This document shows positions 1 through 64,000 of a stretch of 64,000 nt of DNA, in pieces. The stretch's first letter is position 1; each line of letters begins with the position of its first letter. The notes under the pieces are model-generated. The model did not search any database, was not told where the DNA came from, and was given only the letters and a program-made list of their open reading frames with translations. Where the stretch lies: contig JBDRJK010000014.1 of assembly GCA_043814985.1 (NCBI GenBank), positions 1 through 64,000 of the forward strand. The letters are read 5' to 3'. Source of the stretch: Candidatus Aenigmatarchaeota archaeon (GTDB lineage: Archaea; Aenigmatarchaeota; Aenigmatarchaeia; Aenigmatarchaeales; Aenigmatarchaeaceae). The position numbers and the translations under genes were made by a program.

Positions 1-1
1 G

Positions 2-214
2 GGGAAGACTTATTCCATAGCAGGAAGAAAAATGAAGATTTACGGGGACGGCGGGGGGAAACATGAGATCAGACCCGAGTGGATGAAGGACGGCATCACG
101 GTAGAGGCCCGTACAACCGGGGGGAGAAATCAGGACGCCTATGTCAGCTATAGAGTTTTAGTGGGAAATGCGGAAGCCGAGGCAAAACCGGATATCTCTA
201 ATCTGAGCCTGTGA
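2..214 (+). CDS. 3' part of hypothetical protein (frame open from window start)
   Basis: Frame of the 32..214 ORF has no stop back to position 2 (GKTYSIAGRK-MKIY...); no recognisable motif. Confidence 0.45.
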   Translation, partial: GKTYSIAGRKMKIYGDGGGKHEIRPEWMKDGITVEARTTGGRNQDAYVSYRVLVGNAEAEAKPDISNLSL

Positions 215-280
215 TTAAAAACATCTCTTAAATCCTGATTTTTCTATAATAAGAAAGACAAGGGAACTTGTTTTAGAATG

Positions 281-646
281 TCAGCTATCTTGACCTAGAA
301 TTATTTCGCTAACCATCTTTTCAATGTCAGGCTCTTCCAGAGTCTCTTCGTATCTTAAATACATAACAAACTGTACTAACTCAAGAACAAAAACTTCTAA
401 AAGGTTCTCTATATCCACGTTTTTAGTATCAACAAAAATCTGAAAGCGATTACCGCCTGCATCTTCTCTTAGTCTGACAGTTATAGAAACTCCCGAACCT
501 ATACTTCTTACTAACTCTAAATCACTTTCATGCGGTTCTAGACATAATAAAGGTGGCTCAAAATCAAAATTAAAATAATTTCTAACCATCTCATAAGCTT
601 TGTGATAAAGCTCTGACACTATTTTTTTCATTCTGCCCTTTGCCAT
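281..646 (-). CDS. hypothetical protein
   Basis: 121-aa ORF with protein-like composition. Confidence 0.6.
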   Translation of the reverse strand: MAKGRMKKIVSELYHKAYEMVRNYFNFDFEPPLLCLEPHESDLELVRSIGSGVSITVRLREDAGGNRFQIFVDTKNVDIENLLEVFVLELVQFVMYLRYEETLEEPDIEKMVSEIILGQDS

Positions 647-675
647 ACCCGAATTTTAAACTCAAGCATTTAAAT

Positions 676-691
676 AGCTGAATCTTCAGCT
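676..691. promoter_or_regulatory. inverted repeat AGCTGAA-TC-TTCAGCT between divergent genes (possible operator)
   Basis: Perfect 7-bp arms just after a TTTAAA box in the 647-767 intergenic region. Confidence 0.3.
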
Positions 692-767
692 GAGAGTCAT
701 ATCTAAAATGTCTGTTTTATCCAAGCTTGAAATTCCTGTTTAAATCATTTTGTTTTCTATTTGAATT

Positions 768-1640
768 ATGACGATTTATGAGGACAAGAGAGCTTTGCCT
801 TTCTTTGCTTACAAGGTTATTCTTGACGAGATGAGATGCCAAAACCCCGAAATATACTCCTATATGGAAGACAGGGGCTTTGTCATGGATGAGCGCGATT
901 ACTTGAACTGCGTCTCCAGAACCGTACAACATGGCAGCACCAGAAATGAGTGGAATATTTTTTCCAAATACCTGGAGGACGCACACATCGCTAATATTGA
1001 TATTTTTTCCTCCGAGCTGAAAATGTTGTCTGACAACTTAATAGACAATGGGAGGGTGCTGTATGCCGGTGTCGGAAACGGGGACCTTGTAGAGGGGATG
1101 AGAAGGTTCACCAATGCGGAAATTGTGGGGTTTGACTATTCCAAGGGAGTGTTAAAGGAGTGTGGGGAGCACGGTGAAATAATACTTGCCGCCTGCGACA
1201 AAATACCTGTAAAGGACGAATCAGTCGACCAGATATTCGTTACTGGTGTTGGTTGGAACGATAAAAGGGTTAAAGAACTGAAGAGAACGCTTGCCCATGG
1301 CGGGGAGATAATATTTGATTTTTCCAGGTCCATATCCCTCAACACGTCCGGTGTAATAACCGGATCATACGAGGATTACATCAGAAGTTTCATCAAAGCC
1401 GAGGGTTTGAGGGAGCATGTGAACAGGAGGATAATCTCAAAAATGAAATCAGGCGCAATTCTACAATATCCAGACATGAAGGATGATATTGCCTTCCTGA
1501 AGAGGAGGGGACTGAAAAAGAGGTTCATATTCTCCGATGTGGTCCCGCTTCCCAGGCCGTTAAACAGAAACCAATCCTCGTTCGATTATAATTCTGGAAA
1601 TTTTGTCATCCAAATAGCTCTTGCTGGAAAGAAACCCTAG
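768..1640 (+). CDS. class I SAM-dependent methyltransferase
   Basis: Motif I-like VLYAGVGNG, IVGFDYS, IPVKDESVDQIF, LKRTLAHGG. Confidence 0.8.
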   Translation: MTIYEDKRALPFFAYKVILDEMRCQNPEIYSYMEDRGFVMDERDYLNCVSRTVQHGSTRNEWNIFSKYLEDAHIANIDIFSSELKMLSDNLIDNGRVLYAGVGNGDLVEGMRRFTNAEIVGFDYSKGVLKECGEHGEIILAACDKIPVKDESVDQIFVTGVGWNDKRVKELKRTLAHGGEIIFDFSRSISLNTSGVITGSYEDYIRSFIKAEGLREHVNRRIISKMKSGAILQYPDMKDDIAFLKRRGLKKRFIFSDVVPLPRPLNRNQSSFDYNSGNFVIQIALAGKKP

Positions 1641-1841
1641 GGAACCGTCTTTCTTTCGCGGGGCATCCGATGCCGTGAGCGCTGGTTTGCCCTTGAAAAT
1701 TAAAGATAAAAAAGACAACCTGCGGTTTTCTTCTTTAATCATCTTTCTCTGTGTTTAAACAAGGTATGCATAAACCGATGTTTTAATTAGTGTATTTTTC
1801 TAATTATTTTTATAAAATGCCATATAAGGTGGTAGAGAAAG

Positions 1842-2387
1842 GTGTATAATGCTAAAATTGCTGAAGATTTTTCGATATTAATGATAGGTTCGATAGAAAG
1901 ACCTGTTCCTTCTGATTTACATATTCAGAAAGAGATGTTTGTATTAACCCAAACTATTCCCGATCTCCGGGAAATTTTTAATTTTAAAAAACATTATCAA
2001 GGGCCGTTTTCTCAAATATTGAGAGATATTATTGACAGTCCTATCTATGTAGATAGAGCATTCGAACGAAGAGGTAGAAGTATACTTCTTAGCAAGAACG
2101 GGAAGAAAGAATTTAATAATATAGTAAAAAGAAACATCAAAGAAGAAGATTTCAATATTTTAAATATTAACATTAAATTGATTAGAAACATTTATGATAG
2201 ACTCAATCGTTTTGAACTATTATTCTTAGTTTACGATACCTATCCAAAATACATTGAAATGTCCGATGTATATAATTCTATTATAAAAAACAAGAAACTT
2301 GTAAATGAAATTATTGTAAATTTAATAAGAAAAGGTTCGATAACCGAAGATAGGTTCATGGAAATTAAAAAGAGGTACAATCTATGA
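1842..2387 (+). CDS. winged-helix protein, Panacea/SocA/YwgA-like putative antitoxin
   Basis: HIQKEMF...FKKHYQGPFS resembles the LQK..F / (Y)GP(Y/F)S signature; overlaps the downstream PIN gene (ATGA). Confidence 0.5.
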   Translation: MYNAKIAEDFSILMIGSIERPVPSDLHIQKEMFVLTQTIPDLREIFNFKKHYQGPFSQILRDIIDSPIYVDRAFERRGRSILLSKNGKKEFNNIVKRNIKEEDFNILNINIKLIRNIYDRLNRFELLFLVYDTYPKYIEMSDVYNSIIKNKKLVNEIIVNLIRKGSITEDRFMEIKKRYNL

Positions 2388-2920
2388 CAGATTTATTGGC
2401 GGATTCAAGCTTCTATATTTGTTTTCTTGATAATATTAAATCTCCAGAAAATCTAATAAAAATATTAGAAAAATTTAGTTCATCATTCCCACCTGTAATA
2501 TTTAGTGAAGTTAAGAAATCAAAAAGATCAAAGGAAATTTTTGAAAACAAAAAGCTGAATATCAATATTTTTGAGGGAGAGATACATATAAGTGAAGTTC
2601 TTAGACCTTTCTTTTCTATTGAACAAAAAGAAAGAGGTGAACATGAATTAATTGTACTTGCTTTTATTTGTTATAACATGAAAATGAAATTTGAGCTTGT
2701 AATAGATGATAAACAAGCCAGAAATTTTATTAAAAGAAATTTAATCTATCTATCAAAAAATTTGAAAGACACTATCAACTTTTTATGTGATTGTTATTCC
2801 GTTTATGGTATATTCAAAAAAGAAGAGGTATTAGATATTTTTAATTTAATAGAAAATTCAAATTATGGAGTTAAGAAAGAGATTATGTTTGAAGCTAAGA
2901 AAAAAATGAGGTGCAATTAA
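2384..2920 (+). CDS. PIN-domain (VapC-like) ribonuclease
   Basis: LLADSSF, VIFSEV, RGEHE, VIDDKQAR: acidic PIN motifs in the expected order. Confidence 0.8.
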   Translation: MTDLLADSSFYICFLDNIKSPENLIKILEKFSSSFPPVIFSEVKKSKRSKEIFENKKLNINIFEGEIHISEVLRPFFSIEQKERGEHELIVLAFICYNMKMKFELVIDDKQARNFIKRNLIYLSKNLKDTINFLCDCYSVYGIFKKEEVLDIFNLIENSNYGVKKEIMFEAKKKMRCN

Positions 2921-2921
2921 C

Positions 2922-4091
2922 TTGACTAAAATAAAAATGAAAGAATCTATTGAAGATAAAAACTCTTGGTTCAATGTCAAGAGGTTTAGCATATCCGGTT
3001 TGAAAGAAGATTTTTCGAAAAAAACTGTTGATGTCAATAATATAACAAAGACGTTATATGAGAATACAACAGAGTTACAAAAGGGAGAATTTATCTTCCA
3101 AAAAAGTAAAACAATAAAGAACATAGAATCTGTCAAAGAAATAATAAACCAGGAAGACAACACCAAAATAAAAAATTATTTTGGATGGAGAGGATGGTTA
3201 AAAGATAAATTCACAATTTTAACATTTACATTAGATTTCAATCCTTTTGATAGCATTAAAAAAATAGAGGATTTATCAGGCTTCTTTCAATATTATTATT
3301 CTTATTCCGGAAAGATTTTGTTTATACCCAATATAAGAAGGGATAAAGATATTTTTTCTAATGGTAAAAAACAGGGAAATCGGGAAATAATTAATTTAGA
3401 TGGTTATAAAAAATTTGTATCACAATCTTTTGATTTTTTCTCCCAAAAAAACAATAAACCAATTTTTGTTCCAATTTCTCTTAGATTTGGTATTGGAAAA
3501 ATAGAAGAACTAATTAAATTTTACTTAAAAAATGAAAACTTTCTATTTTGGATTGATTTTGAGGGCAAAGCCATTGATGAAGCACAAACAGCTAAGATAA
3601 GGGAAATAAATCGTGTCTTAAAGGATGAAAAAAGATTTGATGAAACATTAATAGTCTTTAACAATATGAAAAGGGAGATAAGGTCCAATATCAAGGAAGA
3701 TAAAAGTCCAGCTTCTGATGTTCTTGGACCATTATATGGAGCAAATATAGTAGGGGTTGATAAAGAACCTGCAAGATATTTCGGACCTAATTTTAAACCA
3801 GAAGAAGTAATATTCGAGCATAAAGCAAGGAAATTTGATGAAAAAACTTATTATTATAAAAAAACAACAGATAACAAATTCTTGACAAAACATAAAAATG
3901 TTACAAATAACTCAATAGAACTTGGTAATGAATTTCTAAAACAAAGAAAATATTTTTTGAAAAAACAAGAAATCGAAAATTACATAAAAACAAAAGAAAT
4001 GATAATTAAATATAACAAAGGTAGAATTTTATCTGATATAAAGAAAAATCTCTTAAAACAAGGAAGTTTGAAAAAATTCTTAATTAATTAA
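2922..4091 (+). CDS. uncharacterised protein, possibly TIM-barrel/TGT-like, with C-terminal PIP-box-like motif
   Basis: 389-aa ORF in operon; alternating beta/alpha pattern (KPIFVPI, FWIDFEG, YGANIVG); ends QGSLKKFL. Confidence 0.5.
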   Translation: MTKIKMKESIEDKNSWFNVKRFSISGLKEDFSKKTVDVNNITKTLYENTTELQKGEFIFQKSKTIKNIESVKEIINQEDNTKIKNYFGWRGWLKDKFTILTFTLDFNPFDSIKKIEDLSGFFQYYYSYSGKILFIPNIRRDKDIFSNGKKQGNREIINLDGYKKFVSQSFDFFSQKNNKPIFVPISLRFGIGKIEELIKFYLKNENFLFWIDFEGKAIDEAQTAKIREINRVLKDEKRFDETLIVFNNMKREIRSNIKEDKSPASDVLGPLYGANIVGVDKEPARYFGPNFKPEEVIFEHKARKFDEKTYYYKKTTDNKFLTKHKNVTNNSIELGNEFLKQRKYFLKKQEIENYIKTKEMIIKYNKGRILSDIKKNLLKQGSLKKFLIN

Positions 4092-4380
4092 TAACAGAAT
4101 AATCTTTTGTGAGGTATACGAATCTTCCGGATCTTCACGTTTCCTAAGGGATTTTCCCTGAACTCTCACATTTGAGCGTGAGTTCAACCCCACTTTCGTT
4201 GTCTAACATATATTTTACAGCATATATATTACATTACAATAACAGTAATATACATATCATAACCTATCCACTATCCTATATCTATTACATAATATACTTA
4301 ACATAGCTATCATCAAAACATATACACTCCAAAGCATAAATCACAACTTATATCTTCGCGTATAATCGGCATACCCAAAC

Positions 4381-4719
4381 TCACTTAACATGGGCATAGA
4401 AGTCATCCAGAACCCTTTTCATATAGCCATAGAACGCGTCTGGATTGAAAAAGTAAACAGTCTTGTACTTCTTCTTTGTCTTGTCCTCAAATATCCTCTT
4501 GTCCTGTATCAATTGTATCTTCTTCAGCGGATTGATCACAAAATAGAAGGTCCTTTTGGGCTTCTGGTACTTGTTGAAGCTAATCCCCAGCGCTTTGGCC
4601 AGCTCCTGGTACTCCATTGAGCCCTCTTTCTTCAATAGTAATATAGCCTTTTCAGCCATTTCCCTTATGTGGGCGTTACGAGCTGACTTCCCATACAGCC
4701 ACAGCAGCAATTCTTTCAT
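4381..4719 (-). CDS. winged helix-turn-helix DNA-binding protein
   Basis: LLKKEGSMEYQELAKALGI...FYFVINPLKKIQLI...TVYF pattern. Confidence 0.7.
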   Translation of the reverse strand: MKELLLWLYGKSARNAHIREMAEKAILLLKKEGSMEYQELAKALGISFNKYQKPKRTFYFVINPLKKIQLIQDKRIFEDKTKKKYKTVYFFNPDAFYGYMKRVLDDFYAHVK

Positions 4720-4946
4720 ATATCATATAAAACCGGACTGAAATATAAAGATTAACCACAAATGTCCAAGTCTCCCCAGGGGACAAAAACACCTTCCACA
4801 GATATGTCCATCAGTGGTATATCTGAGCGTTTGATCTTGATGCCATGGGAACAACATTCTGAAAGAGTTAGAAATGAACATCAACTGTCCAAGAACATTT
4901 CTATATTATAGGACGTCCCATATTGGTACCAAAAATAACTGTTTTC

Positions 4947-5303
4947 TCACTTCTTGGTAACAGAAACTTTTGTTTTATTGCCCATTTTCAGGAACTTTCT
5001 TCTTATTCCCTCGAAGTCATGGGCTACATCCTGGCCTTCTTCTGTTAACCTAACAAGCTTGATCCTTCCCTTCTTCTCAAAGACGACCAAACCTAACTTT
5101 TTGAACATCTCCAATACTTTTACGGTGTGTGAATACGTGCAGTCAACGACCTTTGACACCTGCGTCGCGTACTGTATGTCCTCCCTCTTCAAACTGGTCA
5201 GCATCTTGACTGGTTTAGGATGCAGAAAAAGGTTCTCGAAAAGATTTTTTTGTATTACTTTCATTCTCACACCGTTTCCTATATGCTTTTTTAGTCGGGA
5301 CAT
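4947..5303 (-). CDS. winged-helix transcriptional regulator (MarR/ArsR-like)
   Basis: YATQVSKVVDCTYSHTVKVLEMFKKLGLVVFEKKGRIKLVRLTEEG; start may be ATG at 5264. Confidence 0.8.
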   Translation of the reverse strand: MSRLKKHIGNGVRMKVIQKNLFENLFLHPKPVKMLTSLKREDIQYATQVSKVVDCTYSHTVKVLEMFKKLGLVVFEKKGRIKLVRLTEEGQDVAHDFEGIRRKFLKMGNKTKVSVTKK

Positions 5304-5624
5304 TATTTAAACGTATCAGGTATTTTGTATAGTATATGTTTTATAATATATAAAGGACGACATGCTTCGTTTCTTATGTTTTATCCTACATACTTTACGA
5401 TATATGCTTTAATTAATCTATTACATAAGATATATGACATAGAACATTATTTAATTTCTTCCAAAAATTTTCTCTCACAGAGCTCTGGGCCAAAGTGAGG
5501 ATTCCCTTAGGGAATGGATTGGGAGCGAAATCATCTCCTGACACGCATTTTTTGCGAAAGTGAGAAGTCATATAGCTAGGAAAGGCTTAAATGTCTAATA
5601 GTTTAACTACTAAATAGTGGTCTA

Positions 5625-6380
5625 ATGACAGCTACACTGCAACAAAGGCCGCAAAAGGCGGAAACAGGGGCTTACGCAAAGTGGGCTAATTCTCTTGATC
5701 ACATAGATATTATCAAAAACAACAACAAAATAAGATACAAAAATTTGGGGAGTGAAATAGAGGAGAAGTTATTGGAGGTTGCAGGAAGCGATCCTCAGAG
5801 AGACGAGCCTCTCTATAACAACGAAACTGTCAACAAAATTATATTAAACAAGTATCAAGACGATCACAGCATAGGAAAAACAGCTGTATACCCACTTTCC
5901 GGTTTAGACCCAACCAACCTGCCGTCCTATGTCATTGAAAGGTCAGTGGCTGCCTACTTCTTGGACAGAGATCCGGAATTCCCCGTATGCTCTTGTGATG
6001 GAAAAATTATTGAAATGAGGCATGATGTAAGGAGGGGTTTGCCCGGTATCAAGAACATTGATCTGGTCATACTCAAAGGTGTTATCACAAATACTCTTGA
6101 AAGGATGCATGATGACATAAAGGAAAATATGAGGCCGGGAGGGCTTGTTGCATGCCACCAGAAAATTCCCAATGAGCAGATGCATACAAACATTAATGAC
6201 AGGGAATACTCACTTCTTCCAAACTGGCTATATTTTATACACAGCCCGCTAAAGTCCTACACTGCTCCCGTTGACTATAAACTCAGCAAGAATGCAAGCA
6301 AGGAGCTCTCTGAAACAACAGGGAAGGACATCAAAACCCTTACAAACCTGACGTCCTGGTATTTCTTCGAAAAGGTCTAA
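5625..6380 (+). CDS. hypothetical protein, probable SAM-methyltransferase-like fold
   Basis: AVYPLSGLD motif I variant, DLVILKG, MRPGGLV. Confidence 0.5.
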   Translation: MTATLQQRPQKAETGAYAKWANSLDHIDIIKNNNKIRYKNLGSEIEEKLLEVAGSDPQRDEPLYNNETVNKIILNKYQDDHSIGKTAVYPLSGLDPTNLPSYVIERSVAAYFLDRDPEFPVCSCDGKIIEMRHDVRRGLPGIKNIDLVILKGVITNTLERMHDDIKENMRPGGLVACHQKIPNEQMHTNINDREYSLLPNWLYFIHSPLKSYTAPVDYKLSKNASKELSETTGKDIKTLTNLTSWYFFEKV

Positions 6381-6414
6381 AAGAATATATTAATCCAAAG
6401 CATTATTCTTAGAT

Positions 6415-6618
6415 ATGCAAATACCGCTTGCCGCAGCTGAGAAGATACTCAAAAGGTCCAATATGAGGGTCAGCAAGGACGCTGTGAAGGAGTTCGCCCA
6501 ATTGATGGAGGAGATAACGTTCGACATAGCATCTGAGGCAATAACCATCGCAAAAAGCGAGAAGAGGAAGACTGTAAAACTTGAGGACATATGCCAGGCA
6601 AAGAGAAAGGTTCTTTGA
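6415..6618 (+). CDS. archaeal histone (HMf-like)
   Basis: 67 aa; IPLAAAEKILK, RVSKDA, AKSEKRKTVKLEDI histone-fold motifs. Confidence 0.92.
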   Translation: MQIPLAAAEKILKRSNMRVSKDAVKEFAQLMEEITFDIASEAITIAKSEKRKTVKLEDICQAKRKVL

Positions 6619-6668
6619 CTCCTTAAGTAGTAAAAAAAGAATTTAAGGTTTAAAGCACATTTGATTTT

Positions 6669-7664
6669 ATGGATTTCGAAATCATTCTTCAAAAAATAAT
6701 TGAGAAGGGAAGCCTCTCAAAAGAGGAAACTGAGAAGAGGATAATTGAGAAGCAGGAAGAGCTATCCAACCTTGTTTCCAAGGAAGGGGCGGCCTACATA
6801 ATCGCAAAGGAAATGGGAATCGAACTGTTCCCAGAAAAGACTCAGACGGAAAGAAGGCTCGAGATAAAGAACATCATCCCGCAGATAAGGGACCTCAATC
6901 TCAACGCAAGAATTGTCAACATATTCCCCGTGAAGGAGTTCGAGAGCAAGGGAAGGAAGGGGGAGGTTGCAAGCATAATTCTAGGGGACCAGACAGGAAC
7001 AATAAGAATGTCCCTATGGGACCAGCAGACAGAAATGATTGACAAACTAAAGCCTGGTATGGCAGTTGAGGTATTCGGCGGCTACACAAGGGAGAACGGG
7101 ATTGGAGGCGTTGAGATAAGACTGAGCGGAAGGGGCGGCGTTAAGATTCTAGAACAGTCAGACCTGCCTGAAATAAGCAAGATGAGAACTGAGAAGAAGA
7201 CAAGAAGCAACATAATAGATGTGAAAGAGGGCGAGTTCACAGAACTAAGGGCAGCTGTTGTGCAATTGTTCGAGACAAACTTCTTTTACGAGGTGTGCCC
7301 TGAATGCGGCAGCAGGGTAAAGGAGGATACTGGGTTCAAATGCGACCAACACGGAGAGGTGAAGCCTGCACAGGCAATTGTGCTGTCGGGAGTGATTGAT
7401 GATGGGACTGGAAACATGAGGGCAGTGTTCTTCAGGGATAACGCGCTGAAACTGATAGGGTTGGATAATGAAGAAGCTGTGAAAAGGCAGGACTCATTGC
7501 TGCAAGACCTGGATATTTTAGGAAAGGAGTTCTTAATGTCAGGAAGGGTCAGAAGGAACAAGATGTTCAACAGGCTGGAGTTTGTTGCGAATAATGTCAA
7601 GGATGTTGACATAGAAAGTGAGGCAAATAAACTAATAAATAATTTGGCAACAAAGGTGTATTAG
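6669..7664 (+). CDS. rpa: replication protein A (OB folds plus Zn finger)
   Basis: GDQTGTIRMSLWD and DDGTGNMRAVFF OB folds; CPEC...CDQH Zn site. Confidence 0.9.
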   Translation: MDFEIILQKIIEKGSLSKEETEKRIIEKQEELSNLVSKEGAAYIIAKEMGIELFPEKTQTERRLEIKNIIPQIRDLNLNARIVNIFPVKEFESKGRKGEVASIILGDQTGTIRMSLWDQQTEMIDKLKPGMAVEVFGGYTRENGIGGVEIRLSGRGGVKILEQSDLPEISKMRTEKKTRSNIIDVKEGEFTELRAAVVQLFETNFFYEVCPECGSRVKEDTGFKCDQHGEVKPAQAIVLSGVIDDGTGNMRAVFFRDNALKLIGLDNEEAVKRQDSLLQDLDILGKEFLMSGRVRRNKMFNRLEFVANNVKDVDIESEANKLINNLATKVY

Positions 7665-7673
7665 GTTATTCTT

Positions 7674-8630
7674 ATGACTAAAAAAATCAAAGATGTAGCT
7701 GACTTGCCCGGAGTTGGGGAGAAGGTAGGGGAGAAGCTGAAGAAGGCAGGCTACATCGACCTGATGAGCATTGCAGCAGCATCACCGAAAGAACTAGGTG
7801 AAACAGCCAATGTAGGGGAAATGACTGCAACAAAAATAATCAATACTGCCAGGGATGAGCTGGAAATCGGCTTTGAGAAGGCTACCGAAATCTACGAGAG
7901 AAGGCAGCAAATCAAAAGGATAAAAAGCGGCAGCAAAAACCTGGATCAGTTGTTAGGCGGCGGCTTTGAGACACAGGCTGTTGTAGAATTCCATGGAGCG
8001 TTCGGTTCCGGAAAGACGCAAGCCGGCTTCCAGATAGCTATCAACGCACAGCTGCCTGAGGAGCAGGGAGGAATAGACGGCAACTGTATTTTTCTGGATG
8101 CAGAAAGCACTTTCAGGCCTGGCAGGATAAAGCAGATGGCAGAGGCAATGGACTTGGATCCTAAAAAAATCTTGGAGAATATTTACGTTGCGAGATGCTA
8201 CAATTCCGATCACCAGATGATAATGGCCGAGAAGATAGGGGAAATGGTAAAGAAGAAGAACATCAAGCTTGTCATTGTTGACAGCGTCACATCAAACTTC
8301 AGGGCCGACTTCTCAGGAAGGGGGGAGCTTTCAGCAAGGCAGCAGAAACTGAACAGGCACCTGCACACCCTGCAGAGGCTGGCTGACGTTTACGGTGTTG
8401 CTGTCTACATAACCAACCAGGTCATGTCAAGACCCAACATATTGTTCGGGGATCCGACAGCGCCAATAGGCGGTCACATACTCGGACATTTCTCAACACA
8501 TCGATTATATTTGAGAAGGTCAAAGGGAAACACAAGAATCGCAAGGCTGATTGACTCGCCGAACCTTCCAGCAGGGGAGACGATTTTCCTGATAACCCCA
8601 GAGGGAATAAGGGATCCTGAAGAAAAGTAA
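7674..8630 (+). CDS. radA: DNA repair and recombination protein RadA
   Basis: N-terminal HhH (LPGVG), Walker A GAFGSGKT, VIVDS, GRGELSARQQ, GGHILGH. Confidence 0.97.
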   Translation: MTKKIKDVADLPGVGEKVGEKLKKAGYIDLMSIAAASPKELGETANVGEMTATKIINTARDELEIGFEKATEIYERRQQIKRIKSGSKNLDQLLGGGFETQAVVEFHGAFGSGKTQAGFQIAINAQLPEEQGGIDGNCIFLDAESTFRPGRIKQMAEAMDLDPKKILENIYVARCYNSDHQMIMAEKIGEMVKKKNIKLVIVDSVTSNFRADFSGRGELSARQQKLNRHLHTLQRLADVYGVAVYITNQVMSRPNILFGDPTAPIGGHILGHFSTHRLYLRRSKGNTRIARLIDSPNLPAGETIFLITPEGIRDPEEK

Positions 8631-8633
8631 TTT

Positions 8634-9026
8634 TTAGTGAGCGAAAATAACTCCTGTTACTCTATTATTAAGTTTTGGAACAGCATGGTAGAATGGTTCG
8701 TTTTCTGGATGTTTTACATAATCAGTTTTTTGTTTTTCTGAAGAACGATTTGTTAAATATGTTTCTATTTGTTTTTCAGAAAGCAAACTTACATCTATTG
8801 GATGGTTACAATTTCTGAAGCACCATTCATTACCAGTAAATACCCAATCATCTGGATGAACCCCACAACTTCTTCTTTGTGTCTCACAACCTTTGAGGTC
8901 TCCTCCATCAGAACCTTTTCCTGGCTGGCATGGCTGCTCATAAACACCTTTCGTAACTCTTGTAATTTTAAAAGAATAATCCATTTCTGAGTTTCTAAGT
9001 ATTTCCCTTAAAATGGAACCATGCAT
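8634..9026 (-). CDS. hypothetical Cys/His-containing protein
   Basis: 130-aa ORF downstream of the PRC-barrel gene. Confidence 0.5.
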   Translation of the reverse strand: MHGSILREILRNSEMDYSFKITRVTKGVYEQPCQPGKGSDGGDLKGCETQRRSCGVHPDDWVFTGNEWCFRNCNHPIDVSLLSEKQIETYLTNRSSEKQKTDYVKHPENEPFYHAVPKLNNRVTGVIFAH

Positions 9027-9042
9027 ATTTATCTCTTATCAA

Positions 9043-9303
9043 TCAAACAATGTCTTTCTCAGCAACAATTATGAAGTCCCCGACAGATCTCACTGCAGAG
9101 AATGGAATAAGCATCCTTCCCTTGTCATCCTCGCCGAGTTTCAAATCCAATGCTTGCCTTGTAGGCTCTGAAATAATGATGTTCATCAATTCGCCCGACT
9201 CTGTTATGAAGTTGACATCGCCCACAACGCCGAACTTTCTTCCAGTATCCTCAGAAACTATGACTTTACCGACCATGTCTTTGGCTCTTAATTTTTCTGG
9301 CAT
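9043..9303 (-). CDS. PRC-barrel domain protein (CdpB-like)
   Basis: MVGKVIVSEDTGRKFGVVGDV...IPFSAVRSVGDFIIV; GGTGA RBS. Confidence 0.85.
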   Translation of the reverse strand: MPEKLRAKDMVGKVIVSEDTGRKFGVVGDVNFITESGELMNIIISEPTRQALDLKLGEDDKGRMLIPFSAVRSVGDFIIVAEKDIV

Positions 9304-9338
9304 TTAATCACCTTTAGTATAATTTTAAGCGAAGATAT

Positions 9339-9896
9339 TTAAGCTTTTGTGATTTTTTCCATCAATTTAACCACCCTGCTTTCAAGCTGTTTTTTCGTGA
9401 GTTTTGAGTTGTCTATGGTGTAATCGGCCTTTTTTATTGTCTCCATTAAGCCGTGGCTCTTCTCCAGCTTGTCCCTGTGCCTGAGATACTCCTTGTTCTC
9501 CTGCTTGCCGAACCTCTTCCTCTCTAATTCCCGTTCAGCCCTCACTTTGAAGGAGGATTTTATGAAAATTATGACCGGCTTGCCCTTGTAGGTTTCCCTA
9601 AGGTACTTGAACTGTTCCGGGGCCCTGAAGCCATCAAGGACTATAAGGTCTTTCTTTGACTTTTTTACCTTGCCCCACAGCCTCCTTGAAAGAAGCTTCT
9701 CCCTTCCATTGACATTGAACCAGTGAGCGGCTATTGAATCGTTCTCAGGCGTGTATTTCAGGCCCCTTCGCTTGATCTCGTCCCTTATTATGTCGCCGCT
9801 CTTGAAGGAGTCAGCATTGAACATCTTCTTTATGATTTCAGCAGCAAGGCTCTTACCAGAACCTGGAAGACCGACTATGACAATAATCTTCTTCAT
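9339..9896 (-). CDS. P-loop nucleotide kinase (dephospho-CoA kinase-like)
   Basis: VGLPGSGKS, GDIIRDE, LDGFR, ADYTIDN. Confidence 0.8.
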   Translation of the reverse strand: MKKIIVIVGLPGSGKSLAAEIIKKMFNADSFKSGDIIRDEIKRRGLKYTPENDSIAAHWFNVNGREKLLSRRLWGKVKKSKKDLIVLDGFRAPEQFKYLRETYKGKPVIIFIKSSFKVRAERELERKRFGKQENKEYLRHRDKLEKSHGLMETIKKADYTIDNSKLTKKQLESRVVKLMEKITKA

Positions 9897-9941
9897 AGAA
9901 CTATTTAATTAAAGTTAAAATAAAAAGAAGGGGAAAGTCTA

Positions 9942-10064
9942 TTATTTGTGATTTGCTATTTTTATTTTCCCTTGATAAACATTTGCATACAACCCATCAG
10001 ATAGGGCATTGTTCTGAGGTATTCCTTTTGGGACACAACCAACAGTTTTGTATGTATTCACCAT
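9942..10064 (-). CDS. small protein, 40 aa (MVNTYKTVGCVPKGIPQNNALSDGLYANVYQGKIKIANHK)
   Basis: Below the ORF-track cutoff; GGTGG RBS upstream of ATG; T-rich terminator-like run downstream. Confidence 0.5.
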   Translation of the reverse strand: MVNTYKTVGCVPKGIPQNNALSDGLYANVYQGKIKIANHK

Positions 10065-10169
10065 ATATAACCACCATATAGTAGTATATATTAGCTAATA
10101 TATAAAGATATCTATTATTTACTATCCATTAGTGATAAATATAAATACTAGCTCTTATGAATAATTATT

Positions 10170-10445
10170 ATGAAAGCCGCATATATTGAAGATGTAAAAA
10201 AATTATCAGGTATAATGCAGATGGGAATTATTGGTTTGAATACAGATGAGAAGAGAACAATAATCAAAACGCCTGCAGGAAATTATGCCACTAGAACAAG
10301 CTTATTCAATAGTATAGGATATGGAACAGATTCTCCATTAGAAGCTGCTGGAATAGGTTTAGATCTTAGCGAAAACAAAGGCGACTATAATATTCTCAAA
10401 AAGTATGAAAAACCTAGAAAGTTTCCATTCTCATATATTGTCTGA
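10170..10445 (+). CDS. hypothetical protein
   Basis: 91-aa ORF after an AT-rich TATA-like promoter. Confidence 0.55.
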   Translation: MKAAYIEDVKKLSGIMQMGIIGLNTDEKRTIIKTPAGNYATRTSLFNSIGYGTDSPLEAAGIGLDLSENKGDYNILKKYEKPRKFPFSYIV

Positions 10446-10462
10446 ACTCTCACATTTCAGAA

Positions 10463-11557
10463 TCAGTTCTCAACGAAAAGGGTCTTTGTCTTAGGTGTAA
10501 GAGCGTACATGAAGGCCTTGCCTCTGCCCTCTCTTTGCACATAACCGTCCAGCATCAGCCTTCTTAGGATGTTGTTGACAGACCTTATTGCATGGCCTTT
10601 TGACTTGTAGCCCTTCATTTCCAATTCCTCAACAATTGCTGTAGGAGTCAACCAGTCCTTAGTAGACAAAAGCTTCAAAATGCTTCTCTGTTTGTGGGGC
10701 AAGCTCCTGAACTGCTCCTCAGAAGGAGGTTTTGGCATAAATGTAACCACAGGCTCATTAACTCTCACTTTTGGAAGCTCGATTTCCTTGTGCTCCTCTA
10801 TATCCTTCAAGGTTATGGCGTCCAGGTTCTTCTCCAAGGCTGAGTTGACCAACCTGTCGCAGAGCTTCAGAACCTCCCTTGGGAAACCACCAGTCCTCTT
10901 GTATATCATATCTATGGCATCGTCTGTGAAAGGCAAAATACCCCTTCCCCCAGCACTCTCAATTCTCTTCTTGATAAGCTCCTTGGTCTCAGGTTTGTCC
11001 AAGGAAACCAAGGTTATCCTTGTTGTTATTCTCTGATCCAAGGTCTCCAATTCAGACATCTTCTCCTCAAGAACAGGCATGCCAGCCATTACCAGGCTTA
11101 TGTTGTCTATCTGATCAGATAGGACTCTGAGCCACTCTAGAACATCCTTGTTGGTCTCATGAGTCTCGTCAAGAAGGAACACTAGATGCTGGCCTTTGAG
11201 CTTCTTGTTAATATAATTAGGAAGGTTGTACAAAGAGGGCTTTTTGCTCAATATTCTCTCCCAAAAACTAAAGCCAAACAAATCAGTGAACAAAGAAACA
11301 AACTCGTTAGGGTTCTCTGGAGGCTTGCTAACATATAGTTTTGAGGCATCATAGTTGTTTTCCACCCATTTCAGGAAGGTTGTCTTTCCAGCTCCTGTTC
11401 TTCCTGTTATAATAGCAACTTTGTGCTTGTTCTCTATGTGTTTCAAGGCAGCCTTGACTTGCTCCTCATAACCTACAAATAATTTTGGGTCAATTCTAAG
11501 AACAAAGGGATTTTCTTTCCATCCCCATTTTGAAAAATTTCCATTCATAATGTTCAC
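10463..11557 (-). CDS. AAA+ ATPase (ExeA/TniB/initiator-clade-like) with C-terminal winged helix
   Basis: WGWKENPF, Walker A GRTGAGKT, Walker B LLDETH, R-finger LDQRI, TGGFPREV, C-terminal wHTH (TPTAIVEEL...GYVQREGRGKAFMY). Confidence 0.85.
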   Translation of the reverse strand: MNIMNGNFSKWGWKENPFVLRIDPKLFVGYEEQVKAALKHIENKHKVAIITGRTGAGKTTFLKWVENNYDASKLYVSKPPENPNEFVSLFTDLFGFSFWERILSKKPSLYNLPNYINKKLKGQHLVFLLDETHETNKDVLEWLRVLSDQIDNISLVMAGMPVLEEKMSELETLDQRITTRITLVSLDKPETKELIKKRIESAGGRGILPFTDDAIDMIYKRTGGFPREVLKLCDRLVNSALEKNLDAITLKDIEEHKEIELPKVRVNEPVVTFMPKPPSEEQFRSLPHKQRSILKLLSTKDWLTPTAIVEELEMKGYKSKGHAIRSVNNILRRLMLDGYVQREGRGKAFMYALTPKTKTLFVEN

Positions 11558-11953
11558 ATAATATTCACGTGAAGGATATATTTAAGCTTTTCTCTCATTC
11601 ACGTGAAGTAAATATTCACATGTGAAGATTTTGTGAAGATTTTGTGAACATCATGTGAAGGTTTTCTAAGAAAAATGGAAAACTATATGAAGTTAACGTG
11701 AAGTAAGGTATTTTCACATGTTTTTTGAGTTTGTGAGATTTAACACGTGAAGGTCTTGAGAACTTCACATAATATTCACGTGAATTTCATATGTTCACGT
11801 GTGAAGTTAACGTGAAGTTAATAGTATGTTACATTATATATAGAGTATTGTTTTGCTCTTCACGTGAAGATAAGGGCATAGTGTGTAGAATGTGTGATAT
11901 ATGTGGGATATTCATGTGAACATGAATGAAGATTGTATGAACATTCACGTGAA
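11553..11953. repeat. array of TTCACGTGAA palindromes and variants (iteron/operator-like)
   Basis: Perfect copies at 11564, 11598, 11775, 11859, 11944; variants at 11615, 11693, 11742, 11794, 11807, 11911; 21-bp direct repeat at 11553 and 11764. Confidence 0.92.
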
Positions 11954-12069
11954 CAAAAAAATCGTCTTTTAGCGTTTAAAATGACTTAAAGATACGTCAT
12001 TTAGCTTAAATTTTACTAAGAAATAGGTTTATATACTTCTAAGTACCTTATATATAACAGGCGTTATAA

Positions 12070-12360
12070 ATGGGCTCTGGAATTCATAAAAAAACCATTA
12101 AAAATATAGCAAGAATGCTGGTTTTGCTCAGAGAAAGAGGTCCAATGCATATTAGAGGTATTGCAAAGGCTCTGGAACTGAATCCATTCATTGTCACAAA
12201 CATCATAGACCATTACCTGGATTTTTTTATAGAGGTAAGGAACATAGACCAGTTCGGCTTTAGGGTTAAACTGATCAACTTGAAGCCTGGAAAGGAAGAA
12301 ACTACTCTAGAGGATGTTTTGAAATATATTAAAGTCAAAAGGAAAATCAAGGGCAACTAA
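12070..12360 (+). CDS. small winged helix-turn-helix protein
   Basis: LLRERGPMHIRGIAKALELNPFIVTNII HTH pattern; divergent from the ATPase across the repeat array. Confidence 0.75.
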   Translation: MGSGIHKKTIKNIARMLVLLRERGPMHIRGIAKALELNPFIVTNIIDHYLDFFIEVRNIDQFGFRVKLINLKPGKEETTLEDVLKYIKVKRKIKGN

Positions 12361-12701
12361 ATCTTTTTAATCTCCTTGGCTATTATCTCCAAATCTCCCT
12401 TATACTCATCTACCCTTCCTAGAACAGCCACTTCCTCACCAATCTCCAGGTCATAGGCTTGATCAATATTGGAGTTCTTGAAGGCAACAACAGTTATCTC
12501 TCCTGTGTTGTCAGCCACTTTCATGAAGACATGATCATCCCTGCTAACATAGACAGAGGTCACCATGCCGCTTATCCTCTCTATCTGACCTATTTTCAGC
12601 TTCTTTATCTCTATTGTCTCTTCTGTCAGAATTAGGGAAATGAAGAAAAGGGCAATTATGCCTATAACAGCTGTTATGATAGAAATCTTCAGGATGTCCA
12701 T
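12357..12701 (-). CDS. membrane-anchored OB-fold nucleic-acid-binding protein
   Basis: N-terminal TM segment, then ADNTGEITVVAF...GRVDEYKGDLEIIA; start set at MDILK. Confidence 0.75.
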   Translation of the reverse strand: MDILKISIITAVIGIIALFFISLILTEETIEIKKLKIGQIERISGMVTSVYVSRDDHVFMKVADNTGEITVVAFKNSNIDQAYDLEIGEEVAVLGRVDEYKGDLEIIAKEIKKI

Positions 12702-12790
12702 AATTCTAGAAGAATGTTCTTTGGGTTCAATTTGTCTTACCACTTGAAGTGGTGTTATCTTTATATACTACTAAGAAGTAATTATTTAAT

Positions 12791-12952
12791 ATGAATTATC
12801 AGACTCAAGAAACCCAAAGCTATGTAAATGACCCAAAATGGAATAAGGAAGTAAGCATTGCTGTAGAAATGGCTTGTTTAAGGGGAGATATAAAATCTGT
12901 TGAAAGTAATCCTTTGGCCAGAAAACTGGCATTGGAAGCATTGAATTTTTAA
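12791..12952 (+). CDS. small hypothetical protein, 53 aa
   Basis: ATG..TAA fills the intergenic gap (MNYQTQETQSYVNDPKWNKEV...ALNF); TTTATATA box upstream. Confidence 0.45.
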   Translation: MNYQTQETQSYVNDPKWNKEVSIAVEMACLRGDIKSVESNPLARKLALEALNF

Positions 12953-12953
12953 T

Positions 12954-13499
12954 TCATAATTCTATCTTAAAAACTTCTTCATAGACAGGACCTTTAGGAG
13001 TTAATTTTGATTGAAAGATATTTATCTTATCTATCTTCATCTTACCAATCTCAACATCTTCCAATTTTTCCATCAAAGCCATAATTTCATTCTTGTTCCT
13101 TCCTGATCTGACCCTGCCCAAGGTCAAATGGGGAACAAAGCGGCTATCCTTTTCAAAACCAAGAGTAATTAGGGAGTTTGATATCATCTCTTCCAGAGCT
13201 TTGAAGGTCTGAAGCCCTTCTTTAACACCCAACCATACAACCTTGACATAGTTTTTGCTGGGAAAGGCACCAATCCCTGAAATGTTTACTTCAAAGGGCT
13301 TGAATTGTGTGGCAACTTTCTCAAGAACAACCTTTACCTTATTGATTTTTTCCTCTTCCATCTCCCCAAAGAACCTCAGGTTGAAGTGCAGGTTCTCCTT
13401 TTCAACAAGTTTTACATCAAACTTATAGAATTTTTCCTGTACCCTGAATATTCTCGTCTTCAAAACATTAGGAACTGAGATTCCGAGGAAGGCCCTCAT
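12954..13499 (-). CDS. thpR: RNA 2',3'-cyclic phosphodiesterase (2H family, LigT/ThpR)
   Basis: MRAFLGI, ENLHFNLRFFG, GAFP, FVPHLTLGR, SKLTPKGPVY. Confidence 0.92.
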   Translation of the reverse strand: MRAFLGISVPNVLKTRIFRVQEKFYKFDVKLVEKENLHFNLRFFGEMEEEKINKVKVVLEKVATQFKPFEVNISGIGAFPSKNYVKVVWLGVKEGLQTFKALEEMISNSLITLGFEKDSRFVPHLTLGRVRSGRNKNEIMALMEKLEDVEIGKMKIDKINIFQSKLTPKGPVYEEVFKIEL

Positions 13500-13615
13500 A
13501 AAAATAGTATAATGTCAACATGATTTAAACATCTATTTCTTAAAACACAAATCATTATAAATGATTAAGATGTATATCTCTTACCGGTTAAGAATTGTGG
13601 TCAAAATTTAAGACA

Positions 13616-13631
13616 ACACAACATGTTGTGG
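13616..13631. promoter_or_regulatory. NrdR box
   Basis: ACACAACATGTTGTGG matches the consensus acaCwAtATaTwGtgt; a second TTGTGG half-site lies 31 bp upstream (13595). Confidence 0.8.
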
Positions 13632-13639
13632 TTTTTCCT

Positions 13640-14077
13640 ATGTTTTGCCCTTACTGTAATTCATCTAAAACTAAAGTTGTTGACAAAAGAGGCACTGATG
13701 AGAATAGGTCAATAAGAAGGCGAAGGGAATGTCTGGGCTGTAAGGAAAGGTTCACGACCTACGAGCAAATAAAGAGTCCCATAGTCGTAATAAAGAGGAA
13801 TAAAACAAAGGAAAGTTTCAGCAGGGAAAAGATCAAAAGTGGCGTCTTAAAGGCTCTTAATGGAAGGCCTATAAGCGAGAAGAAACTGGAGAAATTCCTT
13901 GACGAAATTGAGGCTGAGATAAAAAAGATGGAATGTAAGGAGATAAAGACCAAGATAATCGGCGAGATCGTGACGGAAAGGCTGAAAAAATTGGACAAGG
14001 TCGCATATGTCAGGTTCATGTCTCATTTCAACAAAGATTTCAAAGATGTAAAAACTTTCAAAAAGGTATTAAGGTAG
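13640..14077 (+). CDS. nrdR: transcriptional repressor NrdR
   Basis: MFCPYC...IRRRRECLGCKERFTTYE Zn ribbon plus ATP cone, DKVAYVRF; start moved to MFCPYC. Confidence 0.95.
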   Translation: MFCPYCNSSKTKVVDKRGTDENRSIRRRRECLGCKERFTTYEQIKSPIVVIKRNKTKESFSREKIKSGVLKALNGRPISEKKLEKFLDEIEAEIKKMECKEIKTKIIGEIVTERLKKLDKVAYVRFMSHFNKDFKDVKTFKKVLR

Positions 14078-14084
14078 TGGTTAA

Positions 14085-16151
14085 ATGGTTAGTAGAATAA
14101 GAAAAAGGGATGGAAGAATTGTCCCGTTCGACAAGGAAAAAATAACGATTGCTATTTTCAAGGCGGCCCAGGCTGTGGGAGGCTCTGACAGGAAAAAGGC
14201 AGAAGAACTAGCAGAGCAGGTTGCCGAGCTTGCAAGTAAAAAGTATAACGGTAACATAGCGACAGTTGAGAACATCCAGGATATTGTGGAGAAGGTATTG
14301 GTTGAGGACGGCCACTACAAAACCGCAAAAGCTTACATGTTATATAGGGAGGAGCACAAGAGACTCAGGGATGTGAAAGGTCTGCTTCTAGATGTTGGCG
14401 ACGTCATTAACGGCTACATATCAAAGAATGAATGGAGAATAAAGGAGAACGCCAATGTTGACTTTTCTTATTCAGGCATGATGTGGCATGGCATTGGGAC
14501 AATCACAGCATATTATGCATTGAACCATGTCTATCCAAAAGAAATTGCCAAAGCACATACAGAAGGTGATTTCCATTTGCACAATCTATCAATGAGCCTT
14601 TGCGGCTATTGCGCAGGTTGGAGTTTGGGGCAACTATTGACAGAGGGTTTTAACAAAGTTCCGGGAAAAGTTGAATCAGGCCCTCCCAAACACCTAAGAA
14701 CTGCTGTTGGCCAGATGGTCAACTTCATCGGAGTTTTACAGAATGAATGGGCAGGAGCCCAGGCATTCAGCTCGTTTGATACTTATCTTGCTCCTTATGT
14801 TAGGGCTGATAATCTTAGCTACAAACAAATCAAGCAGAACATCCAGGAGTATGTGTACGGCATGAACATAACTTCCCGTTGGGGCGGACAGACACCTTTC
14901 TCCAACATAACTCTGGACTGGACTGTCCCTGAGGACTTAAAGAACCAGCCTGCTGTTGTTGGCGGCAAGCCCGTTGGCAATACCTATGCTGACTATCAGG
15001 AAGAAATGAATCTAATCAACAAGGCCTTCATTGAAGTGATGAGTGGGGGAGATGCTAATGGAAGTGTTTTCACATGGCCCATTCCGACTTACAACATAAC
15101 AAAGGATCTGGATTGGGATAATGAGAACCTTGGTGCATTGTTCAATATGACCGCAAAATACGGTCTGCCATATTTCCAGAATTTCATAAAAAGCGACCTG
15201 AAGCCTTCTGATGTCAGGGCAATGTGCTGCAGGCTGCAATTAGATTTGAAAGAGTTGAGGAACAAGACTGGTGGGCTGTTCGGTTTCGGGGAATCCACTG
15301 GAAGCATTGGAGTTGTCACAGTCAACATGCCAAGGATAGGCTACTCCTCGAAGAACGAGGAACAATTCATGGAAAAATTGGAAAGAATGATATACCTCGC
15401 AAAGGAGTCCCTTGAAATTAAAAGAAAGTTGGTTAACAGGATAATGGGAATTGGAATGCTGCCATTTTCAAAAAGGTTTCTTGGAAACTTTGACCATCAC
15501 TTCTCTACAATAGGCCTAATTGGAATGAACGAGGCGTGCCTGAACTTCTTAGGGAAGGACATCACAACTGAAGAGGGTAGGAATTTCTCACTCAAGGTCC
15601 TTGACTTCATGAGGGGAAGGCTGAAGGAGATACAGGAGGAAACAGGCCACATATATAATCTGGAAGCCACTCCTGGAGAAGGGACAACCTTCAGATTGGC
15701 AAAAATGGACAAGAAAAAATACCCCAAAATAATAGCAGCTGGAAACGGTGTCCCATACTACACCAACTCCACACAACTTCCTGTAAACCACACTGATGAC
15801 CTTTTCTTGGCTTTGAAGCACCAGGAAGAACTGCAGAGAAAATATACTGGGGGAACAGTATTCCACAGCTTCCTTGGTGAATCACCGGACAACGGGGAGA
15901 CCACAAAGCAGCTGGTAAAGAAGATAGCAAGCAACTTCGCGGTGCCTTACTTCACAATAACACCCACATTCTCAGTGTGCAAGCAGCACGGTTACATTAA
16001 GGGCGAGCACTTCAACTGCCCGACATGTAAAGCAAGAGCAGAGGTCTACTCAAGAGTTGTTGGATACATAAGACCTGTGCAAAGCTGGAACGCAGGGAAG
16101 CAAAGGGAATTCAAAGACAGGCTGGAATTTAAGGTTTCTAAGTTTAATTAA
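14085..16151 (+). CDS. nrdD: anaerobic (class III) ribonucleoside-triphosphate reductase with ATP cone
   Basis: ATP cone IRKRDGRIVPFD, GYCAGW, AMCCRL, CxxH/CxxC Zn site, glycyl radical loop YSRVVGY. Confidence 0.97.
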   Translation: MVSRIRKRDGRIVPFDKEKITIAIFKAAQAVGGSDRKKAEELAEQVAELASKKYNGNIATVENIQDIVEKVLVEDGHYKTAKAYMLYREEHKRLRDVKGLLLDVGDVINGYISKNEWRIKENANVDFSYSGMMWHGIGTITAYYALNHVYPKEIAKAHTEGDFHLHNLSMSLCGYCAGWSLGQLLTEGFNKVPGKVESGPPKHLRTAVGQMVNFIGVLQNEWAGAQAFSSFDTYLAPYVRADNLSYKQIKQNIQEYVYGMNITSRWGGQTPFSNITLDWTVPEDLKNQPAVVGGKPVGNTYADYQEEMNLINKAFIEVMSGGDANGSVFTWPIPTYNITKDLDWDNENLGALFNMTAKYGLPYFQNFIKSDLKPSDVRAMCCRLQLDLKELRNKTGGLFGFGESTGSIGVVTVNMPRIGYSSKNEEQFMEKLERMIYLAKESLEIKRKLVNRIMGIGMLPFSKRFLGNFDHHFSTIGLIGMNEACLNFLGKDITTEEGRNFSLKVLDFMRGRLKEIQEETGHIYNLEATPGEGTTFRLAKMDKKKYPKIIAAGNGVPYYTNSTQLPVNHTDDLFLALKHQEELQRKYTGGTVFHSFLGESPDNGETTKQLVKKIASNFAVPYFTITPTFSVCKQHGYIKGEHFNCPTCKARAEVYSRVVGYIRPVQSWNAGKQREFKDRLEFKVSKFN

Positions 16152-16846
16152 TGATTATGATAATAAAGGGCCTACAGAAACAGACTTTGTTAGACTATCC
16201 GGATAGATTAGCTTGCACGATATTCACTTTCGGCTGCAACTTCCGCTGCGGCTTCTGCCACAACCCAGAGCTTGTTGTTGAGGATAGAAGGGAAGCAATA
16301 AAGGAAGATTATATTCTTGATTTCTTGAAAGAGAGGAAAGAATTCCTTGATGCTGTATGCATAACAGGTGGGGAGCCGACACTGAATAAAGACCTTCCAA
16401 CTTTCATTAGGAAGATTAAAGAGTTAGGATTTTTTGTTAAGCTTGATACTAATGGAAGTAATCCTGAAATGTTAAAAGAATTGATAGAAGTTGGTCTGCT
16501 CGATTATATTGCAATGGACATCAAGGCACCTCTGGAAAAGTATGACATTACAACCAATGTAGAAGTAAAGAAAGAAGATATAGAGAAGAGTGTAAACATA
16601 ATTAAAAAGTTCCCGAATTATGAGTTCAGAACAACTGTTGTTCCAGGTCTCTTTAATGAAAGTGATGCAAAGTCAATTGGTGAATGGTTAAATGGTTCAA
16701 AGAGATTCTACATACAGCAATTCAGAGGAATAAAAACGCTTGATAAGAATTACACCGGAAAGAAATCATTTTCAAAAGAGGAACTTGAGAAATTTTGCAA
16801 CATAATGAAACCTTTTTTTGAGAAATGTGAAATAAGAGGCATCTAG
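16151..16846 (+). CDS. nrdG: class III RNR activating radical SAM protein
   Basis: DYP, GCNFRCGFCHNP, ITGGEPT, KLDTNG; follows nrdD. Confidence 0.95.
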   Translation: MIMIIKGLQKQTLLDYPDRLACTIFTFGCNFRCGFCHNPELVVEDRREAIKEDYILDFLKERKEFLDAVCITGGEPTLNKDLPTFIRKIKELGFFVKLDTNGSNPEMLKELIEVGLLDYIAMDIKAPLEKYDITTNVEVKKEDIEKSVNIIKKFPNYEFRTTVVPGLFNESDAKSIGEWLNGSKRFYIQQFRGIKTLDKNYTGKKSFSKEELEKFCNIMKPFFEKCEIRGI

Positions 16847-17580
16847 ACTTCTATTAATCTAGAATGCGTCAATATTTTCAGTCCTTTCTTTGTCATTAAA
16901 ACATCATTCTCCAATCTACAACCACCCAAACCTTTGACATAAACACCTGGCTCTATTGTGAAAACCATATTGGTTTGGAACTTTATTTTCTTTATCCTTT
17001 CCCACCTGCGCATTTTCTTCTCTGATGCAGGTCTCTTCAGTTTTTCCAATTTAGGAACCACAATAAAAGGTTGTTCATGTATTTTCTTGCCCAAACCGTG
17101 CCCCAAACCATGCAATAGGTCAAAACCGTTTTTCTTAAGATACTTCCTTGTCTTCAAGAAAAGCTTCCAACAATGTTGACCTAAAACTATGGACCTTATA
17201 GAAAGGTTGTATGCTTTCAGTACAGTGTTAACCATCTTCCTTTCCTTCTTGCTTATCCTCCCTTTGATGAAAGGGACTGTAATGTCAGTATGATAACCTT
17301 TGTAGCAGGCACCAAAATCTGCATAGCCTAAACCAGAGATTATTTTGTTGGTTGCCCTTGGTTTGCAGTGTATCATTGCTGACCTTTTTCCTGTTGCAAC
17401 TAGGGTCCGGAAAGACAAGCTAGCTCCTTGTTTTCTTATATTCCTTCCTATCCTTCTCCTTAGTTCTATTTCTGTTATATTTTCTTTCAAAGAATCTTTG
17501 ATAACCTTGATGCAAGAGTCGGTTATCTTTGCAGATTTTTTAAGAAGTTTTATTTCTCTTGGTGTTTTAATCATTCCCAT
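16843..17580 (-). CDS. M24 family metallopeptidase (Xaa-Pro-like, catalytic domain only)
   Basis: DFG, HTDIT, HGLGHGLG..IHEQP, TIEPGVY, GCRLEND. Confidence 0.9.
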   Translation of the reverse strand: MGMIKTPREIKLLKKSAKITDSCIKVIKDSLKENITEIELRRRIGRNIRKQGASLSFRTLVATGKRSAMIHCKPRATNKIISGLGYADFGACYKGYHTDITVPFIKGRISKKERKMVNTVLKAYNLSIRSIVLGQHCWKLFLKTRKYLKKNGFDLLHGLGHGLGKKIHEQPFIVVPKLEKLKRPASEKKMRRWERIKKIKFQTNMVFTIEPGVYVKGLGGCRLENDVLMTKKGLKILTHSRLIEV

Positions 17581-17588
17581 AGAATAAC

Positions 17589-18503
17589 CTAAATTAATAA
17601 TTTTCCTCTCATCATAATCATCTTTTCGTCAAACCAAATAGTAGGTTTGAAAAGAACAGCATCCAGATGTACATTTGAATAAACCTTTCCCTTGTATGAC
17701 TTGTTGTTGCCAAATGCTATATGGCATGTCTTGAACACCTTTTCATCCTGAAGAATCCTTCCTATTATCTTTGCTTTCTTATTAAGGCCTATACCCAATT
17801 CGGCAATGTTAGTAGAGTTTTTAACAGTTGAAAATATCTTTGCTAGCTTGCATTTCTTGTCGCTTATGTCAAAAGCCTTCCCATTTTTAACATGAACAAC
17901 TGTCTTGTTTTTCGCATAGTCGAACATGGAATTTATAACAATGACACCATTAGCCGTGCCTTCAACGGGGGATAGGGATATTTCCCCAGAAGGCATGTTC
18001 CCACAACTTTCCTTCTCAAAAATTCCCGAATCTATCTCTATAAACCTATTCTTGACAGAAAAGGAAATGTAAGTTCCAGATTCTGTCATTACCCTTACTA
18101 TGTCTGTTTTTTTCAGTAAACTTTCAATTCTTTTGCCGACCCTTAACATTTCAAATGGGTCTGCTTGCAATGCCTTCATCATCTTTTTTGTAAACCCAGG
18201 CATTGAGACTATTCTTATTCCATTTTCTGAAGCTCTTCTTCTAGCGTTGGTGTGTGTAAGAGAAAAGTTGGTGACAGCAATTATAACATCGTACTTCAGC
18301 ATGAGGTTAGATATTATTTTTGACGGCTCCTCACCATCATATTTACCAACAGATTTGGACACCAGGGATGTGTTTGGAAATATTTTCTTCAAAGACCTTA
18401 GGAACTTTTTTGCTATCTTTAGCTTTTTCTTATCAGTTATTATCAGAACCTTGTCGTTCTTTTTTATATCAAGGGCTCTCTTGAATATGTTTTCAAGTTT
18501 CAT
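17589..18503 (-). CDS. M29 family aminopeptidase
   Basis: NMPSGE, AELGIG, DEK...HIAFG, HLD. Confidence 0.88.
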   Translation of the reverse strand: MKLENIFKRALDIKKNDKVLIITDKKKLKIAKKFLRSLKKIFPNTSLVSKSVGKYDGEEPSKIISNLMLKYDVIIAVTNFSLTHTNARRRASENGIRIVSMPGFTKKMMKALQADPFEMLRVGKRIESLLKKTDIVRVMTESGTYISFSVKNRFIEIDSGIFEKESCGNMPSGEISLSPVEGTANGVIVINSMFDYAKNKTVVHVKNGKAFDISDKKCKLAKIFSTVKNSTNIAELGIGLNKKAKIIGRILQDEKVFKTCHIAFGNNKSYKGKVYSNVHLDAVLFKPTIWFDEKMIMMRGKLLI

Positions 18504-18525
18504 AACTATAATTGAGAGTTAGAGA

Positions 18526-19629
18526 TTATAAAATTTTGCCATTCTTCATGAACAGCTTGCCGTCAACAAACATCTTGCCGTTCTTCATGTCCTTGAAGAA
18601 ATCCCAGTGCATTGTTGCATCATTCTTGCCACCAAACCCTTTGTTGTCGCCAATAGCAATATGTATTGTGCCTTTTATCTTCTCATCAACTATTGTCATG
18701 CCTCCTGTGGGTTTGGCATTTGGATTTGTACCTATACCTAATTCAGCAATTCTATACTTGTCACCAGTAGCGTTCTTCAAGACATCTTCAAAATTCTTTA
18801 GGCCTTTCTCAACTTTGTAATCAACTACCTTACCATTCTTGAATTTGAACCAAACACCCTTTACTTGTTTGCCGAAATGCCACATACAAGGTAGGTCAAA
18901 GTATATTTCCCCGTTGGCAGATGTTTCAATAGGACAATAATATATCTCCCCTGCTGGAAGGTTCAAAAATCCGCTCCTGCCGTTTTTCCAAAGACCGCAA
19001 CCATTTACAGGGCGTCTCCCTTTCACAGAGAATTTCAAATCAGTGCGCTCTCCTTCTATATGAATTTTATCCGCGTTCTTGAGCTTTCTGATAATCTTTT
19101 TATTGTATTCAAACAGCTTGAGGGGATCAGTACCCAAAGTCTTCCAGAAGATGTCATTCAATTTTTTGAAGGATACACCCATGGCTTTTGCATTTTCCTT
19201 GGTAGGATAGCCTAATAAGACAGACTTTATTGTTTTTTTAACAACTCTTCTGTTTCTTATATCTCTGATCGGCTTGAATGCCTTTACCCTACTCATGATT
19301 TTATCTTGGGGCAACTGCTTTTCAATATAAGGATTTGAATCATCAAGATGTATCTCCACATCAACATTCTTCGCAAAAAATCTTGAAAACTTAGGTATTC
19401 TTTTCAGGTATTTTAACTTGGTGTCCTTATATATTTTCAAAACAAGCTCGTCACTGGCATATCTTAAGGAAGGGTTGGCACCAATTATTGCAGCCTCGTA
19501 CGCCAGCATTTCTGCGAATTTAACAGAAGTCGACCCTGAAGAAATAACAACATACTCTTTTTCCTTGACATACATGCTCTTTCTGATGATGTTCCTTGCT
19601 ATTCTCTGCATCTGTGCCTTTGAAATCAT
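18526..19629 (-). CDS. M29 family aminopeptidase (AmpS/AmpT-like)
   Basis: NLPAGE, AELGIGTN, DEKIKGTIHIAIG, HWD. Confidence 0.9.
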   Translation of the reverse strand: MISKAQMQRIARNIIRKSMYVKEKEYVVISSGSTSVKFAEMLAYEAAIIGANPSLRYASDELVLKIYKDTKLKYLKRIPKFSRFFAKNVDVEIHLDDSNPYIEKQLPQDKIMSRVKAFKPIRDIRNRRVVKKTIKSVLLGYPTKENAKAMGVSFKKLNDIFWKTLGTDPLKLFEYNKKIIRKLKNADKIHIEGERTDLKFSVKGRRPVNGCGLWKNGRSGFLNLPAGEIYYCPIETSANGEIYFDLPCMWHFGKQVKGVWFKFKNGKVVDYKVEKGLKNFEDVLKNATGDKYRIAELGIGTNPNAKPTGGMTIVDEKIKGTIHIAIGDNKGFGGKNDATMHWDFFKDMKNGKMFVDGKLFMKNGKIL

Positions 19630-19719
19630 ATTATCTATATGTAAGAGTTAAATAAAATGTTTTGCTCTATTAATAAAAAGAAGAAACTGAAGAGAAAAAA
19701 ATACTCTTCAGGTTAAAAA

Positions 19720-20886
19720 TTATTTCAAGTCCTGCAGCGTCATTATTGAAACACCGCCCTGGTCCCTTACTCTACCAACCTTCATTCCAACAATGTATTT
19801 TATCCCATAGTCGCCACATTGGTTGACTAGCTTTTGGTCGATGTCACCGTCAAATATCAATGCTTCGGCGGATAAGCCCTTCATTGTAGAGAACATCTCC
19901 TTCACAGGAACCCTCCCAAGAATATTCATACCAGCATCAAGGAAGCATGCTGCTCTTGTGCCAACCAAGTCCTCCAGAACAGACTTGTACTTTACAAGCT
20001 TGGTGGAATCTATCTTTGGCGCCTGCCTTCTTGGTGTGCTCTGCTCCTTTCTGGCACTTGTTCTTCTTGGTGTTCTGACATCTTTTGCAGGAACCCTCTC
20101 CCTAAGTGCCTTATATATTTCCTTTTTTTGAAGTTCCTCAACTTCCTTTCCACTAGGTGCTCTTGCCACAAAATCAATTTCACACACAGACTTCAACTCC
20201 TTCAGGATAAGATCTCCACCCCTGTCGCCGTCAAGGAAGGCTGTTGTTGTCTTGTCTTTTGTCAGACCAACTATTGCTGGTGGGATTGATGTGCCCTCTA
20301 TTGCGATTGAATTCTTTATACCGTTCTTCAAAAGGGTCATGACATCAGCCCTTCCCTCAACAATTATTATTTCATTGTAAGACTCGATGTTCGGACCAGA
20401 GGTTAAGCCCTGATAGTTTCCTAATTCCCCACCTCTTATTGCTTCCTTCATCTGCTCTGTTATTATGTCTGTGTCTGGCGCTCCTTCGTCGAATATTTTC
20501 TCCAGAAGGTTCTTTGCCCTGTCTATGACGTATTTTCTCTTAGCTGTTCTAACATCATTTATCTTCTCTATGAAGAGCTTTGCATTGCAGGGACCAACCC
20601 TCTCTATTGTCTCAACAGAAGCAGCAATCAAAGCTGTCTCCGAGCTGTCTAGAGATGAAGGTATGGTGATTATTCCTGATGTCTTGCCGTTTGTTGTATT
20701 CAATTCAACATCAATCCTTCCAATCCTTCCTGTCTTTTGTAACTCTCTAAGTTCCATGTCAGGCCCTAACAGGCCTTCGGTCTGGCCGAAGACAGCACCT
20801 ATGACATCAGGCTTCTCCACAGTGCCTTCTGCCTCGAACCTGGCAACTATGGTATATTTTGAAGTAGCTTGAGCTAATTTACTCAT
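19720..20886 (-). CDS. dnaG: archaeal DnaG (Toprim, exosome-associated)
   Basis: VEKPDVIGAVFGQTEGLLG, IIVEGRADV, DGDRGG. Confidence 0.97.
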   Translation of the reverse strand: MSKLAQATSKYTIVARFEAEGTVEKPDVIGAVFGQTEGLLGPDMELRELQKTGRIGRIDVELNTTNGKTSGIITIPSSLDSSETALIAASVETIERVGPCNAKLFIEKINDVRTAKRKYVIDRAKNLLEKIFDEGAPDTDIITEQMKEAIRGGELGNYQGLTSGPNIESYNEIIIVEGRADVMTLLKNGIKNSIAIEGTSIPPAIVGLTKDKTTTAFLDGDRGGDLILKELKSVCEIDFVARAPSGKEVEELQKKEIYKALRERVPAKDVRTPRRTSARKEQSTPRRQAPKIDSTKLVKYKSVLEDLVGTRAACFLDAGMNILGRVPVKEMFSTMKGLSAEALIFDGDIDQKLVNQCGDYGIKYIVGMKVGRVRDQGGVSIMTLQDLK

Positions 20887-21232
20887 TTTTAACACCCCTT
20901 AATTCCTCTATTTTTCTTATTTTCATTCTTGTAAACAGAAAACCTATCTCTCGTCTAGTTTCTCTGTCCACTTTGTAACCAAGGGATTGAAGAAAAATGT
21001 TAAGCTTTTTTGCTATTTCCTTTCCTGCTGCATCGAAGTCAGTTAGTACTATGACTTCTTTGCCTCTGATGTCCTCTGCGGTTTCGTACAAGCCGCGATT
21101 TATTGTTATTATTTTGGTAAAACCAAATAAACATAAAGCTTCTTTGTCTCGTTTTCCTTCAACTATTACTTGCCTATCCTTGATTTCCTCAAGGATTTTG
21201 AATAGCTGTTCTTCAATCTCTTGATTTAACAT
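20879..21232 (-). CDS. small Toprim-domain protein
   Basis: VIVEGKRD, VLTDFDAAG. Confidence 0.9.
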   Translation of the reverse strand: MLNQEIEEQLFKILEEIKDRQVIVEGKRDKEALCLFGFTKIITINRGLYETAEDIRGKEVIVLTDFDAAGKEIAKKLNIFLQSLGYKVDRETRREIGFLFTRMKIRKIEELRGVKNE

Positions 21233-21255
21233 ATTAAATCCAAAGCTATTTAAAA

Positions 21256-21804
21256 TTAAAGTTCTGCTGCCTCTTCACTACAGGAATCGCAGACCCACTT
21301 GTCATTGATGCTGTGCAGCTCTTCAGAATAGTTGCCACAAAGATCACAGTCACCACTGTTTGTCTCTTCTGGCATCTTCATTATTTCCTCTATTCTCAAA
21401 TGCTCTGTAAGAACCTCCAATGCTGATGGTGCTACCTTTGCTATTTCCCTTGCAGAAACAATGCCTATTAGCTTCCCCATTGAAATAACAGGTATTCTCT
21501 CATATTTGTTCTTGGACATTAAGGCTGCTGCTTCAGAAATATCCTGTTCAGGCGTGCATGTAATCAACTTAGTTGTCATAATGTCCTTCAAAAAAGCCTT
21601 TGATGCTAGCAAGTCAAGAGCAGCTATCTTGTTCACAACGTCTTCCCTTGTGACAATACCAATAGGATCCTTACCCTCACAGATTATGAGACTACCAACA
21701 CCTTCCTTCTTCATTATTTTAGATCCTTCTAGAACTGTCTGGTCAGGCATTGCTGTGACAACCCTGTTTACCATAGCGTCTTTTACTTTGATACCTGTAG
21801 CCAT
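21256..21804 (-). CDS. CBS-pair protein with C-terminal Zn ribbon
   Basis: Two CBS repeats plus CDLC...CDSC. Confidence 0.9.
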   Translation of the reverse strand: MATGIKVKDAMVNRVVTAMPDQTVLEGSKIMKKEGVGSLIICEGKDPIGIVTREDVVNKIAALDLLASKAFLKDIMTTKLITCTPEQDISEAAALMSKNKYERIPVISMGKLIGIVSAREIAKVAPSALEVLTEHLRIEEIMKMPEETNSGDCDLCGNYSEELHSINDKWVCDSCSEEAAEL

Positions 21805-21889
21805 ATTATATTTCTTTCCCAAGACAATTTAAAAACATAGGTTTAGCCCAATTAGTTAATTTTTTAAGTTTATTCGTCAAATTAATAAC

Positions 21890-22606
21890 ATGGATACACA
21901 AAGCCTGTCAAAGGAAAAGTTCGCAAAGAGGATAGCAGGTGAGATAGTTCTTAGTAATGAAGCTGGACAAGTAATCAAAAAGTGGAGAAATGTTTTCAAG
22001 ATACCACAGAGAAGGCTTGCTGATGAAATGAAGATAATGCCTTCTGTTATATCAGACTATGAGAACGGGAGAAGGAAGTCACCGGGGATAAAGATGATTA
22101 AGAAGATTGTTGAGTCATTGATAAACATTGATGAGAGACGTGGCGGCAAGATAATACAGGAGTTTGCCGAGTTGCCAACACAGGCTGTCCTTTCAGAGGC
22201 TGTTCTGGATATGAGGGAGTTCGACGTCCCAATAACAATTAGGGATTTCTGTAATAGTGTTGATGCTTCTGTTGTCGTGAGGAAGGATTTAGAAGAAAAG
22301 AAGATTTATGGTTATACAGTAATAGACTCATTGAAAGCCATAATGGACCTTTCTCCAATGGACATGGTCAAACTTTACGGCCTGACAAGCGAGAGGGTTC
22401 TGATATTCACAGGAGCCAACAGTGGAAGGAGCTCGATGGTTGCTCTCAAAGTGACAAACCTGAGGCCCGGCCTAGTCATACTACATGGTTCTGAGAGGTT
22501 AGATGATCTGGCAAAAAGGATAGCAGAATTAGAGTCAATACCTCTTGGTACAGTAAGGTCAAAGAACACAGACGACTTTCTGAAGAAGTTGAAAAAATCT
22601 TTCTAG
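21890..22606 (+). CDS. XRE-family HTH transcriptional regulator (conserved archaeal)
   Basis: IAGEIVLS, QRRLADEM...SVISDYENGRRKSPG, SGRSSMVA. Confidence 0.88.
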   Translation: MDTQSLSKEKFAKRIAGEIVLSNEAGQVIKKWRNVFKIPQRRLADEMKIMPSVISDYENGRRKSPGIKMIKKIVESLINIDERRGGKIIQEFAELPTQAVLSEAVLDMREFDVPITIRDFCNSVDASVVVRKDLEEKKIYGYTVIDSLKAIMDLSPMDMVKLYGLTSERVLIFTGANSGRSSMVALKVTNLRPGLVILHGSERLDDLAKRIAELESIPLGTVRSKNTDDFLKKLKKSF

Positions 22607-22900
22607 ACACCCCCCCATTACTTGTCGAACTCGAGTTTATAATTAAAAATATTTTTTTATATAATTATATATAACAATGTTATATGAAATGAAGGTTAAC
22701 CTTTTAGTTTGACCTTTTCTTCTCATGAAGATTGTAGTAGAAACCATAGGGTGTTTACTTCTTGTGGAAATATAACAGCGTTATTTATGTTCACATAACC
22801 TTCACAGAGGTGTTTTCCTTAGGAAATGGGGGGGTTAACGTGAAGTAAATTATATATATGTTAATATGTTTAATTACAAAAGAAACAAAGGTTTCATTTG
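22607..22900. other. probable chromosomal replication origin (oriC)
   Basis: Directly upstream of cdc6; inverted ACCCCCCCATT (22609) / AATGGGGGGGT (22825) G-strings; ORB-like TTTCCTTAGGAAA (22814), TAGAAACCATAGGGT and TTGTGGAAA; AT-rich tract at about 22637-22690. Confidence 0.75.
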
Positions 22901-22917
22901 AAATATCGGTGACTTTT

Positions 22918-24114
22918 TTGAACAAAGACGAAAACATATTTACTAAATTCTTACAGACTAAACCTATCTTTTCTAATAGGGACGTGTTAACTATTTCTTT
23001 CACACCAGAAACAATACCCCACAGGGAGAAGCAAGTTAATGATCTTGGAAGAATTTTGACTCCTGCTCTGAAGAATGGAAGACCCAGTAATGTATTCCTA
23101 TATGGAAGAACAGGTACAGGGAAGACATTGGTTTCCAGATTTGTAGGTTCTGAATTGGAAAAAATGAGCGAGCAGAATGGAAACAACGTGAAGACCATCT
23201 ATGTTAATTGTAAAATGAAGAGAGTGGCTGACACAGAGTATAGATTATTGGCAGAGTTATCTAAGAAATTAGGGAAAACAGTCCCATTTACTGGTTTACC
23301 AACAGACCAAGTATACCAAATATTCTTCGAAACCTTGGAAAAACAGGGCAAGACAATAATCCTGATTATTGATGAGATAGATGCCTTAGTCCAGAAGACT
23401 GGTGATGAGATTCTCTACAACCTGACTAGGATCAACCAGGAGCTGAAAAACTCAAAATTATCCATAATCGGCATAACAAACAACCTTGGTTTCATAGAAA
23501 GCTTGGATCCAAGGGTGAAAAGCTCCCTGAGTGAGGAAGAGCTCATATTTCCACCTTACAATGCCTTGCAGCTACAGGAAATCCTGAGAAAAAGGTCTGC
23601 AGTAGCGTTCGTATCAGATGTTCTTGGTGTTGGTGTCATAGAGAAGTGCGCTGCTCTGGCTGCTCAGGAGCATGGAGATGCAAGAAGAGCCTTGGATTTG
23701 TTAAGAGTTTCAGGAGAGTTAGCAGAGAGGAACGCAGATGAGAAGGTAAGCATAAAGCATGTTGATTTGGCAGAGGAAAAAATAGATGTAGATAGGGTAG
23801 TGGAGACGGTGAAGGCCCAGCCAAGACAGAGCCAAGCTGTCCTCTTTTCAATGGTTCAGCTAGCTGAGAAGAACAGAGAAATACAAACTGGTGAGGTCTT
23901 TGACAAATATAATGATTTATGCAGGGAACAGGGGCTGAAGCCTTTAACAACTAGAAGGGTATCTGACCTAATATCTGAATTGGACCTTTTCGGCATAATA
24001 AACACCAAAATAATATCCAGGGGAAGACATGGAAGGACGAGAGTCATAACACTAAGTCTGTCTGATACTGTCTACAACAAGTTAAAAAGTCTTTTAGAAG
24101 AGATATTCATATGA
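22918..24114 (+). CDS. cdc6: Orc1/Cdc6 replication initiator
   Basis: PETIPHRE, YGRTGTGKT, IIDEID, LDPRVKSSL, HGDARRALDLLR, C-terminal wHTH; TTG start after GGTGA RBS chosen over ORF-track 22858. Confidence 0.97.
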   Translation: MNKDENIFTKFLQTKPIFSNRDVLTISFTPETIPHREKQVNDLGRILTPALKNGRPSNVFLYGRTGTGKTLVSRFVGSELEKMSEQNGNNVKTIYVNCKMKRVADTEYRLLAELSKKLGKTVPFTGLPTDQVYQIFFETLEKQGKTIILIIDEIDALVQKTGDEILYNLTRINQELKNSKLSIIGITNNLGFIESLDPRVKSSLSEEELIFPPYNALQLQEILRKRSAVAFVSDVLGVGVIEKCAALAAQEHGDARRALDLLRVSGELAERNADEKVSIKHVDLAEEKIDVDRVVETVKAQPRQSQAVLFSMVQLAEKNREIQTGEVFDKYNDLCREQGLKPLTTRRVSDLISELDLFGIINTKIISRGRHGRTRVITLSLSDTVYNKLKSLLEEIFI

Positions 24115-25016
24115 ACCATATTCGCGTCAAGAATCTGATTAGTTCTGGTTTTCTTGTAAACGGTGAGATAGCTTCTAACATAGAGGCCTTAAGCGAGGAT
24201 GATTTTCTTCTGCTGCAAGAGAAATTAAAAAAGGAAAAAGCCTTTGTTTTGTCAAAGGAACTCATTAACAGACTTCTAACCAAGGAAATAGAAATTCTAA
24301 GCCAGTTCAAGCCTGTTGAGGCTATAACTATTCAGGACTTTGTTAAGACATTGAATGAACGCTATAGTTTTCTACAAGGCATCCTGCTGGATAAAGTTGA
24401 ATTAAAGAATATTGTTTCAATAAACAAGGCCGGTAACGGTGACGTTAGCATAATAGGGCTTGTTAAGGAGATATCTGAAAAGGATAGCAATACTCTTGTC
24501 GTTCTAGAGGACCCAACAGGCAGCATTGAAACAGTAATTGACAAAAAAATAGCTGAAAGGCTCTGTTTGGATGATGTTGTTGCTGTAACGGGAAAAATAA
24601 ACAATAGAACTCTCTCTGTAGATAAGCTTCTATTCCCCAATATTCCCCTAAGGCCTGTCAATTACAGTAAAGAAAGTGTAAGAATAGCCTTTTCAGAAAA
24701 CGGGAAGAAAATAGGTGCGGATTATGTTATATACAAGAACAAAATCCGGGACAACATAAAGAACAAGTCATATGAAATATCATGTCCATGCTTTGTCAAG
24801 ATAAAGAATGTGACCGTTTTGGTTGTTTTCAACACTGATCCTATTAACCTGCTGAACAAAAGGTATGCGAATATATGCAACAGGGACTTGCTGGTAAAGA
24901 CAATCCCAGACATTCTATTCACCAACAATGGTAAAAACATGAGCTACAAGGGTGTCAGCATAGTATCATTAGATAATGTGATTGATTTGAAAACAAGGGA
25001 AGTTAAACAAGTTTAG
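24111..25016 (+). CDS. degenerate DNA polymerase D small subunit (DP1) homolog lacking exonuclease motifs
   Basis: DFVKTLNERYSFLQ, OB fold (IIGLVKE, LEDPTG, DDVVAVTG), PDILF, YKGV, IDLKT; canonical position after cdc6; only 301 aa. Confidence 0.8.
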   Translation: MNHIRVKNLISSGFLVNGEIASNIEALSEDDFLLLQEKLKKEKAFVLSKELINRLLTKEIEILSQFKPVEAITIQDFVKTLNERYSFLQGILLDKVELKNIVSINKAGNGDVSIIGLVKEISEKDSNTLVVLEDPTGSIETVIDKKIAERLCLDDVVAVTGKINNRTLSVDKLLFPNIPLRPVNYSKESVRIAFSENGKKIGADYVIYKNKIRDNIKNKSYEISCPCFVKIKNVTVLVVFNTDPINLLNKRYANICNRDLLVKTIPDILFTNNGKNMSYKGVSIVSLDNVIDLKTREVKQV

Positions 25017-25048
25017 TATTTTTAAGTTTAACCTTTCAATGTAATTAA

Positions 25049-25507
25049 ATGTTCAATATATATTTTAGGCCAGATGAAATTTCACGTCTGAAAAGGACTG
25101 TTACAACGGCAAATGTAAGAGACTTGGGAAATGATATAGCCTCCATTGAAAGATTATATGAGAGTTTTGGCAGCAAACTTCAAAAGAATTTTACTGTTGG
25201 AAAGAAAGGTATTTGGTCTGATAACGCTGCTTTATCAAAATATTCAGGCACAAAAACACCAAAATATCTAAAATGTGATTTTGTTAGAATTAAAAACAAC
25301 TCACTCAATCCTAAAGGCATTTTAATGTTTGATTCTAAAGGACATTCTGCCTGTCTGAATGGTGAAGCTAAAACAGTTGACCAGATTATAGAAATTGAAA
25401 GAAACAAAAGTTTTATTGATAGCTGCATCAACGCATACTATAGTGAAAGGGTGCTAAAGGTAATGGAGAAGGACTGTCATTTTGTAATAAAAGAACCAAT
25501 TCTTTAA
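25049..25507 (+). CDS. hypothetical protein
   Basis: 152-aa ORF between the DP1-like gene and polB. Confidence 0.55.
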   Translation: MFNIYFRPDEISRLKRTVTTANVRDLGNDIASIERLYESFGSKLQKNFTVGKKGIWSDNAALSKYSGTKTPKYLKCDFVRIKNNSLNPKGILMFDSKGHSACLNGEAKTVDQIIEIERNKSFIDSCINAYYSERVLKVMEKDCHFVIKEPIL

Positions 25508-25546
25508 CCAAAAAGCCTTTAAATCTTTTAGACCTATAAGAGTGTT

Positions 25547-28195
25547 ATGGAAATCCAAATTCTTGATTGCGACTACATAGTTCTTAACAACAAGCCGATA
25601 GTCAGGATATTTGGAAAGACAATGGAAGGCAAGAGTGTTTGCGTTTTGCATAAGGACTTCCTGCCATATTTCTACCTTCACGCTGATGAGAAGAAGTATC
25701 CTGAGATTATGATGAACATACATGAGGATTATCCTGGTTTGGTGATTGAGACAGTTGAGAGAAATATGCCAATAGGGTTCCAGGACCCAGTAAAAGTCCT
25801 CAAGATAACAGGAGACAATCCTGCAAAAATAAGGGAGATAAGGGAAGCCCTTTCAAAGTTCGGTACGCCATACGAGGCAGATGTTCTTTTCAAGTACAGG
25901 TTCATGGCAGACCACGATCTGAAGGGTATGGGGTGGATAGATGTTGAGGGCAGCTTCAAAAAAACCAGCATAGTAAAGTGCAGCGCCCTGGATGCGAAAT
26001 CAATCAAACCCATTGAGAAAATGAAGAATGCCCCTTTGAGATACCTTTCACTTGACATTGAATGCCTTTCAAACGGACAGAGAGTCCCAACACCTGAGAA
26101 GGACAACATAATAATTATAAGCCTCGCGTTCTCGCCGGATTATAAGAGAAAAAAGACGCTTGTTTTGTTGGCTAAACAAACAAGGGCAAGAGGAGAGGAT
26201 ATAATCTCTTCCTCCAGTGAGAAGGAGATGCTGGAAAAATTGAATGACATTATAAATGACTACGATCCTGACATCATATGCGGCCATAACATAAACGGTT
26301 TCGACCTCCCCTTTATCCTGAAGCGCATGGAAATATTCAATGTTCCAAGAAACATAGGAAGGTCTGAGAAAAGCGCATATACCAGGAAATTACAATATAG
26401 CTACATTCCAAGCATTTCAGGAAGAGTTGTTGTTGACACCTTTGAAATTTACAAGAGCGACCCATGGGTCAAGTTAAAGAGGTATAATCTGGAGACAATC
26501 TCGCAAAAAATGCTTGGTGTTGGAAAGGTTGAGATAGGAGGGAGCCATCCAGACCAGATACGTGAGATGTGGAACGGTAAGGAAATAGGCAAGCTTGTAG
26601 ACTATGCCAGAATGGATGCTGTTCTTGTTCTTAGGCTTGTTGAGGAAAAGAACTTGCTTGGCAAGTTCTTCGAAATATCGAAACTATCAGGAGTCCTGCT
26701 GCAGGACAGCCTTGGCGGGCAGTCGCAGAGGCATCAGATAAGACTGTTGGGAGAGTTCTACAAAAGAAAGTTCATAATGCCATGTAGGCCGGATGATGTT
26801 ACGACCAGATTAAAGGACGACAAATTGAAGGGAGCTTTGGTATTGGAACCTGACGTTGGTCTTCATGAATGGATAATATGTCTTGACTTCACCAGCATGT
26901 ATCCATCATTAATCACATCATTCAATATCTGTACGACAACCCTTCTTAACGATGAAAGGGATGTTGAAAGCATGTCAACACCCTACGGAACTAGATATGT
27001 CAAGCCAAGCGTTCGTAAGGGGATTATACCTCAAGTTTTAGAGGAATATATGATTAAGAGAGCCGAGGCAAAAAAACAATACAAGATTGAGACAGACCAG
27101 GAAACCAGAAGAATATTGAAGGCAAAGCAGCTCGCTCTCAAGGACTTAGCGAACAGCCTCTATGGTTACACTGGCTATGCTAGGTCAAGACTCTTCGTCA
27201 TGAGCATAGCAAACTCAATAACATCTCTTGGTAGGGACGCAATAACAAAGACAAAAAAGTTGATAGAGGATAATTATCCTGTAAAAGTGATTTATGCTGA
27301 CACAGATTCTGTTTTTCTAAAGTCTAATATAAAGGATTTGGAAGAGTCAATGGAGTTTGGTGCTGAAATATCCAAGTTCATTTCAAACAAACTCTACGGT
27401 CTTGATCTAAAGTTCGAAAAGACTTACAAATCATTTTTAATTTTGGCCAAGAAGAGGTATGCAGGATGGGCCTTTGAAAAGGAGAATGGAAAATGGATTA
27501 GTAAAATTGATATGAAAGGAATTGAGACTGTTAGAAGGGACTGGTGTGAGATGGTCTCAAGCACAACATTCGATGTACTGAATATTATTTTGAAGGAGAA
27601 TGATATTAAAAAAGCCTCGAAGTATGTCAGGAACATTATTAATGATCTAGCAAAGGGCAAGATTTCTCTTGATATGTTGAAAATTACCAAAGGAGTCTCA
27701 AAGCCTCTGGACAAATACGATGGCATCCAACCTCATGTAGAGCTTGCAAAAAAGTTGATGAAGAGGGACAAAACAAAGTCGCTAGTTGGCCAGCGTTTAG
27801 AATATGTCATAATACGGGGTAACCAACTCTTATCAAAGAGAGCCGAGGACCCGAAATATGTTATAGAAAACAATCTGAAGATAGACCCGCAATATTATAT
27901 TTACAACCAATTGCTGCCGCCGCTGGAAAGGATTTTTGAAGTGTGCGGCATCAGTTCTTCTGAACTGATAGAAGGTGTGAGGCAGAAGAGCCTGCTTGAT
28001 ATTTTTGATGGACAAAAAAAACAGATGTCGCCTGAAAATACAGTTCTGAAAGAATTTGAGTCGGTTGTGTGCAAGGACTGCGACTGGAATTTTAGGAGAC
28101 CGACATTGACTGGTAAATGCCCAAAATGTTCTGGAACTTTATATTTTTCTTCAAAAGGTTCCATTGGAAAGACAGTCCAATTTAACAAACCTTAA
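25547..28195 (+). CDS. polB: family B DNA polymerase with PIP box and C-terminal Zn finger
   Basis: Exo DIE, HNINGFD, YARMD; Pol DFTSMYPS, KDLANSLYGY, YADTDS; QKSLLDIF; CKDC...CPKC. Confidence 0.97.
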   Translation: MEIQILDCDYIVLNNKPIVRIFGKTMEGKSVCVLHKDFLPYFYLHADEKKYPEIMMNIHEDYPGLVIETVERNMPIGFQDPVKVLKITGDNPAKIREIREALSKFGTPYEADVLFKYRFMADHDLKGMGWIDVEGSFKKTSIVKCSALDAKSIKPIEKMKNAPLRYLSLDIECLSNGQRVPTPEKDNIIIISLAFSPDYKRKKTLVLLAKQTRARGEDIISSSSEKEMLEKLNDIINDYDPDIICGHNINGFDLPFILKRMEIFNVPRNIGRSEKSAYTRKLQYSYIPSISGRVVVDTFEIYKSDPWVKLKRYNLETISQKMLGVGKVEIGGSHPDQIREMWNGKEIGKLVDYARMDAVLVLRLVEEKNLLGKFFEISKLSGVLLQDSLGGQSQRHQIRLLGEFYKRKFIMPCRPDDVTTRLKDDKLKGALVLEPDVGLHEWIICLDFTSMYPSLITSFNICTTTLLNDERDVESMSTPYGTRYVKPSVRKGIIPQVLEEYMIKRAEAKKQYKIETDQETRRILKAKQLALKDLANSLYGYTGYARSRLFVMSIANSITSLGRDAITKTKKLIEDNYPVKVIYADTDSVFLKSNIKDLEESMEFGAEISKFISNKLYGLDLKFEKTYKSFLILAKKRYAGWAFEKENGKWISKIDMKGIETVRRDWCEMVSSTTFDVLNIILKENDIKKASKYVRNIINDLAKGKISLDMLKITKGVSKPLDKYDGIQPHVELAKKLMKRDKTKSLVGQRLEYVIIRGNQLLSKRAEDPKYVIENNLKIDPQYYIYNQLLPPLERIFEVCGISSSELIEGVRQKSLLDIFDGQKKQMSPENTVLKEFESVVCKDCDWNFRRPTLTGKCPKCSGTLYFSSKGSIGKTVQFNKP

Positions 28196-28220
28196 ATTCT
28201 CTTACTTCTAATCATTATGA

Positions 28221-29117
28221 ATGCATCTTACAGTGGGTTTATTTGGTAGCCAGGAACTTGCCGGCAAGCTGGGAAAGAAAGGAACAACAAACGATATAGC
28301 CATATTCAATCACAGCAGTTCAAACGGAGTTTTCACATATGTTTGTCCTAATTCTGAAAAGATACAGCCTCTAATGGAAGTTCTGAATATGATTGTCCTA
28401 CCAGTAATTGTCATCAAAGAAATCACCAAGGAAATGGGTGAGATTATAATAGGGATAGACCAGATGATGTTTGAAAGAGGATTTATCATAACTCAGATGT
28501 CAGATGATGTAAGCAAGTTTGTAAAAAACACAACATTAGAAAAATTTGAGATAATAGATGAGAAGGAATTGTGGCCAAAACTTCTTGAGTTGAAAATAGA
28601 AAAGAACGACGAGAATCTAATGCTTCCTATTGACAACTATTTCAATGTGAAGGGCATAGGCACTGTTGTGCTTGGTGTAATCAAAGGCGGTCAAGTAAAG
28701 TTGCACGACAAGCTTATGATGGAGCCCTTGGGCAGGGAGGTTGTTGTGAAGGGTATACAGGCCCAGGATAAGAACGTAAAGGAAACTGAGCCGGGTATGA
28801 GAGTCGGTCTAAACCTTAAGGGAGTTGCAACAGATGAGATAAAAAGAGGGTTTATTATTTGTAAGGAAATAGAGAAGACTAAGGAAATAACACTGAGTTT
28901 CAAGAAAAGCAAGTTCTTCAAGCAGGAATTAAACCCAGGATTACAAGTACTCCTCTCCGTAGGTTTGCAGGTAACAACTTGCAATGTGGAATCAGTTGGT
29001 GAAGAGTTGAAATTAAAATCCAACAGTGAAATAGCCTACAGGAAAAACCAGAGGTGTATAGTGGCTTCCTTAAATAACACAATCCCAAGAATAATCGGCA
29101 GTGGTGTCATAGTATAG
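28221..29117 (+). CDS. SelB/EF-Tu-like protein with degenerate G domain
   Basis: IDNYFNVKGIGTVVLG, GMRVGLNLKG, RGFII, RIIGSG; no intact P-loop. Confidence 0.8.
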   Translation: MHLTVGLFGSQELAGKLGKKGTTNDIAIFNHSSSNGVFTYVCPNSEKIQPLMEVLNMIVLPVIVIKEITKEMGEIIIGIDQMMFERGFIITQMSDDVSKFVKNTTLEKFEIIDEKELWPKLLELKIEKNDENLMLPIDNYFNVKGIGTVVLGVIKGGQVKLHDKLMMEPLGREVVVKGIQAQDKNVKETEPGMRVGLNLKGVATDEIKRGFIICKEIEKTKEITLSFKKSKFFKQELNPGLQVLLSVGLQVTTCNVESVGEELKLKSNSEIAYRKNQRCIVASLNNTIPRIIGSGVIV

Positions 29118-30312
29118 TTACACCCATGAAAAACAAGATGCATGGCAGAATTAGGCAACCCATACCATACGTTCTTCTTATGTTTAGATAATTGGGAATC
29201 ATACCAACAGCTATTGAAACTATTAGGATTAATATTCCTATTAAACCAGAAAATATTATTGTTAGAATAAAAAGAAATATGGAAGTGTATAAACAAAGCT
29301 TCTGGTAATTTATTTTTCTCAAGAAAGTTAAAGACATTTTGGTCATTTTCAATGTTATGAATGTTCCAATTCCTGCCGAGATTATAATGAAAGAAATAAA
29401 AATAAGAGTCTCGCTGAAGCCAACTTCCAATAATTTGCTAACGCCGACGGCAATCCCGGATCTAGGGTTTCCAATCAACCAAAGGGCAAGTACAGAATAG
29501 ACAATATCACAAGTTGTTATTGCACCGATTGATATCAGGAACTCCCTGCCATCACCTTCCTTCTTTCCAAATGCCTGTTGAGTTAGGATTGTAGATTGTG
29601 TAGCACCCAAACCAGGCAGTAACCCGGCTATTATACCTCCAAGACTTCCAATGCTGATACATGATAAAATATTTTTCCTATCCATCTTCTCCTCTTCGTA
29701 ACTAAACTTTTCAGGCAGCTTTGTCTTTTGAAATATTGACATCAATAGCATTGGCAATCCAAACAAACCTGTTAACAAAGGGAACAGTGCGCTATCAGCA
29801 AAATTATTTAATACAATTAAACCTAAGAAACCAGACAAGAAGAAAACAAACATACCCAAGAACTTGTTCTTACCTTTTTCTGAAAGTATCATGTAACCTA
29901 TGACAGCTACCAACAACCAATGCACGTGAGGTCTTATTATTTCGTACAAAGAAGGAATAAGGAATACAAATAAAGGTAAAGTCAGAACAGAAAATAAAAC
30001 ACCACCCAAGCTTCCAGTAATACACAGTTTAATTGCCTCATACCCCCTGCCTTCCATTAAAAGTTTGTGTCCCGGCAGGACCCCCAATACTGTTGATTCC
30101 TCAGGAGCGCCTAGCAGAATGGATGGTATGAAGTTAATGAAGGAATTAATCACACCAGACGTCACTAGAATAACAGCTGTTGGCAATGGACTGAACAAAA
30201 AGGACAAACCTAGAATCATTGGAATTGTGTTATTGGGATGCAGTCCTGGCAATAATCCTGCCACAACACCAAAAACAGTCCCTATTGCCAAGGCTATAAG
30301 CAAATCAAACAT
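29107..30312 (-). CDS. TctA-family (tripartite tricarboxylate transporter) membrane protein
   Basis: Repeated GLLPGLH/GLLPGLG, IPSILLGAP, LPGH. Confidence 0.88.
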   Translation of the reverse strand: MFDLLIALAIGTVFGVVAGLLPGLHPNNTIPMILGLSFLFSPLPTAVILVTSGVINSFINFIPSILLGAPEESTVLGVLPGHKLLMEGRGYEAIKLCITGSLGGVLFSVLTLPLFVFLIPSLYEIIRPHVHWLLVAVIGYMILSEKGKNKFLGMFVFFLSGFLGLIVLNNFADSALFPLLTGLFGLPMLLMSIFQKTKLPEKFSYEEEKMDRKNILSCISIGSLGGIIAGLLPGLGATQSTILTQQAFGKKEGDGREFLISIGAITTCDIVYSVLALWLIGNPRSGIAVGVSKLLEVGFSETLIFISFIIISAGIGTFITLKMTKMSLTFLRKINYQKLCLYTSIFLFILTIIFSGLIGILILIVSIAVGMIPNYLNIRRTYGMGCLILPCILFFMGVTIL

Positions 30313-30363
30313 GTTTAAGAATTTGAATCAAGTGAGAAGAATCTAATTCACTACTGTCAGTAG

Positions 30364-32037
30364 TCATTCTTCTTTGATCAGAAGCTTCTTTGCCACTATT
30401 GGGAATGCGGGTCTTGTTATGAACACTCCAATCAAAACCCCGATTGTTGTAATGATTGCAAAGCCCTTCATCGCACCTATACCAATAAACATTAATGGGA
30501 CCATGGCTGCTATGATTGTTCCGGCAGCGCTGAATACTATGAAGAACGACCTCTTGATTCTCTGTTTGACTGTGTATGAATCCTTGTCTTTGCCGCCCAA
30601 CAATATTTCATCTATCATTATAATCTGGTCGTTGGTTCCTGTTCCGATGGCAGCAATTAAACCAGCAATGGATGGAAGGTCTAATGTCCATCCCAGCAAA
30701 CCAGCTGCTCCCAATGTAATTATCAACTCAGCCATGCTCCAAACCATCATCTGTAAGAGTATTTTGAATTTCCTGTACCTGATGAATATGACGGCCATGA
30801 CAGACAAACCAGCTATTCCAGCAGCCAACAAGGCTTCCCTGAAAAATTCACTTCCAAGAGTTGGTGATATCTCGTCTATCTTTATTGTCTCCAAGCTGAC
30901 AGGCAGTGAACCAGACTGCAAAATACTTTTCAACATTAATTGCTCCTCAAATGCCTCCTTCCTGTTTTCTCTGAACCCTGTTATGGCAGGGCTTGTCAGT
31001 GCCTTGCCCTTCAAATCAGCTGATATGCTTAGGTCAGTAATAACATTGTCGTCCAGATAAAGTGATATCCTGCCTTCCAGATACTTTGTTACTGAATTAG
31101 GATCTGATATAATTTTCATCGTATTGGTTACGCTGGCAAACTTTTCCGCACCTTCTTGTGTTATGAACACTTGGAAGTTAAACTCCCAGCCTCCTGACTG
31201 CTGTATGATTCTGGAAACGCATATGCCGGTCTGCTCTTGGATGCATACGGATTGAATATCATTACCAGTGAAAACAGTGAAGAGAAGAACAGCGCTGTTG
31301 TTTGTCAGGTTAATAACCTGGAAATCTATATCCTCAAGCTCGGAGCTTTCATTTTCCTTCAATGTTATACCTTCAACTATTATTTCATTGTTTATGAGTT
31401 CCAAACTATGCTCTTCATTTAGAGTTAAACTCCCAACACCATTATCAAAGTTCACAATTCTCGGTATCTTCCCGTCAAACTTGCCCTGCTTTGCCAACAG
31501 GTTCTCCACTTCTTCCTTGGAACCGCCAGCCATTTCTATTTGCACATATTTTTCCCCAGTCACGTCATTAATCCTCTGGAACTTGGCTTCCTTCAAGCCG
31601 AAAACATTTATTCTAGTCTCCAAGGTTCCTACTATCTGCTGCATTTCAGCATCCGTGACATTTTCCTTTGGCTTCAGCAATATTCTTGTTCCTCCAATAA
31701 GGTCCAGACCGAAGTTTAGATTTGTAGAAGAAGGTGTTGAAACCTCTATACCCAAACCAATATCCTTGTTGATTATTTCAAGCTTTCCTGAATGCATGAA
31801 CCTGAAATTACCAGTGAAATTCTCAAACTGGTAGAAGTCTTCAGGGGTATTAATGTTTACTTCATTCGCCCATGTTATGTATTCCCCTGTGTTGACAACA
31901 TTGTAGAATGAAGAGTTGACAGAAACATAATCGACCCTGACGCCGGTTTTGGGGAAGGGATTTATCAGGGCTATGGATATGAATACGGAAAATAGCATCA
32001 ACAAAATTCTCCAATTTTTTAACAAACCTAATTTCAT
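30364..32037 (-). CDS. secD: protein translocase subunit SecD
   Basis: FGLDLIGGT, RINVFG, LQSGSLP, ISPTLG, LDLPSIAG, GTGTNDQ; start at ATGA overlap with secF. Confidence 0.93.
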   Translation of the reverse strand: MKLGLLKNWRILLMLFSVFISIALINPFPKTGVRVDYVSVNSSFYNVVNTGEYITWANEVNINTPEDFYQFENFTGNFRFMHSGKLEIINKDIGLGIEVSTPSSTNLNFGLDLIGGTRILLKPKENVTDAEMQQIVGTLETRINVFGLKEAKFQRINDVTGEKYVQIEMAGGSKEEVENLLAKQGKFDGKIPRIVNFDNGVGSLTLNEEHSLELINNEIIVEGITLKENESSELEDIDFQVINLTNNSAVLLFTVFTGNDIQSVCIQEQTGICVSRIIQQSGGWEFNFQVFITQEGAEKFASVTNTMKIISDPNSVTKYLEGRISLYLDDNVITDLSISADLKGKALTSPAITGFRENRKEAFEEQLMLKSILQSGSLPVSLETIKIDEISPTLGSEFFREALLAAGIAGLSVMAVIFIRYRKFKILLQMMVWSMAELIITLGAAGLLGWTLDLPSIAGLIAAIGTGTNDQIIMIDEILLGGKDKDSYTVKQRIKRSFFIVFSAAGTIIAAMVPLMFIGIGAMKGFAIITTIGVLIGVFITRPAFPIVAKKLLIKEE

Positions 32038-32855
32038 TTTCCTTTCCTCTCCATATGCCATCTTAATAATGGTGTGGCGAAAAGCCATGTGTTCTGAAGA
32101 TCAACCAAGAGACCTATCAACAATATTGATGCAATCTGAGTTATGATAGAAGACAGAGACATTGTGTAAAGAGCAAACAATGCAACCATGGTTGCTGCTG
32201 TTGTGGTAAAACTAGTCTTGTAACTCTCTTTTAATTTTTCTTTCATGTCTCCACCACCTTTCAACAGCCTTGTGGTTATCATGACATCATCATCAACTGA
32301 ATAACCGATTATCATCAACAGCGCGGCGAAGCTTGCCAATGAAAGTTTTATGCCGATTAGTTGAGAGATGACCAATGTTTCTATGATGTCAAAAACAGGG
32401 GCCAGAGTTACGTAAAAGCTTATTATAGGAATCTTGAATATGAAAAGAATTGTTAGTGCCATGAAAATGAACGCCACAACAAGAACAATAAGAGCCTGCT
32501 GCAAAGATGCCGCACCCAGACTTGAACCGACTGTCTGGACAGAATAATCTTCAAAATCATAGCCATTATCGCTCAGTTCCTTTAGAATGTCATCAGAATC
32601 TATGCTGGCATCAAACTCAATGAAGATGGAATAGCCGGTTAAGCCTGAAGCTGTCCTGACATTCACGTCATACTCTTCCAATATATTCATTATTTCCTTG
32701 TCGTCAACAGCGCTTCCTGATTCCACTATTATCTGGGTCCCGCCCTTCAGGTCAATATCCAAATTAAGTCCTGTTGTTGAAATTTGCCAGAGCAAATAGC
32801 TTGAACACAATGCCAAAATAAATATTGGCACTATTAGTGACAATTTGTAATTCAT
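32034..32855 (-). CDS. secF: protein translocase subunit SecF
   Basis: DIDLKGGT, VGSSLG, IIGYSVDDD. Confidence 0.93.
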   Translation of the reverse strand: MNYKLSLIVPIFILALCSSYLLWQISTTGLNLDIDLKGGTQIIVESGSAVDDKEIMNILEEYDVNVRTASGLTGYSIFIEFDASIDSDDILKELSDNGYDFEDYSVQTVGSSLGAASLQQALIVLVVAFIFMALTILFIFKIPIISFYVTLAPVFDIIETLVISQLIGIKLSLASFAALLMIIGYSVDDDVMITTRLLKGGGDMKEKLKESYKTSFTTTAATMVALFALYTMSLSSIITQIASILLIGLLVDLQNTWLFATPLLRWHMERKGK

Positions 32856-32900
32856 AAGAAATAGATATGTTATTAAAGTATTTTAAGCTTAAATGATACT

Positions 32901-33869
32901 ATGAAAATAGGCATAGTCGGTGGGGGCATAAACGGCACTTTTTTGGCTTGGAAGCTCTCAAAGGAGCATGAAGTAACACTTTTTGAGAAAAAGAAGACAA
33001 TAGGCAAGGATGTGTGCTCAGGGCTTGTTTCTGAGAGGCTTTGGGATTACATACCCAAGTCACAAAAGCTAATACAAAACACAATAAGCCAAGCAGTGCT
33101 TCATTTTCCCAAGAAGGATGTCAAATTCAACTTCTACCCCAAGATGCTTGTCCTCAACCGCAAGTCATTGGACGGTTACATAGCTTCTCTGGCAGAGAAA
33201 AACGGCGCCAAGATACTTCTTAATACAGAAGTGAAGAAGATATACCATGTAAAAGGCAAGAGGCCGCAGATATCTGTTAAGGGAAAGCTTTACGAGTTCG
33301 ACTATTTGATAGGGTCGGACGGTTATTTCTCTGTTGTTAGGAAGAGCATAGGCATAAAGGCCCCGAAATACAGGCTGGGAATATACACCTATGTCAACAA
33401 GAAATCAACTTCTGATAAAGTGGATATATACCCTCTTGATGATGGCTTCCTCTGGGTGATACCAAGGAAAAAGAACATTGAATATGGTATTTTGGCCAAT
33501 CCCAGCATTGCTAGGAAAAGGTTTGACAGTTTCTGCAAGAAAAAGAAGGTCAAGCCGACGAAGATATATTCATACGTTGTTCCAAGAGGTTTGATTCATG
33601 CTGAAATGGGAAGGATCGCTCTTTGTGGCGATGTCATTGGTTTGACCAAGCCTTGGAGCGGTGGCGGCATACTCTGGAGCCTTACAGCAGACGAGATTCT
33701 CATCAACAGCTTCCCTGATTTCAAAAAATACAATGAAAAATTGAAAGATTACTTCGAGCCGAAAATATTCTTTTCCAAGTTAATAGAAAAAACAGGGAGA
33801 TTTGTGGGAAACAACACCCCAAGATTGGCGCCCAAAGAGCTTTACTTTGATGGGGACTGGATATTTTAA
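32901..33869 (+). CDS. geranylgeranyl reductase-family FAD oxidoreductase
   Basis: GGGING, VCSG, GSDG..S, WVIP, GD..GLTKPWSGGGI. Confidence 0.85.
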   Translation: MKIGIVGGGINGTFLAWKLSKEHEVTLFEKKKTIGKDVCSGLVSERLWDYIPKSQKLIQNTISQAVLHFPKKDVKFNFYPKMLVLNRKSLDGYIASLAEKNGAKILLNTEVKKIYHVKGKRPQISVKGKLYEFDYLIGSDGYFSVVRKSIGIKAPKYRLGIYTYVNKKSTSDKVDIYPLDDGFLWVIPRKKNIEYGILANPSIARKRFDSFCKKKKVKPTKIYSYVVPRGLIHAEMGRIALCGDVIGLTKPWSGGGILWSLTADEILINSFPDFKKYNEKLKDYFEPKIFFSKLIEKTGRFVGNNTPRLAPKELYFDGDWIF

Positions 33870-33885
33870 TGTAAATAGTGGTTTT

Positions 33886-34539
33886 TTGATATCAATCCTA
33901 ATTCCAACCAAGAACGAGCCACTTATACAAAATCTTGTCAATGAAATAAACAAGACAATAAAACAGAAGCATGAAATCATCATAATTGACAAGAGTAGGA
34001 GAAATCCCAAGATAAGGGGCGCAAAGGTTCTGAGGCAGAAGTCTGACGGTCTGGGTAATGCTTTTCTTGAAGGTTTTGCCAAGAGCAAGGGCAATATAAT
34101 AGCAGTGATGGACGGCGACGGCTCACATGATCCAGATGACTTGAAGAAAATGCTTGCCAAAATACCGGAGTACGACATTGCTATTGGATCAAAACTTGTT
34201 GTTGGTGGTAGGACAGAAGATTCATTTTCGAGGAGAATTGTTACAAGGGTTACAAATTCAATTGCAAGGACAATCTTAGGTTTGAACATCAGGGACTTGA
34301 TGACAGGATTTATAGTTGTCAAAAGAAGCGTTCTTGAGAAAATAAAACTCAGGCCAAAGGGCTACAAGTTCGTCCTTGAGATAATCTACAAGTCAAAAGC
34401 CAAGGTTGTAGAGGTTCCCATCACCTTCCACAAAAGAGAGGCAGGCGAATCTAAGGTTGGTTTTAATCTAAAAGGTATTAAAGAGTTCTCAAGAATAATA
34501 ATTTTAATATTTGAGCTGAGGCTGGGTGTGAATAAATGA
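33886..34539 (+). CDS. GT2 polyprenol-phosphate glycosyltransferase (DPM1-like)
   Basis: LIPTKNE, MDGDGSHDP, GSK, DLMTGF, EVPITF..R..GESK; TTG start at 33886 inferred. Confidence 0.9.
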   Translation: MISILIPTKNEPLIQNLVNEINKTIKQKHEIIIIDKSRRNPKIRGAKVLRQKSDGLGNAFLEGFAKSKGNIIAVMDGDGSHDPDDLKKMLAKIPEYDIAIGSKLVVGGRTEDSFSRRIVTRVTNSIARTILGLNIRDLMTGFIVVKRSVLEKIKLRPKGYKFVLEIIYKSKAKVVEVPITFHKREAGESKVGFNLKGIKEFSRIIILIFELRLGVNK

Positions 34540-35807
34540 GAATAGGAATAATAGGTGGCGGTTTGACTGGTTTGACAGCCGCGTTTATCCTGTCAAAAAA
34601 ACATAAAGTCACTGTCCTTGAAAAGGAAGATTATCTTGGTGGCATGGCTTCGTCATACACAATCAATTGGGATGGTAAAAAGTATCCCATAACAAAAACA
34701 TACCATCACATTCTTGATGGCGACAAGACAACTGTTGGCATCATCAAAAAACTTGGTCTTTACAATAAATACAACAAGAAAAAAGTAAAACAAGGTTTTA
34801 TCTATAAAAATAAAATAATGGGTTTTTCCACACCTTTGGAAATACTAAAATTTCCTATTCACTTTTCAGACAAAATTAGACTGGTTAAATTTATTATTCT
34901 AGATTCGAAAAAGAAAAATTGGGACGACCTTGAGGGTTTAAACACAAAAAAATGGATAACAGAAAAGGCAGGCAAGATTAACTATGATGTTTTTTTCAAT
35001 CAGCTTGTTAGGAACAAGTTCCATGAGTCACCAGAGAAAATAGCGGCATCATGGTTCGGTACGCGCTTCTTCAAGGAATCCTCATCCTTCCTTAAGAAAT
35101 TTGGATGGTTAAGAGGAGGGGTTGTACAAATCATAAATAACTTTGAGAAAAACATTCGTAAAAATAAGGGAAGAATAATTACCGGTTCTGAAGTGGTTTC
35201 AATTAGAAACAAGAGAATAACATATGTGAAGAATAAGAAAAGAAAAAAGATTCAATTTGATTTGATTGTCAGTACTGTTCCGCCTGAAATATTCCTTAAG
35301 ATTATGGACAAAGTACCAAAGGAATTGGAAAATTCCTTCAAAAAAATAAAATACCTCAGCTGTATATGTGCTACCATAGGGCTTAAGAAAAAAATGTTCG
35401 ATCAGTACTGGTTGAACATACTAGACAAGCTACCTTTTGTGGTCCTGTTCAACCATACCGCATTGTACGAGGATGCAGCACCGAAAGGAAAGTCAGTTTG
35501 TTATATTTTAACATATCTCAAGAGTAATGAGAAGCTCTGGAAGAAGTCTGAGAAGGAGATAAAAAAGATTTATGTTGATGCAATCAAAAGAATAATACCT
35601 GATTTCGAAGAAAACATAGAATGGTTTAACATATTCAAAGTAAAAAATGCTGAGGCCGTCTACAAATTAGGTTTCAAAAACCCACCAACAAGCTATGACG
35701 GCATATATTTTGGAGGCATTTATAAAACCTATCCCAAAATAAGAAACATGGCTTCTGCCATGGAAGAGGGGATAAAGGTTGCCAATGAGATAGAGAGGAC
35801 GGTTTAA
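34536..35807 (+). CDS. FAD-dependent oxidoreductase (HemY/amine oxidase/UGM-like superfamily)
   Basis: IIGGGLTGL, LEKEDYLGGMA, YHH. Confidence 0.85.
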   Translation: MRIGIIGGGLTGLTAAFILSKKHKVTVLEKEDYLGGMASSYTINWDGKKYPITKTYHHILDGDKTTVGIIKKLGLYNKYNKKKVKQGFIYKNKIMGFSTPLEILKFPIHFSDKIRLVKFIILDSKKKNWDDLEGLNTKKWITEKAGKINYDVFFNQLVRNKFHESPEKIAASWFGTRFFKESSSFLKKFGWLRGGVVQIINNFEKNIRKNKGRIITGSEVVSIRNKRITYVKNKKRKKIQFDLIVSTVPPEIFLKIMDKVPKELENSFKKIKYLSCICATIGLKKKMFDQYWLNILDKLPFVVLFNHTALYEDAAPKGKSVCYILTYLKSNEKLWKKSEKEIKKIYVDAIKRIIPDFEENIEWFNIFKVKNAEAVYKLGFKNPPTSYDGIYFGGIYKTYPKIRNMASAMEEGIKVANEIERTV

Positions 35808-36868
35808 TGTCTAAAGTAGCTTTTTTGAAACTGAATAAAGTCAGTAAAGAAGAGGTCAGGAAGACTGTCCACAAAGCAATGAAAATGGGAAACTGGAAAA
35901 AATACATAAAAGGCAAAAAAATCTTCGTAAAAATAAATGGAATTTCTGATCAAGTCGTTCCAGGCCAATGCACATCACCATGGGTCATAGATGCTGTCCT
36001 AGAAAAATTAAAGGACACATATCCCAAAACAACCATTTTCATGGGCGATGCCAATCTTGCAGCATCAGAACAGTTGAACAAGGCAGCCAAACTTTGGGGT
36101 TTCTATGAGCTTGCCAATAAATATGATGCAAGATTTGTTAACCTCTCGGAGGAACCTTTGATAAAAACAAAGTTTGGAGGCAAAGTCCTCAAGAAAACAG
36201 AAGTCCCGAAAATACTTTTAGATGTTGATAGAATTCTCAATATACCTGTTGCAAAGACGCATTGCCTCACAACAATAACATGCTGCTTGAAGAACCACTG
36301 GGGTCTTCTTCCAAGGTTCAGGCACCAGTACCACCTAGTTGCTGATCAGGCAATACCTGACGTCAATAATTTCTTCAGAAAAACAACCTTCAATGTCGTT
36401 GATTTCACAATAGGGATGGAAGGAAACGCACCAAGGACAGGCATATCTAAAATATTTAATTTAATTCTCGCTGGTCATGATAGAGTTGCAATAGATTACA
36501 CTGTTGCAAGACACATGGGTTTTGATGCAGACAAAATAAAACACATCGAGCTGGCTGAAAAGATGGGTATTGGTTCTAGAAAAAATATAAAAATTGCCGG
36601 TAGCAGATTTTTTGTTAACAAAGTAAAAGCACCAGAGCCAAACAAACAACCTATTTTCTTCTGGGAGATGCATCTAAGAAAGATTCCAGTTGTCAAACCA
36701 ATTCTTTTTGACACACCAATATTCCCCTGCCTATGCAACATAGCAACTTTTTACAACACTAAAATATGGTACAACAGGTTCGGTAGAAAATACATCAAGA
36801 AAATAATGAGAACCGCCTATGCTGAAGAATTCAGACCACTCTTTAAAAGAAACAACATAAAATATTAG
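35807..36868 (+). CDS. DUF362-family protein
   Basis: IFVKIN, TSP, NIPVAKTH, LKNHWG, MEGNAP, DRVAID. Confidence 0.85.
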   Translation: MSKVAFLKLNKVSKEEVRKTVHKAMKMGNWKKYIKGKKIFVKINGISDQVVPGQCTSPWVIDAVLEKLKDTYPKTTIFMGDANLAASEQLNKAAKLWGFYELANKYDARFVNLSEEPLIKTKFGGKVLKKTEVPKILLDVDRILNIPVAKTHCLTTITCCLKNHWGLLPRFRHQYHLVADQAIPDVNNFFRKTTFNVVDFTIGMEGNAPRTGISKIFNLILAGHDRVAIDYTVARHMGFDADKIKHIELAEKMGIGSRKNIKIAGSRFFVNKVKAPEPNKQPIFFWEMHLRKIPVVKPILFDTPIFPCLCNIATFYNTKIWYNRFGRKYIKKIMRTAYAEEFRPLFKRNNIKY

Positions 36869-36877
36869 TTGGATTAA

Positions 36878-37819
36878 ATGAAAATCTTTAAAATGAAAAA
36901 CCTAATTATGTTCCTTGCGTTCTCAGTAATAATTTATTCTGTATTGATTGTTGCTGGCGACTACAACAAAATTGCAGACAAGTTCAAACTTTTTAATCTG
37001 TGGGTCATACCAGTTGTGATGCTTTTCGCGTGGGCGGATGACTTTATACGATTTTTAAAATGGGACTACTTCCTAAAGAAAATAAAAATAAGAGTCGAAA
37101 AGAAAACATCATTCTTGATTTTCTTTTCTGGGCTTGCTATGTCCATAACACCCGGAAAGGTCGGAGAGGTTCTCAAGTCCTACCTCCTTAAGAAGACTGT
37201 CGGTGTGAAAATGAGGAAAAGTATAATGGTGGTAGTTTTTGAAAGACTAACAGATGTTTTGGCTCTCTCTATTTTGGCTCTATTGGGAGCATTCAGTTTT
37301 TTAAACAACCCTTATTTTATTTTTTTGATAGCATTTTTGATATTTACAATAACCCTAGCATTTGTTTTGCTTAGCAATAAAAAAGTTTTTTTCAAGTTTT
37401 CTAAAGTTCTCGTAAAAATACCAATTGTTAAAAAATATGTGAAGTACATTAATGATATTCACAAAACTTCACAGCAATTGCTGTCTCCCAAGGTTCTAGC
37501 AACAAGCACTCTAATGTCAGTTGCTTCTTGGTTTTTAGAATGCTTGGGTTTCTACATACTGTTGCACGCTTTAGGTGCACCATTGCCTATACTTACTGTA
37601 ACCTTCATATTTTCTTTCTCCTCAATATTCGGTTCAATAATATTTTTACCTGGAGGTTTGGGTGCTGCAGAGAGCAGCTTTGTTGCCTTGCTCCTATTTT
37701 CAGGGTTAACAATAACAACAGCAACGCTTGCAACAATCCTAATCAGGCTAACCACGCTGTTTTGGGGCATACTAATAGGCTTGGTGTGTTTGTCAATTCT
37801 CAGTAGGTGGAAAAAATGA
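36878..37819 (+). CDS. UPF0104 / LPG-synthase TM domain flippase-like protein
   Basis: TPGKVGE, FERLTD, PGGLGAAE; multi-TM. Confidence 0.88.
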   Translation: MKIFKMKNLIMFLAFSVIIYSVLIVAGDYNKIADKFKLFNLWVIPVVMLFAWADDFIRFLKWDYFLKKIKIRVEKKTSFLIFFSGLAMSITPGKVGEVLKSYLLKKTVGVKMRKSIMVVVFERLTDVLALSILALLGAFSFLNNPYFIFLIAFLIFTITLAFVLLSNKKVFFKFSKVLVKIPIVKKYVKYINDIHKTSQQLLSPKVLATSTLMSVASWFLECLGFYILLHALGAPLPILTVTFIFSFSSIFGSIIFLPGGLGAAESSFVALLLFSGLTITTATLATILIRLTTLFWGILIGLVCLSILSRWKK

Positions 37820-39309
37820 AAGTATTGTTGATAAAACCACAGAGAACAATCCCGAACAATTTCAGAGGCGTTGGCAGAATTTTCCCTTCTGTTGGCTTGT
37901 GCTACATAGGGGCTGTCCTAGAGAAAAACGGTTATGATGTAAAGGTTCTGGATGCTGCAATAGAAGGTTGGAGAAAAATAAACCAGAGAAGCGACGGTCT
38001 GAAATACATAGGAATAGACTTCAATGAGATTGGAAAAAGAATAAAGAAAGAGAAGCCTGACATTGTCGGGATAACTACTTTGTCTGTTGATGCTATCAGT
38101 GCAAGGCAAATAGCTCGAACAGTCAAGAATGTTGATAGCAACATAAAGGTCATGATGGGAGGCTGTCATGTTTCTGTGACACCGTTTAAGACAATAGCTG
38201 ACAAGAATGTTGACTTTGTGGTTGTCGGTGAAGGTGAATACACTACCTTGGATTTGGTAAAGACTCTTGATGAGGACAAAGAATTGTATAATGTAAAAGG
38301 TCTGATATACAGGGACAAAGACAAGGTAATTAAGAACAGACCAAGGGAATACATAAAGAATCTAGATGAGCTGCCCTTTCCTGCGTGGCATCTTACAAAC
38401 ATGAAAGAGTTCTTCAAGCTAACAAAATACCTGCAGGGTTCACATCTTACACCTGAACGCCACCTCAGCATAATAACCTCAAGAAGCTGCCCTTATGGTT
38501 GCATTTTCTGCTCTGTGAGATCTATAATGGGAAGGGGTTTCAGGCCCAGGAGCCCTGAGAACGTTGTTGCAGAAATGGAATACATGGTAAACAAATATAA
38601 GATAAAACTTTTCAGCGTAGAGGATGACAATCTAACATTTGACAAGAAAAGGGCTGAGAAGATATTTGACTTGATGATTGAAAAGAGGTTGAACAATAAA
38701 ATAACATGGGACACGCCAAACGGTGTCAGGGCTGATACGCTTGATGAGAATCTTCTTGGAAAGATGAAGAAGTCTGGTGCCGTGCACATATTTGTCAGCC
38801 CTGAGAGTGGCAGCCAGAGAGTGGTGAAAGATATAATAGGAAAGAAACTTGATCTTGGTACAGTTGAGAACGCTGTTAGAATCTGCAAAGATATAGGCTT
38901 GAAGATAAGCTGCTATTTCATTGTTGGCTTGCCTGGGGAAACCAAAGAAGACTTGGAAAAAACTGTTGCGTTTGCAAGCAAGATGAGAGAATTTGGAGCC
39001 ATTACCTTATGCGCTATGGCACGGCCCACCTTTGGTACTGAGTTGTACGATTTGTCAAAGAAGAAAGGTTACCTTATGGTTGATGGTGAAGAGTTGGAAA
39101 GAAGCCTAGTTCAATTTGAGAAACGAGGAGCCCTGAAAACTCCCGAGTTCACTCCTGAAGAATTAGATGAATACGCAAAAAGAATAAGAGCTGGCAACGA
39201 GTCAGACGAGATGAAGCAAATAATAAAAACAAAACCTTTCCACGCTTTCAAGCTTTTCACACTTCATCCAAAAATAATATCAAACTATCTTTTGAAGAAC
39301 AAGTCATAG
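37816..39309 (+). CDS. cobalamin-binding radical SAM enzyme (1)
   Basis: B12-binding N-domain (GGCH, GEGE), SRSCPYGCIFC, DDN, ESG. Confidence 0.93.
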   Translation: MKVLLIKPQRTIPNNFRGVGRIFPSVGLCYIGAVLEKNGYDVKVLDAAIEGWRKINQRSDGLKYIGIDFNEIGKRIKKEKPDIVGITTLSVDAISARQIARTVKNVDSNIKVMMGGCHVSVTPFKTIADKNVDFVVVGEGEYTTLDLVKTLDEDKELYNVKGLIYRDKDKVIKNRPREYIKNLDELPFPAWHLTNMKEFFKLTKYLQGSHLTPERHLSIITSRSCPYGCIFCSVRSIMGRGFRPRSPENVVAEMEYMVNKYKIKLFSVEDDNLTFDKKRAEKIFDLMIEKRLNNKITWDTPNGVRADTLDENLLGKMKKSGAVHIFVSPESGSQRVVKDIIGKKLDLGTVENAVRICKDIGLKISCYFIVGLPGETKEDLEKTVAFASKMREFGAITLCAMARPTFGTELYDLSKKKGYLMVDGEELERSLVQFEKRGALKTPEFTPEELDEYAKRIRAGNESDEMKQIIKTKPFHAFKLFTLHPKIISNYLLKNKS

Positions 39310-39314
39310 AAATT

Positions 39315-40913
39315 CTAATTCAATCTCGCCTTGAAGAATACGAAAAGCATATCAAAGCCTCGCAAGTGTTCGTATATGTTTATTCTTTGCTCTATCAGCT
39401 CAAGGTTTTCTTTGCCGTCACCAAGACGGTCAACCCAGATATTTTCCTTTAACACATCCACTTCTCTCCCTTCAAGATAAGCATCAGCAACACTCTGGTT
39501 GAAAAGAGAATTCTCTACCCATATAGTAACATTCTCGCTTTTCATGTAGCTAACAACATTTTTATTTTCTAGAGCTTCTATTGCTTTGAAATTGACGACG
39601 CCGTCAATATTCACAACCTTTCTTTCACTGAAATAAATGTAGATGCCTGAATTGAAAGAGCCAACTATAGTTGAAGGCGTTGTGTTCCCTTTAATCCATA
39701 GGGCATCTTCGTACATCTCGCTTTGCCAGTTATAGTAGCCCTTATCCCACTGCCTAATCCCGTTGTTAACCAGAAGTAAAATAAAAAGCACAAAAATTGC
39801 AGCCATCAGCACATCATTTTTCTTTATTTTTTTAACAAGATTGTAAAAGCCATAGGATGCCATCATGATTATCATCGGCATTATCGGTGTAAGGTACCTT
39901 ATCTGAACGCCCCAGAAGTAGATGTTATAGAATGAGAGAAGAAGCAATGCGTACAAAATAAAAACATTCAATCTCTTGAAGCTGCTTAGAGAATACAAAA
40001 GTGTTACTGACACAAACAAGGATATTATGATTGTTATGAAGTTTGAATTAAAGTCAATTACCCCGAACTGGTGAGCCACTGCACCGGCAGATCTTACAAT
40101 ATTTTCTGTAATCATGCTAAGAGAATCTGAAATGCTTTCTGGCGCCACTGTATTAAGAAAAGGAAATATCCCATGCCCCATGTTGTATTTTGCAACAGCG
40201 CTGCTCTGGACAATGGAACCAAAGGTGGCATAGTTCCATAGAAACCACGGTGAAACAACAAGACCTGCCACAATGACTACTAAGGCACCTCTTTTGATAC
40301 CGGTGATTAATTTCTTCTTGCTTTTCCAGAGCATGTCCGCAAGTATTGCCATTAGCAAGAATATTCCATCCAATCTAGACAAGAGAGTCAAGCCTATCAG
40401 TGCACCCAAGACTATCAAATTCTTATTCTTCATTTTTTTGTCTAGGTTGCAATAGTAAAAAAGAGTCGTGATTACAAGAAAGACGTACAGAACCATCTCT
40501 ATGCCATTCAAACTCTGGAACATTATGAAAGGATTAAGACCATATAATGCAGCGCTCATGAGTCCAATCTTTTTACCAAATAACTTTTCAGATAATTTGA
40601 ACAACATGAAGACTGTCAGTGTATCAAGAATAGTTGCTATTGTCAATATTATGTTGACTGCAAGTTGTAGATTATCAGTCATCAAGAAAACAGGAGCTAG
40701 AATCACTCCCCACAGAGGCTGGAAACCGTTTGTAACATCCGCGCCGTTGTAGGTCACACCATTTCCCAGAGCTATGTTTCTTGCAACAGAAATGACATAG
40801 AAGGAATCGTCCAGGACAATCTTTTCTATGAGTTCAGGAACTTCCTGCCATGATATTGCAAGTCTTATTAGAAAGGACAGAAGAATTATGATTACCAGCA
40901 ATTTCTTCTTCAT
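39315..40913 (-). CDS. GT-C fold membrane glycosyltransferase (ArnT/PMT-like)
   Basis: DDSFY in first loop, many TMs, NGIE, RLD, PW, RY. Confidence 0.8.
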   Translation of the reverse strand: MKKKLLVIIILLSFLIRLAISWQEVPELIEKIVLDDSFYVISVARNIALGNGVTYNGADVTNGFQPLWGVILAPVFLMTDNLQLAVNIILTIATILDTLTVFMLFKLSEKLFGKKIGLMSAALYGLNPFIMFQSLNGIEMVLYVFLVITTLFYYCNLDKKMKNKNLIVLGALIGLTLLSRLDGIFLLMAILADMLWKSKKKLITGIKRGALVVIVAGLVVSPWFLWNYATFGSIVQSSAVAKYNMGHGIFPFLNTVAPESISDSLSMITENIVRSAGAVAHQFGVIDFNSNFITIIISLFVSVTLLYSLSSFKRLNVFILYALLLLSFYNIYFWGVQIRYLTPIMPMIIMMASYGFYNLVKKIKKNDVLMAAIFVLFILLLVNNGIRQWDKGYYNWQSEMYEDALWIKGNTTPSTIVGSFNSGIYIYFSERKVVNIDGVVNFKAIEALENKNVVSYMKSENVTIWVENSLFNQSVADAYLEGREVDVLKENIWVDRLGDGKENLELIEQRINIYEHLRGFDMLFVFFKARLN

Positions 40914-40965
40914 ACTATTTTATTTACAGAATAATGTTTAAATAAGTCGTGAAGGAACTATAAAA

Positions 40966-42288
40966 ATGGAAATTCTCCTTGTAATGCCTAAAAACCCTGT
41001 TTTTGCAGGTTCCAATACTTTGCCTGTTGGTATGGCTTATCTTGCGTCTTCTTTAGAGAAGGAAGGGCATGAGGTTGAATGCCTGGATTTCAGGGTTGAG
41101 CAAAACAAAAACATGAGAAATGTTGTCAAAGACTTTGATTTGATCGGCATATCGTCTTGCACACCCAGCATAAGGGAGGCATGGAAGCTTGCATCAATAG
41201 CAAAGAGATATGGAAAGCCTGTTGTGTTAGGCGGACCACACCCCTCAGCTTTGCCCATAGAATCATTGAAAAATAAATCTGTTGACATTATTGTCAGAGG
41301 CGAAGGCGAGGAGACTTTCAAGGAAATATGTAATGGAAAAAAGAAGAAAGACATTTTGGGCATATCCTACAAGAAAGGCAAGAGAATAGTTCACAACCCA
41401 AACAGGCCTTTCATAAAAGACTTGGATTCACTTCCTTTCCCAGCCAGGCATCTTTTCAAGTTCAGGGAATACCGCTCAGAATTCCACAGGCATAATGTTG
41501 TTGGAGATATACTGACAAGCAGAGGCTGTCCATTCAATTGTAATTTCTGTTACAAGGCTGTTTTCGGCAGGCAATACAGGGTCAGGTCTGCCAAGAACGT
41601 GGTAAGGGAATGGAAGGATATTATCAACATGGGTTACGAGGAAATAGGAATAATAGACGACAACTTTTCCGTGGACCAGAAAAGGGCAATTGATATTTGC
41701 AATATGATAACAAAACAAAAGCTGAATGTTGACTGGACTGCGACAAACGGTCTTAGGGTTGACAGCGTGTCTGCAGATTTGTTCAAAGCAATGAAAAAAA
41801 GCGGCTGTTACAGGATAGCATTGGGCGTTGAATCAGGATCCCAATACATCCTTGACAAGATAGGCAAGTGCACTAACTTGAAATTAATAAGAAACGCTGT
41901 GAAGCTGGCCAAGAAATTCAATTTTGAAACTTACCTCTTCTTCATGATTGGCAATCTCTATGAGACTGAGGAGACTGTCAGGAAAACAATTGAATTTGCA
42001 AAGGAGTTGGAAGGTGATTATACCCAGTTCACAGTGGCAACCCCATACCCAGGAACTCGCATGTATGACATAATAAAGAAAGAGGGGGAGTTCCTTGTGA
42101 ATGACTGGGAAAAATTCGGGTCTTATGAGAACAGGGCATATTTCGAGCACGGCGGAATAAATGCGGGTTTCGTGGAAAAGATGTACAAGAAGGCCTACAG
42201 GGAATATTACTTAAGACCGAGAATAATGTGGAAATACCTCAAGAAGCACAATTTTGGCATTTTGAAGGGATTGAGGTTTTTAAAATAG
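40966..42288 (+). CDS. cobalamin-binding radical SAM enzyme (2)
   Basis: GGPHP, GEGE, SRGCPFNCNFC, DDNF, PYPGT. Confidence 0.95.
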   Translation: MEILLVMPKNPVFAGSNTLPVGMAYLASSLEKEGHEVECLDFRVEQNKNMRNVVKDFDLIGISSCTPSIREAWKLASIAKRYGKPVVLGGPHPSALPIESLKNKSVDIIVRGEGEETFKEICNGKKKKDILGISYKKGKRIVHNPNRPFIKDLDSLPFPARHLFKFREYRSEFHRHNVVGDILTSRGCPFNCNFCYKAVFGRQYRVRSAKNVVREWKDIINMGYEEIGIIDDNFSVDQKRAIDICNMITKQKLNVDWTATNGLRVDSVSADLFKAMKKSGCYRIALGVESGSQYILDKIGKCTNLKLIRNAVKLAKKFNFETYLFFMIGNLYETEETVRKTIEFAKELEGDYTQFTVATPYPGTRMYDIIKKEGEFLVNDWEKFGSYENRAYFEHGGINAGFVEKMYKKAYREYYLRPRIMWKYLKKHNFGILKGLRFLK

Positions 42289-42298
42289 AGTGATAAAA

Positions 42299-43681
42299 AT
42301 GAAAATAGCTTTGGTGCAACCGAATTACAACATACAAAGAATGACAGGTGCTTGGGCTGTCAATCCTCCAATTGGTCTGGCCTATATTGCTGCGGTGTTG
42401 ATAGAAAATGATTTTGATGTTGAGATAATTGATGCCAATGCCTTGAATCTCAATACCAAACAGACTGCTAGAAAGCTAAAAAACTTTGACATTGTTGGTT
42501 TTAGTTTAATGACTCCTGCCCACAAATTTGCTGTTGACCTTGTTAAGAGTCCGATTCTCAGAAGAAAGCTAAAGATAGCAGGTGGCCCTCATGCTACGGG
42601 TTTTCCTGATGAGTTGCTTAGGGCCGGGTTTGACATAGCTGTGAGAGGAGAAGGCGAACAAACCATGCTTGAAATTGTCCAAGGTAAAAAACTAAGCAAA
42701 ATAAAAGGAATATCCTATAGGAAAGGTAGGAAAATAGTTCATAATCCTGATAGAGAACCATCCGATCCGAATAAAATTCCATTTCCAGCAAGAGACCTCC
42801 TTCCATCCAGAGGAGTTGACCAACCATATGTTTCCGCAGTAACCCAGTACAGACCTTGGTCCCCTATAATCACAAGCAGGGGCTGCCCGTTTAACTGCAA
42901 TTTCTGCAACAAGAAAATATTTGGTTATGCCTTTAGGGCGAGGACACCTGAGAATGTTGTTAATGAGATAAAACTGCTTGTTAACAAGTATGGTGTTAAG
43001 GAAATAGACATCTATGATGACTGTTTTAATTTTGATTTGGAAAGGGCTGAAAAAATACTTGATCTCATAATCAAGCGGAAAATCAAAGTGAAAATAAGAT
43101 GCTCCAATGGACTGAGAGCTGACAGGGTTAATGAGAGGTTCCTGAAAAAACTGAAAAAAGCCGGTTGCATTTACATAGCCTATGGCATAGAAACAGGAAA
43201 TCAGCGTGTTTTGGAAAGAATACCAAAAATGGAGACACTCGATCAGATAAGAAAGGCTGTTGTCCTTACAAAGAAAATGGGAATCACTGTCTGCGGCTTC
43301 TTCGTGTTTGGGTTATTGGGAGATACCAAGGAAACTATGCAGCAGACCATTGATTTTGCAAAGGAACTGCCACTTGATTTGGGTAGTTTTAACATAGCGA
43401 CTCCGTATCCAGGGACTAGGCTTTATGACATAGTGAAGAAAGAGGGCAAGTTTTTAATGAGTGATTGGGATATATTCCACCACACAAGCGGTAAGATGAT
43501 TTTTACACATCCTGATGTCGCACCACCAGAAGAAGTGGAGGATGCTTACAGAAGAGCACACAGGGAATTCTACATGCGTCCAACATATGTATTGAACAAG
43601 TTCCTAAAAATCAGAGGCCTTAAGGATGTAAGAATTATGTGGAGAGGTGTGAGGGGCATAATCAAGGTTCATTCCACTTAA
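42299..43681 (+). CDS. cobalamin-binding radical SAM enzyme (3)
   Basis: PPIGLAY, GGPHA, SRGCPFNCNFC, PYPGT. Confidence 0.95.
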   Translation: MKIALVQPNYNIQRMTGAWAVNPPIGLAYIAAVLIENDFDVEIIDANALNLNTKQTARKLKNFDIVGFSLMTPAHKFAVDLVKSPILRRKLKIAGGPHATGFPDELLRAGFDIAVRGEGEQTMLEIVQGKKLSKIKGISYRKGRKIVHNPDREPSDPNKIPFPARDLLPSRGVDQPYVSAVTQYRPWSPIITSRGCPFNCNFCNKKIFGYAFRARTPENVVNEIKLLVNKYGVKEIDIYDDCFNFDLERAEKILDLIIKRKIKVKIRCSNGLRADRVNERFLKKLKKAGCIYIAYGIETGNQRVLERIPKMETLDQIRKAVVLTKKMGITVCGFFVFGLLGDTKETMQQTIDFAKELPLDLGSFNIATPYPGTRLYDIVKKEGKFLMSDWDIFHHTSGKMIFTHPDVAPPEEVEDAYRRAHREFYMRPTYVLNKFLKIRGLKDVRIMWRGVRGIIKVHST

Positions 43682-43720
43682 AATATCAACTTATTTAAAA
43701 TCTAGGGAAATAAGATTTTT

Positions 43721-44407
43721 ATGAATAAAGATAGAGAGTTATATGACAGAATGGTTGAAGAATCGCCAACAGGTTACCAGTATATCTATTCAAAAGAGAC
43801 TTTGAAACTGCTGAATAAAATAATACCAAAAAATGTTAAAATTCTCGATGTTGGTTGTGGAACGGGTCACATACCTAAAAATCTCAAAAAAAGGAAATGG
43901 TATGGTGTGGATATTTCCCCGAAAAGCTTGGAAACAGTAAAAAGGGAAAAAATCTATAAGGAAGTTAAATTATCTGACATAACAAAAAAAATACCATACC
44001 CAAAAAATTATTTTGATGTTGTTTTTGCTCTAGGAATTTTTCATCACATTCCAGACAATATAAGAGAGTCCTTAAGAGAAATAAGAAAAGTCTTAAAAAA
44101 AGACGGCATTCTCATAGTCGTAGACCATAACCATAATAATTTAATGATAAGAAAAGCGCATGAAGGCATATTGAAAATAGTACCATGTGAAAACGAGAGA
44201 ACTGTAGATGAAAAATATTTAATGAATATAATGATTGAAGAGGGATTCACATCTACAAATGATGTTAAGTATATTAACATAAGAGGCGTGCAACAAGCTT
44301 TAACGCCCCCCCTCTGGAAAAAAATCTTTAAATGCCCGGTTTTGTATTTGTTAGGGTTAGTATCATTTCAACCAACCGACTATATGTTTAAAGTGAGAAA
44401 AAAATGA
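43721..44407 (+). CDS. class I SAM-dependent methyltransferase
   Basis: ILDVGCGTG, GVDIS, FDVV, HH, LKKDG. Confidence 0.92.
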   Translation: MNKDRELYDRMVEESPTGYQYIYSKETLKLLNKIIPKNVKILDVGCGTGHIPKNLKKRKWYGVDISPKSLETVKREKIYKEVKLSDITKKIPYPKNYFDVVFALGIFHHIPDNIRESLREIRKVLKKDGILIVVDHNHNNLMIRKAHEGILKIVPCENERTVDEKYLMNIMIEEGFTSTNDVKYINIRGVQQALTPPLWKKIFKCPVLYLLGLVSFQPTDYMFKVRKK

Positions 44408-45762
44408 AGGTAGCACTAATAAACCCAGGAAAGACAAACAGTCTATTTTCCGCACCTTTGAGTCTGGGTTATTTGGCATCCTATGCTAGAAAATACGGAA
44501 AAGAAAAGCATGATTTTATAATAATAGATGAAACTATAGGTCAAAAGATTGAAAAAAAGCTTTCAGAATTCCAGCCTGATGTTGTAGGAGTTAGTACTTT
44601 GACAACTGTCTCCAAAAGGGCTTATGAAATAGCAGAATTCGCCAAAAAACAGTTCAATGCTAAAACTATAATAGGTGGAATTCATGCCTCTGTTTTGAGA
44701 GAAAAAATTCTCAAAGACTCACTGTTCGATGTTGTCGTTGTTGGTGAGGGTGAGCAAACTTTTTTAGAGTTGTTGGAATCTAAAAATATGGAGAATATAA
44801 AGGGAATAATTTATAGAAAAGACAGCAAGATTATCCAAACAGAAAAGAGAGAATTAATTAAAAATATTGATATGATACCATTTCCAGCCCGTGATCTAAT
44901 GGATATAGAGTTTTATTTGTCAAGAAAAGACCAGATACAATCTTTGAATAAGAGAAATATAAACATTATAACAAGCAGGGGCTGTCCGTATAATTGTGTT
45001 TTCTGTTCTGTTAACAAAGTCTTTGGTGGTGTTGTCAGATTCCATTCTCCCGATTATGTTAAAAAAGAAATTACCGAACTTAAGAAATATAATTTCGAGG
45101 CGCTGTTTTTTACAGACGACACATTCACCATAAACATTCCAAGGCTAAAAGAAATATGCGGTTTTATTAAAAAGAACAATATTCCATTTTTTTGTTTGGG
45201 AAGGGCGAATCTGGTTAACAGAGAAATTCTTCAAATGCTTAAAGAATCCGGCTGTGCGGAAATAGGATTCGGTTTTGAATCAATGTCTCCAAAGATACTA
45301 AAATATTTGAAAAAGAATACTGTTACAGTAGAACAAAACAGAAATGCTGTTAGACTTTGTAAAGAAGTTGGTTTGAACCTTCAGTCTTATTTCATGATAG
45401 GCAGCCCCAATGAAACAAGAGAGGATATACAAAAGACAGTTGATTTTATTGACGAAGAAAAAATAATTCCAACAATTTTCGTTACAACTCCCTATCCTGG
45501 CACAGAACTTTGGGATTGGTGCGAAGAAAACGATTTGATTCCATCAGATATAAACTGGTCAAAGGCCCTTTTTGATTACAGAAGCCAACTTCATGCATCT
45601 AATGTCCTTACTAAAGAGGAAGTAACAAAAATTTTCCTTGATTTATTGGGAAAATACACTAAAAAAAGAAGTGCACTTAAAACTTTAAGGAAAATAATCC
45701 TAAGACCTGAAGTTTCCCTTGAAACTATAAAAGATTACATAAAAAATAAAGTGAATATATGA
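44404..45762 (+). CDS. cobalamin-binding radical SAM enzyme (4)
   Basis: GGIHA, GEGE, SRGCPYNCVFC, DDTF, PYPGT. Confidence 0.95.
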   Translation: MKVALINPGKTNSLFSAPLSLGYLASYARKYGKEKHDFIIIDETIGQKIEKKLSEFQPDVVGVSTLTTVSKRAYEIAEFAKKQFNAKTIIGGIHASVLREKILKDSLFDVVVVGEGEQTFLELLESKNMENIKGIIYRKDSKIIQTEKRELIKNIDMIPFPARDLMDIEFYLSRKDQIQSLNKRNINIITSRGCPYNCVFCSVNKVFGGVVRFHSPDYVKKEITELKKYNFEALFFTDDTFTINIPRLKEICGFIKKNNIPFFCLGRANLVNREILQMLKESGCAEIGFGFESMSPKILKYLKKNTVTVEQNRNAVRLCKEVGLNLQSYFMIGSPNETREDIQKTVDFIDEEKIIPTIFVTTPYPGTELWDWCEENDLIPSDINWSKALFDYRSQLHASNVLTKEEVTKIFLDLLGKYTKKRSALKTLRKIILRPEVSLETIKDYIKNKVNI

Positions 45763-47060
45763 TCACTCTTGTCTATCCAAGAACGCCCCAAACAATGAAA
45801 AGTGGTGGGAAATCCTGCCCTTTGGGCATTCAATACCTAGCTTCCTATCTGATAGACAATGGAATAAAAACCAACGTTATTGATTTCACATTTACAGATT
45901 GGAATGAATATGAAAACAAATTAAAAGAGCTGAACTCCGAATTCATTGGCTTTTCAATACAAACACCAATAGCAGAGGATGGATTAAGGGCTGTAGAGAT
46001 TGCAAGAAAGGTTTCTCCCAATTCTAAGATAATAGTTGGAGGAGCACATGCTACAGTTGCAACAAAAAGTTTGCTGGAAAATGAAAATATAGATTTTGTT
46101 GTGGTAGGAGAAGGGGAAAAGGCTCTCCTGAAAATAGTTTCTGGGCAAGCAAGTGGGAAAATAGTTCAGGGGGAGCACATTGAAAATCTGGATGAACTGC
46201 CTTTTCCAAAAAGAGAATTGATGAATTATGAAGAATATTTGAAAATAGGCCGTTCTATGGAACTAATGGTTTCAAGAGGATGTCCCTTTAACTGCATATT
46301 TTGCCAGCCAACACAGAGAAAACTATTTGGCAATAAGGTAAGGACAAGAAGCCCTGAGAATGTCATAGAAGAAATAAAATACATAATAGAAAAATATGGT
46401 AAAAACTTTATTTTTTTCTTTCTTGACGACACATTTACATGGAATGAGGAATGGCTTGAAAAATTCTGCAATATGGTAAAGCCTTTCAAAATAAGTTGGT
46501 CATGTTTGACTAGGGTAAACAGCGTGGATGAAAAGAAACTTAAAATGATGAAGGGGTCAGGCTGCATTTACATAGCCTATGGTATAGAATCTGGCTCCCA
46601 AAAAATTTTGAACTTCATGCGTAAAGGTATAACTGTAGAACAAATAAAGGAAGCATTTAAATTGACACATAAGACAGGGATTCTATGTTACGCATTCATT
46701 ATAATAGGAACTCCTACGGAAACAAAAGAAGACCTTGAAATGACAGTTGATTTGATAAAGGAAATACATCCAGACGGTATACAAATAAGCATAATGACCC
46801 CCCTAATAGGCACAGACTTGGATAATTATTGCTCTGAAAGGAAAATAGGAAATATAAAAAATCTTTCAGATTATCATTACTCTATGAACAATTACCCTAT
46901 AAAGTTGGAAAACCTTACAAAAGAGGACATATCATTTTATAAGAAAAAAATATTTAATGTTTCAAAATCAAAAAAATATAAAAACTATCCCAAATATATC
47001 AAGATGGCTTTGTTTAATAGGAAAATGTTATTTTTATTTTTAAAGAAGGATAGAATATAA
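45759..47060 (+). CDS. cobalamin-binding radical SAM enzyme (5)
   Basis: GGAHA, GEGE, SRGCPFNCIFC, DDTF. Confidence 0.95.
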   Translation: MITLVYPRTPQTMKSGGKSCPLGIQYLASYLIDNGIKTNVIDFTFTDWNEYENKLKELNSEFIGFSIQTPIAEDGLRAVEIARKVSPNSKIIVGGAHATVATKSLLENENIDFVVVGEGEKALLKIVSGQASGKIVQGEHIENLDELPFPKRELMNYEEYLKIGRSMELMVSRGCPFNCIFCQPTQRKLFGNKVRTRSPENVIEEIKYIIEKYGKNFIFFFLDDTFTWNEEWLEKFCNMVKPFKISWSCLTRVNSVDEKKLKMMKGSGCIYIAYGIESGSQKILNFMRKGITVEQIKEAFKLTHKTGILCYAFIIIGTPTETKEDLEMTVDLIKEIHPDGIQISIMTPLIGTDLDNYCSERKIGNIKNLSDYHYSMNNYPIKLENLTKEDISFYKKKIFNVSKSKKYKNYPKYIKMALFNRKMLFLFLKKDRI

Positions 47061-47112
47061 AAAAGTATATATATAGACTTAAAAGTGCTATTAATAGTTC
47101 AAGGCTAGTTAA

Positions 47113-47691
47113 ATGAATGTAAAAGAAAAAGCGAAAATATATTCGACTGATTACTACAAATCATTAAATAAACTGTTGAAAGAAAACGTCAAAGGTAATA
47201 AGATTTTTATAATGGGAACACATGCTGATAACGATGTCAAACAGTTTTTAGATAAAGATGTTTTGATTATAGATCCTTTCAATTCCTTTTTCAAAGAATA
47301 CAAAGAGGAATTCGAAAAATTCAAAAATATAAAAATTAAGAAAATGCTTTGGGAAGATATTAATGTAAATAAGATATTTGATTGTGTAATATGTTGCGAT
47401 TGTATAGAGCACTCCAAAAAACCTTACAAGATTCTGAACAAGATAACCAAATTATCAAACCGTATAATATTATCATGCCCCAATGGGTTTTGGTGGTTTA
47501 GAGACGCACACAGATATGAGGACCATGGGCACGGTGCCCATATTTCACATTTCACTATAGGAGAGCTCAAAAAATTCTTTAAACAAAGGGGATATAAGGT
47601 TGAGATAAGAGGACTATTACATTATCCATGGCTAAGAGGAATTTTTTCTCTAGGTATATTTTTGAAGGCAGTAAAAAATGAAAAAACCTAA
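47113..47691 (+). CDS. SAM-dependent methyltransferase-like protein
   Basis: FDCVICCDCIEH, ILSCPN, HISHFT; motif I degenerate. Confidence 0.75.
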   Translation: MNVKEKAKIYSTDYYKSLNKLLKENVKGNKIFIMGTHADNDVKQFLDKDVLIIDPFNSFFKEYKEEFEKFKNIKIKKMLWEDINVNKIFDCVICCDCIEHSKKPYKILNKITKLSNRIILSCPNGFWWFRDAHRYEDHGHGAHISHFTIGELKKFFKQRGYKVEIRGLLHYPWLRGIFSLGIFLKAVKNEKT

Positions 47692-48433
47692 AGTATCGTT
47701 GGTCGTTACAAGCTACAATAGAAAGGACTTAATTAAGAAATGCTTAAACTCATTACTAAACTTAGACTACCCAAATAAAGAAATCCTGATAGTAGATTCA
47801 GGATCAAAAGACGGAACATTAGAAATGCTAAGAAAGGAATTCTCAAAAATAAGACTCCTAACTACGAAAAGTGATTCTTTGGTAGAGGCGCACAATCTAG
47901 GGATAAAGGAAACTAATGGGGATTATTTCATGAGGGTAGATGATGATCTTGAACTCGATAAAAATTTCGTGAAAGAACTGGTAAAACTGATGGAGAAAGA
48001 TAAGAATATTGGGGTTTCTGGAGGAAAAATATATTATCCAAAAACAAACACAATTTGGTGTGTTGGTGGAAAGATAAACTTCCTAACTGGAATAGTTACG
48101 ACTCTTGGAATAGGAGAAAAAGACAAGGGTCAATATGATTATACGAGAGAAGTTGATTATATCGGCTCTTTGATGTTCACAAGAAGAGAGATATTCGATA
48201 AGATAGGCGTTCTGGATAAGAGGTTTTCCCCACTTTGCTATGAAGACATAGATTTTTGTGTCAGGGCCAGGAAAGGGGGTTATAAAGTAGTTTACGTCCC
48301 AACTGCTGTTGCTTATCATTATAGAAAGAATAGAAAAATGAATATGATGAGAAGAATTAGAAATGTTTGGCTGATACAATATCATAAGTTAAAATTTTTA
48401 GGGAAACATTTTGGCGGTAAAAGTGTTGTTTAA
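47678..48433 (+). CDS. GT2 glycosyltransferase
   Basis: SYN, VDSGSKDG, DDD, YEDIDFCVR. Confidence 0.92.
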   Translation: MKKPKVSLVVTSYNRKDLIKKCLNSLLNLDYPNKEILIVDSGSKDGTLEMLRKEFSKIRLLTTKSDSLVEAHNLGIKETNGDYFMRVDDDLELDKNFVKELVKLMEKDKNIGVSGGKIYYPKTNTIWCVGGKINFLTGIVTTLGIGEKDKGQYDYTREVDYIGSLMFTRREIFDKIGVLDKRFSPLCYEDIDFCVRARKGGYKVVYVPTAVAYHYRKNRKMNMMRRIRNVWLIQYHKLKFLGKHFGGKSVV

Positions 48434-49460
48434 CTGGCTAAGATACATTTATTGTAAAAACTCTGATAGACACCATGTTAGGTCTATAACTTTGGAAGTC
48501 ACGACTAAATGTAACAATAGATGCTTAATGTGCGATATATGGAAATCCAAAGACAAAAATGACATGAAGCTTGAAGATATAGAGAAATTCTTTAAAAACT
48601 CAAAGTTAAGGGATGTCAGAAGTTTTGCCTTCATGGGTGGGGAGACATACCTTTACACCCACTTAGTTGAAGCAACTAGACTACTCAAAAAATATGTACC
48701 ACATACACGCCTTTTCACCTCTTCAAACTGTTATGCTACCGATATTGTTGTCAAAAAAGCAGTTGTGATGAATGAAATTATGCCATTATATTTCTGTGCA
48801 TCATTAGACGGTTTGGAAAAGACCCACAATCACATAAGAGGAGTAAAGGATTCCTACAAACATGTGATGAAAACAATCAAACTTCTAAAAGAAAACGGAA
48901 TAGACCCCTTTGTGTCATTTACATTAGTCCCAGAAAATTACAAACAACTAGAAGAAGTTTATAAAAAGGTGAGAAAAATGGGCATTAAGAGCATGAGCTC
49001 AAGACCAGCTTCCTGTGGTGTCTATTTCGATAATTTAGACAAGAAATTTACCTTCACAGATAAACAGAAGGCAGAAATGCTCAAAGAGATGAAAAGAATA
49101 GATTATGGAGGTCATTTCCTGCTTTATGGGTCAGCGGAATTCCTCCAAGGAAGGAGAGTATTGCCTTGTGGCGCAGGCTACTTTTCTTGCTTCATAACCA
49201 AAAATTTCGATGTTTACCCTTGCACACATTGCCCCAAGGATTGGAATATGGGTAATCTAAGAAACTTTAATTTCAACCTAGAAAAACTTCTTGACTCTAA
49301 AAAAGCCAAAAAAATCAGAAGAAAGGTTGATGTATGTAATAGCTGTATTAACGATATGGAATTCTGCGCAACCTACTCTATGCAACAATTCAAAGTTGCC
49401 TCCTGGTTGTTGAGCAGAAAGCCTTTGTCATGGTTCTTTAAACAGCTATTTAAAAAATAA
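48411..49460 (+). CDS. radical SAM enzyme with SPASM/twitch domain
   Basis: CNNRCLMC, GGE, SLDG, CGAG...VYPC...C..C. Confidence 0.92.
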   Translation: MAVKVLFNWLRYIYCKNSDRHHVRSITLEVTTKCNNRCLMCDIWKSKDKNDMKLEDIEKFFKNSKLRDVRSFAFMGGETYLYTHLVEATRLLKKYVPHTRLFTSSNCYATDIVVKKAVVMNEIMPLYFCASLDGLEKTHNHIRGVKDSYKHVMKTIKLLKENGIDPFVSFTLVPENYKQLEEVYKKVRKMGIKSMSSRPASCGVYFDNLDKKFTFTDKQKAEMLKEMKRIDYGGHFLLYGSAEFLQGRRVLPCGAGYFSCFITKNFDVYPCTHCPKDWNMGNLRNFNFNLEKLLDSKKAKKIRRKVDVCNSCINDMEFCATYSMQQFKVASWLLSRKPLSWFFKQLFKK

Positions 49461-49508
49461 AAATCTGTTTTAGAAACATATTTAAAATTCGAACTTAAAG
49501 ATGATTGT

Positions 49509-50918
49509 ATGAAAGTTTTACTCGCTAATCCTCCGGGTCCTTGGATAAGGTGTAGATGGGACATAGAACTGCCTGAGAAGAATGTAATAAAATACTTCCC
49601 ATATCCTGTTAGACTGGCTTATGCTACAGGTGTGCTGAAAAAGCATGGCTATGATGCACTTATGATTGACTGCACAGCAGAAGAAATAAACAGAAGAGAG
49701 TTTATTAAAAGATTCAAAAAACTCAAGCCTAACATAATCATATGGGAGACCACAGCATCTTCTTTTGACTATGATTTGGAAACCATAAAGAAACTAAAGA
49801 AAATCAATCCAAAGGTTCTGATAGGGGCCTCTGGTTACCATGCAACACCAACTTACAAGGAATGCCTTGAAGGCGGTTATGACTTTGTTATTGTGGGAGA
49901 ATGCGATTACAGCATTCTTGATTTTGTTAAGTGGTTTAACAAGGAAATCAAAAAATTCCCAAGGGGAGTTGCCATGAAAAGGCACAAGTTTGTTTCCAGA
50001 CCTTTAATAAAGAACATTAATGAATTGCCTTGGCCTGAGAGGGAATCCCTACCAATGAAGAAATATAATGACCCTAAGTTGCATGGTTTCAATCTAGTGA
50101 TTATATCTAGCAGAGGCTGCCCGTGGGGTTGTAATTTCTGCACCTCTTCTGTCTACTATAGAAATACAAACTATAGGATGAGAGATCCGTTAAATGTTGT
50201 TGATGAGATGGAGTATTTGTGGAACAAATACAAGCCTGACGAACTGTACTTTGACGATGACAACTTTGCAGTCAATAAGAAACATGTTAGGGATATATGC
50301 AATGATATTTTAAAGAGAAAGTTAAAAATCAGTTGGAACTGTATGGTCGATGCGCTTATAGACTTCAAGTTAATGAAGCTGATGAAGAAGGCTGGTTGTA
50401 CAGGAATAACAATAGGTGCTGAGTCCGCAGATGATAAAGTCCTAAAACAGATGGAAGGCAAGCCAATAACAAGGGCTTACATAAAGAAATTCATCAGCTA
50501 TTGCAGAAAGCTCAAGTTAAGGTCACATGTTTGTTGGGTACTTGGGATGAAGGGATCTTCAAAAGAAAGCGACATGGACACTATTAAATTTGCTATTGAA
50601 TTAAACTCTGATACGCTGCAATTCGCCATTTGCGTGCCGTTTGTTGGCACAAGACTCTATAAGTGGTGCTCTGATAAGGGCTATCTTGCAGGCTCATGGA
50701 GAGACATAAAAGGCAACAGCAGAGGCATTGTGAGCTATCCAAACTATTCCCATGAAGAAATTGAGGACATGCTGAAATACGCCTTCAAGATGTGGCACAG
50801 GAAGATGCTCTTCAAAAGGCCGGACATCATAATATTCCATTTTTACAACCTGTACAAATACCAGGGATTCGGGGAAGTAATTAAGGTTTCTTTAAAAAAC
50901 TTAAAGGAAATATTTTAA
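49509..50918 (+). CDS. cobalamin-binding radical SAM enzyme (6), HpnJ-like
   Basis: NPP...RCRW...PYPVRLAY, SRGCPWGCNFC, FDDDNF. Confidence 0.92.
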   Translation: MKVLLANPPGPWIRCRWDIELPEKNVIKYFPYPVRLAYATGVLKKHGYDALMIDCTAEEINRREFIKRFKKLKPNIIIWETTASSFDYDLETIKKLKKINPKVLIGASGYHATPTYKECLEGGYDFVIVGECDYSILDFVKWFNKEIKKFPRGVAMKRHKFVSRPLIKNINELPWPERESLPMKKYNDPKLHGFNLVIISSRGCPWGCNFCTSSVYYRNTNYRMRDPLNVVDEMEYLWNKYKPDELYFDDDNFAVNKKHVRDICNDILKRKLKISWNCMVDALIDFKLMKLMKKAGCTGITIGAESADDKVLKQMEGKPITRAYIKKFISYCRKLKLRSHVCWVLGMKGSSKESDMDTIKFAIELNSDTLQFAICVPFVGTRLYKWCSDKGYLAGSWRDIKGNSRGIVSYPNYSHEEIEDMLKYAFKMWHRKMLFKRPDIIIFHFYNLYKYQGFGEVIKVSLKNLKEIF

Positions 50919-50934
50919 TTGGGTTGAGAGGCTT

Positions 50935-51576
50935 ATGCCAAAGGTTTCAGTAGTTTCAATAGCAAAGAGAGAAAGAGAACTGGACCAATTGAAGAAGGCT
51001 CTCAGAAAGCAGACATACAAGAACTTTGAGTTCGTCTTTTCTACAAAAAGGGGCATACCAAATGCCTGGAACGATGCTATAGGAAGGGCTAAAGGAGATA
51101 TTATAATCATTACTGAGTCAGACTGCCTTCCTCTCAACAACAAATGGCTTGAAGAAATGGTAAGGGCCATTAAGAAAACTGACAAGAAAACACTAATAAG
51201 GGGAGTAGAAATACAACCAACTCCCTGGTGCTGGTCTAACATAGGATGCCATGCTTCTGTTCTCAAGGACAATCCTCTTGATGAGTGTTATCCTGTTGGT
51301 GAGGACACTGAACTGTTCGCAAGGCTCAAGAAGAAAGGCTACAAAAACATCGAGCTTCCAATAGCGCCTGTGATACACTTCAAGAAATACAAAGGCTTCT
51401 CAAGAACAGTGAAGGACTACTATACCTATGGAATTCTGCTTTCTAAGATAAGAAGAAAGTACGGCTTTGTAGGTTTTGAAAAGAGCACAGACAAGTCATC
51501 TTTCTTGAAAAAAGAATTAACCATAATATTTTCTAGGATTTCATATATTATTGGAATAATCAGGGGCATGATATGA
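50935..51576 (+). CDS. GT2-like glycosyltransferase
   Basis: QTYKNFE, AWNDAI, ESDC, GEDTEL. Confidence 0.8.
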   Translation: MPKVSVVSIAKRERELDQLKKALRKQTYKNFEFVFSTKRGIPNAWNDAIGRAKGDIIIITESDCLPLNNKWLEEMVRAIKKTDKKTLIRGVEIQPTPWCWSNIGCHASVLKDNPLDECYPVGEDTELFARLKKKGYKNIELPIAPVIHFKKYKGFSRTVKDYYTYGILLSKIRRKYGFVGFEKSTDKSSFLKKELTIIFSRISYIIGIIRGMI

Positions 51577-51606
51577 TAGAAACTACATACTACAAGGGAA
51601 AAAATC

Positions 51607-52548
51607 ATGAATAGGGTAAAAATAAGTTTTCTAATTACGGCATTGAACGAGGAAAAGACAATAGGGAAGGTTCTTGATAATCTGGCAAGATTGAAAAAAG
51701 TTGAGCCTAACATAGAAGTTCTGGCTGCTATTGACGGGTCAACAGACAGGACAGAGGAAATAATGAAAAGATACAGATTTGTCAAGATTCTTATCCGCGG
51801 TCCTCGCAGGGGAAAGGACGTTTCAGTTCACAAGTTAACACAGGCTGCAAAGGGTGGAATATTAGTTATCCACGATTCAGATTGGATATTTAGGTGGAAC
51901 AAGAAATCAATCAAAAAAATGATAAAATTCTTCAAGGAAAATCCTGATGTAGGCGGTTATGTCCAAAGCTTCTTTAACAGGAGAGAGGATTATCTGAATG
52001 ATCCAGCGCCATTTACTGTGAAGATTGGTTTTATAGGAGAGTCAGTAGCTTCTAACTTGATAAGAGGTTTTGCCAGAAAGCATCATGAGAAGTGTAAAAG
52101 ATTGGAGGATTTGATTTTCACACCCCTGGTTTTTATCATGAGGGGTGGGATAATTTCAAAAAAGACAAGATTAAACAAGAAGGAAATAGGAGACGAAATG
52201 AAAAGAACGCATGAAATAATGAAGAAAGGATACAGGATAGTTTACACAGATACTGAATTGCCGTATTTTGAAATTTTATACAAGAAAACAAGCTTCAATG
52301 ATTTGGTAAGTCAAAGAACCAGGGGCTTCCTCCTTAACAGCTTCCAACCTAAAATCTACGGTTGGAATGTCACAAAATATTATTTTCTGATAGTTACACA
52401 TTTCATAAAGAATTACTTTAAACTCAGCCCAATAGAAATGATAGGACTAGATGTTTGGATTTTATCGGCTATGATATCATATATAAAAGTTAAAACAGGA
52501 TTAGTAAAAGATAAAAAACCCTGGTCATACAGAGTAAAAAGACGATGA
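51607..52548 (+). CDS. GT2 glycosyltransferase
   Basis: TALNEE, DGSTDRT, GK, DSD, Q..R. Confidence 0.85.
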   Translation: MNRVKISFLITALNEEKTIGKVLDNLARLKKVEPNIEVLAAIDGSTDRTEEIMKRYRFVKILIRGPRRGKDVSVHKLTQAAKGGILVIHDSDWIFRWNKKSIKKMIKFFKENPDVGGYVQSFFNRREDYLNDPAPFTVKIGFIGESVASNLIRGFARKHHEKCKRLEDLIFTPLVFIMRGGIISKKTRLNKKEIGDEMKRTHEIMKKGYRIVYTDTELPYFEILYKKTSFNDLVSQRTRGFLLNSFQPKIYGWNVTKYYFLIVTHFIKNYFKLSPIEMIGLDVWILSAMISYIKVKTGLVKDKKPWSYRVKRR

Positions 52549-53207
52549 TTACTAAAAAATTAAGTTCTATGTCTGATAAAATGAAAAGAAAAAAAACCGT
52601 AGAGAAAGAATTTGACGATTTATGGAAGGAAACAAAATCAGTTTCATTTCTGGGAGGAATAATTTTCTATATATCTGAGAGGGCAGCAATGAAGTCGATA
52701 GGCTTCATCAGCAGAAAATCCAAGGTTGTAGATGTTGGTTGTGCTACAGGAAGAACCCTCCTTCTTTTTAGAAAATACGGCTTTTCAGACAGCATTGGAA
52801 TAGACATATCAAAAGAGAGCCTGAAAATATGCAATTCAGAGGGTCTTGAGACAGGCAAGGATGTTTTTCTCATGGATGCCAAACGCATGAAATTCAAGAA
52901 AAGGTCCTTTGACTTGGTATTTGCAGAGGGACTTCTTGAGCACTTTGAAAACTTCCAGCCCTTTGTTGACGAGATGTGCAGGATAAGCAAGAAATATGTT
53001 ATGGTAATACAACCTAATGCGTTCTCTTACTGGCATCATATAGAAAATTTTTACTGGAAATTTTTCCCAAGGGACCATGTAGAGCAGCTGGCATATAGCT
53101 TGGATGATTTCAACAAAGCCTTTATGAAGAACAACTTCAAACTTAAAAAGGTTAAAAACTTAATTTTAAATTCAGGTTGGTCAATACTTTACGAAAGAAA
53201 AAAGTGA
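52545..53207 (+). CDS. class I SAM-dependent methyltransferase
   Basis: VDVGCATG, GIDIS, FDLV, LLEHF. Confidence 0.92.
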   Translation: MITKKLSSMSDKMKRKKTVEKEFDDLWKETKSVSFLGGIIFYISERAAMKSIGFISRKSKVVDVGCATGRTLLLFRKYGFSDSIGIDISKESLKICNSEGLETGKDVFLMDAKRMKFKKRSFDLVFAEGLLEHFENFQPFVDEMCRISKKYVMVIQPNAFSYWHHIENFYWKFFPRDHVEQLAYSLDDFNKAFMKNNFKLKKVKNLILNSGWSILYERKK

Positions 53208-53211
53208 TTTA

Positions 53212-54705
53212 ATGCCAGAAGAACAATACAAAAAATACGAGTTTTTATTCATTCTATCCATTTTTATTATTGGATTTTTATTCATTTATCTAGCTTCCAA
53301 TACACCGATGCTGGGAGAAGACGAAGCCGGTTATGTAAGCTTAGCAAAGGAGTTCATGGGCTTAGAATATGAAAAAAGCATTTATGCAATTGCACCACTG
53401 GCTTCACTTCTTTATGTTCCATTTTTCACTATTTTTGGTCCCTCATTAGGCCTTGCAAAGGCTATAATAGCCTTTTTCGGAATCTTAACAATAATTATGG
53501 TATATCTGTTTTGTAAAAAACTAAACCCAGCATCGTTTTATGGCATCAATATATGCGGTTTGGCATCAATAGCAATCCTTTTGACGATATTCTACTTCCC
53601 ACATTTCATGATGCTATCATATACAGAAATTCCGATAGCATTCTTTTCAATTCTTTTTGTCTATCTTTTACTGGACTTAAAGACGATTAAGGGTGCCGTC
53701 CTTGTAGGAATTATAATGGGTTTATCGTTTTATCTTAAATCTAGTTCTTTAATATTTCCAATTACAATATTTCTATTTTCTTTGATAAAATACATTCTGA
53801 AAAAAGACAAAGAATTTTTCAAACTGTCTATAATATCAATTTTCATATTTAGTCTTTTAATGTTACCTTTCATTATAAGAAACATAATTCTATTCAACTA
53901 TCCATTTGTAGAAGGTTTTAATATTTTCTTTGAAATGCCCAGAGTTATAGAACCAACTTGGGCTTCAGCCGAAGCAGCCAAACTTATATCAATTCCAGTA
54001 AACCTTTTCAACGTTTTCGGGTTTGTGCCCCTTTTCTTTTGTATTATTGGTATGATTTATTCATGGCAAACAAAAAATAAGAAAATAATCCCATCCATAT
54101 TTCTATTTTTACTTTTTATTCTCGTTTTTTATTTTAGAAACATTCTTGGAATCGCCATCGGCGATCCTAGGTATCTTTCCATCATATTTCCACAAATAGC
54201 TGTATTAGGGGGCTTTTACATAAGCCAAGTTGCAAAAATGAAGAAATACATTTCATTACTGGTGGTTGTGTTTTTCATTTACGCCCTTTCAACTAGCATA
54301 ACAGTTGCGCTTTCCACATCTCAATCTACAAGATACCCTGATAATTATATACAGGCATTGAGATGGGTAAAACAAAATACAAATGAAGATGATTTGATAT
54401 TCACTGCTTATAGTGGTAGTCTAGCATACTATGGGGAAAGACAAAATGTCTGGGCAGTATCAATGGATGAGTTTCCGGATTTGATGCATTCTACCAATTC
54501 CACTCAAATATACAAGACACTGAAAGAATATGGTATATCTTATATTTTGATATGGAGAGGTATTCTCTCGGATGACTGGATAATACCGGAAAGCAACATA
54601 ATAGGTGTTTTCACCTACAACTTCGCTATCCAGGTTGATGGCGACAAAGAAAATTTCGAGATGGTTTACTCTAACCAGGATAACTTTATTTATAAATTAC
54701 TGTAG
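53212..54705 (+). CDS. GT-C fold membrane glycosyltransferase (ArnT/PMT-like)
   Basis: GEDEAGY, multi-TM, YTE, PRY, C-terminal soluble domain (ALRWVKQNT). Confidence 0.82.
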   Translation: MPEEQYKKYEFLFILSIFIIGFLFIYLASNTPMLGEDEAGYVSLAKEFMGLEYEKSIYAIAPLASLLYVPFFTIFGPSLGLAKAIIAFFGILTIIMVYLFCKKLNPASFYGINICGLASIAILLTIFYFPHFMMLSYTEIPIAFFSILFVYLLLDLKTIKGAVLVGIIMGLSFYLKSSSLIFPITIFLFSLIKYILKKDKEFFKLSIISIFIFSLLMLPFIIRNIILFNYPFVEGFNIFFEMPRVIEPTWASAEAAKLISIPVNLFNVFGFVPLFFCIIGMIYSWQTKNKKIIPSIFLFLLFILVFYFRNILGIAIGDPRYLSIIFPQIAVLGGFYISQVAKMKKYISLLVVVFFIYALSTSITVALSTSQSTRYPDNYIQALRWVKQNTNEDDLIFTAYSGSLAYYGERQNVWAVSMDEFPDLMHSTNSTQIYKTLKEYGISYILIWRGILSDDWIIPESNIIGVFTYNFAIQVDGDKENFEMVYSNQDNFIYKLL

Positions 54706-54729
54706 CTATAAAAATTAAATGGTGATTGG

Positions 54730-54852
54730 TTGAAAGTAATTCTAATAAACCCCCAATATACCCAAGGCTATATTCACAGTACTGTGTCCAGTGGTAAGAA
54801 AATATTATTTTCGGTTAGTATAAGGCATTATCTAAGTGAAAAATATGCCTAG
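54730..54852 (+). pseudogene. orphaned 5' fragment of a radical SAM gene (MKVILINPQYTQGYIHSTVSSG...)
   Basis: GGTGA RBS plus TTG start; first 17 aa align with the N-terminus of 55698..57068 (MVKILAVNPQFTPDYIHS); stops at 54852. Confidence 0.75.
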
Positions 54853-55720
54853 AGGAGTTTATTTGAGAAATGAAAAACATTTGAAACTGTTAGAAGTTGC
54901 AAGATCTGAAATAAAAGTTCCACCTTTCTTAGGCAAACATCATTCTGATGAAACTAAATTAAAGATTAGCCAAAGATTGAAAGGTAGTCAGGTTTGGAAC
55001 AAAGGCAAAAAATTGCCATACGACGTTTGGAATAAGGGTATGACAAAAGAAACGAATAAGAAGTTAAAAATTATTGGTCAAAAGATATCAATTTCCAATA
55101 AAGGTAGAAAGGTTTGGAATAAAGGAAAGGAAAATAAAGAATTGAAACAAAGATGGCAGAATCCAGAATTTAGAAAAATTATGATAGAAATTTCGAAAGA
55201 TATTATGAAGAAAAACTGGAATAATCCAGTATACATAGAAAAAATGGAGAAATTGAGAACTTTTTTCAAAAGAAAAAGAAATGTTCAAGAAATAGAGCGA
55301 TTAAGGAACATTTCAAATAATAGATTAGGAAGTAAAAATTCTGTTGAACAGAATAAGAAGATTAGTGAAGCACGTTTAAGACAGAAGATACCGCATAAGG
55401 ATACTTATCCTGAAATGTTAGTTCAAAAATGCCTAGCAGAAAGGAATATTAATTTCACTACTCATTATTCAATTCTTGGCCAACCAGATATTTTTATAAA
55501 ACCGAACATTTGTGTGTTTATTGATGGTTGTTATTGGCATGGATGTCCAGTTCATTTTCCTGAAAAGATCAATACTAATGATATAAAGATATCTGAAGCT
55601 CTAAGAAAGCAGGGTTATACGGTTATAAGAATTTGGGAACATGAAATCAAAAATAATACTACTAAATGTATAAATAAAATTATGGAGTCAATCGAAAATG
55701 GTCAAGATATTAGCCGTTAA
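54845..55720 (+). mobile_element. free-standing homing-endonuclease-like gene (NUMOD3 + WNKG repeats + Vsr/DUF559-like nuclease)
   Basis: GKHHSDETKLKIS, three VWNKG repeats, TYPE, PDIF, FIDGCYWHGCP, IRIWEHE; AT-rich. Confidence 0.85.
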
Positions 55721-57068
55721 TCCTCAATTTACGCCAGATTACATACACTCGGCTCGTTGGGATTCTCTGTCACTCAGTGGTAGCCACTGGTATCCTGTGT
55801 TTTTATCATATATGGTGAGCTTGTTAGAAAAGCACAGCCATGAATGTAGGCTTGTTGATGCCGAGGCGGAGAACCTTAGCGACAGTCAAGTCCTGAGGAT
55901 TGCCAAAGAGTTCAAGCCGGATTTTTCCGTGCTGTACATCTCAGAGAGGGGACTAGGCGCCAACATGAATCTGGCAAAATCTATAAAGAACAGCACAAAA
56001 TCCAAAATAATTTTCGTAGGACCTTGGTGTTCTCTGGTAAAGAAGGAGAAAGTCAACAAGAAGATTGTCGACTTTTTCATAGAAGGCGAGTTTGAGTTCG
56101 CGGTCTTGAAAATAGTTGAAGGAAAAGGCAAGAAAGGATGCATCAGGACAGAGAGACTGACCCCAGAACAGCTGAAGGATCTTGGCTGGGTGACGAAGAT
56201 ATATCAAAAGCATCTGAACATCAACAACTACAGGATAAGTTCTCTTGAGCATAGGTTTGTGGATTTGCTGACATCGAGGAAATGCTACTGGGGCAGGTGC
56301 TCGTTCTGTCTGTGGCCATCAACAATACTACAAAAGGGTGGCTATGTCGAAAGAGATATTGAAGATTCTTTGGATGAGATTGAATGGGCTTGGAACAATT
56401 TGAATATAAAAGAAATATTCATTCAGGATGATACAATATCGCCAAAAAGGGCGAAAGAGCTTTCAGAAGGTCTGATAAAGAGATGCTTGAAAATAAGCTG
56501 GGCCTGCTATGCCAGAGGCGATTTGGCGTTCACTCAGAAAATAGTCAACATGATGGCAAAGAGCGGCTGCCGCGTCGTTCACATAGGTTTTGAGAGCGGA
56601 AACAATGAAATACTAAAGAGGATGAACAAGGGAACGACTGTCGAGAACCTGACTGAGGTCAGCAGGCGTTTCAGGAAGGTGGGCATAGATGTTCACGGCG
56701 ATTTCATGATTGGGAATATCGGGGAAACACGAGAGACCATTCAGCAGACAATGAACTTTATCAAGAAGCTCGACCTCTCAATAGTCCAGATAGCGCCGCC
56801 AAAACTGTATGGTAATTGCAAGATTTACGAGTGGTATGCCCATAACAACGAGGGAGCGTACATAGACAAGAGAGGATTGCCGAACCTTAAGGACATAACG
56901 TACGAGGAGATGGTTGCCTTGGTGAAGAAGGGACTCAGAGACTATTACATGAGCAAGGAGTTCATATCAAGGACGCTGACCCATCCCTCTCAATTAAAAA
57001 GAGTTATCGGTTCTGCTATTCCGGCAATCAAGTTCATGTTCAGCGGAAGAAAAGAGGTACCTGTCTGA
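55698..57068 (+). CDS. cobalamin-binding radical SAM enzyme (7), HpnJ-like
   Basis: NP...SARW...WYP, GEFE, CYWGRCSFC, QDDT, GFESG. Confidence 0.9.
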   Translation: MVKILAVNPQFTPDYIHSARWDSLSLSGSHWYPVFLSYMVSLLEKHSHECRLVDAEAENLSDSQVLRIAKEFKPDFSVLYISERGLGANMNLAKSIKNSTKSKIIFVGPWCSLVKKEKVNKKIVDFFIEGEFEFAVLKIVEGKGKKGCIRTERLTPEQLKDLGWVTKIYQKHLNINNYRISSLEHRFVDLLTSRKCYWGRCSFCLWPSTILQKGGYVERDIEDSLDEIEWAWNNLNIKEIFIQDDTISPKRAKELSEGLIKRCLKISWACYARGDLAFTQKIVNMMAKSGCRVVHIGFESGNNEILKRMNKGTTVENLTEVSRRFRKVGIDVHGDFMIGNIGETRETIQQTMNFIKKLDLSIVQIAPPKLYGNCKIYEWYAHNNEGAYIDKRGLPNLKDITYEEMVALVKKGLRDYYMSKEFISRTLTHPSQLKRVIGSAIPAIKFMFSGRKEVPV

Positions 57069-57077
57069 GATGATTCA

Positions 57078-58025
57078 ATGAAACCCAGCATAACTGTTTT
57101 GGTAACAATAAAAAACTCAGCCCGTACAATAAAGAAATGTGTTGACTCGCTTCTGAAACAGAACTACAATAACTACAAGGTTTATGTTGTCGATTCCTTT
57201 TCCAATGACGGCAGCTATGAGATACTGAAAAGTTATGGAAAGAAAATAAAGTTCGAGCAGTTCAAAAGCACGCCACCTCAGGCTTACAATCATGCAATCA
57301 AGAAGATAAATACAACATTCGTTGCATTCACTGACGGCGACTGTGTGGCTGATAGTAACTGGTTAAAGAATTTAATTTCAGGATTCAAGACAGAAGATAT
57401 AGCAGCAGTTGCTGGTTTCTGCAAGACGCCTAGAAACGTTAACTTCCTACAGAAACTAGTTGGCATTGAGCTGGAGAACAGGTTCAAGAAGTTTCCCAAA
57501 TACATACCTCGTGCACCTACCATGAACATTTGTGTGAGAACCAAGATTCTAAAGAAACTTATGTTCAACAGCAAGCTTTTTGTTGGTTATGACACTGATT
57601 TGGGATACAGAGTGATAAGTACAGGGAAGAAAATCCTTTACGAACCAAAAGCAGTGATATATCATTATCACAGGGCCACATGGAAAAAAATATTCAAGCA
57701 GCAAATGACTTATGCAAGGTACCTACCCCTGATATATTCCAAGCACAAGAAAAGAGTTGGAGGTGATTACATATCCAAGCCAACCATGATGTACCACCTA
57801 GCTGTATTTTATCTGGCTGCTTTATTTCTATTCTTGAGTATCTTCTCAATAACATCTCTAGATTTTTTCGGCATATTTGTTTTGATATTCCTACTGATAT
57901 CCGTATTTGAGTTTCTGAGCTTCAAAACGAAGAAGGAATATTTCCCCTACTTCCTTATGATATTCTTTGTCAGAACGCTTGCATGGTCAATAGGACTAGT
58001 TCTTGGCATACTTGGAAGAGATTAG
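57078..58025 (+). CDS. GT2 glycosyltransferase with C-terminal TM helices
   Basis: VDSFSNDG, FTDGDC, YDTDLGYR. Confidence 0.9.
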   Translation: MKPSITVLVTIKNSARTIKKCVDSLLKQNYNNYKVYVVDSFSNDGSYEILKSYGKKIKFEQFKSTPPQAYNHAIKKINTTFVAFTDGDCVADSNWLKNLISGFKTEDIAAVAGFCKTPRNVNFLQKLVGIELENRFKKFPKYIPRAPTMNICVRTKILKKLMFNSKLFVGYDTDLGYRVISTGKKILYEPKAVIYHYHRATWKKIFKQQMTYARYLPLIYSKHKKRVGGDYISKPTMMYHLAVFYLAALFLFLSIFSITSLDFFGIFVLIFLLISVFEFLSFKTKKEYFPYFLMIFFVRTLAWSIGLVLGILGRD

Positions 58026-58723
58026 AAAATTCTTCCCAATATTTCCTTCTTGTACTTCATGGCAAACTTGATGTAACCGTGAGCTAGTTTGGAGAAGTTG
58101 CCTTTCTTGCCGCACTGATAGCTGCACCAGACAGAGACAGTTGATATCTTCATCTCTCTCTCCTTGGCTATCTGCAGGATTTCAAGTTCTATACCGAAGC
58201 CCTCCAAGTCAATTCTGGGAAGTATGTACTTGACAGCCTCTCTGGAATAGCACCTGAAGCCTGACGCGACATCAGTGAAGAAGCCCCCAGAAGACAAAAG
58301 CACTACCATGGTTGAGAATACATTGAAAAATATCCTTAATTTTGGATAGCCCCTCAGTTTCATGTACCTTGACCCTATGACAATGTCCGAATATTTCTTC
58401 TTGACCATCAGCTCGACAACAGGTATGTCCTTGGGATCATGCTGGCCGTCAGCGTCAATAGTTACAAGCATATTACCCTTTTCCTTGAGAAAACGCTTGA
58501 AGCCTTGTATTGTCGCATATCCCTTGCCTCGGTTGTCGGGATAGCTAAGCATTATTACCCTCTTGTTATTACCATACTTCTCCATGACAATCTTATATGT
58601 ATTGTCGCAGCTTCCATCATCAACCAGAATAATCCTGTCAACATATTTCAGTGTCTTGCCTATAATATCGTTTATTGTTTTGCTTTCGTTGTAGGCACAA
58701 ATCAATGCATAGGTCCTCATCAA
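58022..58723 (-). CDS. GT2 glycosyltransferase (DPM1-like)
   Basis: AYNE, VDDGSCD, NRGKG, DADGQHDP, GSR, SGFRCY. Confidence 0.92.
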   Translation of the reverse strand: MMRTYALICAYNESKTINDIIGKTLKYVDRIILVDDGSCDNTYKIVMEKYGNNKRVIMLSYPDNRGKGYATIQGFKRFLKEKGNMLVTIDADGQHDPKDIPVVELMVKKKYSDIVIGSRYMKLRGYPKLRIFFNVFSTMVVLLSSGGFFTDVASGFRCYSREAVKYILPRIDLEGFGIELEILQIAKEREMKISTVSVWCSYQCGKKGNFSKLAHGYIKFAMKYKKEILGRIF

Positions 58724-60774
58724 ACGACCTCGTATATCTTTACCTGCTCATTCCTGAACACTTGCTCGAAATGCTCTAGGCCCTGTCCCTCAAGCATGAA
58801 CATCTTGGTGAAAACAGAATCTCTCAGGGTTGGCGGTATCAATACAATGTAAGAATAATGCGCTGGTAACCATGCTGTCATTTGTATTGTCTCATTTACA
58901 AACCTGGCATTTAGCTGTCCCTCAAGAGGCTTGAGCGCTGTTATCATAGAGTTCAATTCCTCTTCAGTGAATGTTATGGAAATAGCTTCTGTCCCGTTAT
59001 AAGTTATAATCTCCTTGAATAGGGCAATGTTTATTCCTTGGACAAGCATTGGTATTGGTGGCTGGGTATTGTACACTAATATCTGTGTCTGCTGTCCCAT
59101 GTCGTAATTTCTAAACATCAAGTTTCCGTTGTTATCAGTGGACCTGGAACTTTCACCAAGCTGTATGTACAAAGGACATGATTCATCTGACACGCCGTCA
59201 CAGCCAGTACCGAAGTATTGCAGCCATCTGAATTTTCCAATCAAGTCATCAGATGCTATCCAATAGACTTTTGGAGAGGTGCCCTGGTATTTTCTTATCA
59301 ATTCCAGTGACTCGTTCTCGTTGCTGGTAACCATTATCTTTCCCAAATCCGTTATCCTGTCGTTGATTGTGTACAGGCAAGTCAACGTACAGTGAGCACC
59401 GTCTGCAAAGTTTCTACGTTCTGCAAGACCGTTGATCATATGTCCCGGATCCCACCACGTGCCGACAATAGAATTTTCCGGAGTTTCAGTCTTTAGGAAA
59501 TTCCAGGCAGCATCCCAGTTAGGGCTCATGTCAGGCCCAAGGCCTTTACCCATCTCCAAACCCATGTTTGCTATAATAAGAACTAGGAATATACTGCCAC
59601 CGATGAAAAACGATTTAACGACTTTTTCATGGTTTTTAATCCTTTCCATTAACATGCCAAAACCATATCCTATCATAGAAATAAAAATCACGCTTGTGAA
59701 CTCTGTAAATCTTATGCCCCTGACTGTCGTGTACAATCCTACAACAAACAGAGTCATAAGAAAAGCCAGGTTAAAGAATTTATTCTTTTTGTAACTGCTG
59801 TAAAAACCAAATGATATTAACAAAATAAATACCAGAAATATCAGGGAGTCAATCAAGCCATCTCCCATTGAAAACCTTCCCATTGCCAAAATCCACCCAC
59901 CCAATTCAAATATGCTGAAGGGTTGAAGTTCTGCAATGGAAATATTCACTATCCACGTTTCAGGGTTCTGTGAAAATACCATCAAAGACCTGAACGACTT
60001 TAGCGGCTCAACTCCTGTTAAAAATCCTATGACAATCAAGCCTATTAAGAGGGCAACCAGAACCTTGCTCAAGCCCTTAATTTCCTTGAAGATGTCAATA
60101 TCGGTTTTTCCAAGATTTTTCAGAACCAGACTTAAAATAATGAAAATCACTGCAGCTATCACCATTATGGCATAGGTATAGGAAAACAGTGTCCATGTCA
60201 GCATGAAGCATGAGAATGATATCAATGCCAGGCAAATGCTGCTTATAGTCTTCCTTTTCAAGGCATAAACGCCAGCGAACATTGTAAGCAGGATGAAGAA
60301 GAGAACCAATTGGTCCGTATCATAGGAACTGCCGAATGTTCTGACCAAGACCTGAGGCGCAGAAGCTACTAGGATCGCGCTAAAAAGGCCTCCATATTCG
60401 TTTGACAATTCTTTAACCAATAGAAATGCAGGAATTGCTATTATGGCACCATAAAAGGCAGATGCAAGGGCTGATGTTGTCAAAAGGCTCATGCCAAAAT
60501 TCTGCAGCAGCCAATAGAGCATGGTGGTTATATAGAACATGAGAGGGGCTGTGTAATCGTAATCAACAATTTTCCCCACATAATATGAAATTTCGTCCCA
60601 TACTGGCAGATGCCCCCAGTTTGCCATGTAATAGGTCTGCCTGTACATGAAAACAGGGTCGAATGACAATATCCTATCAGGGACTATGTTGAACGATCTT
60701 ATGTAAAAACTGAAGGCAACTATGCCTAACAGCACGAATACATACCAGTATTTTTTCAAAATATTTACTTTCAT
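58720..60774 (-). CDS. aglB: oligosaccharyltransferase AglB (STT3 family)
   Basis: FDP, YDTD, SIAE, RF, WWDPGH, DLIGK; multi-TM N-terminal half. Confidence 0.93.
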   Translation of the reverse strand: MKVNILKKYWYVFVLLGIVAFSFYIRSFNIVPDRILSFDPVFMYRQTYYMANWGHLPVWDEISYYVGKIVDYDYTAPLMFYITTMLYWLLQNFGMSLLTTSALASAFYGAIIAIPAFLLVKELSNEYGGLFSAILVASAPQVLVRTFGSSYDTDQLVLFFILLTMFAGVYALKRKTISSICLALISFSCFMLTWTLFSYTYAIMVIAAVIFIILSLVLKNLGKTDIDIFKEIKGLSKVLVALLIGLIVIGFLTGVEPLKSFRSLMVFSQNPETWIVNISIAELQPFSIFELGGWILAMGRFSMGDGLIDSLIFLVFILLISFGFYSSYKKNKFFNLAFLMTLFVVGLYTTVRGIRFTEFTSVIFISMIGYGFGMLMERIKNHEKVVKSFFIGGSIFLVLIIANMGLEMGKGLGPDMSPNWDAAWNFLKTETPENSIVGTWWDPGHMINGLAERRNFADGAHCTLTCLYTINDRITDLGKIMVTSNENESLELIRKYQGTSPKVYWIASDDLIGKFRWLQYFGTGCDGVSDESCPLYIQLGESSRSTDNNGNLMFRNYDMGQQTQILVYNTQPPIPMLVQGINIALFKEIITYNGTEAISITFTEEELNSMITALKPLEGQLNARFVNETIQMTAWLPAHYSYIVLIPPTLRDSVFTKMFMLEGQGLEHFEQVFRNEQVKIYEVV

Positions 60775-60827
60775 AATTACTAAGAAAAATTAGAAAACAA
60801 AGTATAAAAAGGTTCAGTCTTACCGTT

Positions 60828-61997
60828 CTACAACATGCCCAACAAGACAAAACTGACAGCAAATAGCACAATATTCTGCAGCAGAATCAGCAAGGCGAAC
60901 AGCTTGACCCTTCCCAGCCCCTGCAAGTAGTTGGTGTATATCATGTTAAAACCGAAAACCAGCCCAAAAGAGACTAGAGCCTTGAATATTAGCAGGCTTG
61001 GCAGATAGCTTTCGAAGAATGAGGCAAAGAGCCAGTCCGAAAACAGAATAACAAACAATATTCCAATCAAGAATACAGGTGTGTAGAGCAGGAATCCCTT
61101 CTTCAGGATATTTTTTGCATCCCCATGCCTCTTAAAGCCGTTGAGCTCTGATACTTTCGGGAACACCACAGAAGATATTGCTGTTGGAACTAGCAGTGTT
61201 GCAAAATAAAAGAGGAAGGCGAATGAAAAGTAACCGATTGCCTCCGGGGAGAAGAAGAGATTCAAGACAGGGATGATGATTGTAAACAGATTGATGATTA
61301 TCCATGTGAAATACACAGGCAAGCTGAACTTCATGAATATTTTTTTGACATCAAATTCCTCTGTTTTTTTAATCACCCCTTCTTTGAAAAAGAACTTCAA
61401 ATTGAATATGTTTCCGATTAAAAACCCGAAACTCCAGCCTAGAACTGCATAGGAGATTCCAAAGGAGCTCAGCAAGACACTAAGAACAGCAGAGCTTGTT
61501 AGCGTCAGGAACTGGGACAAGGCAAAAAGTTTGAACTTATGGAAGCCAAGGACAATGTTCTGGAAAACAATAAAGAATGTCATGCCTGCCATCAGAACCC
61601 CTGGAAACACCAGATAGTTGAGTGAGGCGTCCTTCAGGAATACTGAGGCTATTTGCTCGTTGAAAACTAGGATCAGGGCTATCAGGACTGAATAGCTGAA
61701 AATCCTTATTTTCAAGAACCATTTGATCAGGTAGCCGGCTTTTTCTCTGCTTGTACTCTTGAATTCAGAGATATATTTTGTTAAAGTTGCGTAAGCGCCG
61801 AACTCTATTAGAATAGGGAAGAACGTGAAAAGATAAGAGATGACCTTGAAGACGCCAAAATCTACAGCTCCCAGCTGGTTTGCAAGAAGCAGGTTACCAA
61901 AAAACAGGATTATGTTAGCGGAAAGGCTTGCTAAAAGTATTAAACCGCCGCTCCTTGCCAAGTCCCCTTTCAGAAGGGAAAGAATAGCCACTTTCAT
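60828..61997 (-). CDS. oligosaccharide flippase (Wzx/MOP family)
   Basis: LG..DFG, TKYIS, IGYFS, VVFPKVS; about 12 TMs. Confidence 0.88.
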   Translation of the reverse strand: MKVAILSLLKGDLARSGGLILLASLSANIILFFGNLLLANQLGAVDFGVFKVISYLFTFFPILIEFGAYATLTKYISEFKSTSREKAGYLIKWFLKIRIFSYSVLIALILVFNEQIASVFLKDASLNYLVFPGVLMAGMTFFIVFQNIVLGFHKFKLFALSQFLTLTSSAVLSVLLSSFGISYAVLGWSFGFLIGNIFNLKFFFKEGVIKKTEEFDVKKIFMKFSLPVYFTWIIINLFTIIIPVLNLFFSPEAIGYFSFAFLFYFATLLVPTAISSVVFPKVSELNGFKRHGDAKNILKKGFLLYTPVFLIGILFVILFSDWLFASFFESYLPSLLIFKALVSFGLVFGFNMIYTNYLQGLGRVKLFALLILLQNIVLFAVSFVLLGML

Positions 61998-62102
61998 TTA
62001 ATTAAATAACCTCTTTTTAAAGATAAAAGTTACTTCCTAAAAACCTTGAAAATTATAGTAATGTTTATATGGTGGGCTATAATAATATTTTTAGGTGTTG
62101 TA

Positions 62103-64000
62103 TTGAATAAAAAGGGTTTTATTAAGTTTAGTCTGCTTTCTATGGTATTTTTATCAATTATTGCAGTCATGGTCCTCTGGGTTCTACCAGCATTCGCTGA
62201 TGTTGATCCAGGAGAACTGCAGGGTTATGACTTTTGTGGTGGGTATCCTTGCCCTTCTTGGGTTAATTTGACAAGAGGAGACATGTTCTTTGCAGACGGA
62301 AATGATGTTTATATAATTGCCAACATCAGCTGTGCAAATCCCCCAGGAGAAAATATTTGTAATTCAAGCATGACTGTTGATGCCGATTTTTCCCAAATAG
62401 GAGGAAGCGATGTCCAGCCCGGTGTATTCAAGCAAAACGGAACAGATGCCAGCTGGGCTATTTTCGAGTTTAATGATACAGTAGACTTCACATCATTGTC
62501 AGTAGAACAGATTCAACCTAATAACATTACCATGAACGCAACAATTTTTAACACTACTTCTGATTCATACGAAACATATGACTTGCCCAGTTTTTTTGCT
62601 CCAGTATTGCTGGTTAACATGTCAACTTTCGGTTGCCCTTCAGAAGGTCAGCCGGGAGTCTTTTTCCCCGAGGTTCCGGGGTGGAATGCGTCAAATTCGT
62701 CTCCGGTATTTAGTCCTATACAGGCAGTGGGATGTACGCAAAACGTTTCATTGTGCTCTTATATGGACACATACGGTCCTGGGACATGGAACGGCACGCA
62801 CTGGTTGGTATGCGCACCCAACTTTGGAGGGTCAACAACAAACTTTACGGAGATAGCGGATGCAGGCAATTTCTCTGCCATACAAAACTTCACCATAGAA
62901 GTTCCGGGAAAAGCCAAAATCATTTTCCAGACAAATGTTAGTTTCGATTCCCAGCAAGAATCTCAGGCCATAATGGAATTCGCTATGAAAAGTGTTATGG
63001 GAGGAGGAAGAGTGGGAATCAATGACACGGAGTTCTGTGGAGACAGTTGCGGTCAGCCCGATAAACCTAACCTAAATCTGTCTGCAAGGTTAACAATCTA
63101 CAATGTTTCCGGCCAGTTAGGAATAACAGGAAATCCACAAATAATAAGGATGGGCTACGACGGTTCGAATCCACAATCATGCCCACCGAGCATATGTTCT
63201 GACATTATCTGGGACGGAGAGAATCTAACATTTACAGTTTCAAGCTTTTCCAGCTATCAGGCCACTGATGGTATAAACGTATCTCTTGTTTCGCCTGGAA
63301 ACACCAATTGGACGAACAACAGAACTATTAATTTTAATTACATGCCTGTTTGGAACGATTCTATGACAATGAGCAACTGCACACTTTTTGGAAACTTTAC
63401 AGGCAGCTGGGAGGCAAATGAGACCAACAGCACTCCACTTTCAAATGGCGCTACAAATATCATTTCAAACACTGTGAACGATGATGTCGCATACTTGTGG
63501 AACGTGGAATGTTATGATAACACAGGATTGGGTGATACAGGAACAACTAATTATACTGTCATGGTGGATAGCATAGCTCCAACATGGTCTAATCAAAGCT
63601 ACAATACAACACCCAATTACTCGTCATCGACACCTTCCTACTTCAACATAAGCTGGTCAGATGCCAATGGAATATCAAAAGTCATTCTGGTTGGCAACTG
63701 GTCGGGCGGTCAAGAGTATGAGATGAACAACTTGGGCGGCGACGTTTACGGCTTCAATATCACTCTACCAGCTGGTATTTATTATTGGCTGTCTTATGCA
63801 AACGACTCTTCAAACTATACAAATACATCAAACGGTTGGGCATTCATAATAGGTCAGGCATCTAATCCTGTTAGTCTTTATTTCAATGGAACCCAGAACT
63901 TAAACAAGACATACACTTATCCAGAAGCTGTTAACGCTACTGGAACATCAACCGTGTTAACACCATCTCTGTACAGAGATGGTGCATCAGTAGGAACTGA
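62103..64000 (+). CDS. large secreted surface glycoprotein (S-layer/adhesin-like), truncated by window end
   Basis: AGGTG RBS, TTG start, signal peptide MNKKGFIKF...PAFA-D; frame open to 64000 so missing from the ORF track; about 42 N-x-S/T sequons in about 630 aa (manual count). Confidence 0.88.
   Translation, partial: MNKKGFIKFSLLSMVFLSIIAVMVLWVLPAFADVDPGELQGYDFCGGYPCPSWVNLTRGDMFFADGNDVYIIANISCANPPGENICNSSMTVDADFSQIGGSDVQPGVFKQNGTDASWAIFEFNDTVDFTSLSVEQIQPNNITMNATIFNTTSDSYETYDLPSFFAPVLLVNMSTFGCPSEGQPGVFFPEVPGWNASNSSPVFSPIQAVGCTQNVSLCSYMDTYGPGTWNGTHWLVCAPNFGGSTTNFTEIADAGNFSAIQNFTIEVPGKAKIIFQTNVSFDSQQESQAIMEFAMKSVMGGGRVGINDTEFCGDSCGQPDKPNLNLSARLTIYNVSGQLGITGNPQIIRMGYDGSNPQSCPPSICSDIIWDGENLTFTVSSFSSYQATDGINVSLVSPGNTNWTNNRTINFNYMPVWNDSMTMSNCTLFGNFTGSWEANETNSTPLSNGATNIISNTVNDDVAYLWNVECYDNTGLGDTGTTNYTVMVDSIAPTWSNQSYNTTPNYSSSTPSYFNISWSDANGISKVILVGNWSGGQEYEMNNLGGDVYGFNITLPAGIYYWLSYANDSSNYTNTSNGWAFIIGQASNPVSLYFNGTQNLNKTYTYPEAVNATGTSTVLTPSLYRDGASVGT

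Follow-up and report, generated by a model that had tools for sequence, protein, structure and literature searches.

In the Aenigmatarchaeota, an AAA+ ATPase with an Orc1/Cdc6-like fold and intact ATPase motifs is linked to a helically phased array of short DNA sites in front of its own gene; the pair lies close to the canonical replication origin (oriC), and sites of the array type occur within oriC of the source genome. A dense phased array combined with an Orc1/Cdc6-shaped ATPase near the origin points to an undescribed origin-linked DNA-protein machine. The window analysed here is the whole stretch of 64,000 nucleotides at the start of contig JBDRJK010000014.1, part of an 808-kb genome, and the features that concern us are the following.

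10463..11557, minus strand: AAA+ ATPase with a C-terminal Cdc6-type winged helix, 364 aa when read from GTG (Pfam, TIGRFAM, AF2 model)
11553..11953, no strand: array of about 24 GTGAA/TTCAC half sites including five TTCACGTGAA palindromes (motif counts, conservation, 11-bp phase)
11564..11585, minus strand: promoter-proximal palindrome (11564-11573) and TATA-like box TTAAATATAT (11576-11585), a putative promoter read from the sequence
11622..11659, plus strand: four GTGAA half sites exactly 11 bp apart, in GTGAAGATTTT units (sequence)
11688..11818, plus strand: the two copies of TGAAGTTAACGTGAAGT, 11688-11704 and 11802-11818 (repeat search)
11954..12069, plus strand: spacer and presumed promoter of the small wHTH gene, with CGTC/GACG-type inverted repeats (sequence)
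12070..12360, plus strand: small wHTH protein of 96 aa with a weak MarR match (profile match), a divergent neighbour in family f1 only
22607..22857, no strand: canonical oriC, an inverted ORB pair flanking an AT-rich tract, plus array-type sites (motif search)
22858..24114, plus strand: canonical Orc1/Cdc6, longest ORF (TIGR02928 at 426.2 bits; Cdc6_C, Cdc6_lid, AAA_22)

The array is composed of GTGAA and TTCAC half sites, 14 and 10 of which, respectively, lie between 11500 and 12070, in line with the many variants mentioned in a preliminary description of this DNA. The five perfect TTCACGTGAA palindromes reported there are present exactly at 11564, 11598, 11775, 11859 and 11944. Only 0.09 copies are expected in the window, and none of 100 shuffles reached five; allowing one mismatch, the window contains nine copies, eight in the array and one at 22835. 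The palindrome is not scattered uniformly over the genome, since six exact copies are found in 808 kb, five in the array and the sixth at C19:148305. The array is also the densest GTGAA/TTCAC cluster of the genome (24 half sites in 570 bp, against a mean of 0.93 per 500 bp, sd 1.08): the seven top 500-bp windows, with 7-24 half sites, all fall at C14:11201-11801, and the highest window elsewhere has 6. The array is unique in the source genome. Two longer direct repeats, TTCACATAATATTCACGTGAA (11553 and 11764) and TGAAGTTAACGTGAAGT (11688 and 11802), recur as described, with two genomic copies each; the 12-mer GTTAACGTGAAG within TGAAGTTAACGTGAAGT has three, two in the array and one beside an ORB of the canonical origin. 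The tract 11820-11940 is indeed C-poor, with 8 C in 121 bases. A search of Rfam gave just one chance miRNA match (E 0.42). As a separate observation, CACGTG occurs 9 times in the window versus 3.2 expected, and it is only mildly low in the genome without the array.

The palindrome at 11564-11573 is located between the TATA-like box, read on the minus strand, and the ATPase start codon, and the same order of palindrome and TATTTAA is found in loci L006, L008 and L015. If the putative promoter is assigned correctly, this position would suit autorepression. The CGTC/GACG-type repeats of the spacer differ from the array motif, with similar elements in the same three loci, and may be the operator of the small wHTH gene. 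This gene had been proposed as the third part of a module, which does not hold: it adjoins the array in only 10 of 30 loci, is usually 0.4-8 kb away, and was detected in 28 of 61 genomes. Its protein is 31-66% identical across loci with an unchanged motif, evolving much faster than either the motif or the ATPase, and a predicted complex with the ATPase scored 0.00, giving no call either way. The small wHTH gene is no constant partner of the ATPase-array pair. Of the overall interpretation first offered for the locus, the ATPase architecture and the conserved array stand, and the small wHTH gene as a fixed component does not.

The array was also said to overlap the GTG start of the ATPase. The GTG at 11555-11557 does overlap a TTCAC, but the alignment of homologues and a 361-aa database entry favour the ATG at 11546-11548, which is likely to be the true start and gives 361 aa. 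The catalytic motifs are as anticipated, namely Walker A (G52-T59), Walker B (D130/E131), R176 and GGFPR (R227), all invariant or nearly so, and an AF2 model of pLDDT 92 shows the C-terminal winged helix with high confidence. Three helices lie between strands 72-76 and 125-129 of the model, as in initiator-clade AAA+ proteins.

By sequence, the ATPase is nearest to ExeA, MuB and TnsC. It passes PF13401 AAA_22 (2.2e-14; 54.3 against 27) and matches the ExeA/GspA-like model TIGR03015 at 8.5e-32, albeit with 110.6 bits below the cut-off of 324.5, whereas the Orc1/Cdc6 model TIGR02928 yields only 18.8 bits against a cut-off of 181.3, and no Pfam match to Cdc6_C or Cdc6_lid was obtained; the AAA+ part thus scores far higher on ExeA-type models than on Orc1/Cdc6. 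Sequence matches include MuB (8xvb, 2.9e-8) and VchTnsC (2.4e-7). By structure, the top Foldseek match of the model is 2qby_A (1.4e-12), and the fold aligns with Cdc6/Orc1 at Z 18-19 over 315-326 residues (18.3 at 326) and with MuB and TnsC filament subunits at Z 18 and rmsd 3.6-3.7 over 232-237 residues. An hhalign comparison with the Cdc6 of the same genome is collinear through the winged helix (probability 89.9%, 303 columns). The structure and profile comparisons therefore bear out the Cdc6/Orc1 domain order with a MuB/TnsC-like AAA+ core, and the profile searches agree that the protein is neither ParA nor canonical Cdc6. PG_binding_1 is seen in bacterial relatives only and is absent here. 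The neighbours of the locus are a kinase-like gene, which adjoins the ATPase gene in 24 of 30 loci, together with the wHTH gene, LigT, NrdR/NrdD, RPA and RadA.

The ATPase is found in 142 of the 201 genomes of the phylum, mostly as one high-scoring copy per genome, weaker paralogue matches aside. Its orthologous loci keep a palindrome array upstream: among the 28 order-level loci for which upstream DNA is available, 27 carry 2-7 exact palindromes in the 900 bp before the gene, where the half sites number 10-29, compared with 1-13 in the other 2.4-2.6 kb of each locus, and at least one exact palindrome is present in 15 of 20 further loci (15 from other orders of the class and 5 from the same order; ATPase 38-57% identical). 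The neighbours on the far side of the array vary (wHTH, LigT, OB protein), while the ATPase is constant. Helical phasing is a common property, as 247 of 624 same-strand neighbour spacings of up to 40 bp measure exactly 11 bp, and smaller peaks follow at 21-22 and 31-33. A plain inverted arrangement in two arms was considered as a general rule for the array and rejected, because the orientation strings differ between loci.

The array and the ATPase also occur and disappear together. The phased triplet GTGAA-N5-7-GTGAA-N5-7-GTGAA is present in 97 of 145 genomes of ATPase-bearing families and in 1 of 56 genomes of the families in which no ATPase was found (f8, f13, f22, f23, f27, f30; in f22, 1 of 42 genomes has it); the reversed control pattern occurs in 6 of 201 genomes. 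Orc1/Cdc6 is still present in the families without ATPase and arrays, in f22 and f23 only as low-scoring matches. In a complete genome of 874,869 bp (G144), each of the 7 phased pairs is found no more than 1.6 kb from the ATPase gene (control 0), and the top half-site window is directly upstream of it. In G048, a stop interrupts the ATPase frame and very little is left of the array; this ATPase is more than 72 kb from both contig ends, on a contig without canonical cdc6. Outside these genomes, a search with the single distant relative P0213 retrieved only bacterial ExeA-like loci from genome contigs; it also gave one full-length metagenomic relative with 33% identity (L159), which has no array in its 135-bp upstream region, a single case. 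Clusters of look-alikes of 350-410 aa in the ESM Atlas come from Woesearchaeota, Nitrososphaerota, Thermoplasmatota and Microcaldota.

Among the homologues, the recognition helix, HA(I/V)RSxNNILxRL, shows almost no variation. In the 51 loci with Arg at position 333, the ratio GTGAA/(GTGAA+ATGAA) is 0.72 in the array and 0.41 in the background, whereas the 8 loci with M, A, I, F, K or E at this position have 0.43 and 0.38, respectively. Within family f10, 7 Arg loci range over 0.62-0.81 and 8 non-Arg loci over 0.26-0.64; the covariation comes from this one family, whose members are not independent. Low GTGAA fractions despite Arg are seen in L056, L137, L140, L143, L047 and L052. Taken together, loss of the Arg appears to go with a shift of the site from GTGAA to ATGAA.

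The canonical origin is situated 11 kb from the array. Its ORBs are CCCCCCCATTACTTGTCGAAC at 22610-22630 and TTTTCCTTAGGAAATGGGGGGG at 22813-22834, classical boxes unlike the array motif, and the Orc1/Cdc6 gene beside them probably starts near 22909-22918. Given a canonical ORB origin with Orc1/Cdc6 at this distance, the array is not the ordinary origin of the cell. Array-type sites are nevertheless present in oriC, as TTCAC-N6-TTCAC at 22790-22805 and TTAACGTGAAG at 22835-22845, the latter abutting a TATA-like run. Seven phased half-site pairs are found in the source genome (control 1), and the only one outside the array is that at 22790. Single sites immediately precede TATA-like boxes in two places, at cdc6 and at an operon of L35Ae-like and KaiC-like genes. 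The ATPase is 0.5-32 kb from canonical orc1/cdc6 in all 29 genomes with both on one contig. At least one ACGTGAA is present in 11 of 21 cdc6-upstream regions, usually directly after the G-run of an ORB; array-type oriC sites are seen in the order of the source genome and not in several distant families (L074, L077, L078; G144).

The base composition differs between the two places. The longest window of at most 10% GC has a median of 0 bp in 64 arrays versus 44.5 bp in 20 cdc6-upstream regions, and the AT-richest 40-mer in the source genome has 17.5% GC in the array versus 2.5% at oriC. A look at GC skew did not reveal an origin at the array: the minimum of the window is at about 21-22 kb by cdc6, with a shallow local dip at about 10-13 kb, and the cumulative skew mostly tracks gene direction. 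In G144 the cumulative skew is uninformative: its course is irregular, and both the minimum at 48 kb and the maximum at 288 kb lie away from cdc6 at 690 kb and from the ATPase at 664 kb.

We tentatively favour, at somewhat less than an even chance, an origin-linked control device: the ATPase would bind its array, assemble into oligomers there, keep its own gene repressed and act on the origin as well. In this reading, the ATPase would be a sequence-specific initiator-clade AAA+ protein whose Cdc6-type winged helix reads GTGAA half sites, with TTCACGTGAA being two such sites head to head. It would nucleate on the palindromes and, with ATP and the arginine finger, oligomerise along the half sites on one helix face, as set by the 11-bp spacing, giving a large nucleoprotein complex on the 400-bp array before its own gene. 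With the promoter-proximal palindrome placed between TATA box and start codon, such a complex would be expected to keep the gene repressed and to set the level of the protein. The ATPase would also occupy the few sites in oriC, which flank the ORB nearest cdc6 and stand against the cdc6 TATA box, and may thereby modulate Orc1/Cdc6 expression or origin firing. It is these steps, namely nucleation, array complex, autorepression and oriC occupancy, that would amount to control linked to the origin. The ATPase would accordingly be an accessory Orc1/Cdc6-shaped factor and the array its high-capacity binding and autoregulatory site; melting of DNA at the array is not part of the proposal. From the sequences and models, we infer binding of the ATPase to the array, oligomerisation there, autorepression and an effect on initiation.

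An array of 24 sites far exceeds the need of autoregulation, which leaves room for a structural role, e.g. as a centromere. A bolder and rather doubtful possibility is a hitherto unrecognised chromosome-maintenance system, in which an AAA+ protein of the ExeA/MuB/TnsC branch has acquired a Cdc6-type winged helix and polymerises from palindromes along the 11-bp-phased array, either as the first AAA+ archaeal centromere or as a new initiator or licensing class together with Orc1/Cdc6. The specific proposal that the array is an origin-proximal partition site, coated or paired by the ATPase in an ATP-dependent manner after nucleation on palindromes, seems unlikely to us, and the same low probability applies to the corresponding likening of the ATPase to ParB on parS or ParR on parC in segregating the origin region. 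It would fit the constant proximity to oriC (0.5-32 kb in 29 genomes), the many helically phased sites, a cis site in the promoter of the ATPase's own gene, and the relation to MuB and TnsC, the nearest proteins by sequence and rmsd, which coat DNA as filaments according to the titles of PDB entries; TTCACGTGAA is, moreover, the core 10 bp of bacterial parS as given in papers on ParB. However, no ParA, ParM or TubZ-type motor gene is linked (ParA/MinD-like AAA_31 genes are on other contigs), the flanks of the palindromes depart from the 16-bp parS pattern, and array-type sites in oriC, close by an ORB and the TATA box of cdc6, suit regulation more than partition. We also know of no AAA+ partition system, which counts against a centromere. 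ParB itself was considered as the reader of the array and rejected, since ParB_N proteins are sporadic, occurring in 4 of 61 relatives; of the two such genes in the source genome, one adjoins an HTH_ParB gene and the other belongs to a methylase/terminase-like cluster.

That the array is a second, non-canonical origin with a dedicated initiator, a pair resembling Sulfolobus oriC3-WhiP that was acquired in the distant past and retained beside oriC1, is in our judgement quite improbable. An Orc1/Cdc6-shaped AAA+-winged-helix gene does directly adjoin its repeat array, an arrangement that a review (PMC4010727) gives as the rule at archaeal origins; the fold and the collinear alignment match Cdc6, the sites are in both orientations, and some arrays (e.g. 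L031 and L130) contain long AT-rich spacers. Most arrays, however, have no unwinding tract (median 0 bp over 64 arrays), a second origin at a distance of 0.5-32 kb from the first would be redundant, the ATPase scores below the cut-off of the Orc1/Cdc6 model, and the skew minimum lies next to cdc6 rather than at the array, even if skew mostly follows gene direction. A similarly poor chance is given to a simpler account without any chromosome-level role, i.e. an ordinary transcription factor that controls its own gene through an oversized operator, or an array whose reader is the 96-aa wHTH protein or Orc1/Cdc6. The palindrome between TATA box and start codon and the lone sites upstream of TATA-like boxes at cdc6 and the L35Ae-like/KaiC-like operon agree with an operator, but 20-30 phased sites over 400 bp, class-wide, far exceed known operators, and the proximity of the ATPase to cdc6 is conserved. 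As for other readers, the small wHTH gene mostly lies 0.4-8 kb away, but its protein diverges to 31-66% identity despite the unchanged motif, and only 10 of 30 loci have the gene next to the array; Orc1/Cdc6 has boxes of another kind at oriC, the classical ORB, and arrays are absent where the ATPase is absent though Orc1/Cdc6 remains.

No paper on the ATPase-array locus was found in a literature search that covered sources other than subscription journals and supplements. Among the matches listed, published uses of the TTCACGTGAA decamer concern bacterial parS and unrelated topics, and DPANN work on Cdc6 and origin recognition boxes has none on this ATPase family; judging from titles and the opening lines of abstracts, work on Aenigmarchaeota replication origins has none on this locus, and archaeal ExeA combined with winged helix and AAA+ gave no literature match. 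To our knowledge, there is no experimental study of initiation, control or segregation of small DPANN chromosomes. The near-invariant recognition helix, the 10-bp site, the 400-bp genome-unique array and its fixed place by the canonical origin make a testable pair. If the ATPase controls Orc1/Cdc6 or origin firing, it would add a new layer of archaeal replication control; if the array serves as a centromere, the locus would represent a partition machine of a new type. In either case, an AAA+ core whose closest relatives are ATPases of the transposition and secretion types occurs in the domain plan of an origin-binding protein, as an evolutionary bridge.

In comparison with known systems, the locus resembles the Orc1/Cdc6-ORB and Sulfolobus oriC3-WhiP pairs in that an initiator-shaped gene adjoins a repeat array (PMC4010727). 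The ATPase shares with Orc1/Cdc6 the collinear order of AAA+ base, lid and C-terminal winged helix. Unlike Orc1/Cdc6-ORB, its array consists of GTGAA/TTCACGTGAA sites at 11-bp phase rather than ORBs and mostly has no AT-rich unwinding tract, and, unlike the usual replicator-initiator pair, it stands 0.5-32 kb from a complete canonical oriC in the same genome. MuB, TnsC and ExeA/GspA-type AAA_22 proteins are the best sequence matches, and MuB and TnsC also align at low structural rmsd; unlike MuB, TnsC and ExeA, however, the ATPase carries a predicted sequence-specific winged helix. In contrast to MuB, TnsC and TniB, its gene is single-copy, syntenic and chromosomal, near cdc6 and with no transposase nearby, and, in contrast to ExeA/GspA, it has neither a peptidoglycan-binding domain nor a secretion or exopolysaccharide context.

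Bacterial ParB-parS has the same central 10 bp, TTCACGTGAA, and likewise a cluster of sites near the origin. The flanks of 175 palindromes here depart from the 16-bp parS consensus, and the likely reader of the array is not a CTPase clamp but a winged helix joined to an AAA+ domain. In parC/tubC-type centromeres, such as R1 ParR-parC and TubR-tubC, the locus promoter contains short repeats with a phase of about one helical turn, and the array is alike in both phasing and place; unlike those, no motor NTPase gene is linked here, and the presumed binder is fused to an AAA+ ATPase. At DnaA box clusters (the dnaA promoter, datA/DARS), and with Sulfolobus Orc1-2, an initiator-clade AAA+ protein represses its own gene, and DnaA combines a dense cluster of sites away from the origin with sites within it. 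By analogy, the ATPase as an origin-linked control device would resemble DnaA and Orc1-2 in its proposed self-repression, its dense off-origin cluster and its oriC sites, in a different lineage and with a different motif.

The 64-kb window opens a contig of 109 kb, and its genome (G000) comprises 808 kb in 21 contigs at 91% completeness. Close homologues of the encoded proteins are assigned to Aenigmarchaeota or Aenigmatarchaeota, which belong to DPANN. The ATPase and small wHTH reading frames are separated by 512 bp (GC 30%), where the array lies, and a cluster of DNA-metabolism genes surrounds it (6669-16846).

Features of the window around the array
6669-7664: RPA-like gene
7674-8630: RadA (named by eye)
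10463-11557, minus strand: ORF of the ATPase, 364 aa
11564, 11598, 11775, 11859, 11944: five exact copies of the decamer TTCACGTGAA
12070-12360, plus strand: ORF of the small wHTH protein, 96 aa, weak MarR-type match
12954-13499: LigT
13595-14077: NrdR
14085-16846: anaerobic ribonucleotide reductase and activase (named by eye)

The five palindromes named in the preliminary description are all present, compared with 0.09 expected in the window, and none of 100 shuffles reached this number. Three one-mismatch copies fall in the same stretch, and a genome-wide count yields six exact copies in G000, of which the array holds five. The half sites GTGAA/TTCAC number 24 in 570 bp, whereas the genome averages 0.93 per 500 bp (sd 1.08) and its densest window away from this stretch has 6. 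The two longer direct repeats and the C-poor tract were likewise recovered: the former occur exactly twice each in the whole genome, and the latter has 8 C among 121 bases (11820-11940). The sixth palindrome (contig C19, position 148305) is followed by a further GTGAAG and lies directly upstream of a TATA-like box. The operon behind this box codes for two proteins identified by eye, one L35Ae-like and the other a KaiC/RecA-like ATPase; the array reader may act on this site as well.

The ATPase is found in 54 of 61 relatives, mainly as a single strong match with 41-93% identity, and by profile search in 142 of the 201 genomes sampled across the phylum. Orthologous loci keep the array as well. 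At the order level (30 loci fetched, upstream DNA in 28), 27 of 28 loci have, in the 900 bp before the ATPase, 2-7 exact TTCACGTGAA together with 10-29 half sites, and the remainder of each locus contains 1-13 half sites. The sole exception, L016, has a homing-endonuclease insertion between the ATPase start and the array (double-motif LAGLIDADG gene at 2584-3348, minus strand; PF00961, 4e-17), and its array begins about 760 bp further on, past that gene. A second set, with ATPases 38-57% identical, comprises 20 loci, 5 of the same order and 15 of other orders in the class. At least one exact TTCACGTGAA (maximum 8) is present in 15 of the 20, and half sites number 2-39 per 1200 bp; the weakest arrays of the set are those of L047 and L052, the latter with a stop codon in the ATPase frame.

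Across the phylum, array and ATPase occur together, the counts representing related genomes rather than independent events. The ATPase was not found in families f8, f13, f23, f27 and f30, and in f22 it is present in 1 of 42 genomes. Exact TTCACGTGAA is at background level in these six families, with 0 of 9 f23 genomes carrying it and f22 genomes having mostly 0-1 copies. Of their 56 genomes, 1 contains the phased triplet GTGAA-N5-7-GTGAA-N5-7-GTGAA, versus 97 of the 145 others; its reversed control pattern is present in 6 of 201, and the triplet matches listed adjoin ATPase coordinates. In the complete genome G144 (874,869 bp, 56% GC), the top half-site density window is directly upstream of the ATPase, and all 7 phased pairs are within 1.6 kb of that gene (control 0).

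The arrays share a recurrent layout. One or two palindromes directly precede the ATPase start; the other parts are direct repeats of GTGAAGATTTT type in a run, an element TTTGTGAGA, a mixed-orientation cluster and distal palindromes. Half-site orientation strings vary from family to family. Among same-strand neighbours spaced by at most 40 bp in 50 loci, 247 of 624 spacings are exactly 11 bp, with secondary peaks at 21-22 and 31-33 bp, which places the half sites along a single helix face. Two genomes of family f3 have a second small phased GTGAAG run at some other place than the ATPase locus (G029, C3:2367-2416; G034, C56:3336-3374).

In the AlphaFold model of the ATPase (mean pLDDT 92), a five-stranded AAA+ base, in which three helices separate strands 72-76 and 125-129, is followed by a lid, and a disordered linker (262-273) then leads to a winged helix. 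Foldseek places archaeal Orc1/Cdc6 on top (2qby_A, 1.4e-12), and an independent aligner gives Cdc6 and Orc1-1 Z scores of 19.2 and 18.3 over 315-326 residues, MuB and ShCAST TnsC 18.0 and 17.7 over 232-237 residues (rmsd 3.6-3.7), and DnaA domain III about 15. The ATPase profile also aligns with the genome's own Cdc6 profile (probability 89.9%, E 1.7e-6, 303 columns), collinearly from the P-loop through the wing of the winged helix. At the sequence level, the best NCBIfam model is the ExeA-like TIGR03015 (8.5e-32, 110.6 bits, under the cut-off of 324.5), Pfam returns AAA_22 (2.2e-14), and the Orc1/Cdc6 model TIGR02928 scores 18.8 bits against a cut-off of 181.3. A 46-homologue profile matches MuB (2.9e-8) and Vibrio TnsC (2.4e-7) among PDB sequences, and its residues 272-342 match the MecI winged helix; Cdc6 is absent from the 60 PDB matches listed. 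The homologues show no or almost no variation in Walker A, Walker B, R176 and the GGFPR motif. From the model matches and family-model scores, therefore, the ATPase has the Orc1/Cdc6 domain plan and falls within the initiator branch of AAA+, its ATPase core is closest to the ExeA/MuB/TnsC group, and it stands outside the Orc1/Cdc6 family as curated, in agreement with the preliminary description of a Cdc6/Orc1- and TnsC/MuB-type architecture that is not canonical Cdc6. A paralogue of about 25% identity (C12:4202-5176), with a 336-aa frame and a score of 137 bits against the family profile, is present in G000 and also in G001, G003, G013 and G017.

The proposal that the small divergent wHTH protein belongs to the module is not supported in that form, as the protein is not a constant component. 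Only 10 of 30 loci, each from the window's family, have it as divergent neighbour, and there its identity is only 31-66% while the array motif is unchanged; its gene was detected in 28 of 61 genomes, in every case at 0.4-8 kb from that of the ATPase, and is preceded by CGTC/GACG-type inverted repeats distinct from the array motif. The protein collection holds it as a 71-aa product, and we prefer the longer reading because homologues keep all 96 residues from the upstream ATG. The ParB_N proteins of G000 are sporadic among relatives, and the genome has two such genes:
C8:28650-30050 (L035): ParB_N gene
C9:6088-6700 (L034): ParB_N gene
One has a separate HTH_ParB gene behind it, and its relatives were found in only 4 of 61 genomes; the other, between DNA-methylase-like and terminase-like genes, probably sits in a mobile element.

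The recognition helix of the ATPase itself, HA(I/V)RSxNNILxRL, is almost unchanged throughout the class. In loci with Arg at position 333 (n=51), the mean array ratio GTGAA/(GTGAA+ATGAA) is 0.72 (background 0.41), compared with 0.43 (background 0.38) in the eight loci, all from f10, that have M, A, I, F, K or E there. In these eight, words of the ATGAA type, TCATGAA and ATATGAA for example, predominate. Within f10, the ratio is 0.62-0.81 in 7 Arg loci and 0.26-0.64 in 8 non-Arg loci. This covariation, correlative and from one family, is the best available support for the winged helix as putative reader of the array. We consider it likely that the ATPase binds its own array.

The array is tied to the origin, although it is not itself the ordinary origin. 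The canonical elements of the window are:
22607-22857: canonical archaeal oriC, upstream of orc1/cdc6
22858-24114: canonical Orc1/Cdc6, 426 bits, Cdc6_lid and Cdc6_C
The classical ORB boxes of this oriC, which carry G-runs, form an inverted pair; the region also includes a 40-mer with 2.5% GC and a palindrome, TATAACAATGTTATA, and these elements are largely conserved upstream of cdc6 in 20 relatives. ATPase and cdc6 are 0.5-32 kb apart in all 29 genomes with both on one contig, usually with the array toward cdc6 and the two genes pointing apart; the one clear exception to this nearness is G048, in which the ATPase frame is broken and the array almost gone. G000 has 7 phased half-site pairs (control 1), and the single one outside the array is in oriC (22790-22805). 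Of three copies of the 12-mer GTTAACGTGAAG, two are in the array and the third comes right after the G-run in the ORB nearest cdc6, where it abuts a TATA-like run. At least one ACGTGAA is present in 11 of 21 cdc6-upstream regions, mainly right after the ORB G-run, and none in those of the distant families examined. Five f22/f23 genomes checked (e.g. L144-L148), which are without the module, have Orc1/Cdc6 scores of 156-262 bits versus at least 390 elsewhere, and their initiation system may differ. A short Orc1/Cdc6-like gene of G000 (C1:54827-55597; 278-aa frame, 141.7 bits, below cut-off) covers model positions 1-277 without the winged helix, and similar matches occur in several genomes of the window's family.

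We tentatively regard an origin-linked control device as the most probable role of the module. The ATPase would nucleate on the palindromes, oligomerise along the phased sites in an ATP-dependent manner, repress its own promoter, and also act at the small number of sites near the cdc6 promoter and the cdc6-proximal ORB. In keeping with such repression, the palindrome at 11564-11573 lies between a TATA-like box (11576-11585) and the ATPase start codon. A genuine second origin with its own initiator seems quite doubtful: the median longest window of at most 10% GC is 0 bp in 64 arrays versus 44.5 bp in 20 cdc6-upstream regions, so the array, mostly without an AT-rich tract, is not an ordinary origin. 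An oversized operator, or sites read by a different protein, appears just as improbable.

No account of this ATPase family or array was found in the titles and abstract openings searched. The new findings are conservation down to the palindromes, the shared absence of ATPase and array in the same families, a distance to cdc6 that is kept among genomes, sites of array type within oriC, and the covariation of Arg333 with the half-site base. Finally, an origin-proximal centromere is unlikely, if somewhat less so than the two preceding alternatives. The core of bacterial parS is the array decamer TTCACGTGAA; the flanks and the proteins of the two systems differ, however, and the likeness is therefore taken as coincidence or convergence.

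Follow-up and report, generated by a model that had tools for sequence, protein, structure and literature searches.

A Pol delta-like DNA polymerase with a DP2-type zinc finger encoded beside an inactivated DP1-like protein in an Aenigmatarchaeota archaeon

Introduction

The window analysed here, a stretch of 64,000 nucleotides of contig JBDRJK010000014.1 from a Candidatus Aenigmatarchaeota archaeon (assembly GCA_043814985.1), encodes a shrunken homologue of DP1, the small subunit of DNA polymerase D (PolD), close to a family-B DNA polymerase (PolB). The locus raises the question of what this DP1 homologue works with. A sequence-only reading had proposed two answers: a heterodimer with the PolB, docked in the manner of the eukaryotic catalytic and B subunits, or a PolD without proofreading.

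A related system was described by Kazlauskas et al. (2020, NAR 48:10142, PMC7544198), according to whom the B6-aenigma1 PolB carries a DP2-like zinc-finger C-terminal domain, and DP2 is absent and DP1 inactive in Aenigmarchaeota. The inactive DP1 group is named 'Aenigma_GB_GCA_002789635-like' in that article (PMC7544198). In a later study that used AlphaFold3 and yeast two-hybrid, the DP1 of Aenigmatarchaeota was reported to bind the PolB with a DP2-derived tail and not canonical PolBs (Nat Ecol Evol 2025, PMC12680538).

Results

Organization of the locus

The coordinates of the features are presented in Table 1. The stop of orc1 and the start of the DP1-like gene overlapped by 4 nt, and the same overlap was determined from coordinates in 5 of 9 loci of the same GTDB family. 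The relatives of Orc1 aligned only from query residue 21-30 onward, therefore Orc1 may truly begin some 20-25 codons inside the frame. The DP1-like and PolB genes were located close to each other on one contig in all 20 related loci that were fetched, which had been chosen for having both matches on one contig, and in 19 of them they shared the strand and had the order DP1-PolB. An HTH_3 homologue preceded orc1 in 13 of the 20.

Table 1. Features of the orc1-DP1-polB region and its neighbours.
Feature	Position	Strand	Remarks
HTH (HTH_3) protein	21890..22606	+	Conserved neighbour upstream of orc1; PF01381 E 3.3e-7
Intergenic stretch before orc1	22607..22857		AT-rich core ~22636-22685; weak inverted repeats; sequence read directly
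Orc1/Cdc6 replication initiator	22858..24114	+	NF001625 506 bits (cut-off 501); Cdc6_C and Cdc6_lid domains
DP1-like protein, inactivated and shrunken, 301 aa	24111..25016	+	
ORF between DP1-like and PolB, 152 aa (ORF152)	25049..25507	+	Orphan
Family-B DNA polymerase, 882 aa	25547..28195	+	PF00136 E 5.5e-108; PF03104 E 1.4e-38
PIP-like box QKSLLDIF (PolB residues 813-820)	27983..28006	+	Pattern match
DP2-derived C-terminal domain of PolB	28022..28192	+	Linker, one Cys4 zinc finger, short C-terminal strand
Cys4 zinc finger CKDC842...CPKC858	28070-28129	+	
298-aa protein, EF-Tu domain 2 (SelB/EF-1alpha-like middle part)	28221..29117	+	PF03144 E 8.3e-12; TIGR00475 selB E 1.1e-24, profile positions 158-324 only

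The PolB had been placed two genes downstream of the DP1 homologue, which holds only if ORF152 is counted. No Pfam or NCBIfam family was detected in ORF152, its sole database match was itself, and no homologue was found between DP1 and PolB in any of the 20 related loci, where the two genes mostly abut. Due to this, ORF152 was rejected as a third subunit and is probably outside the system. The 298-aa protein downstream of the PolB gave no GTPase-domain match with the Pfam and NCBIfam profiles. Its homologues were found downstream in 2 of the 20 loci, most of which end before that point; it was treated only as a neighbour.

The intergenic stretch before orc1 contains an inverted repeat (I1) of 29 nt with 76% complementarity. 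The sign of the GC skew changed near 22 kb, which is weak evidence of an origin because the gene strand switches at the same place. The stretch might be a candidate replication origin, in which case the orc1-DP1-polB operon would adjoin it. The Rfam scan of the window resulted in no family at the threshold.

The DP1-like protein

The DP1 profile NF003118 matched the DP1-like protein with an E value of 8e-22, and the match was confined to the OB region (positions 77-230 of the 481 in the profile). The only Pfam match was the OB fold PF01336; the metallophosphoesterase family was not detected by Pfam. In the AlphaFold2 model (pLDDT 89.6) a four-helix domain at the N-terminus (residues 1-56) is followed by a linker helix, the OB fold (~100-175) and a phosphoesterase stub (~186-301). 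The best Foldseek match of the model was P. abyssi DP1 (E 2e-15). With the same protein VIA-align gave a Z of 18.4 and 236-239 aligned residues (model 57-301 against chain 194-613), and the Z values with the human and yeast B subunits of Pol delta, alpha and epsilon were 15-16. The protein thus has the arrangement of the DP1/eukaryotic B-subunit superfamily, in which an OB fold precedes a domain with the calcineurin-like phosphoesterase fold; here the second domain is a reduced stub.

The active site is gone, as had been read from the sequence alone. An active DP1 has five phosphoesterase motifs bearing the metal ligands, namely SDxH, GDxxDG, GNHD, H and GHxH. The motif strings for ligand scoring were taken from the DP1 of family f11 of the same phylum in alignment A4. 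When aligned to this full-length DP1, the DP1-like protein retained none of the seven metal-ligand residues, and the His of motif III was also missing. Its only histidine is H3. The remnants PDILF and YKGV noticed earlier were real: 'PDILFT...YKGV' aligned to 'PDLVQMGHVH...YRGV' of P. abyssi DP1, with the GHxH motif deleted. In total, about 180 residues, more than a third of the phosphoesterase domain, were deleted. Together with them, part of the interface known from PolD and from the eukaryotic complexes may have been lost.

With the N-terminal domain folded alone, no Foldseek match was obtained at E 0.001. The top match was the N-terminal domain of DP1 (2kxe; E 0.2, TM 0.52, non-significant), and 7e15_C and the N-terminal domain of the Pol epsilon B subunit (2v6z) ranked lower.

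The PolB and its C-terminal tail

The PolB had intact motifs in the exonuclease (DIE170, NINGFD248, YARMDA353) and in the polymerase domain, without exception (DFTSMYPS447, the motif B KDLANSLYG taken from the translation, YADTDS583, KKRY635, GIETVRRD658). The earlier description of the PolB, an intact exonuclease and GIETVRRD, then a PIP-like box and a CxxC...CxxC tail, was thereby confirmed. The best solved relatives were the catalytic subunits of Pol delta with 352-362 bits; the best archaeal PolB scored 300 bits. Judged by its sequence, the PolB resembles Pol delta and agrees with the published group B6-aenigma1 in having both catalytic domains (PF00136, PF03104) and the characteristic tail.

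The PIP-like box is internal and precedes the appended tail. In alignment A2 its Q26 (Q813) was invariant and L29 (L816) was conserved in at least 90%. A PCNA gene is present in the genome, and the box might bind PCNA.

The tail contains a single CxxC-x12-CxxC, with no other Cys4 motif among the final 60 residues of the PolB. Its residues 839-879 (PolB numbering) were matched by two DP2 profiles, NF011302 and NF003103, the match lying at positions 1041-1081 of the 1125 in the DP2 profile; nothing else in the genome was matched by a DP2 profile. The identity between the PolB tail and the C-termini of DP2 from family f11 was 40-44%. The motif CxxC-x4-RRPPL-x-G-x-CxxC is common to both, and the residues C, C, R, L, G, C and C were invariant across the PolB and DP2 tails. 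On the strength of these matches the PolB tail and the zinc finger at the DP2 C-terminus are considered homologous. The ~45-residue helical end and the terminal PIP box of DP2 are missing from the PolB tail; the Aenigmatarchaeota PolB tail was termed 'degenerate' in the 2025 study (PMC12680538).

The tail query was also used with the f11 genomes that have DP2. In 6 of 7 it matched the C-terminus of DP2 frames of 1102-1605 aa, and in the seventh (G016) a 246-aa frame on another contig. The PolBs of the five f11 genomes searched were ~770 aa long, 31-35% identical, and ended before the tail.

Distribution of DP2, DP1 and the tailed PolB

The source genome has a size of 808 kb and a completeness of 91.2%. 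The absence of DP2 from the window, as stated by the sequence-only reading, was extended to the whole assembly: PF03833 gave no matches, and the sole match of NF003103 was the PolB tail (E 1.3e-5). A second intact DP1 was not found either. The other two matches of NF003118 in the genome were weak and covered the OB fold only (E 2.4e-5 and 8.6e-4). About 9% of the genome may be unassembled; a DP2 located there is unlikely, because 143 of the 151 genomes sampled likewise gave none.

These 151 genomes made up the Aenigmatarchaeota sample. The short DP1-like protein was detected in 137 of them, and 143 had the PolB tail; DP2 was found in only 8. None of the 10 sampled genomes of the same GTDB family had DP2. 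For 36 of the first 42 DP1 matches other than our own, the tail was within ~7 kb on the same contig (paired by eye). In family f11, where DP2 exists, DP1 was full-length and active-looking with all the motifs, and the PolB was tailless.

Among the families without DP2, the DP1 of f17 and f22 was ~370-400 aa long and retained 7/7 metal ligands, lacking only the His of motif III. The DP1 of other such families kept 2-6 ligands. In most of them, including that of the window, no ligands were kept and the length was ~300 aa. This graded series of DP1 decay is possibly new with respect to the cited portions of the published descriptions.

Proposed pairing of the PolB with the DP1-like protein

The locus is best explained as encoding a family-B replicase of two subunits, PolB and a dead DP1, in the form that Aenigmatarchaeota have; a probability of roughly 0.85 is assigned to this. 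DP2, the catalytic subunit of PolD, is undetectable in the lineage, and its C-terminal zinc finger now ends a Pol delta-like PolB. The former small subunit DP1 has been retained and its phosphoesterase active site is gone. The eukaryote-like heterodimer proposed from the sequence is supported by the homology of the tail with DP2, the missing DP2, the conserved linkage of the two genes and the common fold of DP1 and B subunits. By analogy with DP2 on DP1 and with the eukaryotic catalytic subunits on their B subunits, the zinc-finger tail of PolB would dock on the dead DP1. Proofreading would be performed by PolB, and DP1 would act as a structural adaptor only.

Alternatively, the DP1-like protein might act independently of PolB, for instance as an OB protein that associates with GINS/CMG or binds single-stranded DNA, with the zinc finger serving another purpose such as contacts with DNA or PCNA. 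The OB fold and the N-terminal domain are indeed the best-conserved parts of the protein, much has been lost from both the tail and the phosphoesterase stub, and in Thermococcus the N-terminal domain of DP1 was reported to bind Gins51 (PMC9023282). However, the zinc finger is specifically an element of DP2, whose C-terminal domain carrying it is described as binding DP1 in PolD (PMC7544198). Moreover, throughout the phylum the tail-bearing PolB is found together with the short DP1 and next to it, and yeast two-hybrid binding was reported for Aenigmatarchaeota (PMC12680538). Independent action is improbable, with about one chance in ten. A GINS contact is also conceivable within the PolB-DP1 heterodimer: the retained N-terminal domain could link the polymerase to GINS/CMG, as DP1N does through Gins51 in Thermococcus. 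A GINS subunit is encoded in the genome (C21:82485-82790). Since the fold match to 2kxe was non-significant, such an adaptor role is suggested with more reserve. As a further possibility, tethering of PolB to GINS/CMG by the N-terminal domain may be the reason why the dead subunit has been retained.

The complete loss of the catalytic motifs and the deletion of ~180 residues would also be expected of a functionless, decaying remnant of PolD. The DP1-like protein does evolve faster than its neighbours: the identity within the GTDB family was 33-53% for DP1-like (44-53% in the six closest loci), 46-68% for PolB and 64-81% for Orc1. Nevertheless, the frames were uninterrupted in all 65 fetched loci, and none of the listed matches contained stops. 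The protein matched 113 database clusters at E 7e-62 or better, and the relatives with a source name were labelled Aenigmarchaeota or Aenigmatarchaeota. The 51 of these clusters that were aligned kept the length of ~300 aa, 44-90% identity and 26 invariant columns. The compact, confidently predicted fold and the conserved overlap with orc1 also speak against decay. The DP1-like protein is a conserved protein, not debris. The strain-specific pseudogene considered as a refutation of the earlier proposal was excluded by these data, and a functionless remnant in general is very improbable.

The least probable explanation, a PolD without proofreading in which the dead DP1 would be partnered by an intact DP2 from another part of the genome, found no support and could appeal only to the incomplete assembly. 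Against it stand the genome search, which gave no match to the DP2 N-domain or to whole DP2, the rarity of DP2 in the phylum and its absence from the sampled members of the family, and the full-length DP1 with all motifs in family f11, where DP2 exists. As no DP2 was found in the assembly, the DP1-like protein is not regarded as part of a PolD holoenzyme.

Discussion

The pair of PolB and dead DP1 is already published for Aenigmatarchaeota, and the window provides a further case of it. The locus has in common with B6-aenigma1 the phylum, the missing DP2, the inactive DP1 and a Pol delta-like PolB whose single C-terminal Cys4 motif most resembles the C-terminal domain of DP2; the two do not differ in kind. 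The same combination, an inactive DP1, no active DP2 and a co-occurring PolB with a C-terminal zinc motif, characterizes the published inactive DP1 group. Compared with the cited account of B6-aenigma1, the details added here are the extent of the phosphoesterase deletion, the orc1-DP1-polB operon with its overlap of orc1 and DP1, and the graded decay of DP1.

A similar solution is described in the 2025 study for the Asgard group Baldrarchaeia, where a PolB (PolB3) has a DP2-derived C-terminal domain, DP2 is lost and DP1 is kept (PMC12680538). Yeast two-hybrid binding of PolB3 and DP1 was reported there as well (PMC12680538). According to the same source, the C-terminal domain of Baldrarchaeia is longer and DP2/eukaryote-like, whereas that of Aenigmatarchaeota is shorter (PMC12680538); in the window, the tail carries one Cys4 motif and lacks a helical extension. 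With the archaeal PolD (P. abyssi; 5ihe, 6hms, 6t8h) the locus shares the DP1 fold and the zinc-finger motif of the DP2 C-terminus. In contrast to PolD, there is no DP2 core and no nuclease site in DP1, and the partner is a family-B enzyme.

The eukaryotic Pol delta, alpha and epsilon (6tny, 4y97, 5vbn) likewise combine a catalytic subunit, resembled by the Pol delta-like PolB, with an inactivated B subunit of the DP1 type, and the archaeal pair would work in a comparable manner. However, the eukaryotic pairs have two Cys motifs (CysA and CysB) compared to one Cys4 here, so that the PolB falls outside the eukaryotic PolBs (alpha, delta, epsilon, zeta). The DP1-like protein is ~130-150 residues shorter than the eukaryotic B subunits and, being archaeal, is no member of the eukaryotic families.

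The PolB-DP1 pair can be regarded as a living archaeal analogue of the eukaryotic design of catalytic and B subunits. It bears on the origin of the eukaryotic replicative polymerases from parts of PolB and PolD, which was argued in 2020 and tested in 2025. To this the window adds only another clean example, adjacent to a putative origin.

It is conceivable, although we consider it rather doubtful, that the DP2-less Aenigmatarchaeota preserve a stepwise record from a proofreading DP1 to a dead B subunit. If the DP1 forms with 7/7 ligands still bind metal or cut DNA, the PolB holoenzyme would have two nuclease modules, and the decay series would offer a natural model of how the B subunits of eukaryotes became inactive. 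The phylum counts and the graded loss of ligands may guide the choice of proteins for biochemical studies of the timing and the cause of nuclease loss in the B subunit.

Gene organization around the DP1-like gene

Genes of the orc1-DP1-polB row, in window positions. The DP1-like protein is a homologue of the PolD small subunit DP1.
Feature	Positions	Strand	Assignment
HTH protein	21890-22606	+	upstream of orc1
Orc1/Cdc6	22858-24114	+	NF001625, 506 bits (cut-off 501)
DP1-like, 301 aa	24111-25016	+	DP1 profile NF003118, OB fold PF01336
ORF152, 152 aa	25049-25507	+	no family
PolB, 882 aa	25547-28195	+	PF00136, PF03104
EF-Tu domain 2 protein, 298 aa	28221-29117	+	matches SelB/EF-1alpha middle part only

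At 24111-24114, the stop of orc1 runs 4 nt into the start of the DP1-like gene, as it does in five of nine same-family loci (L031-L035). The overlap suggests that translation of the initiator and of the polymerase subunit is coupled. The EF-Tu domain 2 protein, directly 3' of PolB, gave no GTPase-domain match; its position is kept in two same-genus genomes. The G+C content at 2001-4000 was as low as 0.26, compared with about 0.33-0.44 elsewhere in the window.

The DP1-like protein has lost the active site of DP1

The match of NF003118 to the DP1-like protein (E 8e-22) covered only the OB region (profile positions 77-230 of 481). The OB fold was the sole Pfam match, and no metallophosphoesterase family was detected by the Pfam search. 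The AlphaFold2 model, built on an alignment of 51 family proteins, had a mean pLDDT of 89.6 and a pTM of 0.79. The top Foldseek matches of the model were P. abyssi DP1 chains (E 2e-15 to 1e-11); eukaryotic B subunits ranked next. With VIA-align, P. abyssi DP1 gave a Z of 18.4 and an rmsd of 2.9-3.3 over 236-239 residues (model 57-301, chain 194-613); the second subunits of human and yeast Pol delta, alpha, epsilon and zeta gave Z values of 15-16.

In the alignment with full-length DP1 of the same phylum, the DP1-like protein reads SEN at motif I (SDxH) and FNT at the position of motif IV, and deletions span motifs II and III. Motif V (GHxH) is deleted as well, its flanking PDILFT and YKGV being retained; the one His of the whole protein is H3. 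The profiles and the alignment bear out the sequence-only reading, which had described a 301-aa OB-fold protein with PDILF and YKGV remnants and lost metal motifs.

That the gene is a strain-specific decaying pseudogene was rejected. The database search gave 113 clusters matching at E 7e-62 or better, nearly all 295-310 aa long, with a few shorter, apparently truncated ones; those with a named source come from Aenigmarchaeota or Aenigmatarchaeota metagenome-assembled genomes. The 51 aligned family proteins, 44-90% identical to the window protein, share 26 invariant columns, none of them a His. Two distant matches were 517-aa proteins with PF04042 and PF00149.

Residues 1-72 folded alone into a four-helix domain (pLDDT 76), the top Foldseek match of which was the DP1 N-terminal domain 2kxe (E 0.2, TM 0.52, not significant); lower non-significant matches were 7e15_C, 2v6z (Pol epsilon B-subunit N-terminal domain) and AAA+ lid domains. 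The DP1 N-terminal domain binds Gins51 in Thermococcus, according to the abstract of PMC9023282. As an idea, the DP1-like N-terminal domain might link PolB to GINS, by analogy because the domain has no significant fold match.

PolB carries a DP2-derived tail

The PolB matched PF00136 (E 5.5e-108) and PF03104 (E 1.4e-38). Its exonuclease motifs (DIE170, NINGFD248, YARMDA353) and polymerase motifs (DFTSMYPS447, YADTDS583, KKRY635, GIETVRRD658 and, from the translation, motif B KDLANSLYG) were located, followed by QKSLLDIF813, CKDC842 and CPKC858. The intact exonuclease, GIETVRRD, PIP-like box and CxxC...CxxC tail noticed earlier are all present in the sequence. Among solved structures, Pol delta catalytic subunits matched best (4e-107 to 7e-104) and archaeal PolBs ranked behind them, in agreement with a Delta-like position for B6.

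Residues 839-879 matched the C-terminal ends of profiles of DP2, the PolD catalytic subunit: positions 1041-1081 of 1125 in NF003103 and 1267-1307 of 1350 in NF011302. In an alignment of 11 PolB and five DP2 tails, C55, C58, R64, L67, G69, C71 and C74 were invariant, and R63 and G84 were kept in at least 90% of the sequences. Past the finger, DP2 extends ~45 residues to a terminal PIP-like motif; in PolB only a short strand follows the finger, and the PIP-like box comes before the finger. Judged from these alignments, the PolB tail is a DP2 zinc finger.

Residues 801-882 were used as the tail query against a phylum sample of 151 genomes, the own genome counted, and 143 were matched; most of the matched frames are about 880-930 aa long and have the match at their end. 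In genomes of family f11, query positions 39-81 matched DP2 C-termini instead (40-44% identity), the DP2 frame being 1102-1605 aa long in six of the seven genomes and 246 aa, on another contig, in G016. The f11 PolB, searched in five genomes, is about 770 aa long, shows 31-35% identity and stops short of the tail.

Tail-bearing frames of 1309-1730 aa, compared with about 890 aa, occurred in L039 (G022), L041 (G064), G116:C96, G106:C2 and G119:C16. The alignment of L039 to the window PolB breaks past query residue 586, beside YADTDS; this suggests that the long frames contain inteins. Two tail matches, G149:C11:17904-18155 and G094:C21:5418-5657, are each interrupted by a single in-frame stop (TAA and TGA); sequencing errors, broken genes or recoding could account for these.

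DP2 in the genome and the phylum

The host assembly comprises 808 kb in 21 contigs (91.2% complete, 0.9% contaminated), and the window corresponds to C14:1-64000 in it. The profile search of this genome gave no match to the DP2 N-terminal domain PF03833, and the whole-DP2 profile NF003103 matched the PolB tail only (28061-28183, E 1.3e-5). No second DP1 was found in it, the remaining NF003118 matches being weak and OB-only. The genome also encodes a 798-aa second PolB with intact motifs and no Cys tail (L005:1438-3834, minus strand), and its contig C21 carries a GINS subunit and PCNA.

Across the phylum sample, the DP1-like protein was found in 137 of 151 genomes (80/89 of those at least 90% complete) and the DP2 N-domain in eight: 7/7 in f11, 1/32 in f16 and 0/10 in the own family. 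A PolD without proofreading, the other possibility raised from the sequence, was rejected on the missing DP2 match in the genome and in its family. DP1 frames were 460-523 aa in f11, with one of 858 aa in G138, and mostly 290-450 aa elsewhere. G091 is the sole f16 genome, and the sole one outside f11, with DP2; there a DP1 that has all five motifs lies with DP2 on one 3-kb contig (L027, G091:C64:1-3058), which may be a binning artefact or contaminant or a real exception. On other contigs, G091 also had matches to the short-type DP1-like protein (C11) and to the tail (C30).

Graded loss of the DP1 metal ligands

The alignment of 66 DP1 sequences comprised the window protein, 20 from linkage loci, five from f11, that of G091 and 39 picked to cover f9-f28. 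All seven ligands and the motif III His were present in six (the five f11 sequences and G091). Four DP1s of f17 and f22 (369-407 aa; L047 of G140, L048 of G132, L103 of G038, L104 of G112) kept seven ligands with the motif III His replaced by Met or Ile; DP2 was matched in 0/12 f17 and 0/3 f22 genomes of the sample. The motif III His was absent from nine sequences with 2-6 ligands and from 47 with 0-1, the window at 0, the motif columns of the most reduced DP1s depending on the MAFFT alignment of very divergent sequences. Motif strings recognisable in the intermediate DP1s were SDLH, GD, GNMD, H and GHTH. As read from this alignment, the decay of DP1 is graded across families and not one inactivation event.

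Linkage of the DP1-like and PolB genes

Both genes were present in 20/20 related loci, which had been picked for both matches on one contig; Orc1 was directly upstream in 17 and the HTH gene was present in 13. For 36 of the 42 first non-own DP1 matches (tables paired by eye), the tail shared the contig at a distance of up to about 7 kb; for the other six, it was on another contig in five and unmatched in one. The DP2-type tail, the missing DP2 match, the linked conserved pair and the DP1/B-subunit fold support the putative heterodimer of PolB and dead DP1 proposed earlier.

Such a PolB and inactive DP1 system is already known. Passages of Kazlauskas et al. 2020 (PMC7544198) describe DP2 as absent from most sequenced Aenigmarchaeota and an inactive DP1 group as co-occurring with Aenigmarchaeota PolBs with DP2-like tails, PolB being proposed to have replaced DP2. 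Parts of a 2025 study (PMC12680538) report, by AlphaFold3 and yeast two-hybrid, interaction of DP1 with the DP2-derived-tail PolB of Aenigmatarchaeota and Baldrarchaeia and none with canonical PolBs; they term the Aenigmatarchaeota tail degenerate and ascribe 'B6-aenigma2' to Baldrarchaeia contamination. A passage of PMC6355029 merely lists Aenigmarchaeota among DPANN lineages with PolD. Possibly new, as description only, are the counts across the phylum, the tight operon of orc1, DP1 and polB, and the graded active-site loss.

ORF152, between the two genes, was rejected as a subunit: it matched no Pfam or NCBIfam family, the database search returned only itself, and it had no counterpart in the 20 related loci, where DP1-like and PolB usually abut. 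The spacer that holds it is 530 bp long, and ORF152 was taken to be either spurious or an orphan specific to the strain. Spacers of about 540 bp and about 2.7 kb, with unrelated content, separate the two genes in G041 and G103, respectively.

Follow-up and report, generated by a model that had tools for sequence, protein, structure and literature searches.

What do seven radical SAM enzymes with B12-binding domains act on when their genes lie beside an archaeal oligosaccharyltransferase gene? The question is raised by a gene island (32901–61997) in a window of 64,000 nucleotides, the whole stretch of DNA analysed here, from an 808-kb Aenigmatarchaeota (DPANN) genome whose completeness of 91% bounds every genome-wide absence call. 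Island genes were searched with Pfam and NCBIfam profiles and scored against the curated cut-offs. The island encodes seven B12-domain radical SAM enzymes and one SPASM radical SAM enzyme, three class I methyltransferases (one weak, and without an NCBIfam match), six GT2 and two GT-C glycosyltransferases (the one at 53212 detected by an NCBIfam LA_3751-like model alone, with no Pfam match), two flippase-like proteins, a DUF362 protein, two flavoproteins and AglB/STT3 (Table 1). These searches recovered, each in its place, all the gene classes that an earlier note had read from this DNA. No SDR epimerase or dehydratase, nucleotidyltransferase or GT4 gene was found in the island by Pfam search, and ordinary sugar enzymes are few in the whole genome, which contains a single NTP_transferase gene and a single SDR epimerase gene. 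The lack of NDP-sugar and GT4 genes pointed out earlier therefore holds for the island but is limited to this genome, as the islands of relatives carry such genes. A NUMOD3 and Vsr-type endonuclease gene, overlooked in the earlier note, also lies in the island and is probably a mobile passenger outside the pathway.

Table 1. Features of the island and its flank, with profile scores in bits (coordinates are those of the window; TM, transmembrane segments).
Feature	Coordinates	Strand	Profile evidence
Short GG-reductase-family (GGR) flavoprotein	32901..33869	+	TIGR02032 126 (under cut-off)
GT2, Dol-P-hexose synthase/AglJ-like	33802..34539	+	PF00535 69.8
FAD oxidoreductase, amine-oxidase fold (PRK07233 family)	34536..35807	+	NF005560 332.6 (over cut-off, 252)
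DUF362 protein	35807..36868	+	PF04015 133.5
Flippase-like membrane protein (LPG_synthase_TM), ~8 TM	36878..37819	+	PF03706 140.7
B12-domain radical SAM paralog 1	37807..39309	+	PF02310 71.8; PF04055 92.6
GT-C glycosyltransferase (PMT_2-like), ~8 TM	39315..40913	-	PF13231 55.9
B12-domain radical SAM paralog 2	40966..42288	+	PF02310 72.7; PF04055 74.7; HpnJ 228
B12-domain radical SAM paralog 3	42290..43681	+	PF02310 70.6; PF04055 91.4; HpnJ 205
Class I SAM methyltransferase	43721..44407	+	PF08241 73.4
B12-domain radical SAM paralog 4	44404..45762	+	PF02310 61.2; PF04055 96.4; HpnJ 187
B12-domain radical SAM paralog 5	45759..47060	+	PF02310 69.2; PF04055 92.3; HpnJ 179
Probable class I methyltransferase	47113..47691	+	PF13489 28.4 (weak; cut-off 27)
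GT2 glycosyltransferase	47678..48433	+	PF00535 109.2
Radical SAM enzyme with SPASM domain	48411..49460	+	PF04055 72; PF13186 24.5
B12-domain radical SAM paralog 6	49509..50918	+	PF02310 49; PF04055 66.3; HpnJ 217
Short GT2-like protein	50935..51576	+	PF00535 35.5 (partial match)
GT2 glycosyltransferase	51607..52548	+	PF00535 63.5
Class I SAM methyltransferase	52545..53207	+	PF08241 62.4
Polytopic GT-C-like glycosyltransferase, ~11 TM	53212..54705	+	NF047440 (LA_3751/2) 49.7 (under cut-off)
Free-standing NUMOD3 + Vsr-type endonuclease	54836..55720	+	PF03852 38.2; PF07460 30.2
B12-domain radical SAM paralog 7, most divergent	55698..57068	+	PF04055 71.9; HpnJ 244
GT2 with C-terminal TM segments (MftF-like)	57078..58025	+	PF00535 81.7; TIGR03965 97.8 (under cut-off)
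GT2, polyprenyl-phosphate sugar synthase type	58022..58723	-	PF00535 69.6
AglB (STT3) oligosaccharyltransferase	58720..60774	-	PF02516 82.7
Wzx/AglR-like oligosaccharide flippase, ~10 TM	60828..61997	-	PF01943 61.5
Membrane-anchored surface protein, 1333 aa (5' part; gene ends at 66047 on the contig)	62046..64000	+	

The island is flanked by SecDF-GGR on one side and AglB-Wzx on the other. Eight matches to the B12-binding domain PF02310 occur in the whole genome, seven of them inside one 19.3-kb stretch in which an even spread would place ~0.19, so that the clustering is beyond chance. The eighth gene lies away from AglB, with two GT2 genes ~0.7 and ~4.7 kb from it. The assembly of this section is supported by contigs from three public runs of two studies, which span all 30 bins of 37800–57100, in most cases with an identity of at least 99%, and run across several gene junctions. 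Runs X2 and X3 contain strain variants whose points of divergence, 54125 and 55638, support the view of the endonuclease gene as a probable mobile passenger.

In the paralogs an N-terminal B12-binding Rossmann domain precedes the radical SAM core, and they are therefore regarded as putative class B (cobalamin-type) radical SAM enzymes. PF04055 matches all seven and PF02310 exceeds its cut-off in six (49–73 bits), paralog 7 scoring 29.4 bits against a cut-off of 32.1. The canonical CxxxCxxC [4Fe-4S] motif is likewise present in six (CPYGCIFC in paralog 1); paralog 7 has CYWGRCSFC (Cx4Cx2C), which recurs in its 51% identical ortholog in the related genome G012. Pairwise identities among the paralogs are 24–43%. 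In a FastTree phylogeny, whose sample is biased toward paralog 2, they spread over at least four well-supported clades, with paralog 1 in a Bathyarchaeota-rich clade, paralog 2 in a clade that includes 17 Chloroflexota rows, and paralog 4 in a clade of eight rows that are all Aenigmatarchaeota. Beyond the phylum, paralogs 2 and 3 are closest in sequence to Chloroflexota proteins (38–45% identity). For six of the genome's eight B12-domain radical SAM genes, another island contains a 1:1 ortholog; orthologs include those of paralog 1 in G013 (59%), paralog 3 in G012 (64%), and paralogs 5 (51%) and 6 (63%) in G003, the last adjoining a 52% ortholog of the downstream GT2 (50935). Judged by sequence, the seven paralogs are at least four old, distinct subfamilies.

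HpnJ (TIGR03471) is the top curated match for six of the seven paralogs, and scores 179–244 bits across all seven against a cut-off of 577.6; paralog 1 reaches 187 bits with HpnJ and 247.6 bits with its best match, Sden_1168. The AprD4 family (NF033070) gives 41–107 bits against a cut-off of 500. Since every paralog misses the curated cut-offs, function cannot be transferred from these families. Phosphonate P-methylation (Sden_1168/PhpK, cut-off 575) was rejected for paralog 1 on its score and on the lack of a PEP mutase match (PF13714) in a profile search of the genome. Membership in the hopanoid cyclitol-ether pathway was rejected for the HpnJ-like enzymes on their scores and on the lack of a squalene-hopene cyclase match (PF13243) in the 91% complete genome. 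Methylthiotransferases of the MiaB/RimO type, clustering with which would have counted against the earlier note, score 33–59 bits versus 179–247 bits for the best class B families and were also rejected. The best solved relatives of paralog 2 are AprD4 (PDB 6fd2, 87 bits) and then QCMT (9ccb, 74 bits); the AprD4 alignment covers the radical SAM core alone (residues 146–374), and the N-terminal domain is aligned by TokK, CysS and OxsB. No TM segment is predicted in the radical SAM enzymes or the methyltransferases, except for a borderline hydrophobic stretch in paralog 3, and these proteins are therefore probably cytoplasmic.

AglB contains WWDPG at residues 440–444, which is of the WWDxG type and is kept in five relatives, together with DYD at 71 and DTD at 152. 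A cis-prenyltransferase gene for synthesis of the dolichyl-phosphate carrier is located elsewhere in the genome (C19:109478-110140); a profile search of the genome found no AglH-type gene. The adjacent 1333-aa surface protein has 88 NxS/T sequons versus 29.5 expected from its composition. This density of 6.6 per 100 aa (genome mean, 0.65) ranks second among the genome's ORFs of at least 200 aa, and homologs of the protein adjoin Wzx-AglB in G001, G003 and G017. It is likely the main N-glycosylation target, as far as can be told from its sequence and position. The components of an AglB cluster, namely glycosyltransferases and a flippase beside AglB, a carrier synthesis gene and a sequon-bearing protein, are all present as genes.

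Among the other island proteins, the GGR flavoprotein is a candidate polyprenol or dolichol reductase and has orthologs of 50–67% identity beside SecF in six relatives (G001, G003, G004, G005, G012 and G017). The GT2 proteins at 33802 (AglJ TIGR04182, 78 bits; DPhHxTase_Halo, 56 bits) and 58022 (PpgS, 69.5 bits; AglJ, 64.6 bits) stay under the cut-offs of these models, and the flippase-like protein at 36878 exceeds that of TIGR00374 (89.8 bits). The top solved relative of the FAD oxidoreductase is PF1083 (3nrn, 44.7 bits). The SPASM enzyme carries the motif CNNRCLMC and has SkfB (38 bits) and BlsE (29 bits) as weak solved relatives. Orthologs in relatives were found for the DUF362 protein (77% identity, G013), the short GT2-like protein (conserved, 231 aa, G003) and the GT-C-like protein at 53212 (36–42%, in G001, G003, G005, G012 and G017).

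The SecDF-GGR ... AglB-Wzx frame is contiguous in five Aenigmatarchaeota relatives (G003, G004, G005, G012 and G017), each with three to seven B12-domain radical SAM genes inside it, and is spread across two contigs in G001. Linkage of these enzymes to glycosyltransferases and aglB is thus kept in relatives; its loss there would have spoken against the earlier note. The relatives' islands also contain SDR epimerases, nucleotidyltransferases, UDP-Glc dehydrogenases, DegT, GT4, Alg13/14 and an AglH-type gene, and these ordinary sugar genes mark them as genuine glycan islands. Across 40 related genomes, the B12 domain occurs in 33, in 0–9 copies with a median of 2.

Glycosyltransferases are also partners of the wider family. 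A glycosyltransferase domain is fused to 22 of 100 longer homologs (E ≤ 1e-20): 14 have a GT4-type and 11 a GT2 domain, four of them having both, and one has PMT_2; other fusion partners in this sample are SDR epimerase, NeuB, polysaccharide deacetylase and FemAB. One 1826-aa homolog (P0007) combines DUF362, Fer4, B12-domain radical SAM and GT4 in a single chain, and all seven paralogs have a glycosyltransferase-fused homolog at 30–38% identity. Of 74 loci with homologs in other phyla, 32 were assigned a glycan-gene label, as against 73 of 521 control windows (14%); the labelling is rough, and the controls come from this genome alone. At least two paralogs are present in 34 of the 74 loci. No glycan label was assigned in 42, whose contexts include ketoacyl synthases, PqqD and housekeeping genes. 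A module of Phosphodiest, B12-domain radical SAM, GT2 and HpnL-like flippase genes recurs in Chloroflexota. Adjacency to glycosyltransferases within such dense islands is partly what chance would give.

We infer a substrate, an order of steps and a range of chemistry from what the sequences show: the genes of the island, their conserved frame and intact motifs, the division of the paralogs into subfamilies and the fusions to glycosyltransferases. The reading we favour, with fair confidence, is that class-B-type radical enzymes edit sugars in the cytoplasm during N-glycan assembly of this archaeon. As part of it, and held with the same fair confidence, most sugar diversification would be done by the radical SAM array rather than by the usual nucleotide-sugar enzymes. 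A Dol-P-sugar-synthase-like GT2 would start the glycan on dolichyl phosphate, and other GT2 enzymes would lengthen it at the cytoplasmic face. The seven B12-domain radical SAM enzymes, the SPASM enzyme and the three methyltransferases would then each alter one sugar of the lipid-linked glycan; a nucleotide-sugar donor may be the substrate instead, which is less likely. The finished glycan would be flipped by the Wzx-like protein and moved by AglB onto the sequon-rich surface proteins encoded adjacent to it. In a second branch, Dol-P-monosaccharides may be made, flipped by the LPG_synthase_TM-type protein and added outside by the two GT-C enzymes. The island of this small symbiotic archaeon points to unstudied radical chemistry on surface sugars. 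Counting against the reading, no glycan structure is known to us for any DPANN archaeon.

The earlier proposal of a radical-tailored, AglB-linked pathway is partly upheld, in that the glycan island is tied to AglB by the frame in five relatives and the 22 fusions. Its choice of C-methylation becomes one possibility, as neither the nearest curated family (HpnJ) nor the nearest structure (AprD4) is a methylase. C-methylation is tentatively the leading chemistry; ring contraction, C–C bond formation or dehydration like that of HpnJ, Cds or AprD4 is a slightly more tentative choice, and other reactions take the rest.

The radical enzymes might instead tailor a glycolipid, a lipoglycan, a secreted polysaccharide or another glycoconjugate made by the island's GT2, flippase-like and GT-C genes. 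The left block (GT2, oxidoreductase, DUF362, LPG_synthase_TM and paralog 1) resembles the Chloroflexota B12-domain radical SAM, GT2 and HpnL-like module, found in bacteria without AglB; the closest analogies, HpnJ and Cds, act on membrane-lipid sugar head groups as far as the available source text goes; and the eighth paralog sits with GT2 genes at a site apart from AglB. Yet AglB-Wzx and GGR enclose the enzymes in five relatives, the flanking gene product bears the 88 sequons and the island has a single Wzx-type flippase, which makes this substrate unlikely. Modification of an isoprenoid lipid (methylation, cyclisation or cross-linking of the dolichol carrier or ether lipids, as by GrsA/B, Hgm or HpnR/HpnP) appears more improbable still. 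The copy number of 0–9 per genome varies from island to island in the manner of surface glycans and not of core lipids, the fusion partners (glycosyltransferases, epimerase, NeuB, deacetylase) include no lipid enzymes, and GGR belongs to the conserved flank outside the variable section. What speaks for a lipid substrate is the GG-reductase homolog itself, a CrtI/HpnE-fold oxidoreductase, the cis-prenyltransferase in the genome, NCBIfam matches to a ladderane-lipid family and HpnR (75–144 bits), and GrsA/B and Hgm, which the available source text describes as B12-binding radical SAM enzymes acting on archaeal lipids. Least probable, and very unlikely, is modification of protein or peptide residues in a surface glycoprotein or RiPP, as by QCMT, Mmp10, PoyC or ApyD. 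In its favour are the rank of QCMT, second among the solved structures related to paralog 2, the 35–168 bits given by models of ApyD and of RiPP C-methyltransferases, the PqqD that adjoins one distant homolog and the frequent role of SPASM enzymes in peptide maturation; however, these scores are not above those of other class B families, a Pfam search of the island found no precursor-peptide or RiPP recognition gene, and the conserved partners are glycosyltransferases.

A further alternative concerns the cofactor: the B12-binding domains may bind no cobalamin and the enzymes may be cobalamin-independent sugar dehydratases or isomerases of the AprD4 kind. FecCD/BtuC, a PduO-type or CobA-type adenosyltransferase, CobS and CbiQ/EcfT were all searched for and not found in the 91% complete genome, in keeping with the earlier suggestion that cobalamin would probably have to be scavenged. 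Among 41 genomes (this one and 40 relatives), FecCD occurs in two and the PduO type in six, two of which have no B12 domain. This near absence favours cobalamin independence, as do the sub-threshold B12 domain of paralog 7 and the rank of AprD4, which according to a review does not bind cobalamin, as top solved relative of paralog 2. Six paralogs nevertheless match PF02310 well, the AprD4 match stops short of the N-terminal domain that TokK, CysS and OxsB reach, and cobalamin genes adjoin homologs in other archaea: CobD or CobA/BtuR genes at three loci (L032, L043 and L046) and, in G039, a PduO-type gene that immediately precedes a homolog. Cobalamin independence is thus a possibility to be kept in mind, though an unlikely one.

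Editing of sugars during N-glycan assembly, as favoured here, has partial counterparts in several systems. The GT2 genes (in an HpnI-like role) with their LPG_synthase_TM flippase-like partner resemble the HpnJ/HpnI/HpnK/HpnL branch, the HpnL family having the same fold; no HpnK-type gene is found in the window. According to the source text available, the proposed substrate of HpnJ is a sugar that a lipid already carries, and the reaction of HpnJ has yet to be reconstituted. That text also describes calditol synthase Cds of Sulfolobus acidocaldarius as a radical SAM enzyme proposed to contract lipid-linked glucose to a cyclopentyl head group. Cds is an archaeal radical SAM enzyme, alike by description only, and it acts on the head group of a membrane lipid, unlike the enzymes of the island, for which a protein glycan is proposed. 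AprD4 (a diol dehydratase in apramycin 3'-deoxygenation), GenK/GenD1 and MoeK5 similarly join a B12-like N-terminal domain to a radical SAM core and work on carbon atoms of sugars in glycosides that are already assembled, but belong to actinomycete antibiotic pathways. The Chloroflexota modules and fusions share the same partner families but are bacterial and have no AglB. As for GrsA/B (GDGT ring synthase) and Hgm (H-GDGT methylase), the genes around the seven paralogs are of the glycan kind.

The nearest overall counterpart is the archaeal AglB-dependent agl cluster, such as AglB/J/G/I/E with AglD/AglR/AglS of Haloferax volcanii. To our knowledge, no agl pathway includes a radical SAM step; our literature search found none described, nor any paper on a radical SAM array in an archaeal N-glycosylation island. 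The island shares with agl clusters an AglB with the WWDxG motif, a Wzx-type flippase, a Dol-P-sugar-synthase-like GT2 without an AglH-type enzyme, GT-C enzymes for outside additions, SAM methyltransferases and a variable, mosaic content. It differs from them in that nucleotide-sugar enzymes are nearly absent, and in that seven class-B-type radical SAM genes and a SPASM gene stand amid its glycosyltransferases.

Scanning the 27 ORFs from 32901 to 64000 with Pfam and NCBIfam recovered the full inventory claimed in the earlier note: seven radical SAM enzymes with a B12-binding domain (B12-rSAM; paralogs 1-7), one SPASM radical SAM enzyme, three class I methyltransferases (one of them weak), six GT2 glycosyltransferases, two polytopic GT-C proteins, an LPG_synthase_TM flippase-like protein, a Wzx-like flippase, a DUF362 protein, a GG-reductase-family (GGR) flavoprotein, an amine-oxidase-fold flavoprotein and AglB, which has WWDPG at residues 440-444. 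The gap that it had pointed out is also real in Pfam: the island contains no SDR epimerase/dehydratase, nucleotidyltransferase or GT4 gene. Genes upstream in the window are archaeal (RadA, Cdc6, family B polymerase, RPA and NrdD). The CxxxCxxC motif is present in six of the seven B12-rSAM paralogs, and paralog 7 has Cx4Cx2C. The latter spacing is found in only two of 173 family members, paralog 7 and its ortholog in the related genome G012 (CYWSKCTFC). A free-standing endonuclease gene, absent from the earlier list, overlaps the start of paralog 7 by 23 nt; contigs from two public sequencing runs (X2 and X3) diverge from the window on the left side of 54125 and 55638, which marks the endonuclease region as strain-variable. 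In G029, another relative, a paralog-7-like radical SAM gene is immediately preceded by a free-standing LAGLIDADG_2 and NUMOD3 endonuclease gene, the second homing-endonuclease-type gene beside this subfamily.

The genome (808 kb in 21 contigs, 91% complete) has eight PF02310 (B12-binding) matches, seven of them within a 19-kb stretch; the eighth, on contig C19, has two GT2 genes nearby, ∼0.7 and ∼4.7 kb off. In public data, contigs from three runs belonging to two studies cover 30 of 30 bins across 37800-57100 and bridge several gene junctions; none of them spans the region as a whole. The G+C content is 0.32-0.34 inside the island (44000-48000 and 52000-56000) versus 0.39-0.41 in its flanks, which fits a mosaic origin of the cassettes. 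The island takes up ∼3.6% of the 808-kb genome and the eight radical SAM genes ∼1.4%. Genome-wide, there is a single NTP_transferase gene and a single SDR epimerase/dehydratase gene, whereas the glycan loci hold eight B12-type radical SAM genes and one or more of the SPASM type.

Related genomes were searched with paralog 2, which revealed clustered copies in most of 40; 18 regions were fetched and labelled by BLAST against the window proteins and by Pfam. Five relatives (G003, G004, G005, G012 and G017) keep the island on a single contig and, like the window, have it flanked by SecDF-GGR and AglB-Wzx; it holds three to seven B12-rSAM genes (G004 minus 4 kb). G001 has the two island ends on two contigs, and a named Aenigmatarchaeota MAG (locus L049) shows the same SecDF-GGR-B12-rSAM arrangement. 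These islands add SDR epimerases/dehydratases, nucleotidyltransferases, UDP-glucose dehydrogenases, DegT aminotransferases and hexapeptide acyltransferases, together with GT4, Alg13/14, an AglH-type gene, polysaccharide deacetylases, UbiA prenyltransferases and SPASM enzymes; with such sugar-gene content they are ordinary glycan islands in all respects but the radical SAM array. Their content is mosaic: orthologs of paralogs 5 (51%) and 6 (63%) occur in G003, of paralogs 3 (64%) and 7 (51%) in G012, and of paralog 1 (59%) and the DUF362 protein (77%) in G013. At least one PF02310 copy is present in 33 of the 40 relatives (range 0-9, median 2), and eight in the genome studied here. AglB of G005 reads as two adjacent ORFs, which could reflect a frameshift, a stop codon or an assembly error. 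An 811-residue B12-rSAM protein of G017 carries a LAGLIDADG-domain insert of ∼375 residues just before the SRGCPFNC cluster loop; its end (...SGN, then S) makes an intein the most likely identity. Intein domains also occur in six of 100 long homologs.

Positions of the genes discussed, with the FastTree clade of each radical SAM gene (rows in the clade; support)
Feature	Position	Strand	Remarks
Paralog 1	start 37807		Bathyarchaeota-rich clade (19 rows; 98)
Paralog 2	start 40966		Clade with 17 Chloroflexota rows, shared with paralog 3 (28 rows; 97)
Paralog 3	start 42290		Same clade as paralog 2
Paralog 4	start 44404		Aenigmatarchaeota-only clade (8 rows; 99)
Paralog 5	start 45759		Mixed clade (9 rows; 90)
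Paralog 6	start 49509		Aenigmatarchaeota-dominated clade, shared with paralog 7 (13 rows; 96)
Endonuclease	54836-55720	+	NUMOD3 + Vsr/PD-(D/E)XK-type, free-standing (Pfam)
Paralog 7	55698-57068		Same clade as paralog 6; CYWGRCSFC
Eighth copy (contig C19)			Clade with Asgard rows (5 rows; 97)
1333-residue protein	62046-66047	+	Beside Wzx
1792-residue giant surface protein	66655-72033		Next gene
G012 ortholog of paralog 7	L001:15743-17104		Cx4Cx2C
G029 endonuclease	L009:18445-19617	+	Before paralog-7-like gene
G017 B12-rSAM with insert	L003:8882-11317	-	Insert most likely an intein
G005 AglB	L018:1864-2697 and 2720-3946		Two adjacent ORFs
G031 small B12-binding-domain protein and PduO-type gene	C1:31689-31880 and 32212-32652		Adjacent; 171-residue frame for the B12-binding-domain protein

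A FastTree phylogeny was built of 173 family members: eight from this genome, 45 from loci of the relatives and 120 from species-representative genomes, in which an alignment of closer homologs (A2) had located 79 loci. Because sampling was biased to paralog 2 and the method is a quick one, the tree is trustworthy in its broad picture only. In that picture the paralogs spread over at least four well-supported clades, which contradicts recent local duplication as their origin and suggests that they are old, distinct subfamilies. Six of the eight genes pair 1:1 with a gene of another island (support 95-100).

In NCBIfam, the hopanoid radical SAM enzyme HpnJ (TIGR03471) is the top curated family for six of the seven paralogs, at 179-244 bits and far under the cut-off of 577.6; that of paralog 1 is the Sden_1168 P-methyltransferase (247.6 bits, far under the cut-off of 575). 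Lower-ranked models include BchE, ApyD, QCMT, PhpK, ladderane, HpnR and AprD4. Among solved structures, paralog 2 comes closest to AprD4 (87 bits, core only), followed by 9ccb (74 bits), and its N-terminal domain aligns with TokK, CysS and OxsB; for paralog 7 the top solved match is OxsB (40 bits). Solved-structure matches of the oxidoreductase and the SPASM enzyme were weak, and the search returned none for the DUF362 protein. A 2026 review identifies 9CCB as the glutamine C-methyltransferase QCMT, classes HpnJ and BchE under 'other or unknown transformations', and describes AprD4 and ArsL as not binding cobalamin despite belonging to the same similarity network (PMC12931638).

These scores bear on what else the paralogs might be. 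A role as tRNA or protein methylthiotransferases is rejected, as MiaB/RimO-type models reach only 33-59 bits in NCBIfam. The top-ranked families would point to hopanoid modification and, for paralog 1, to phosphonate P-methylation; both readings are ruled out because neither squalene-hopene cyclase nor PEP mutase was found in this genome, and the HpnJ scores under the cut-off speak against the former as well.

A connection with glycosyl transfer emerges from natural fusions. In a set of 100 homologs spanning 771-2200 residues (E <= 1e-20), 22 contain glycosyltransferase domains: 14 GT4-type and 11 GT2 (four with both), plus one PMT_2 GT-C. Other partners are an SDR epimerase (P0020), NeuB (P0039), a polysaccharide deacetylase (P0094) and FemAB (P0028); class I methyltransferases are the fusion partner in ∼9 of the long homologs and SPASM domains in eight, and a single 1826-residue protein combines DUF362 and ferredoxin domains with a radical SAM enzyme and a GT4. 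Each of the seven paralogs has a glycosyltransferase-fused homolog at 30-38% identity, and paralogs 6 and 7 have a GT2-radical SAM-GT4 protein as their best long match.

Neighbourhoods in other phyla were surveyed in the 74 loci in which the gene was called. At least two paralogs occur in 34 of these, at least one glycan-gene label in 32 and a directly adjacent glycosyltransferase in 15; in a control with the same labelling, 73 of 521 (14%) 16-kb windows of this genome away from radical SAM loci had a glycan label. No such label was present in 42 of the 74 loci, and a few contexts are clearly different, with ketoacyl synthases (L035, L058) or PqqD (L066). Pfam analysis of 136 unlabelled neighbours placed GT-C genes beside homologs in six loci. 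The same analysis showed three Chloroflexota MAGs (L022, L026, L029) to share a recurring module of an alkaline-phosphatase-like phosphodiesterase, an HpnJ-like B12-rSAM, a GT2 and an LPG_synthase_TM flippase-like protein, the last matching HpnL at 55-62 bits, under the cut-off. This module, apparently uncharacterised, contains the nearest non-archaeal relatives of paralogs 2 and 3. An MftF-like GT2 gene lies at most one gene from a B12-rSAM gene in all eight islands examined, which is weak evidence given how dense the islands are; for the same reason a fixed glycosyltransferase partner for each radical SAM subfamily is not established.

The gene beside Wzx encodes a giant surface protein of 1333 residues that has hydrophobic segments at either end. 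Its 88 NxS/T sequons amount to 6.6 per 100 residues, against an average of 0.65 per 100 across the genome; composition alone would give 29.5 sequons. It ranks second in sequon density among ORFs of at least 200 residues, and homologs adjoin Wzx-AglB in G001, G003 and G017. The giant surface protein encoded by the next gene has 4.5 sequons per 100 residues. N-glycans of Haloferax are initiated on dolichyl monophosphate by an AglJ-type GT2. A cis-prenyltransferase is present in this genome and a search of it for an AglH-type phosphosugar transferase found none, which makes initiation by an AglJ-like GT2 the simplest model; by analogy with Haloferax, such an enzyme would start the glycan on dolichyl monophosphate.

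The genome search for cobalamin transport or synthesis genes proposed in the earlier note found none of the families looked for in this 91% complete genome (FecCD/BtuC, PduO-type and CobA-type adenosyltransferases, CobS and CbiQ/EcfT). Across the 41 genomes, FecCD occurs in two and the PduO type in six, including G007 and G038, which have it without any B12 domain. The B12-rSAM family probably does use cobalamin, since CobD or CobA/BtuR genes lie beside homologs in other archaea (L032, L043, L046) and a PduO-type gene is directly upstream of the B12-rSAM gene of G039. A small B12-binding-domain protein of G031 adjoins a PduO-type gene, ∼7 kb from a B12-rSAM gene, and could offer a clue to how this order handles cobalamin. 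The missing supply poses a testable question, namely what these symbionts take from their hosts.

Taken together, the conserved frame, the fusions and the glycosyltransferase neighbourhoods give good support to one part of the interpretation in the earlier note, the tie between the radical SAM genes and AglB-type glycan assembly. Transmembrane segments are predicted in none of the radical SAM enzymes and methyltransferases, save for one borderline hydrophobic stretch in paralog 3, and nucleotide-sugar genes are few against many radical SAM genes; from this we infer that sugar diversity would arise in the cytoplasm, either following glycosyl transfer or concurrently with it. It is conceivable, if on balance doubtful, that surface glycans of genome-reduced archaea, and of many uncultivated bacteria, are diversified post-transfer by an HpnJ-like radical SAM toolkit, each enzyme tied to a particular glycosyltransferase, yielding C-branched, deoxygenated or carbocyclic (ring-contracted) N-glycan sugars, a chemistry unseen so far on any protein, and that in DPANN cells this coat would rely on cobalamin acquired from the host by an as yet undescribed route. 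Were this so, the DPANN surface layer itself would be a host-dependent trait.

As to the substrate, the NeuB and epimerase fusions make a nucleotide sugar possible. A lipid-linked glycan is more likely, judging from the fusions to glycosyltransferases and the analogy with HpnJ and with calditol synthase of Sulfolobus. Sugar editing on the lipid carrier, if true, would account for such an outlay of DNA alongside one nucleotidyltransferase and one epimerase, and would represent a new layer of glycan biosynthesis with new enzymes for sugar C-H functionalisation. In the portions of the literature accessible to us, no paper was found that connects archaeal or DPANN protein glycosylation with class B radical SAM enzymes. 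For HpnJ, another review describes glucosamine ring contraction as only proposed, on the hopanoid-linked sugar from HpnI and HpnK, and likewise a proposed ring contraction of lipid-linked glucose for calditol synthase (PMC13459092). The HpnJ-like class B branch is here tied to glycosyltransferases, by synteny and natural fusions, and to AglB with a likely target next door, which provides a concrete substrate class to test for this branch.
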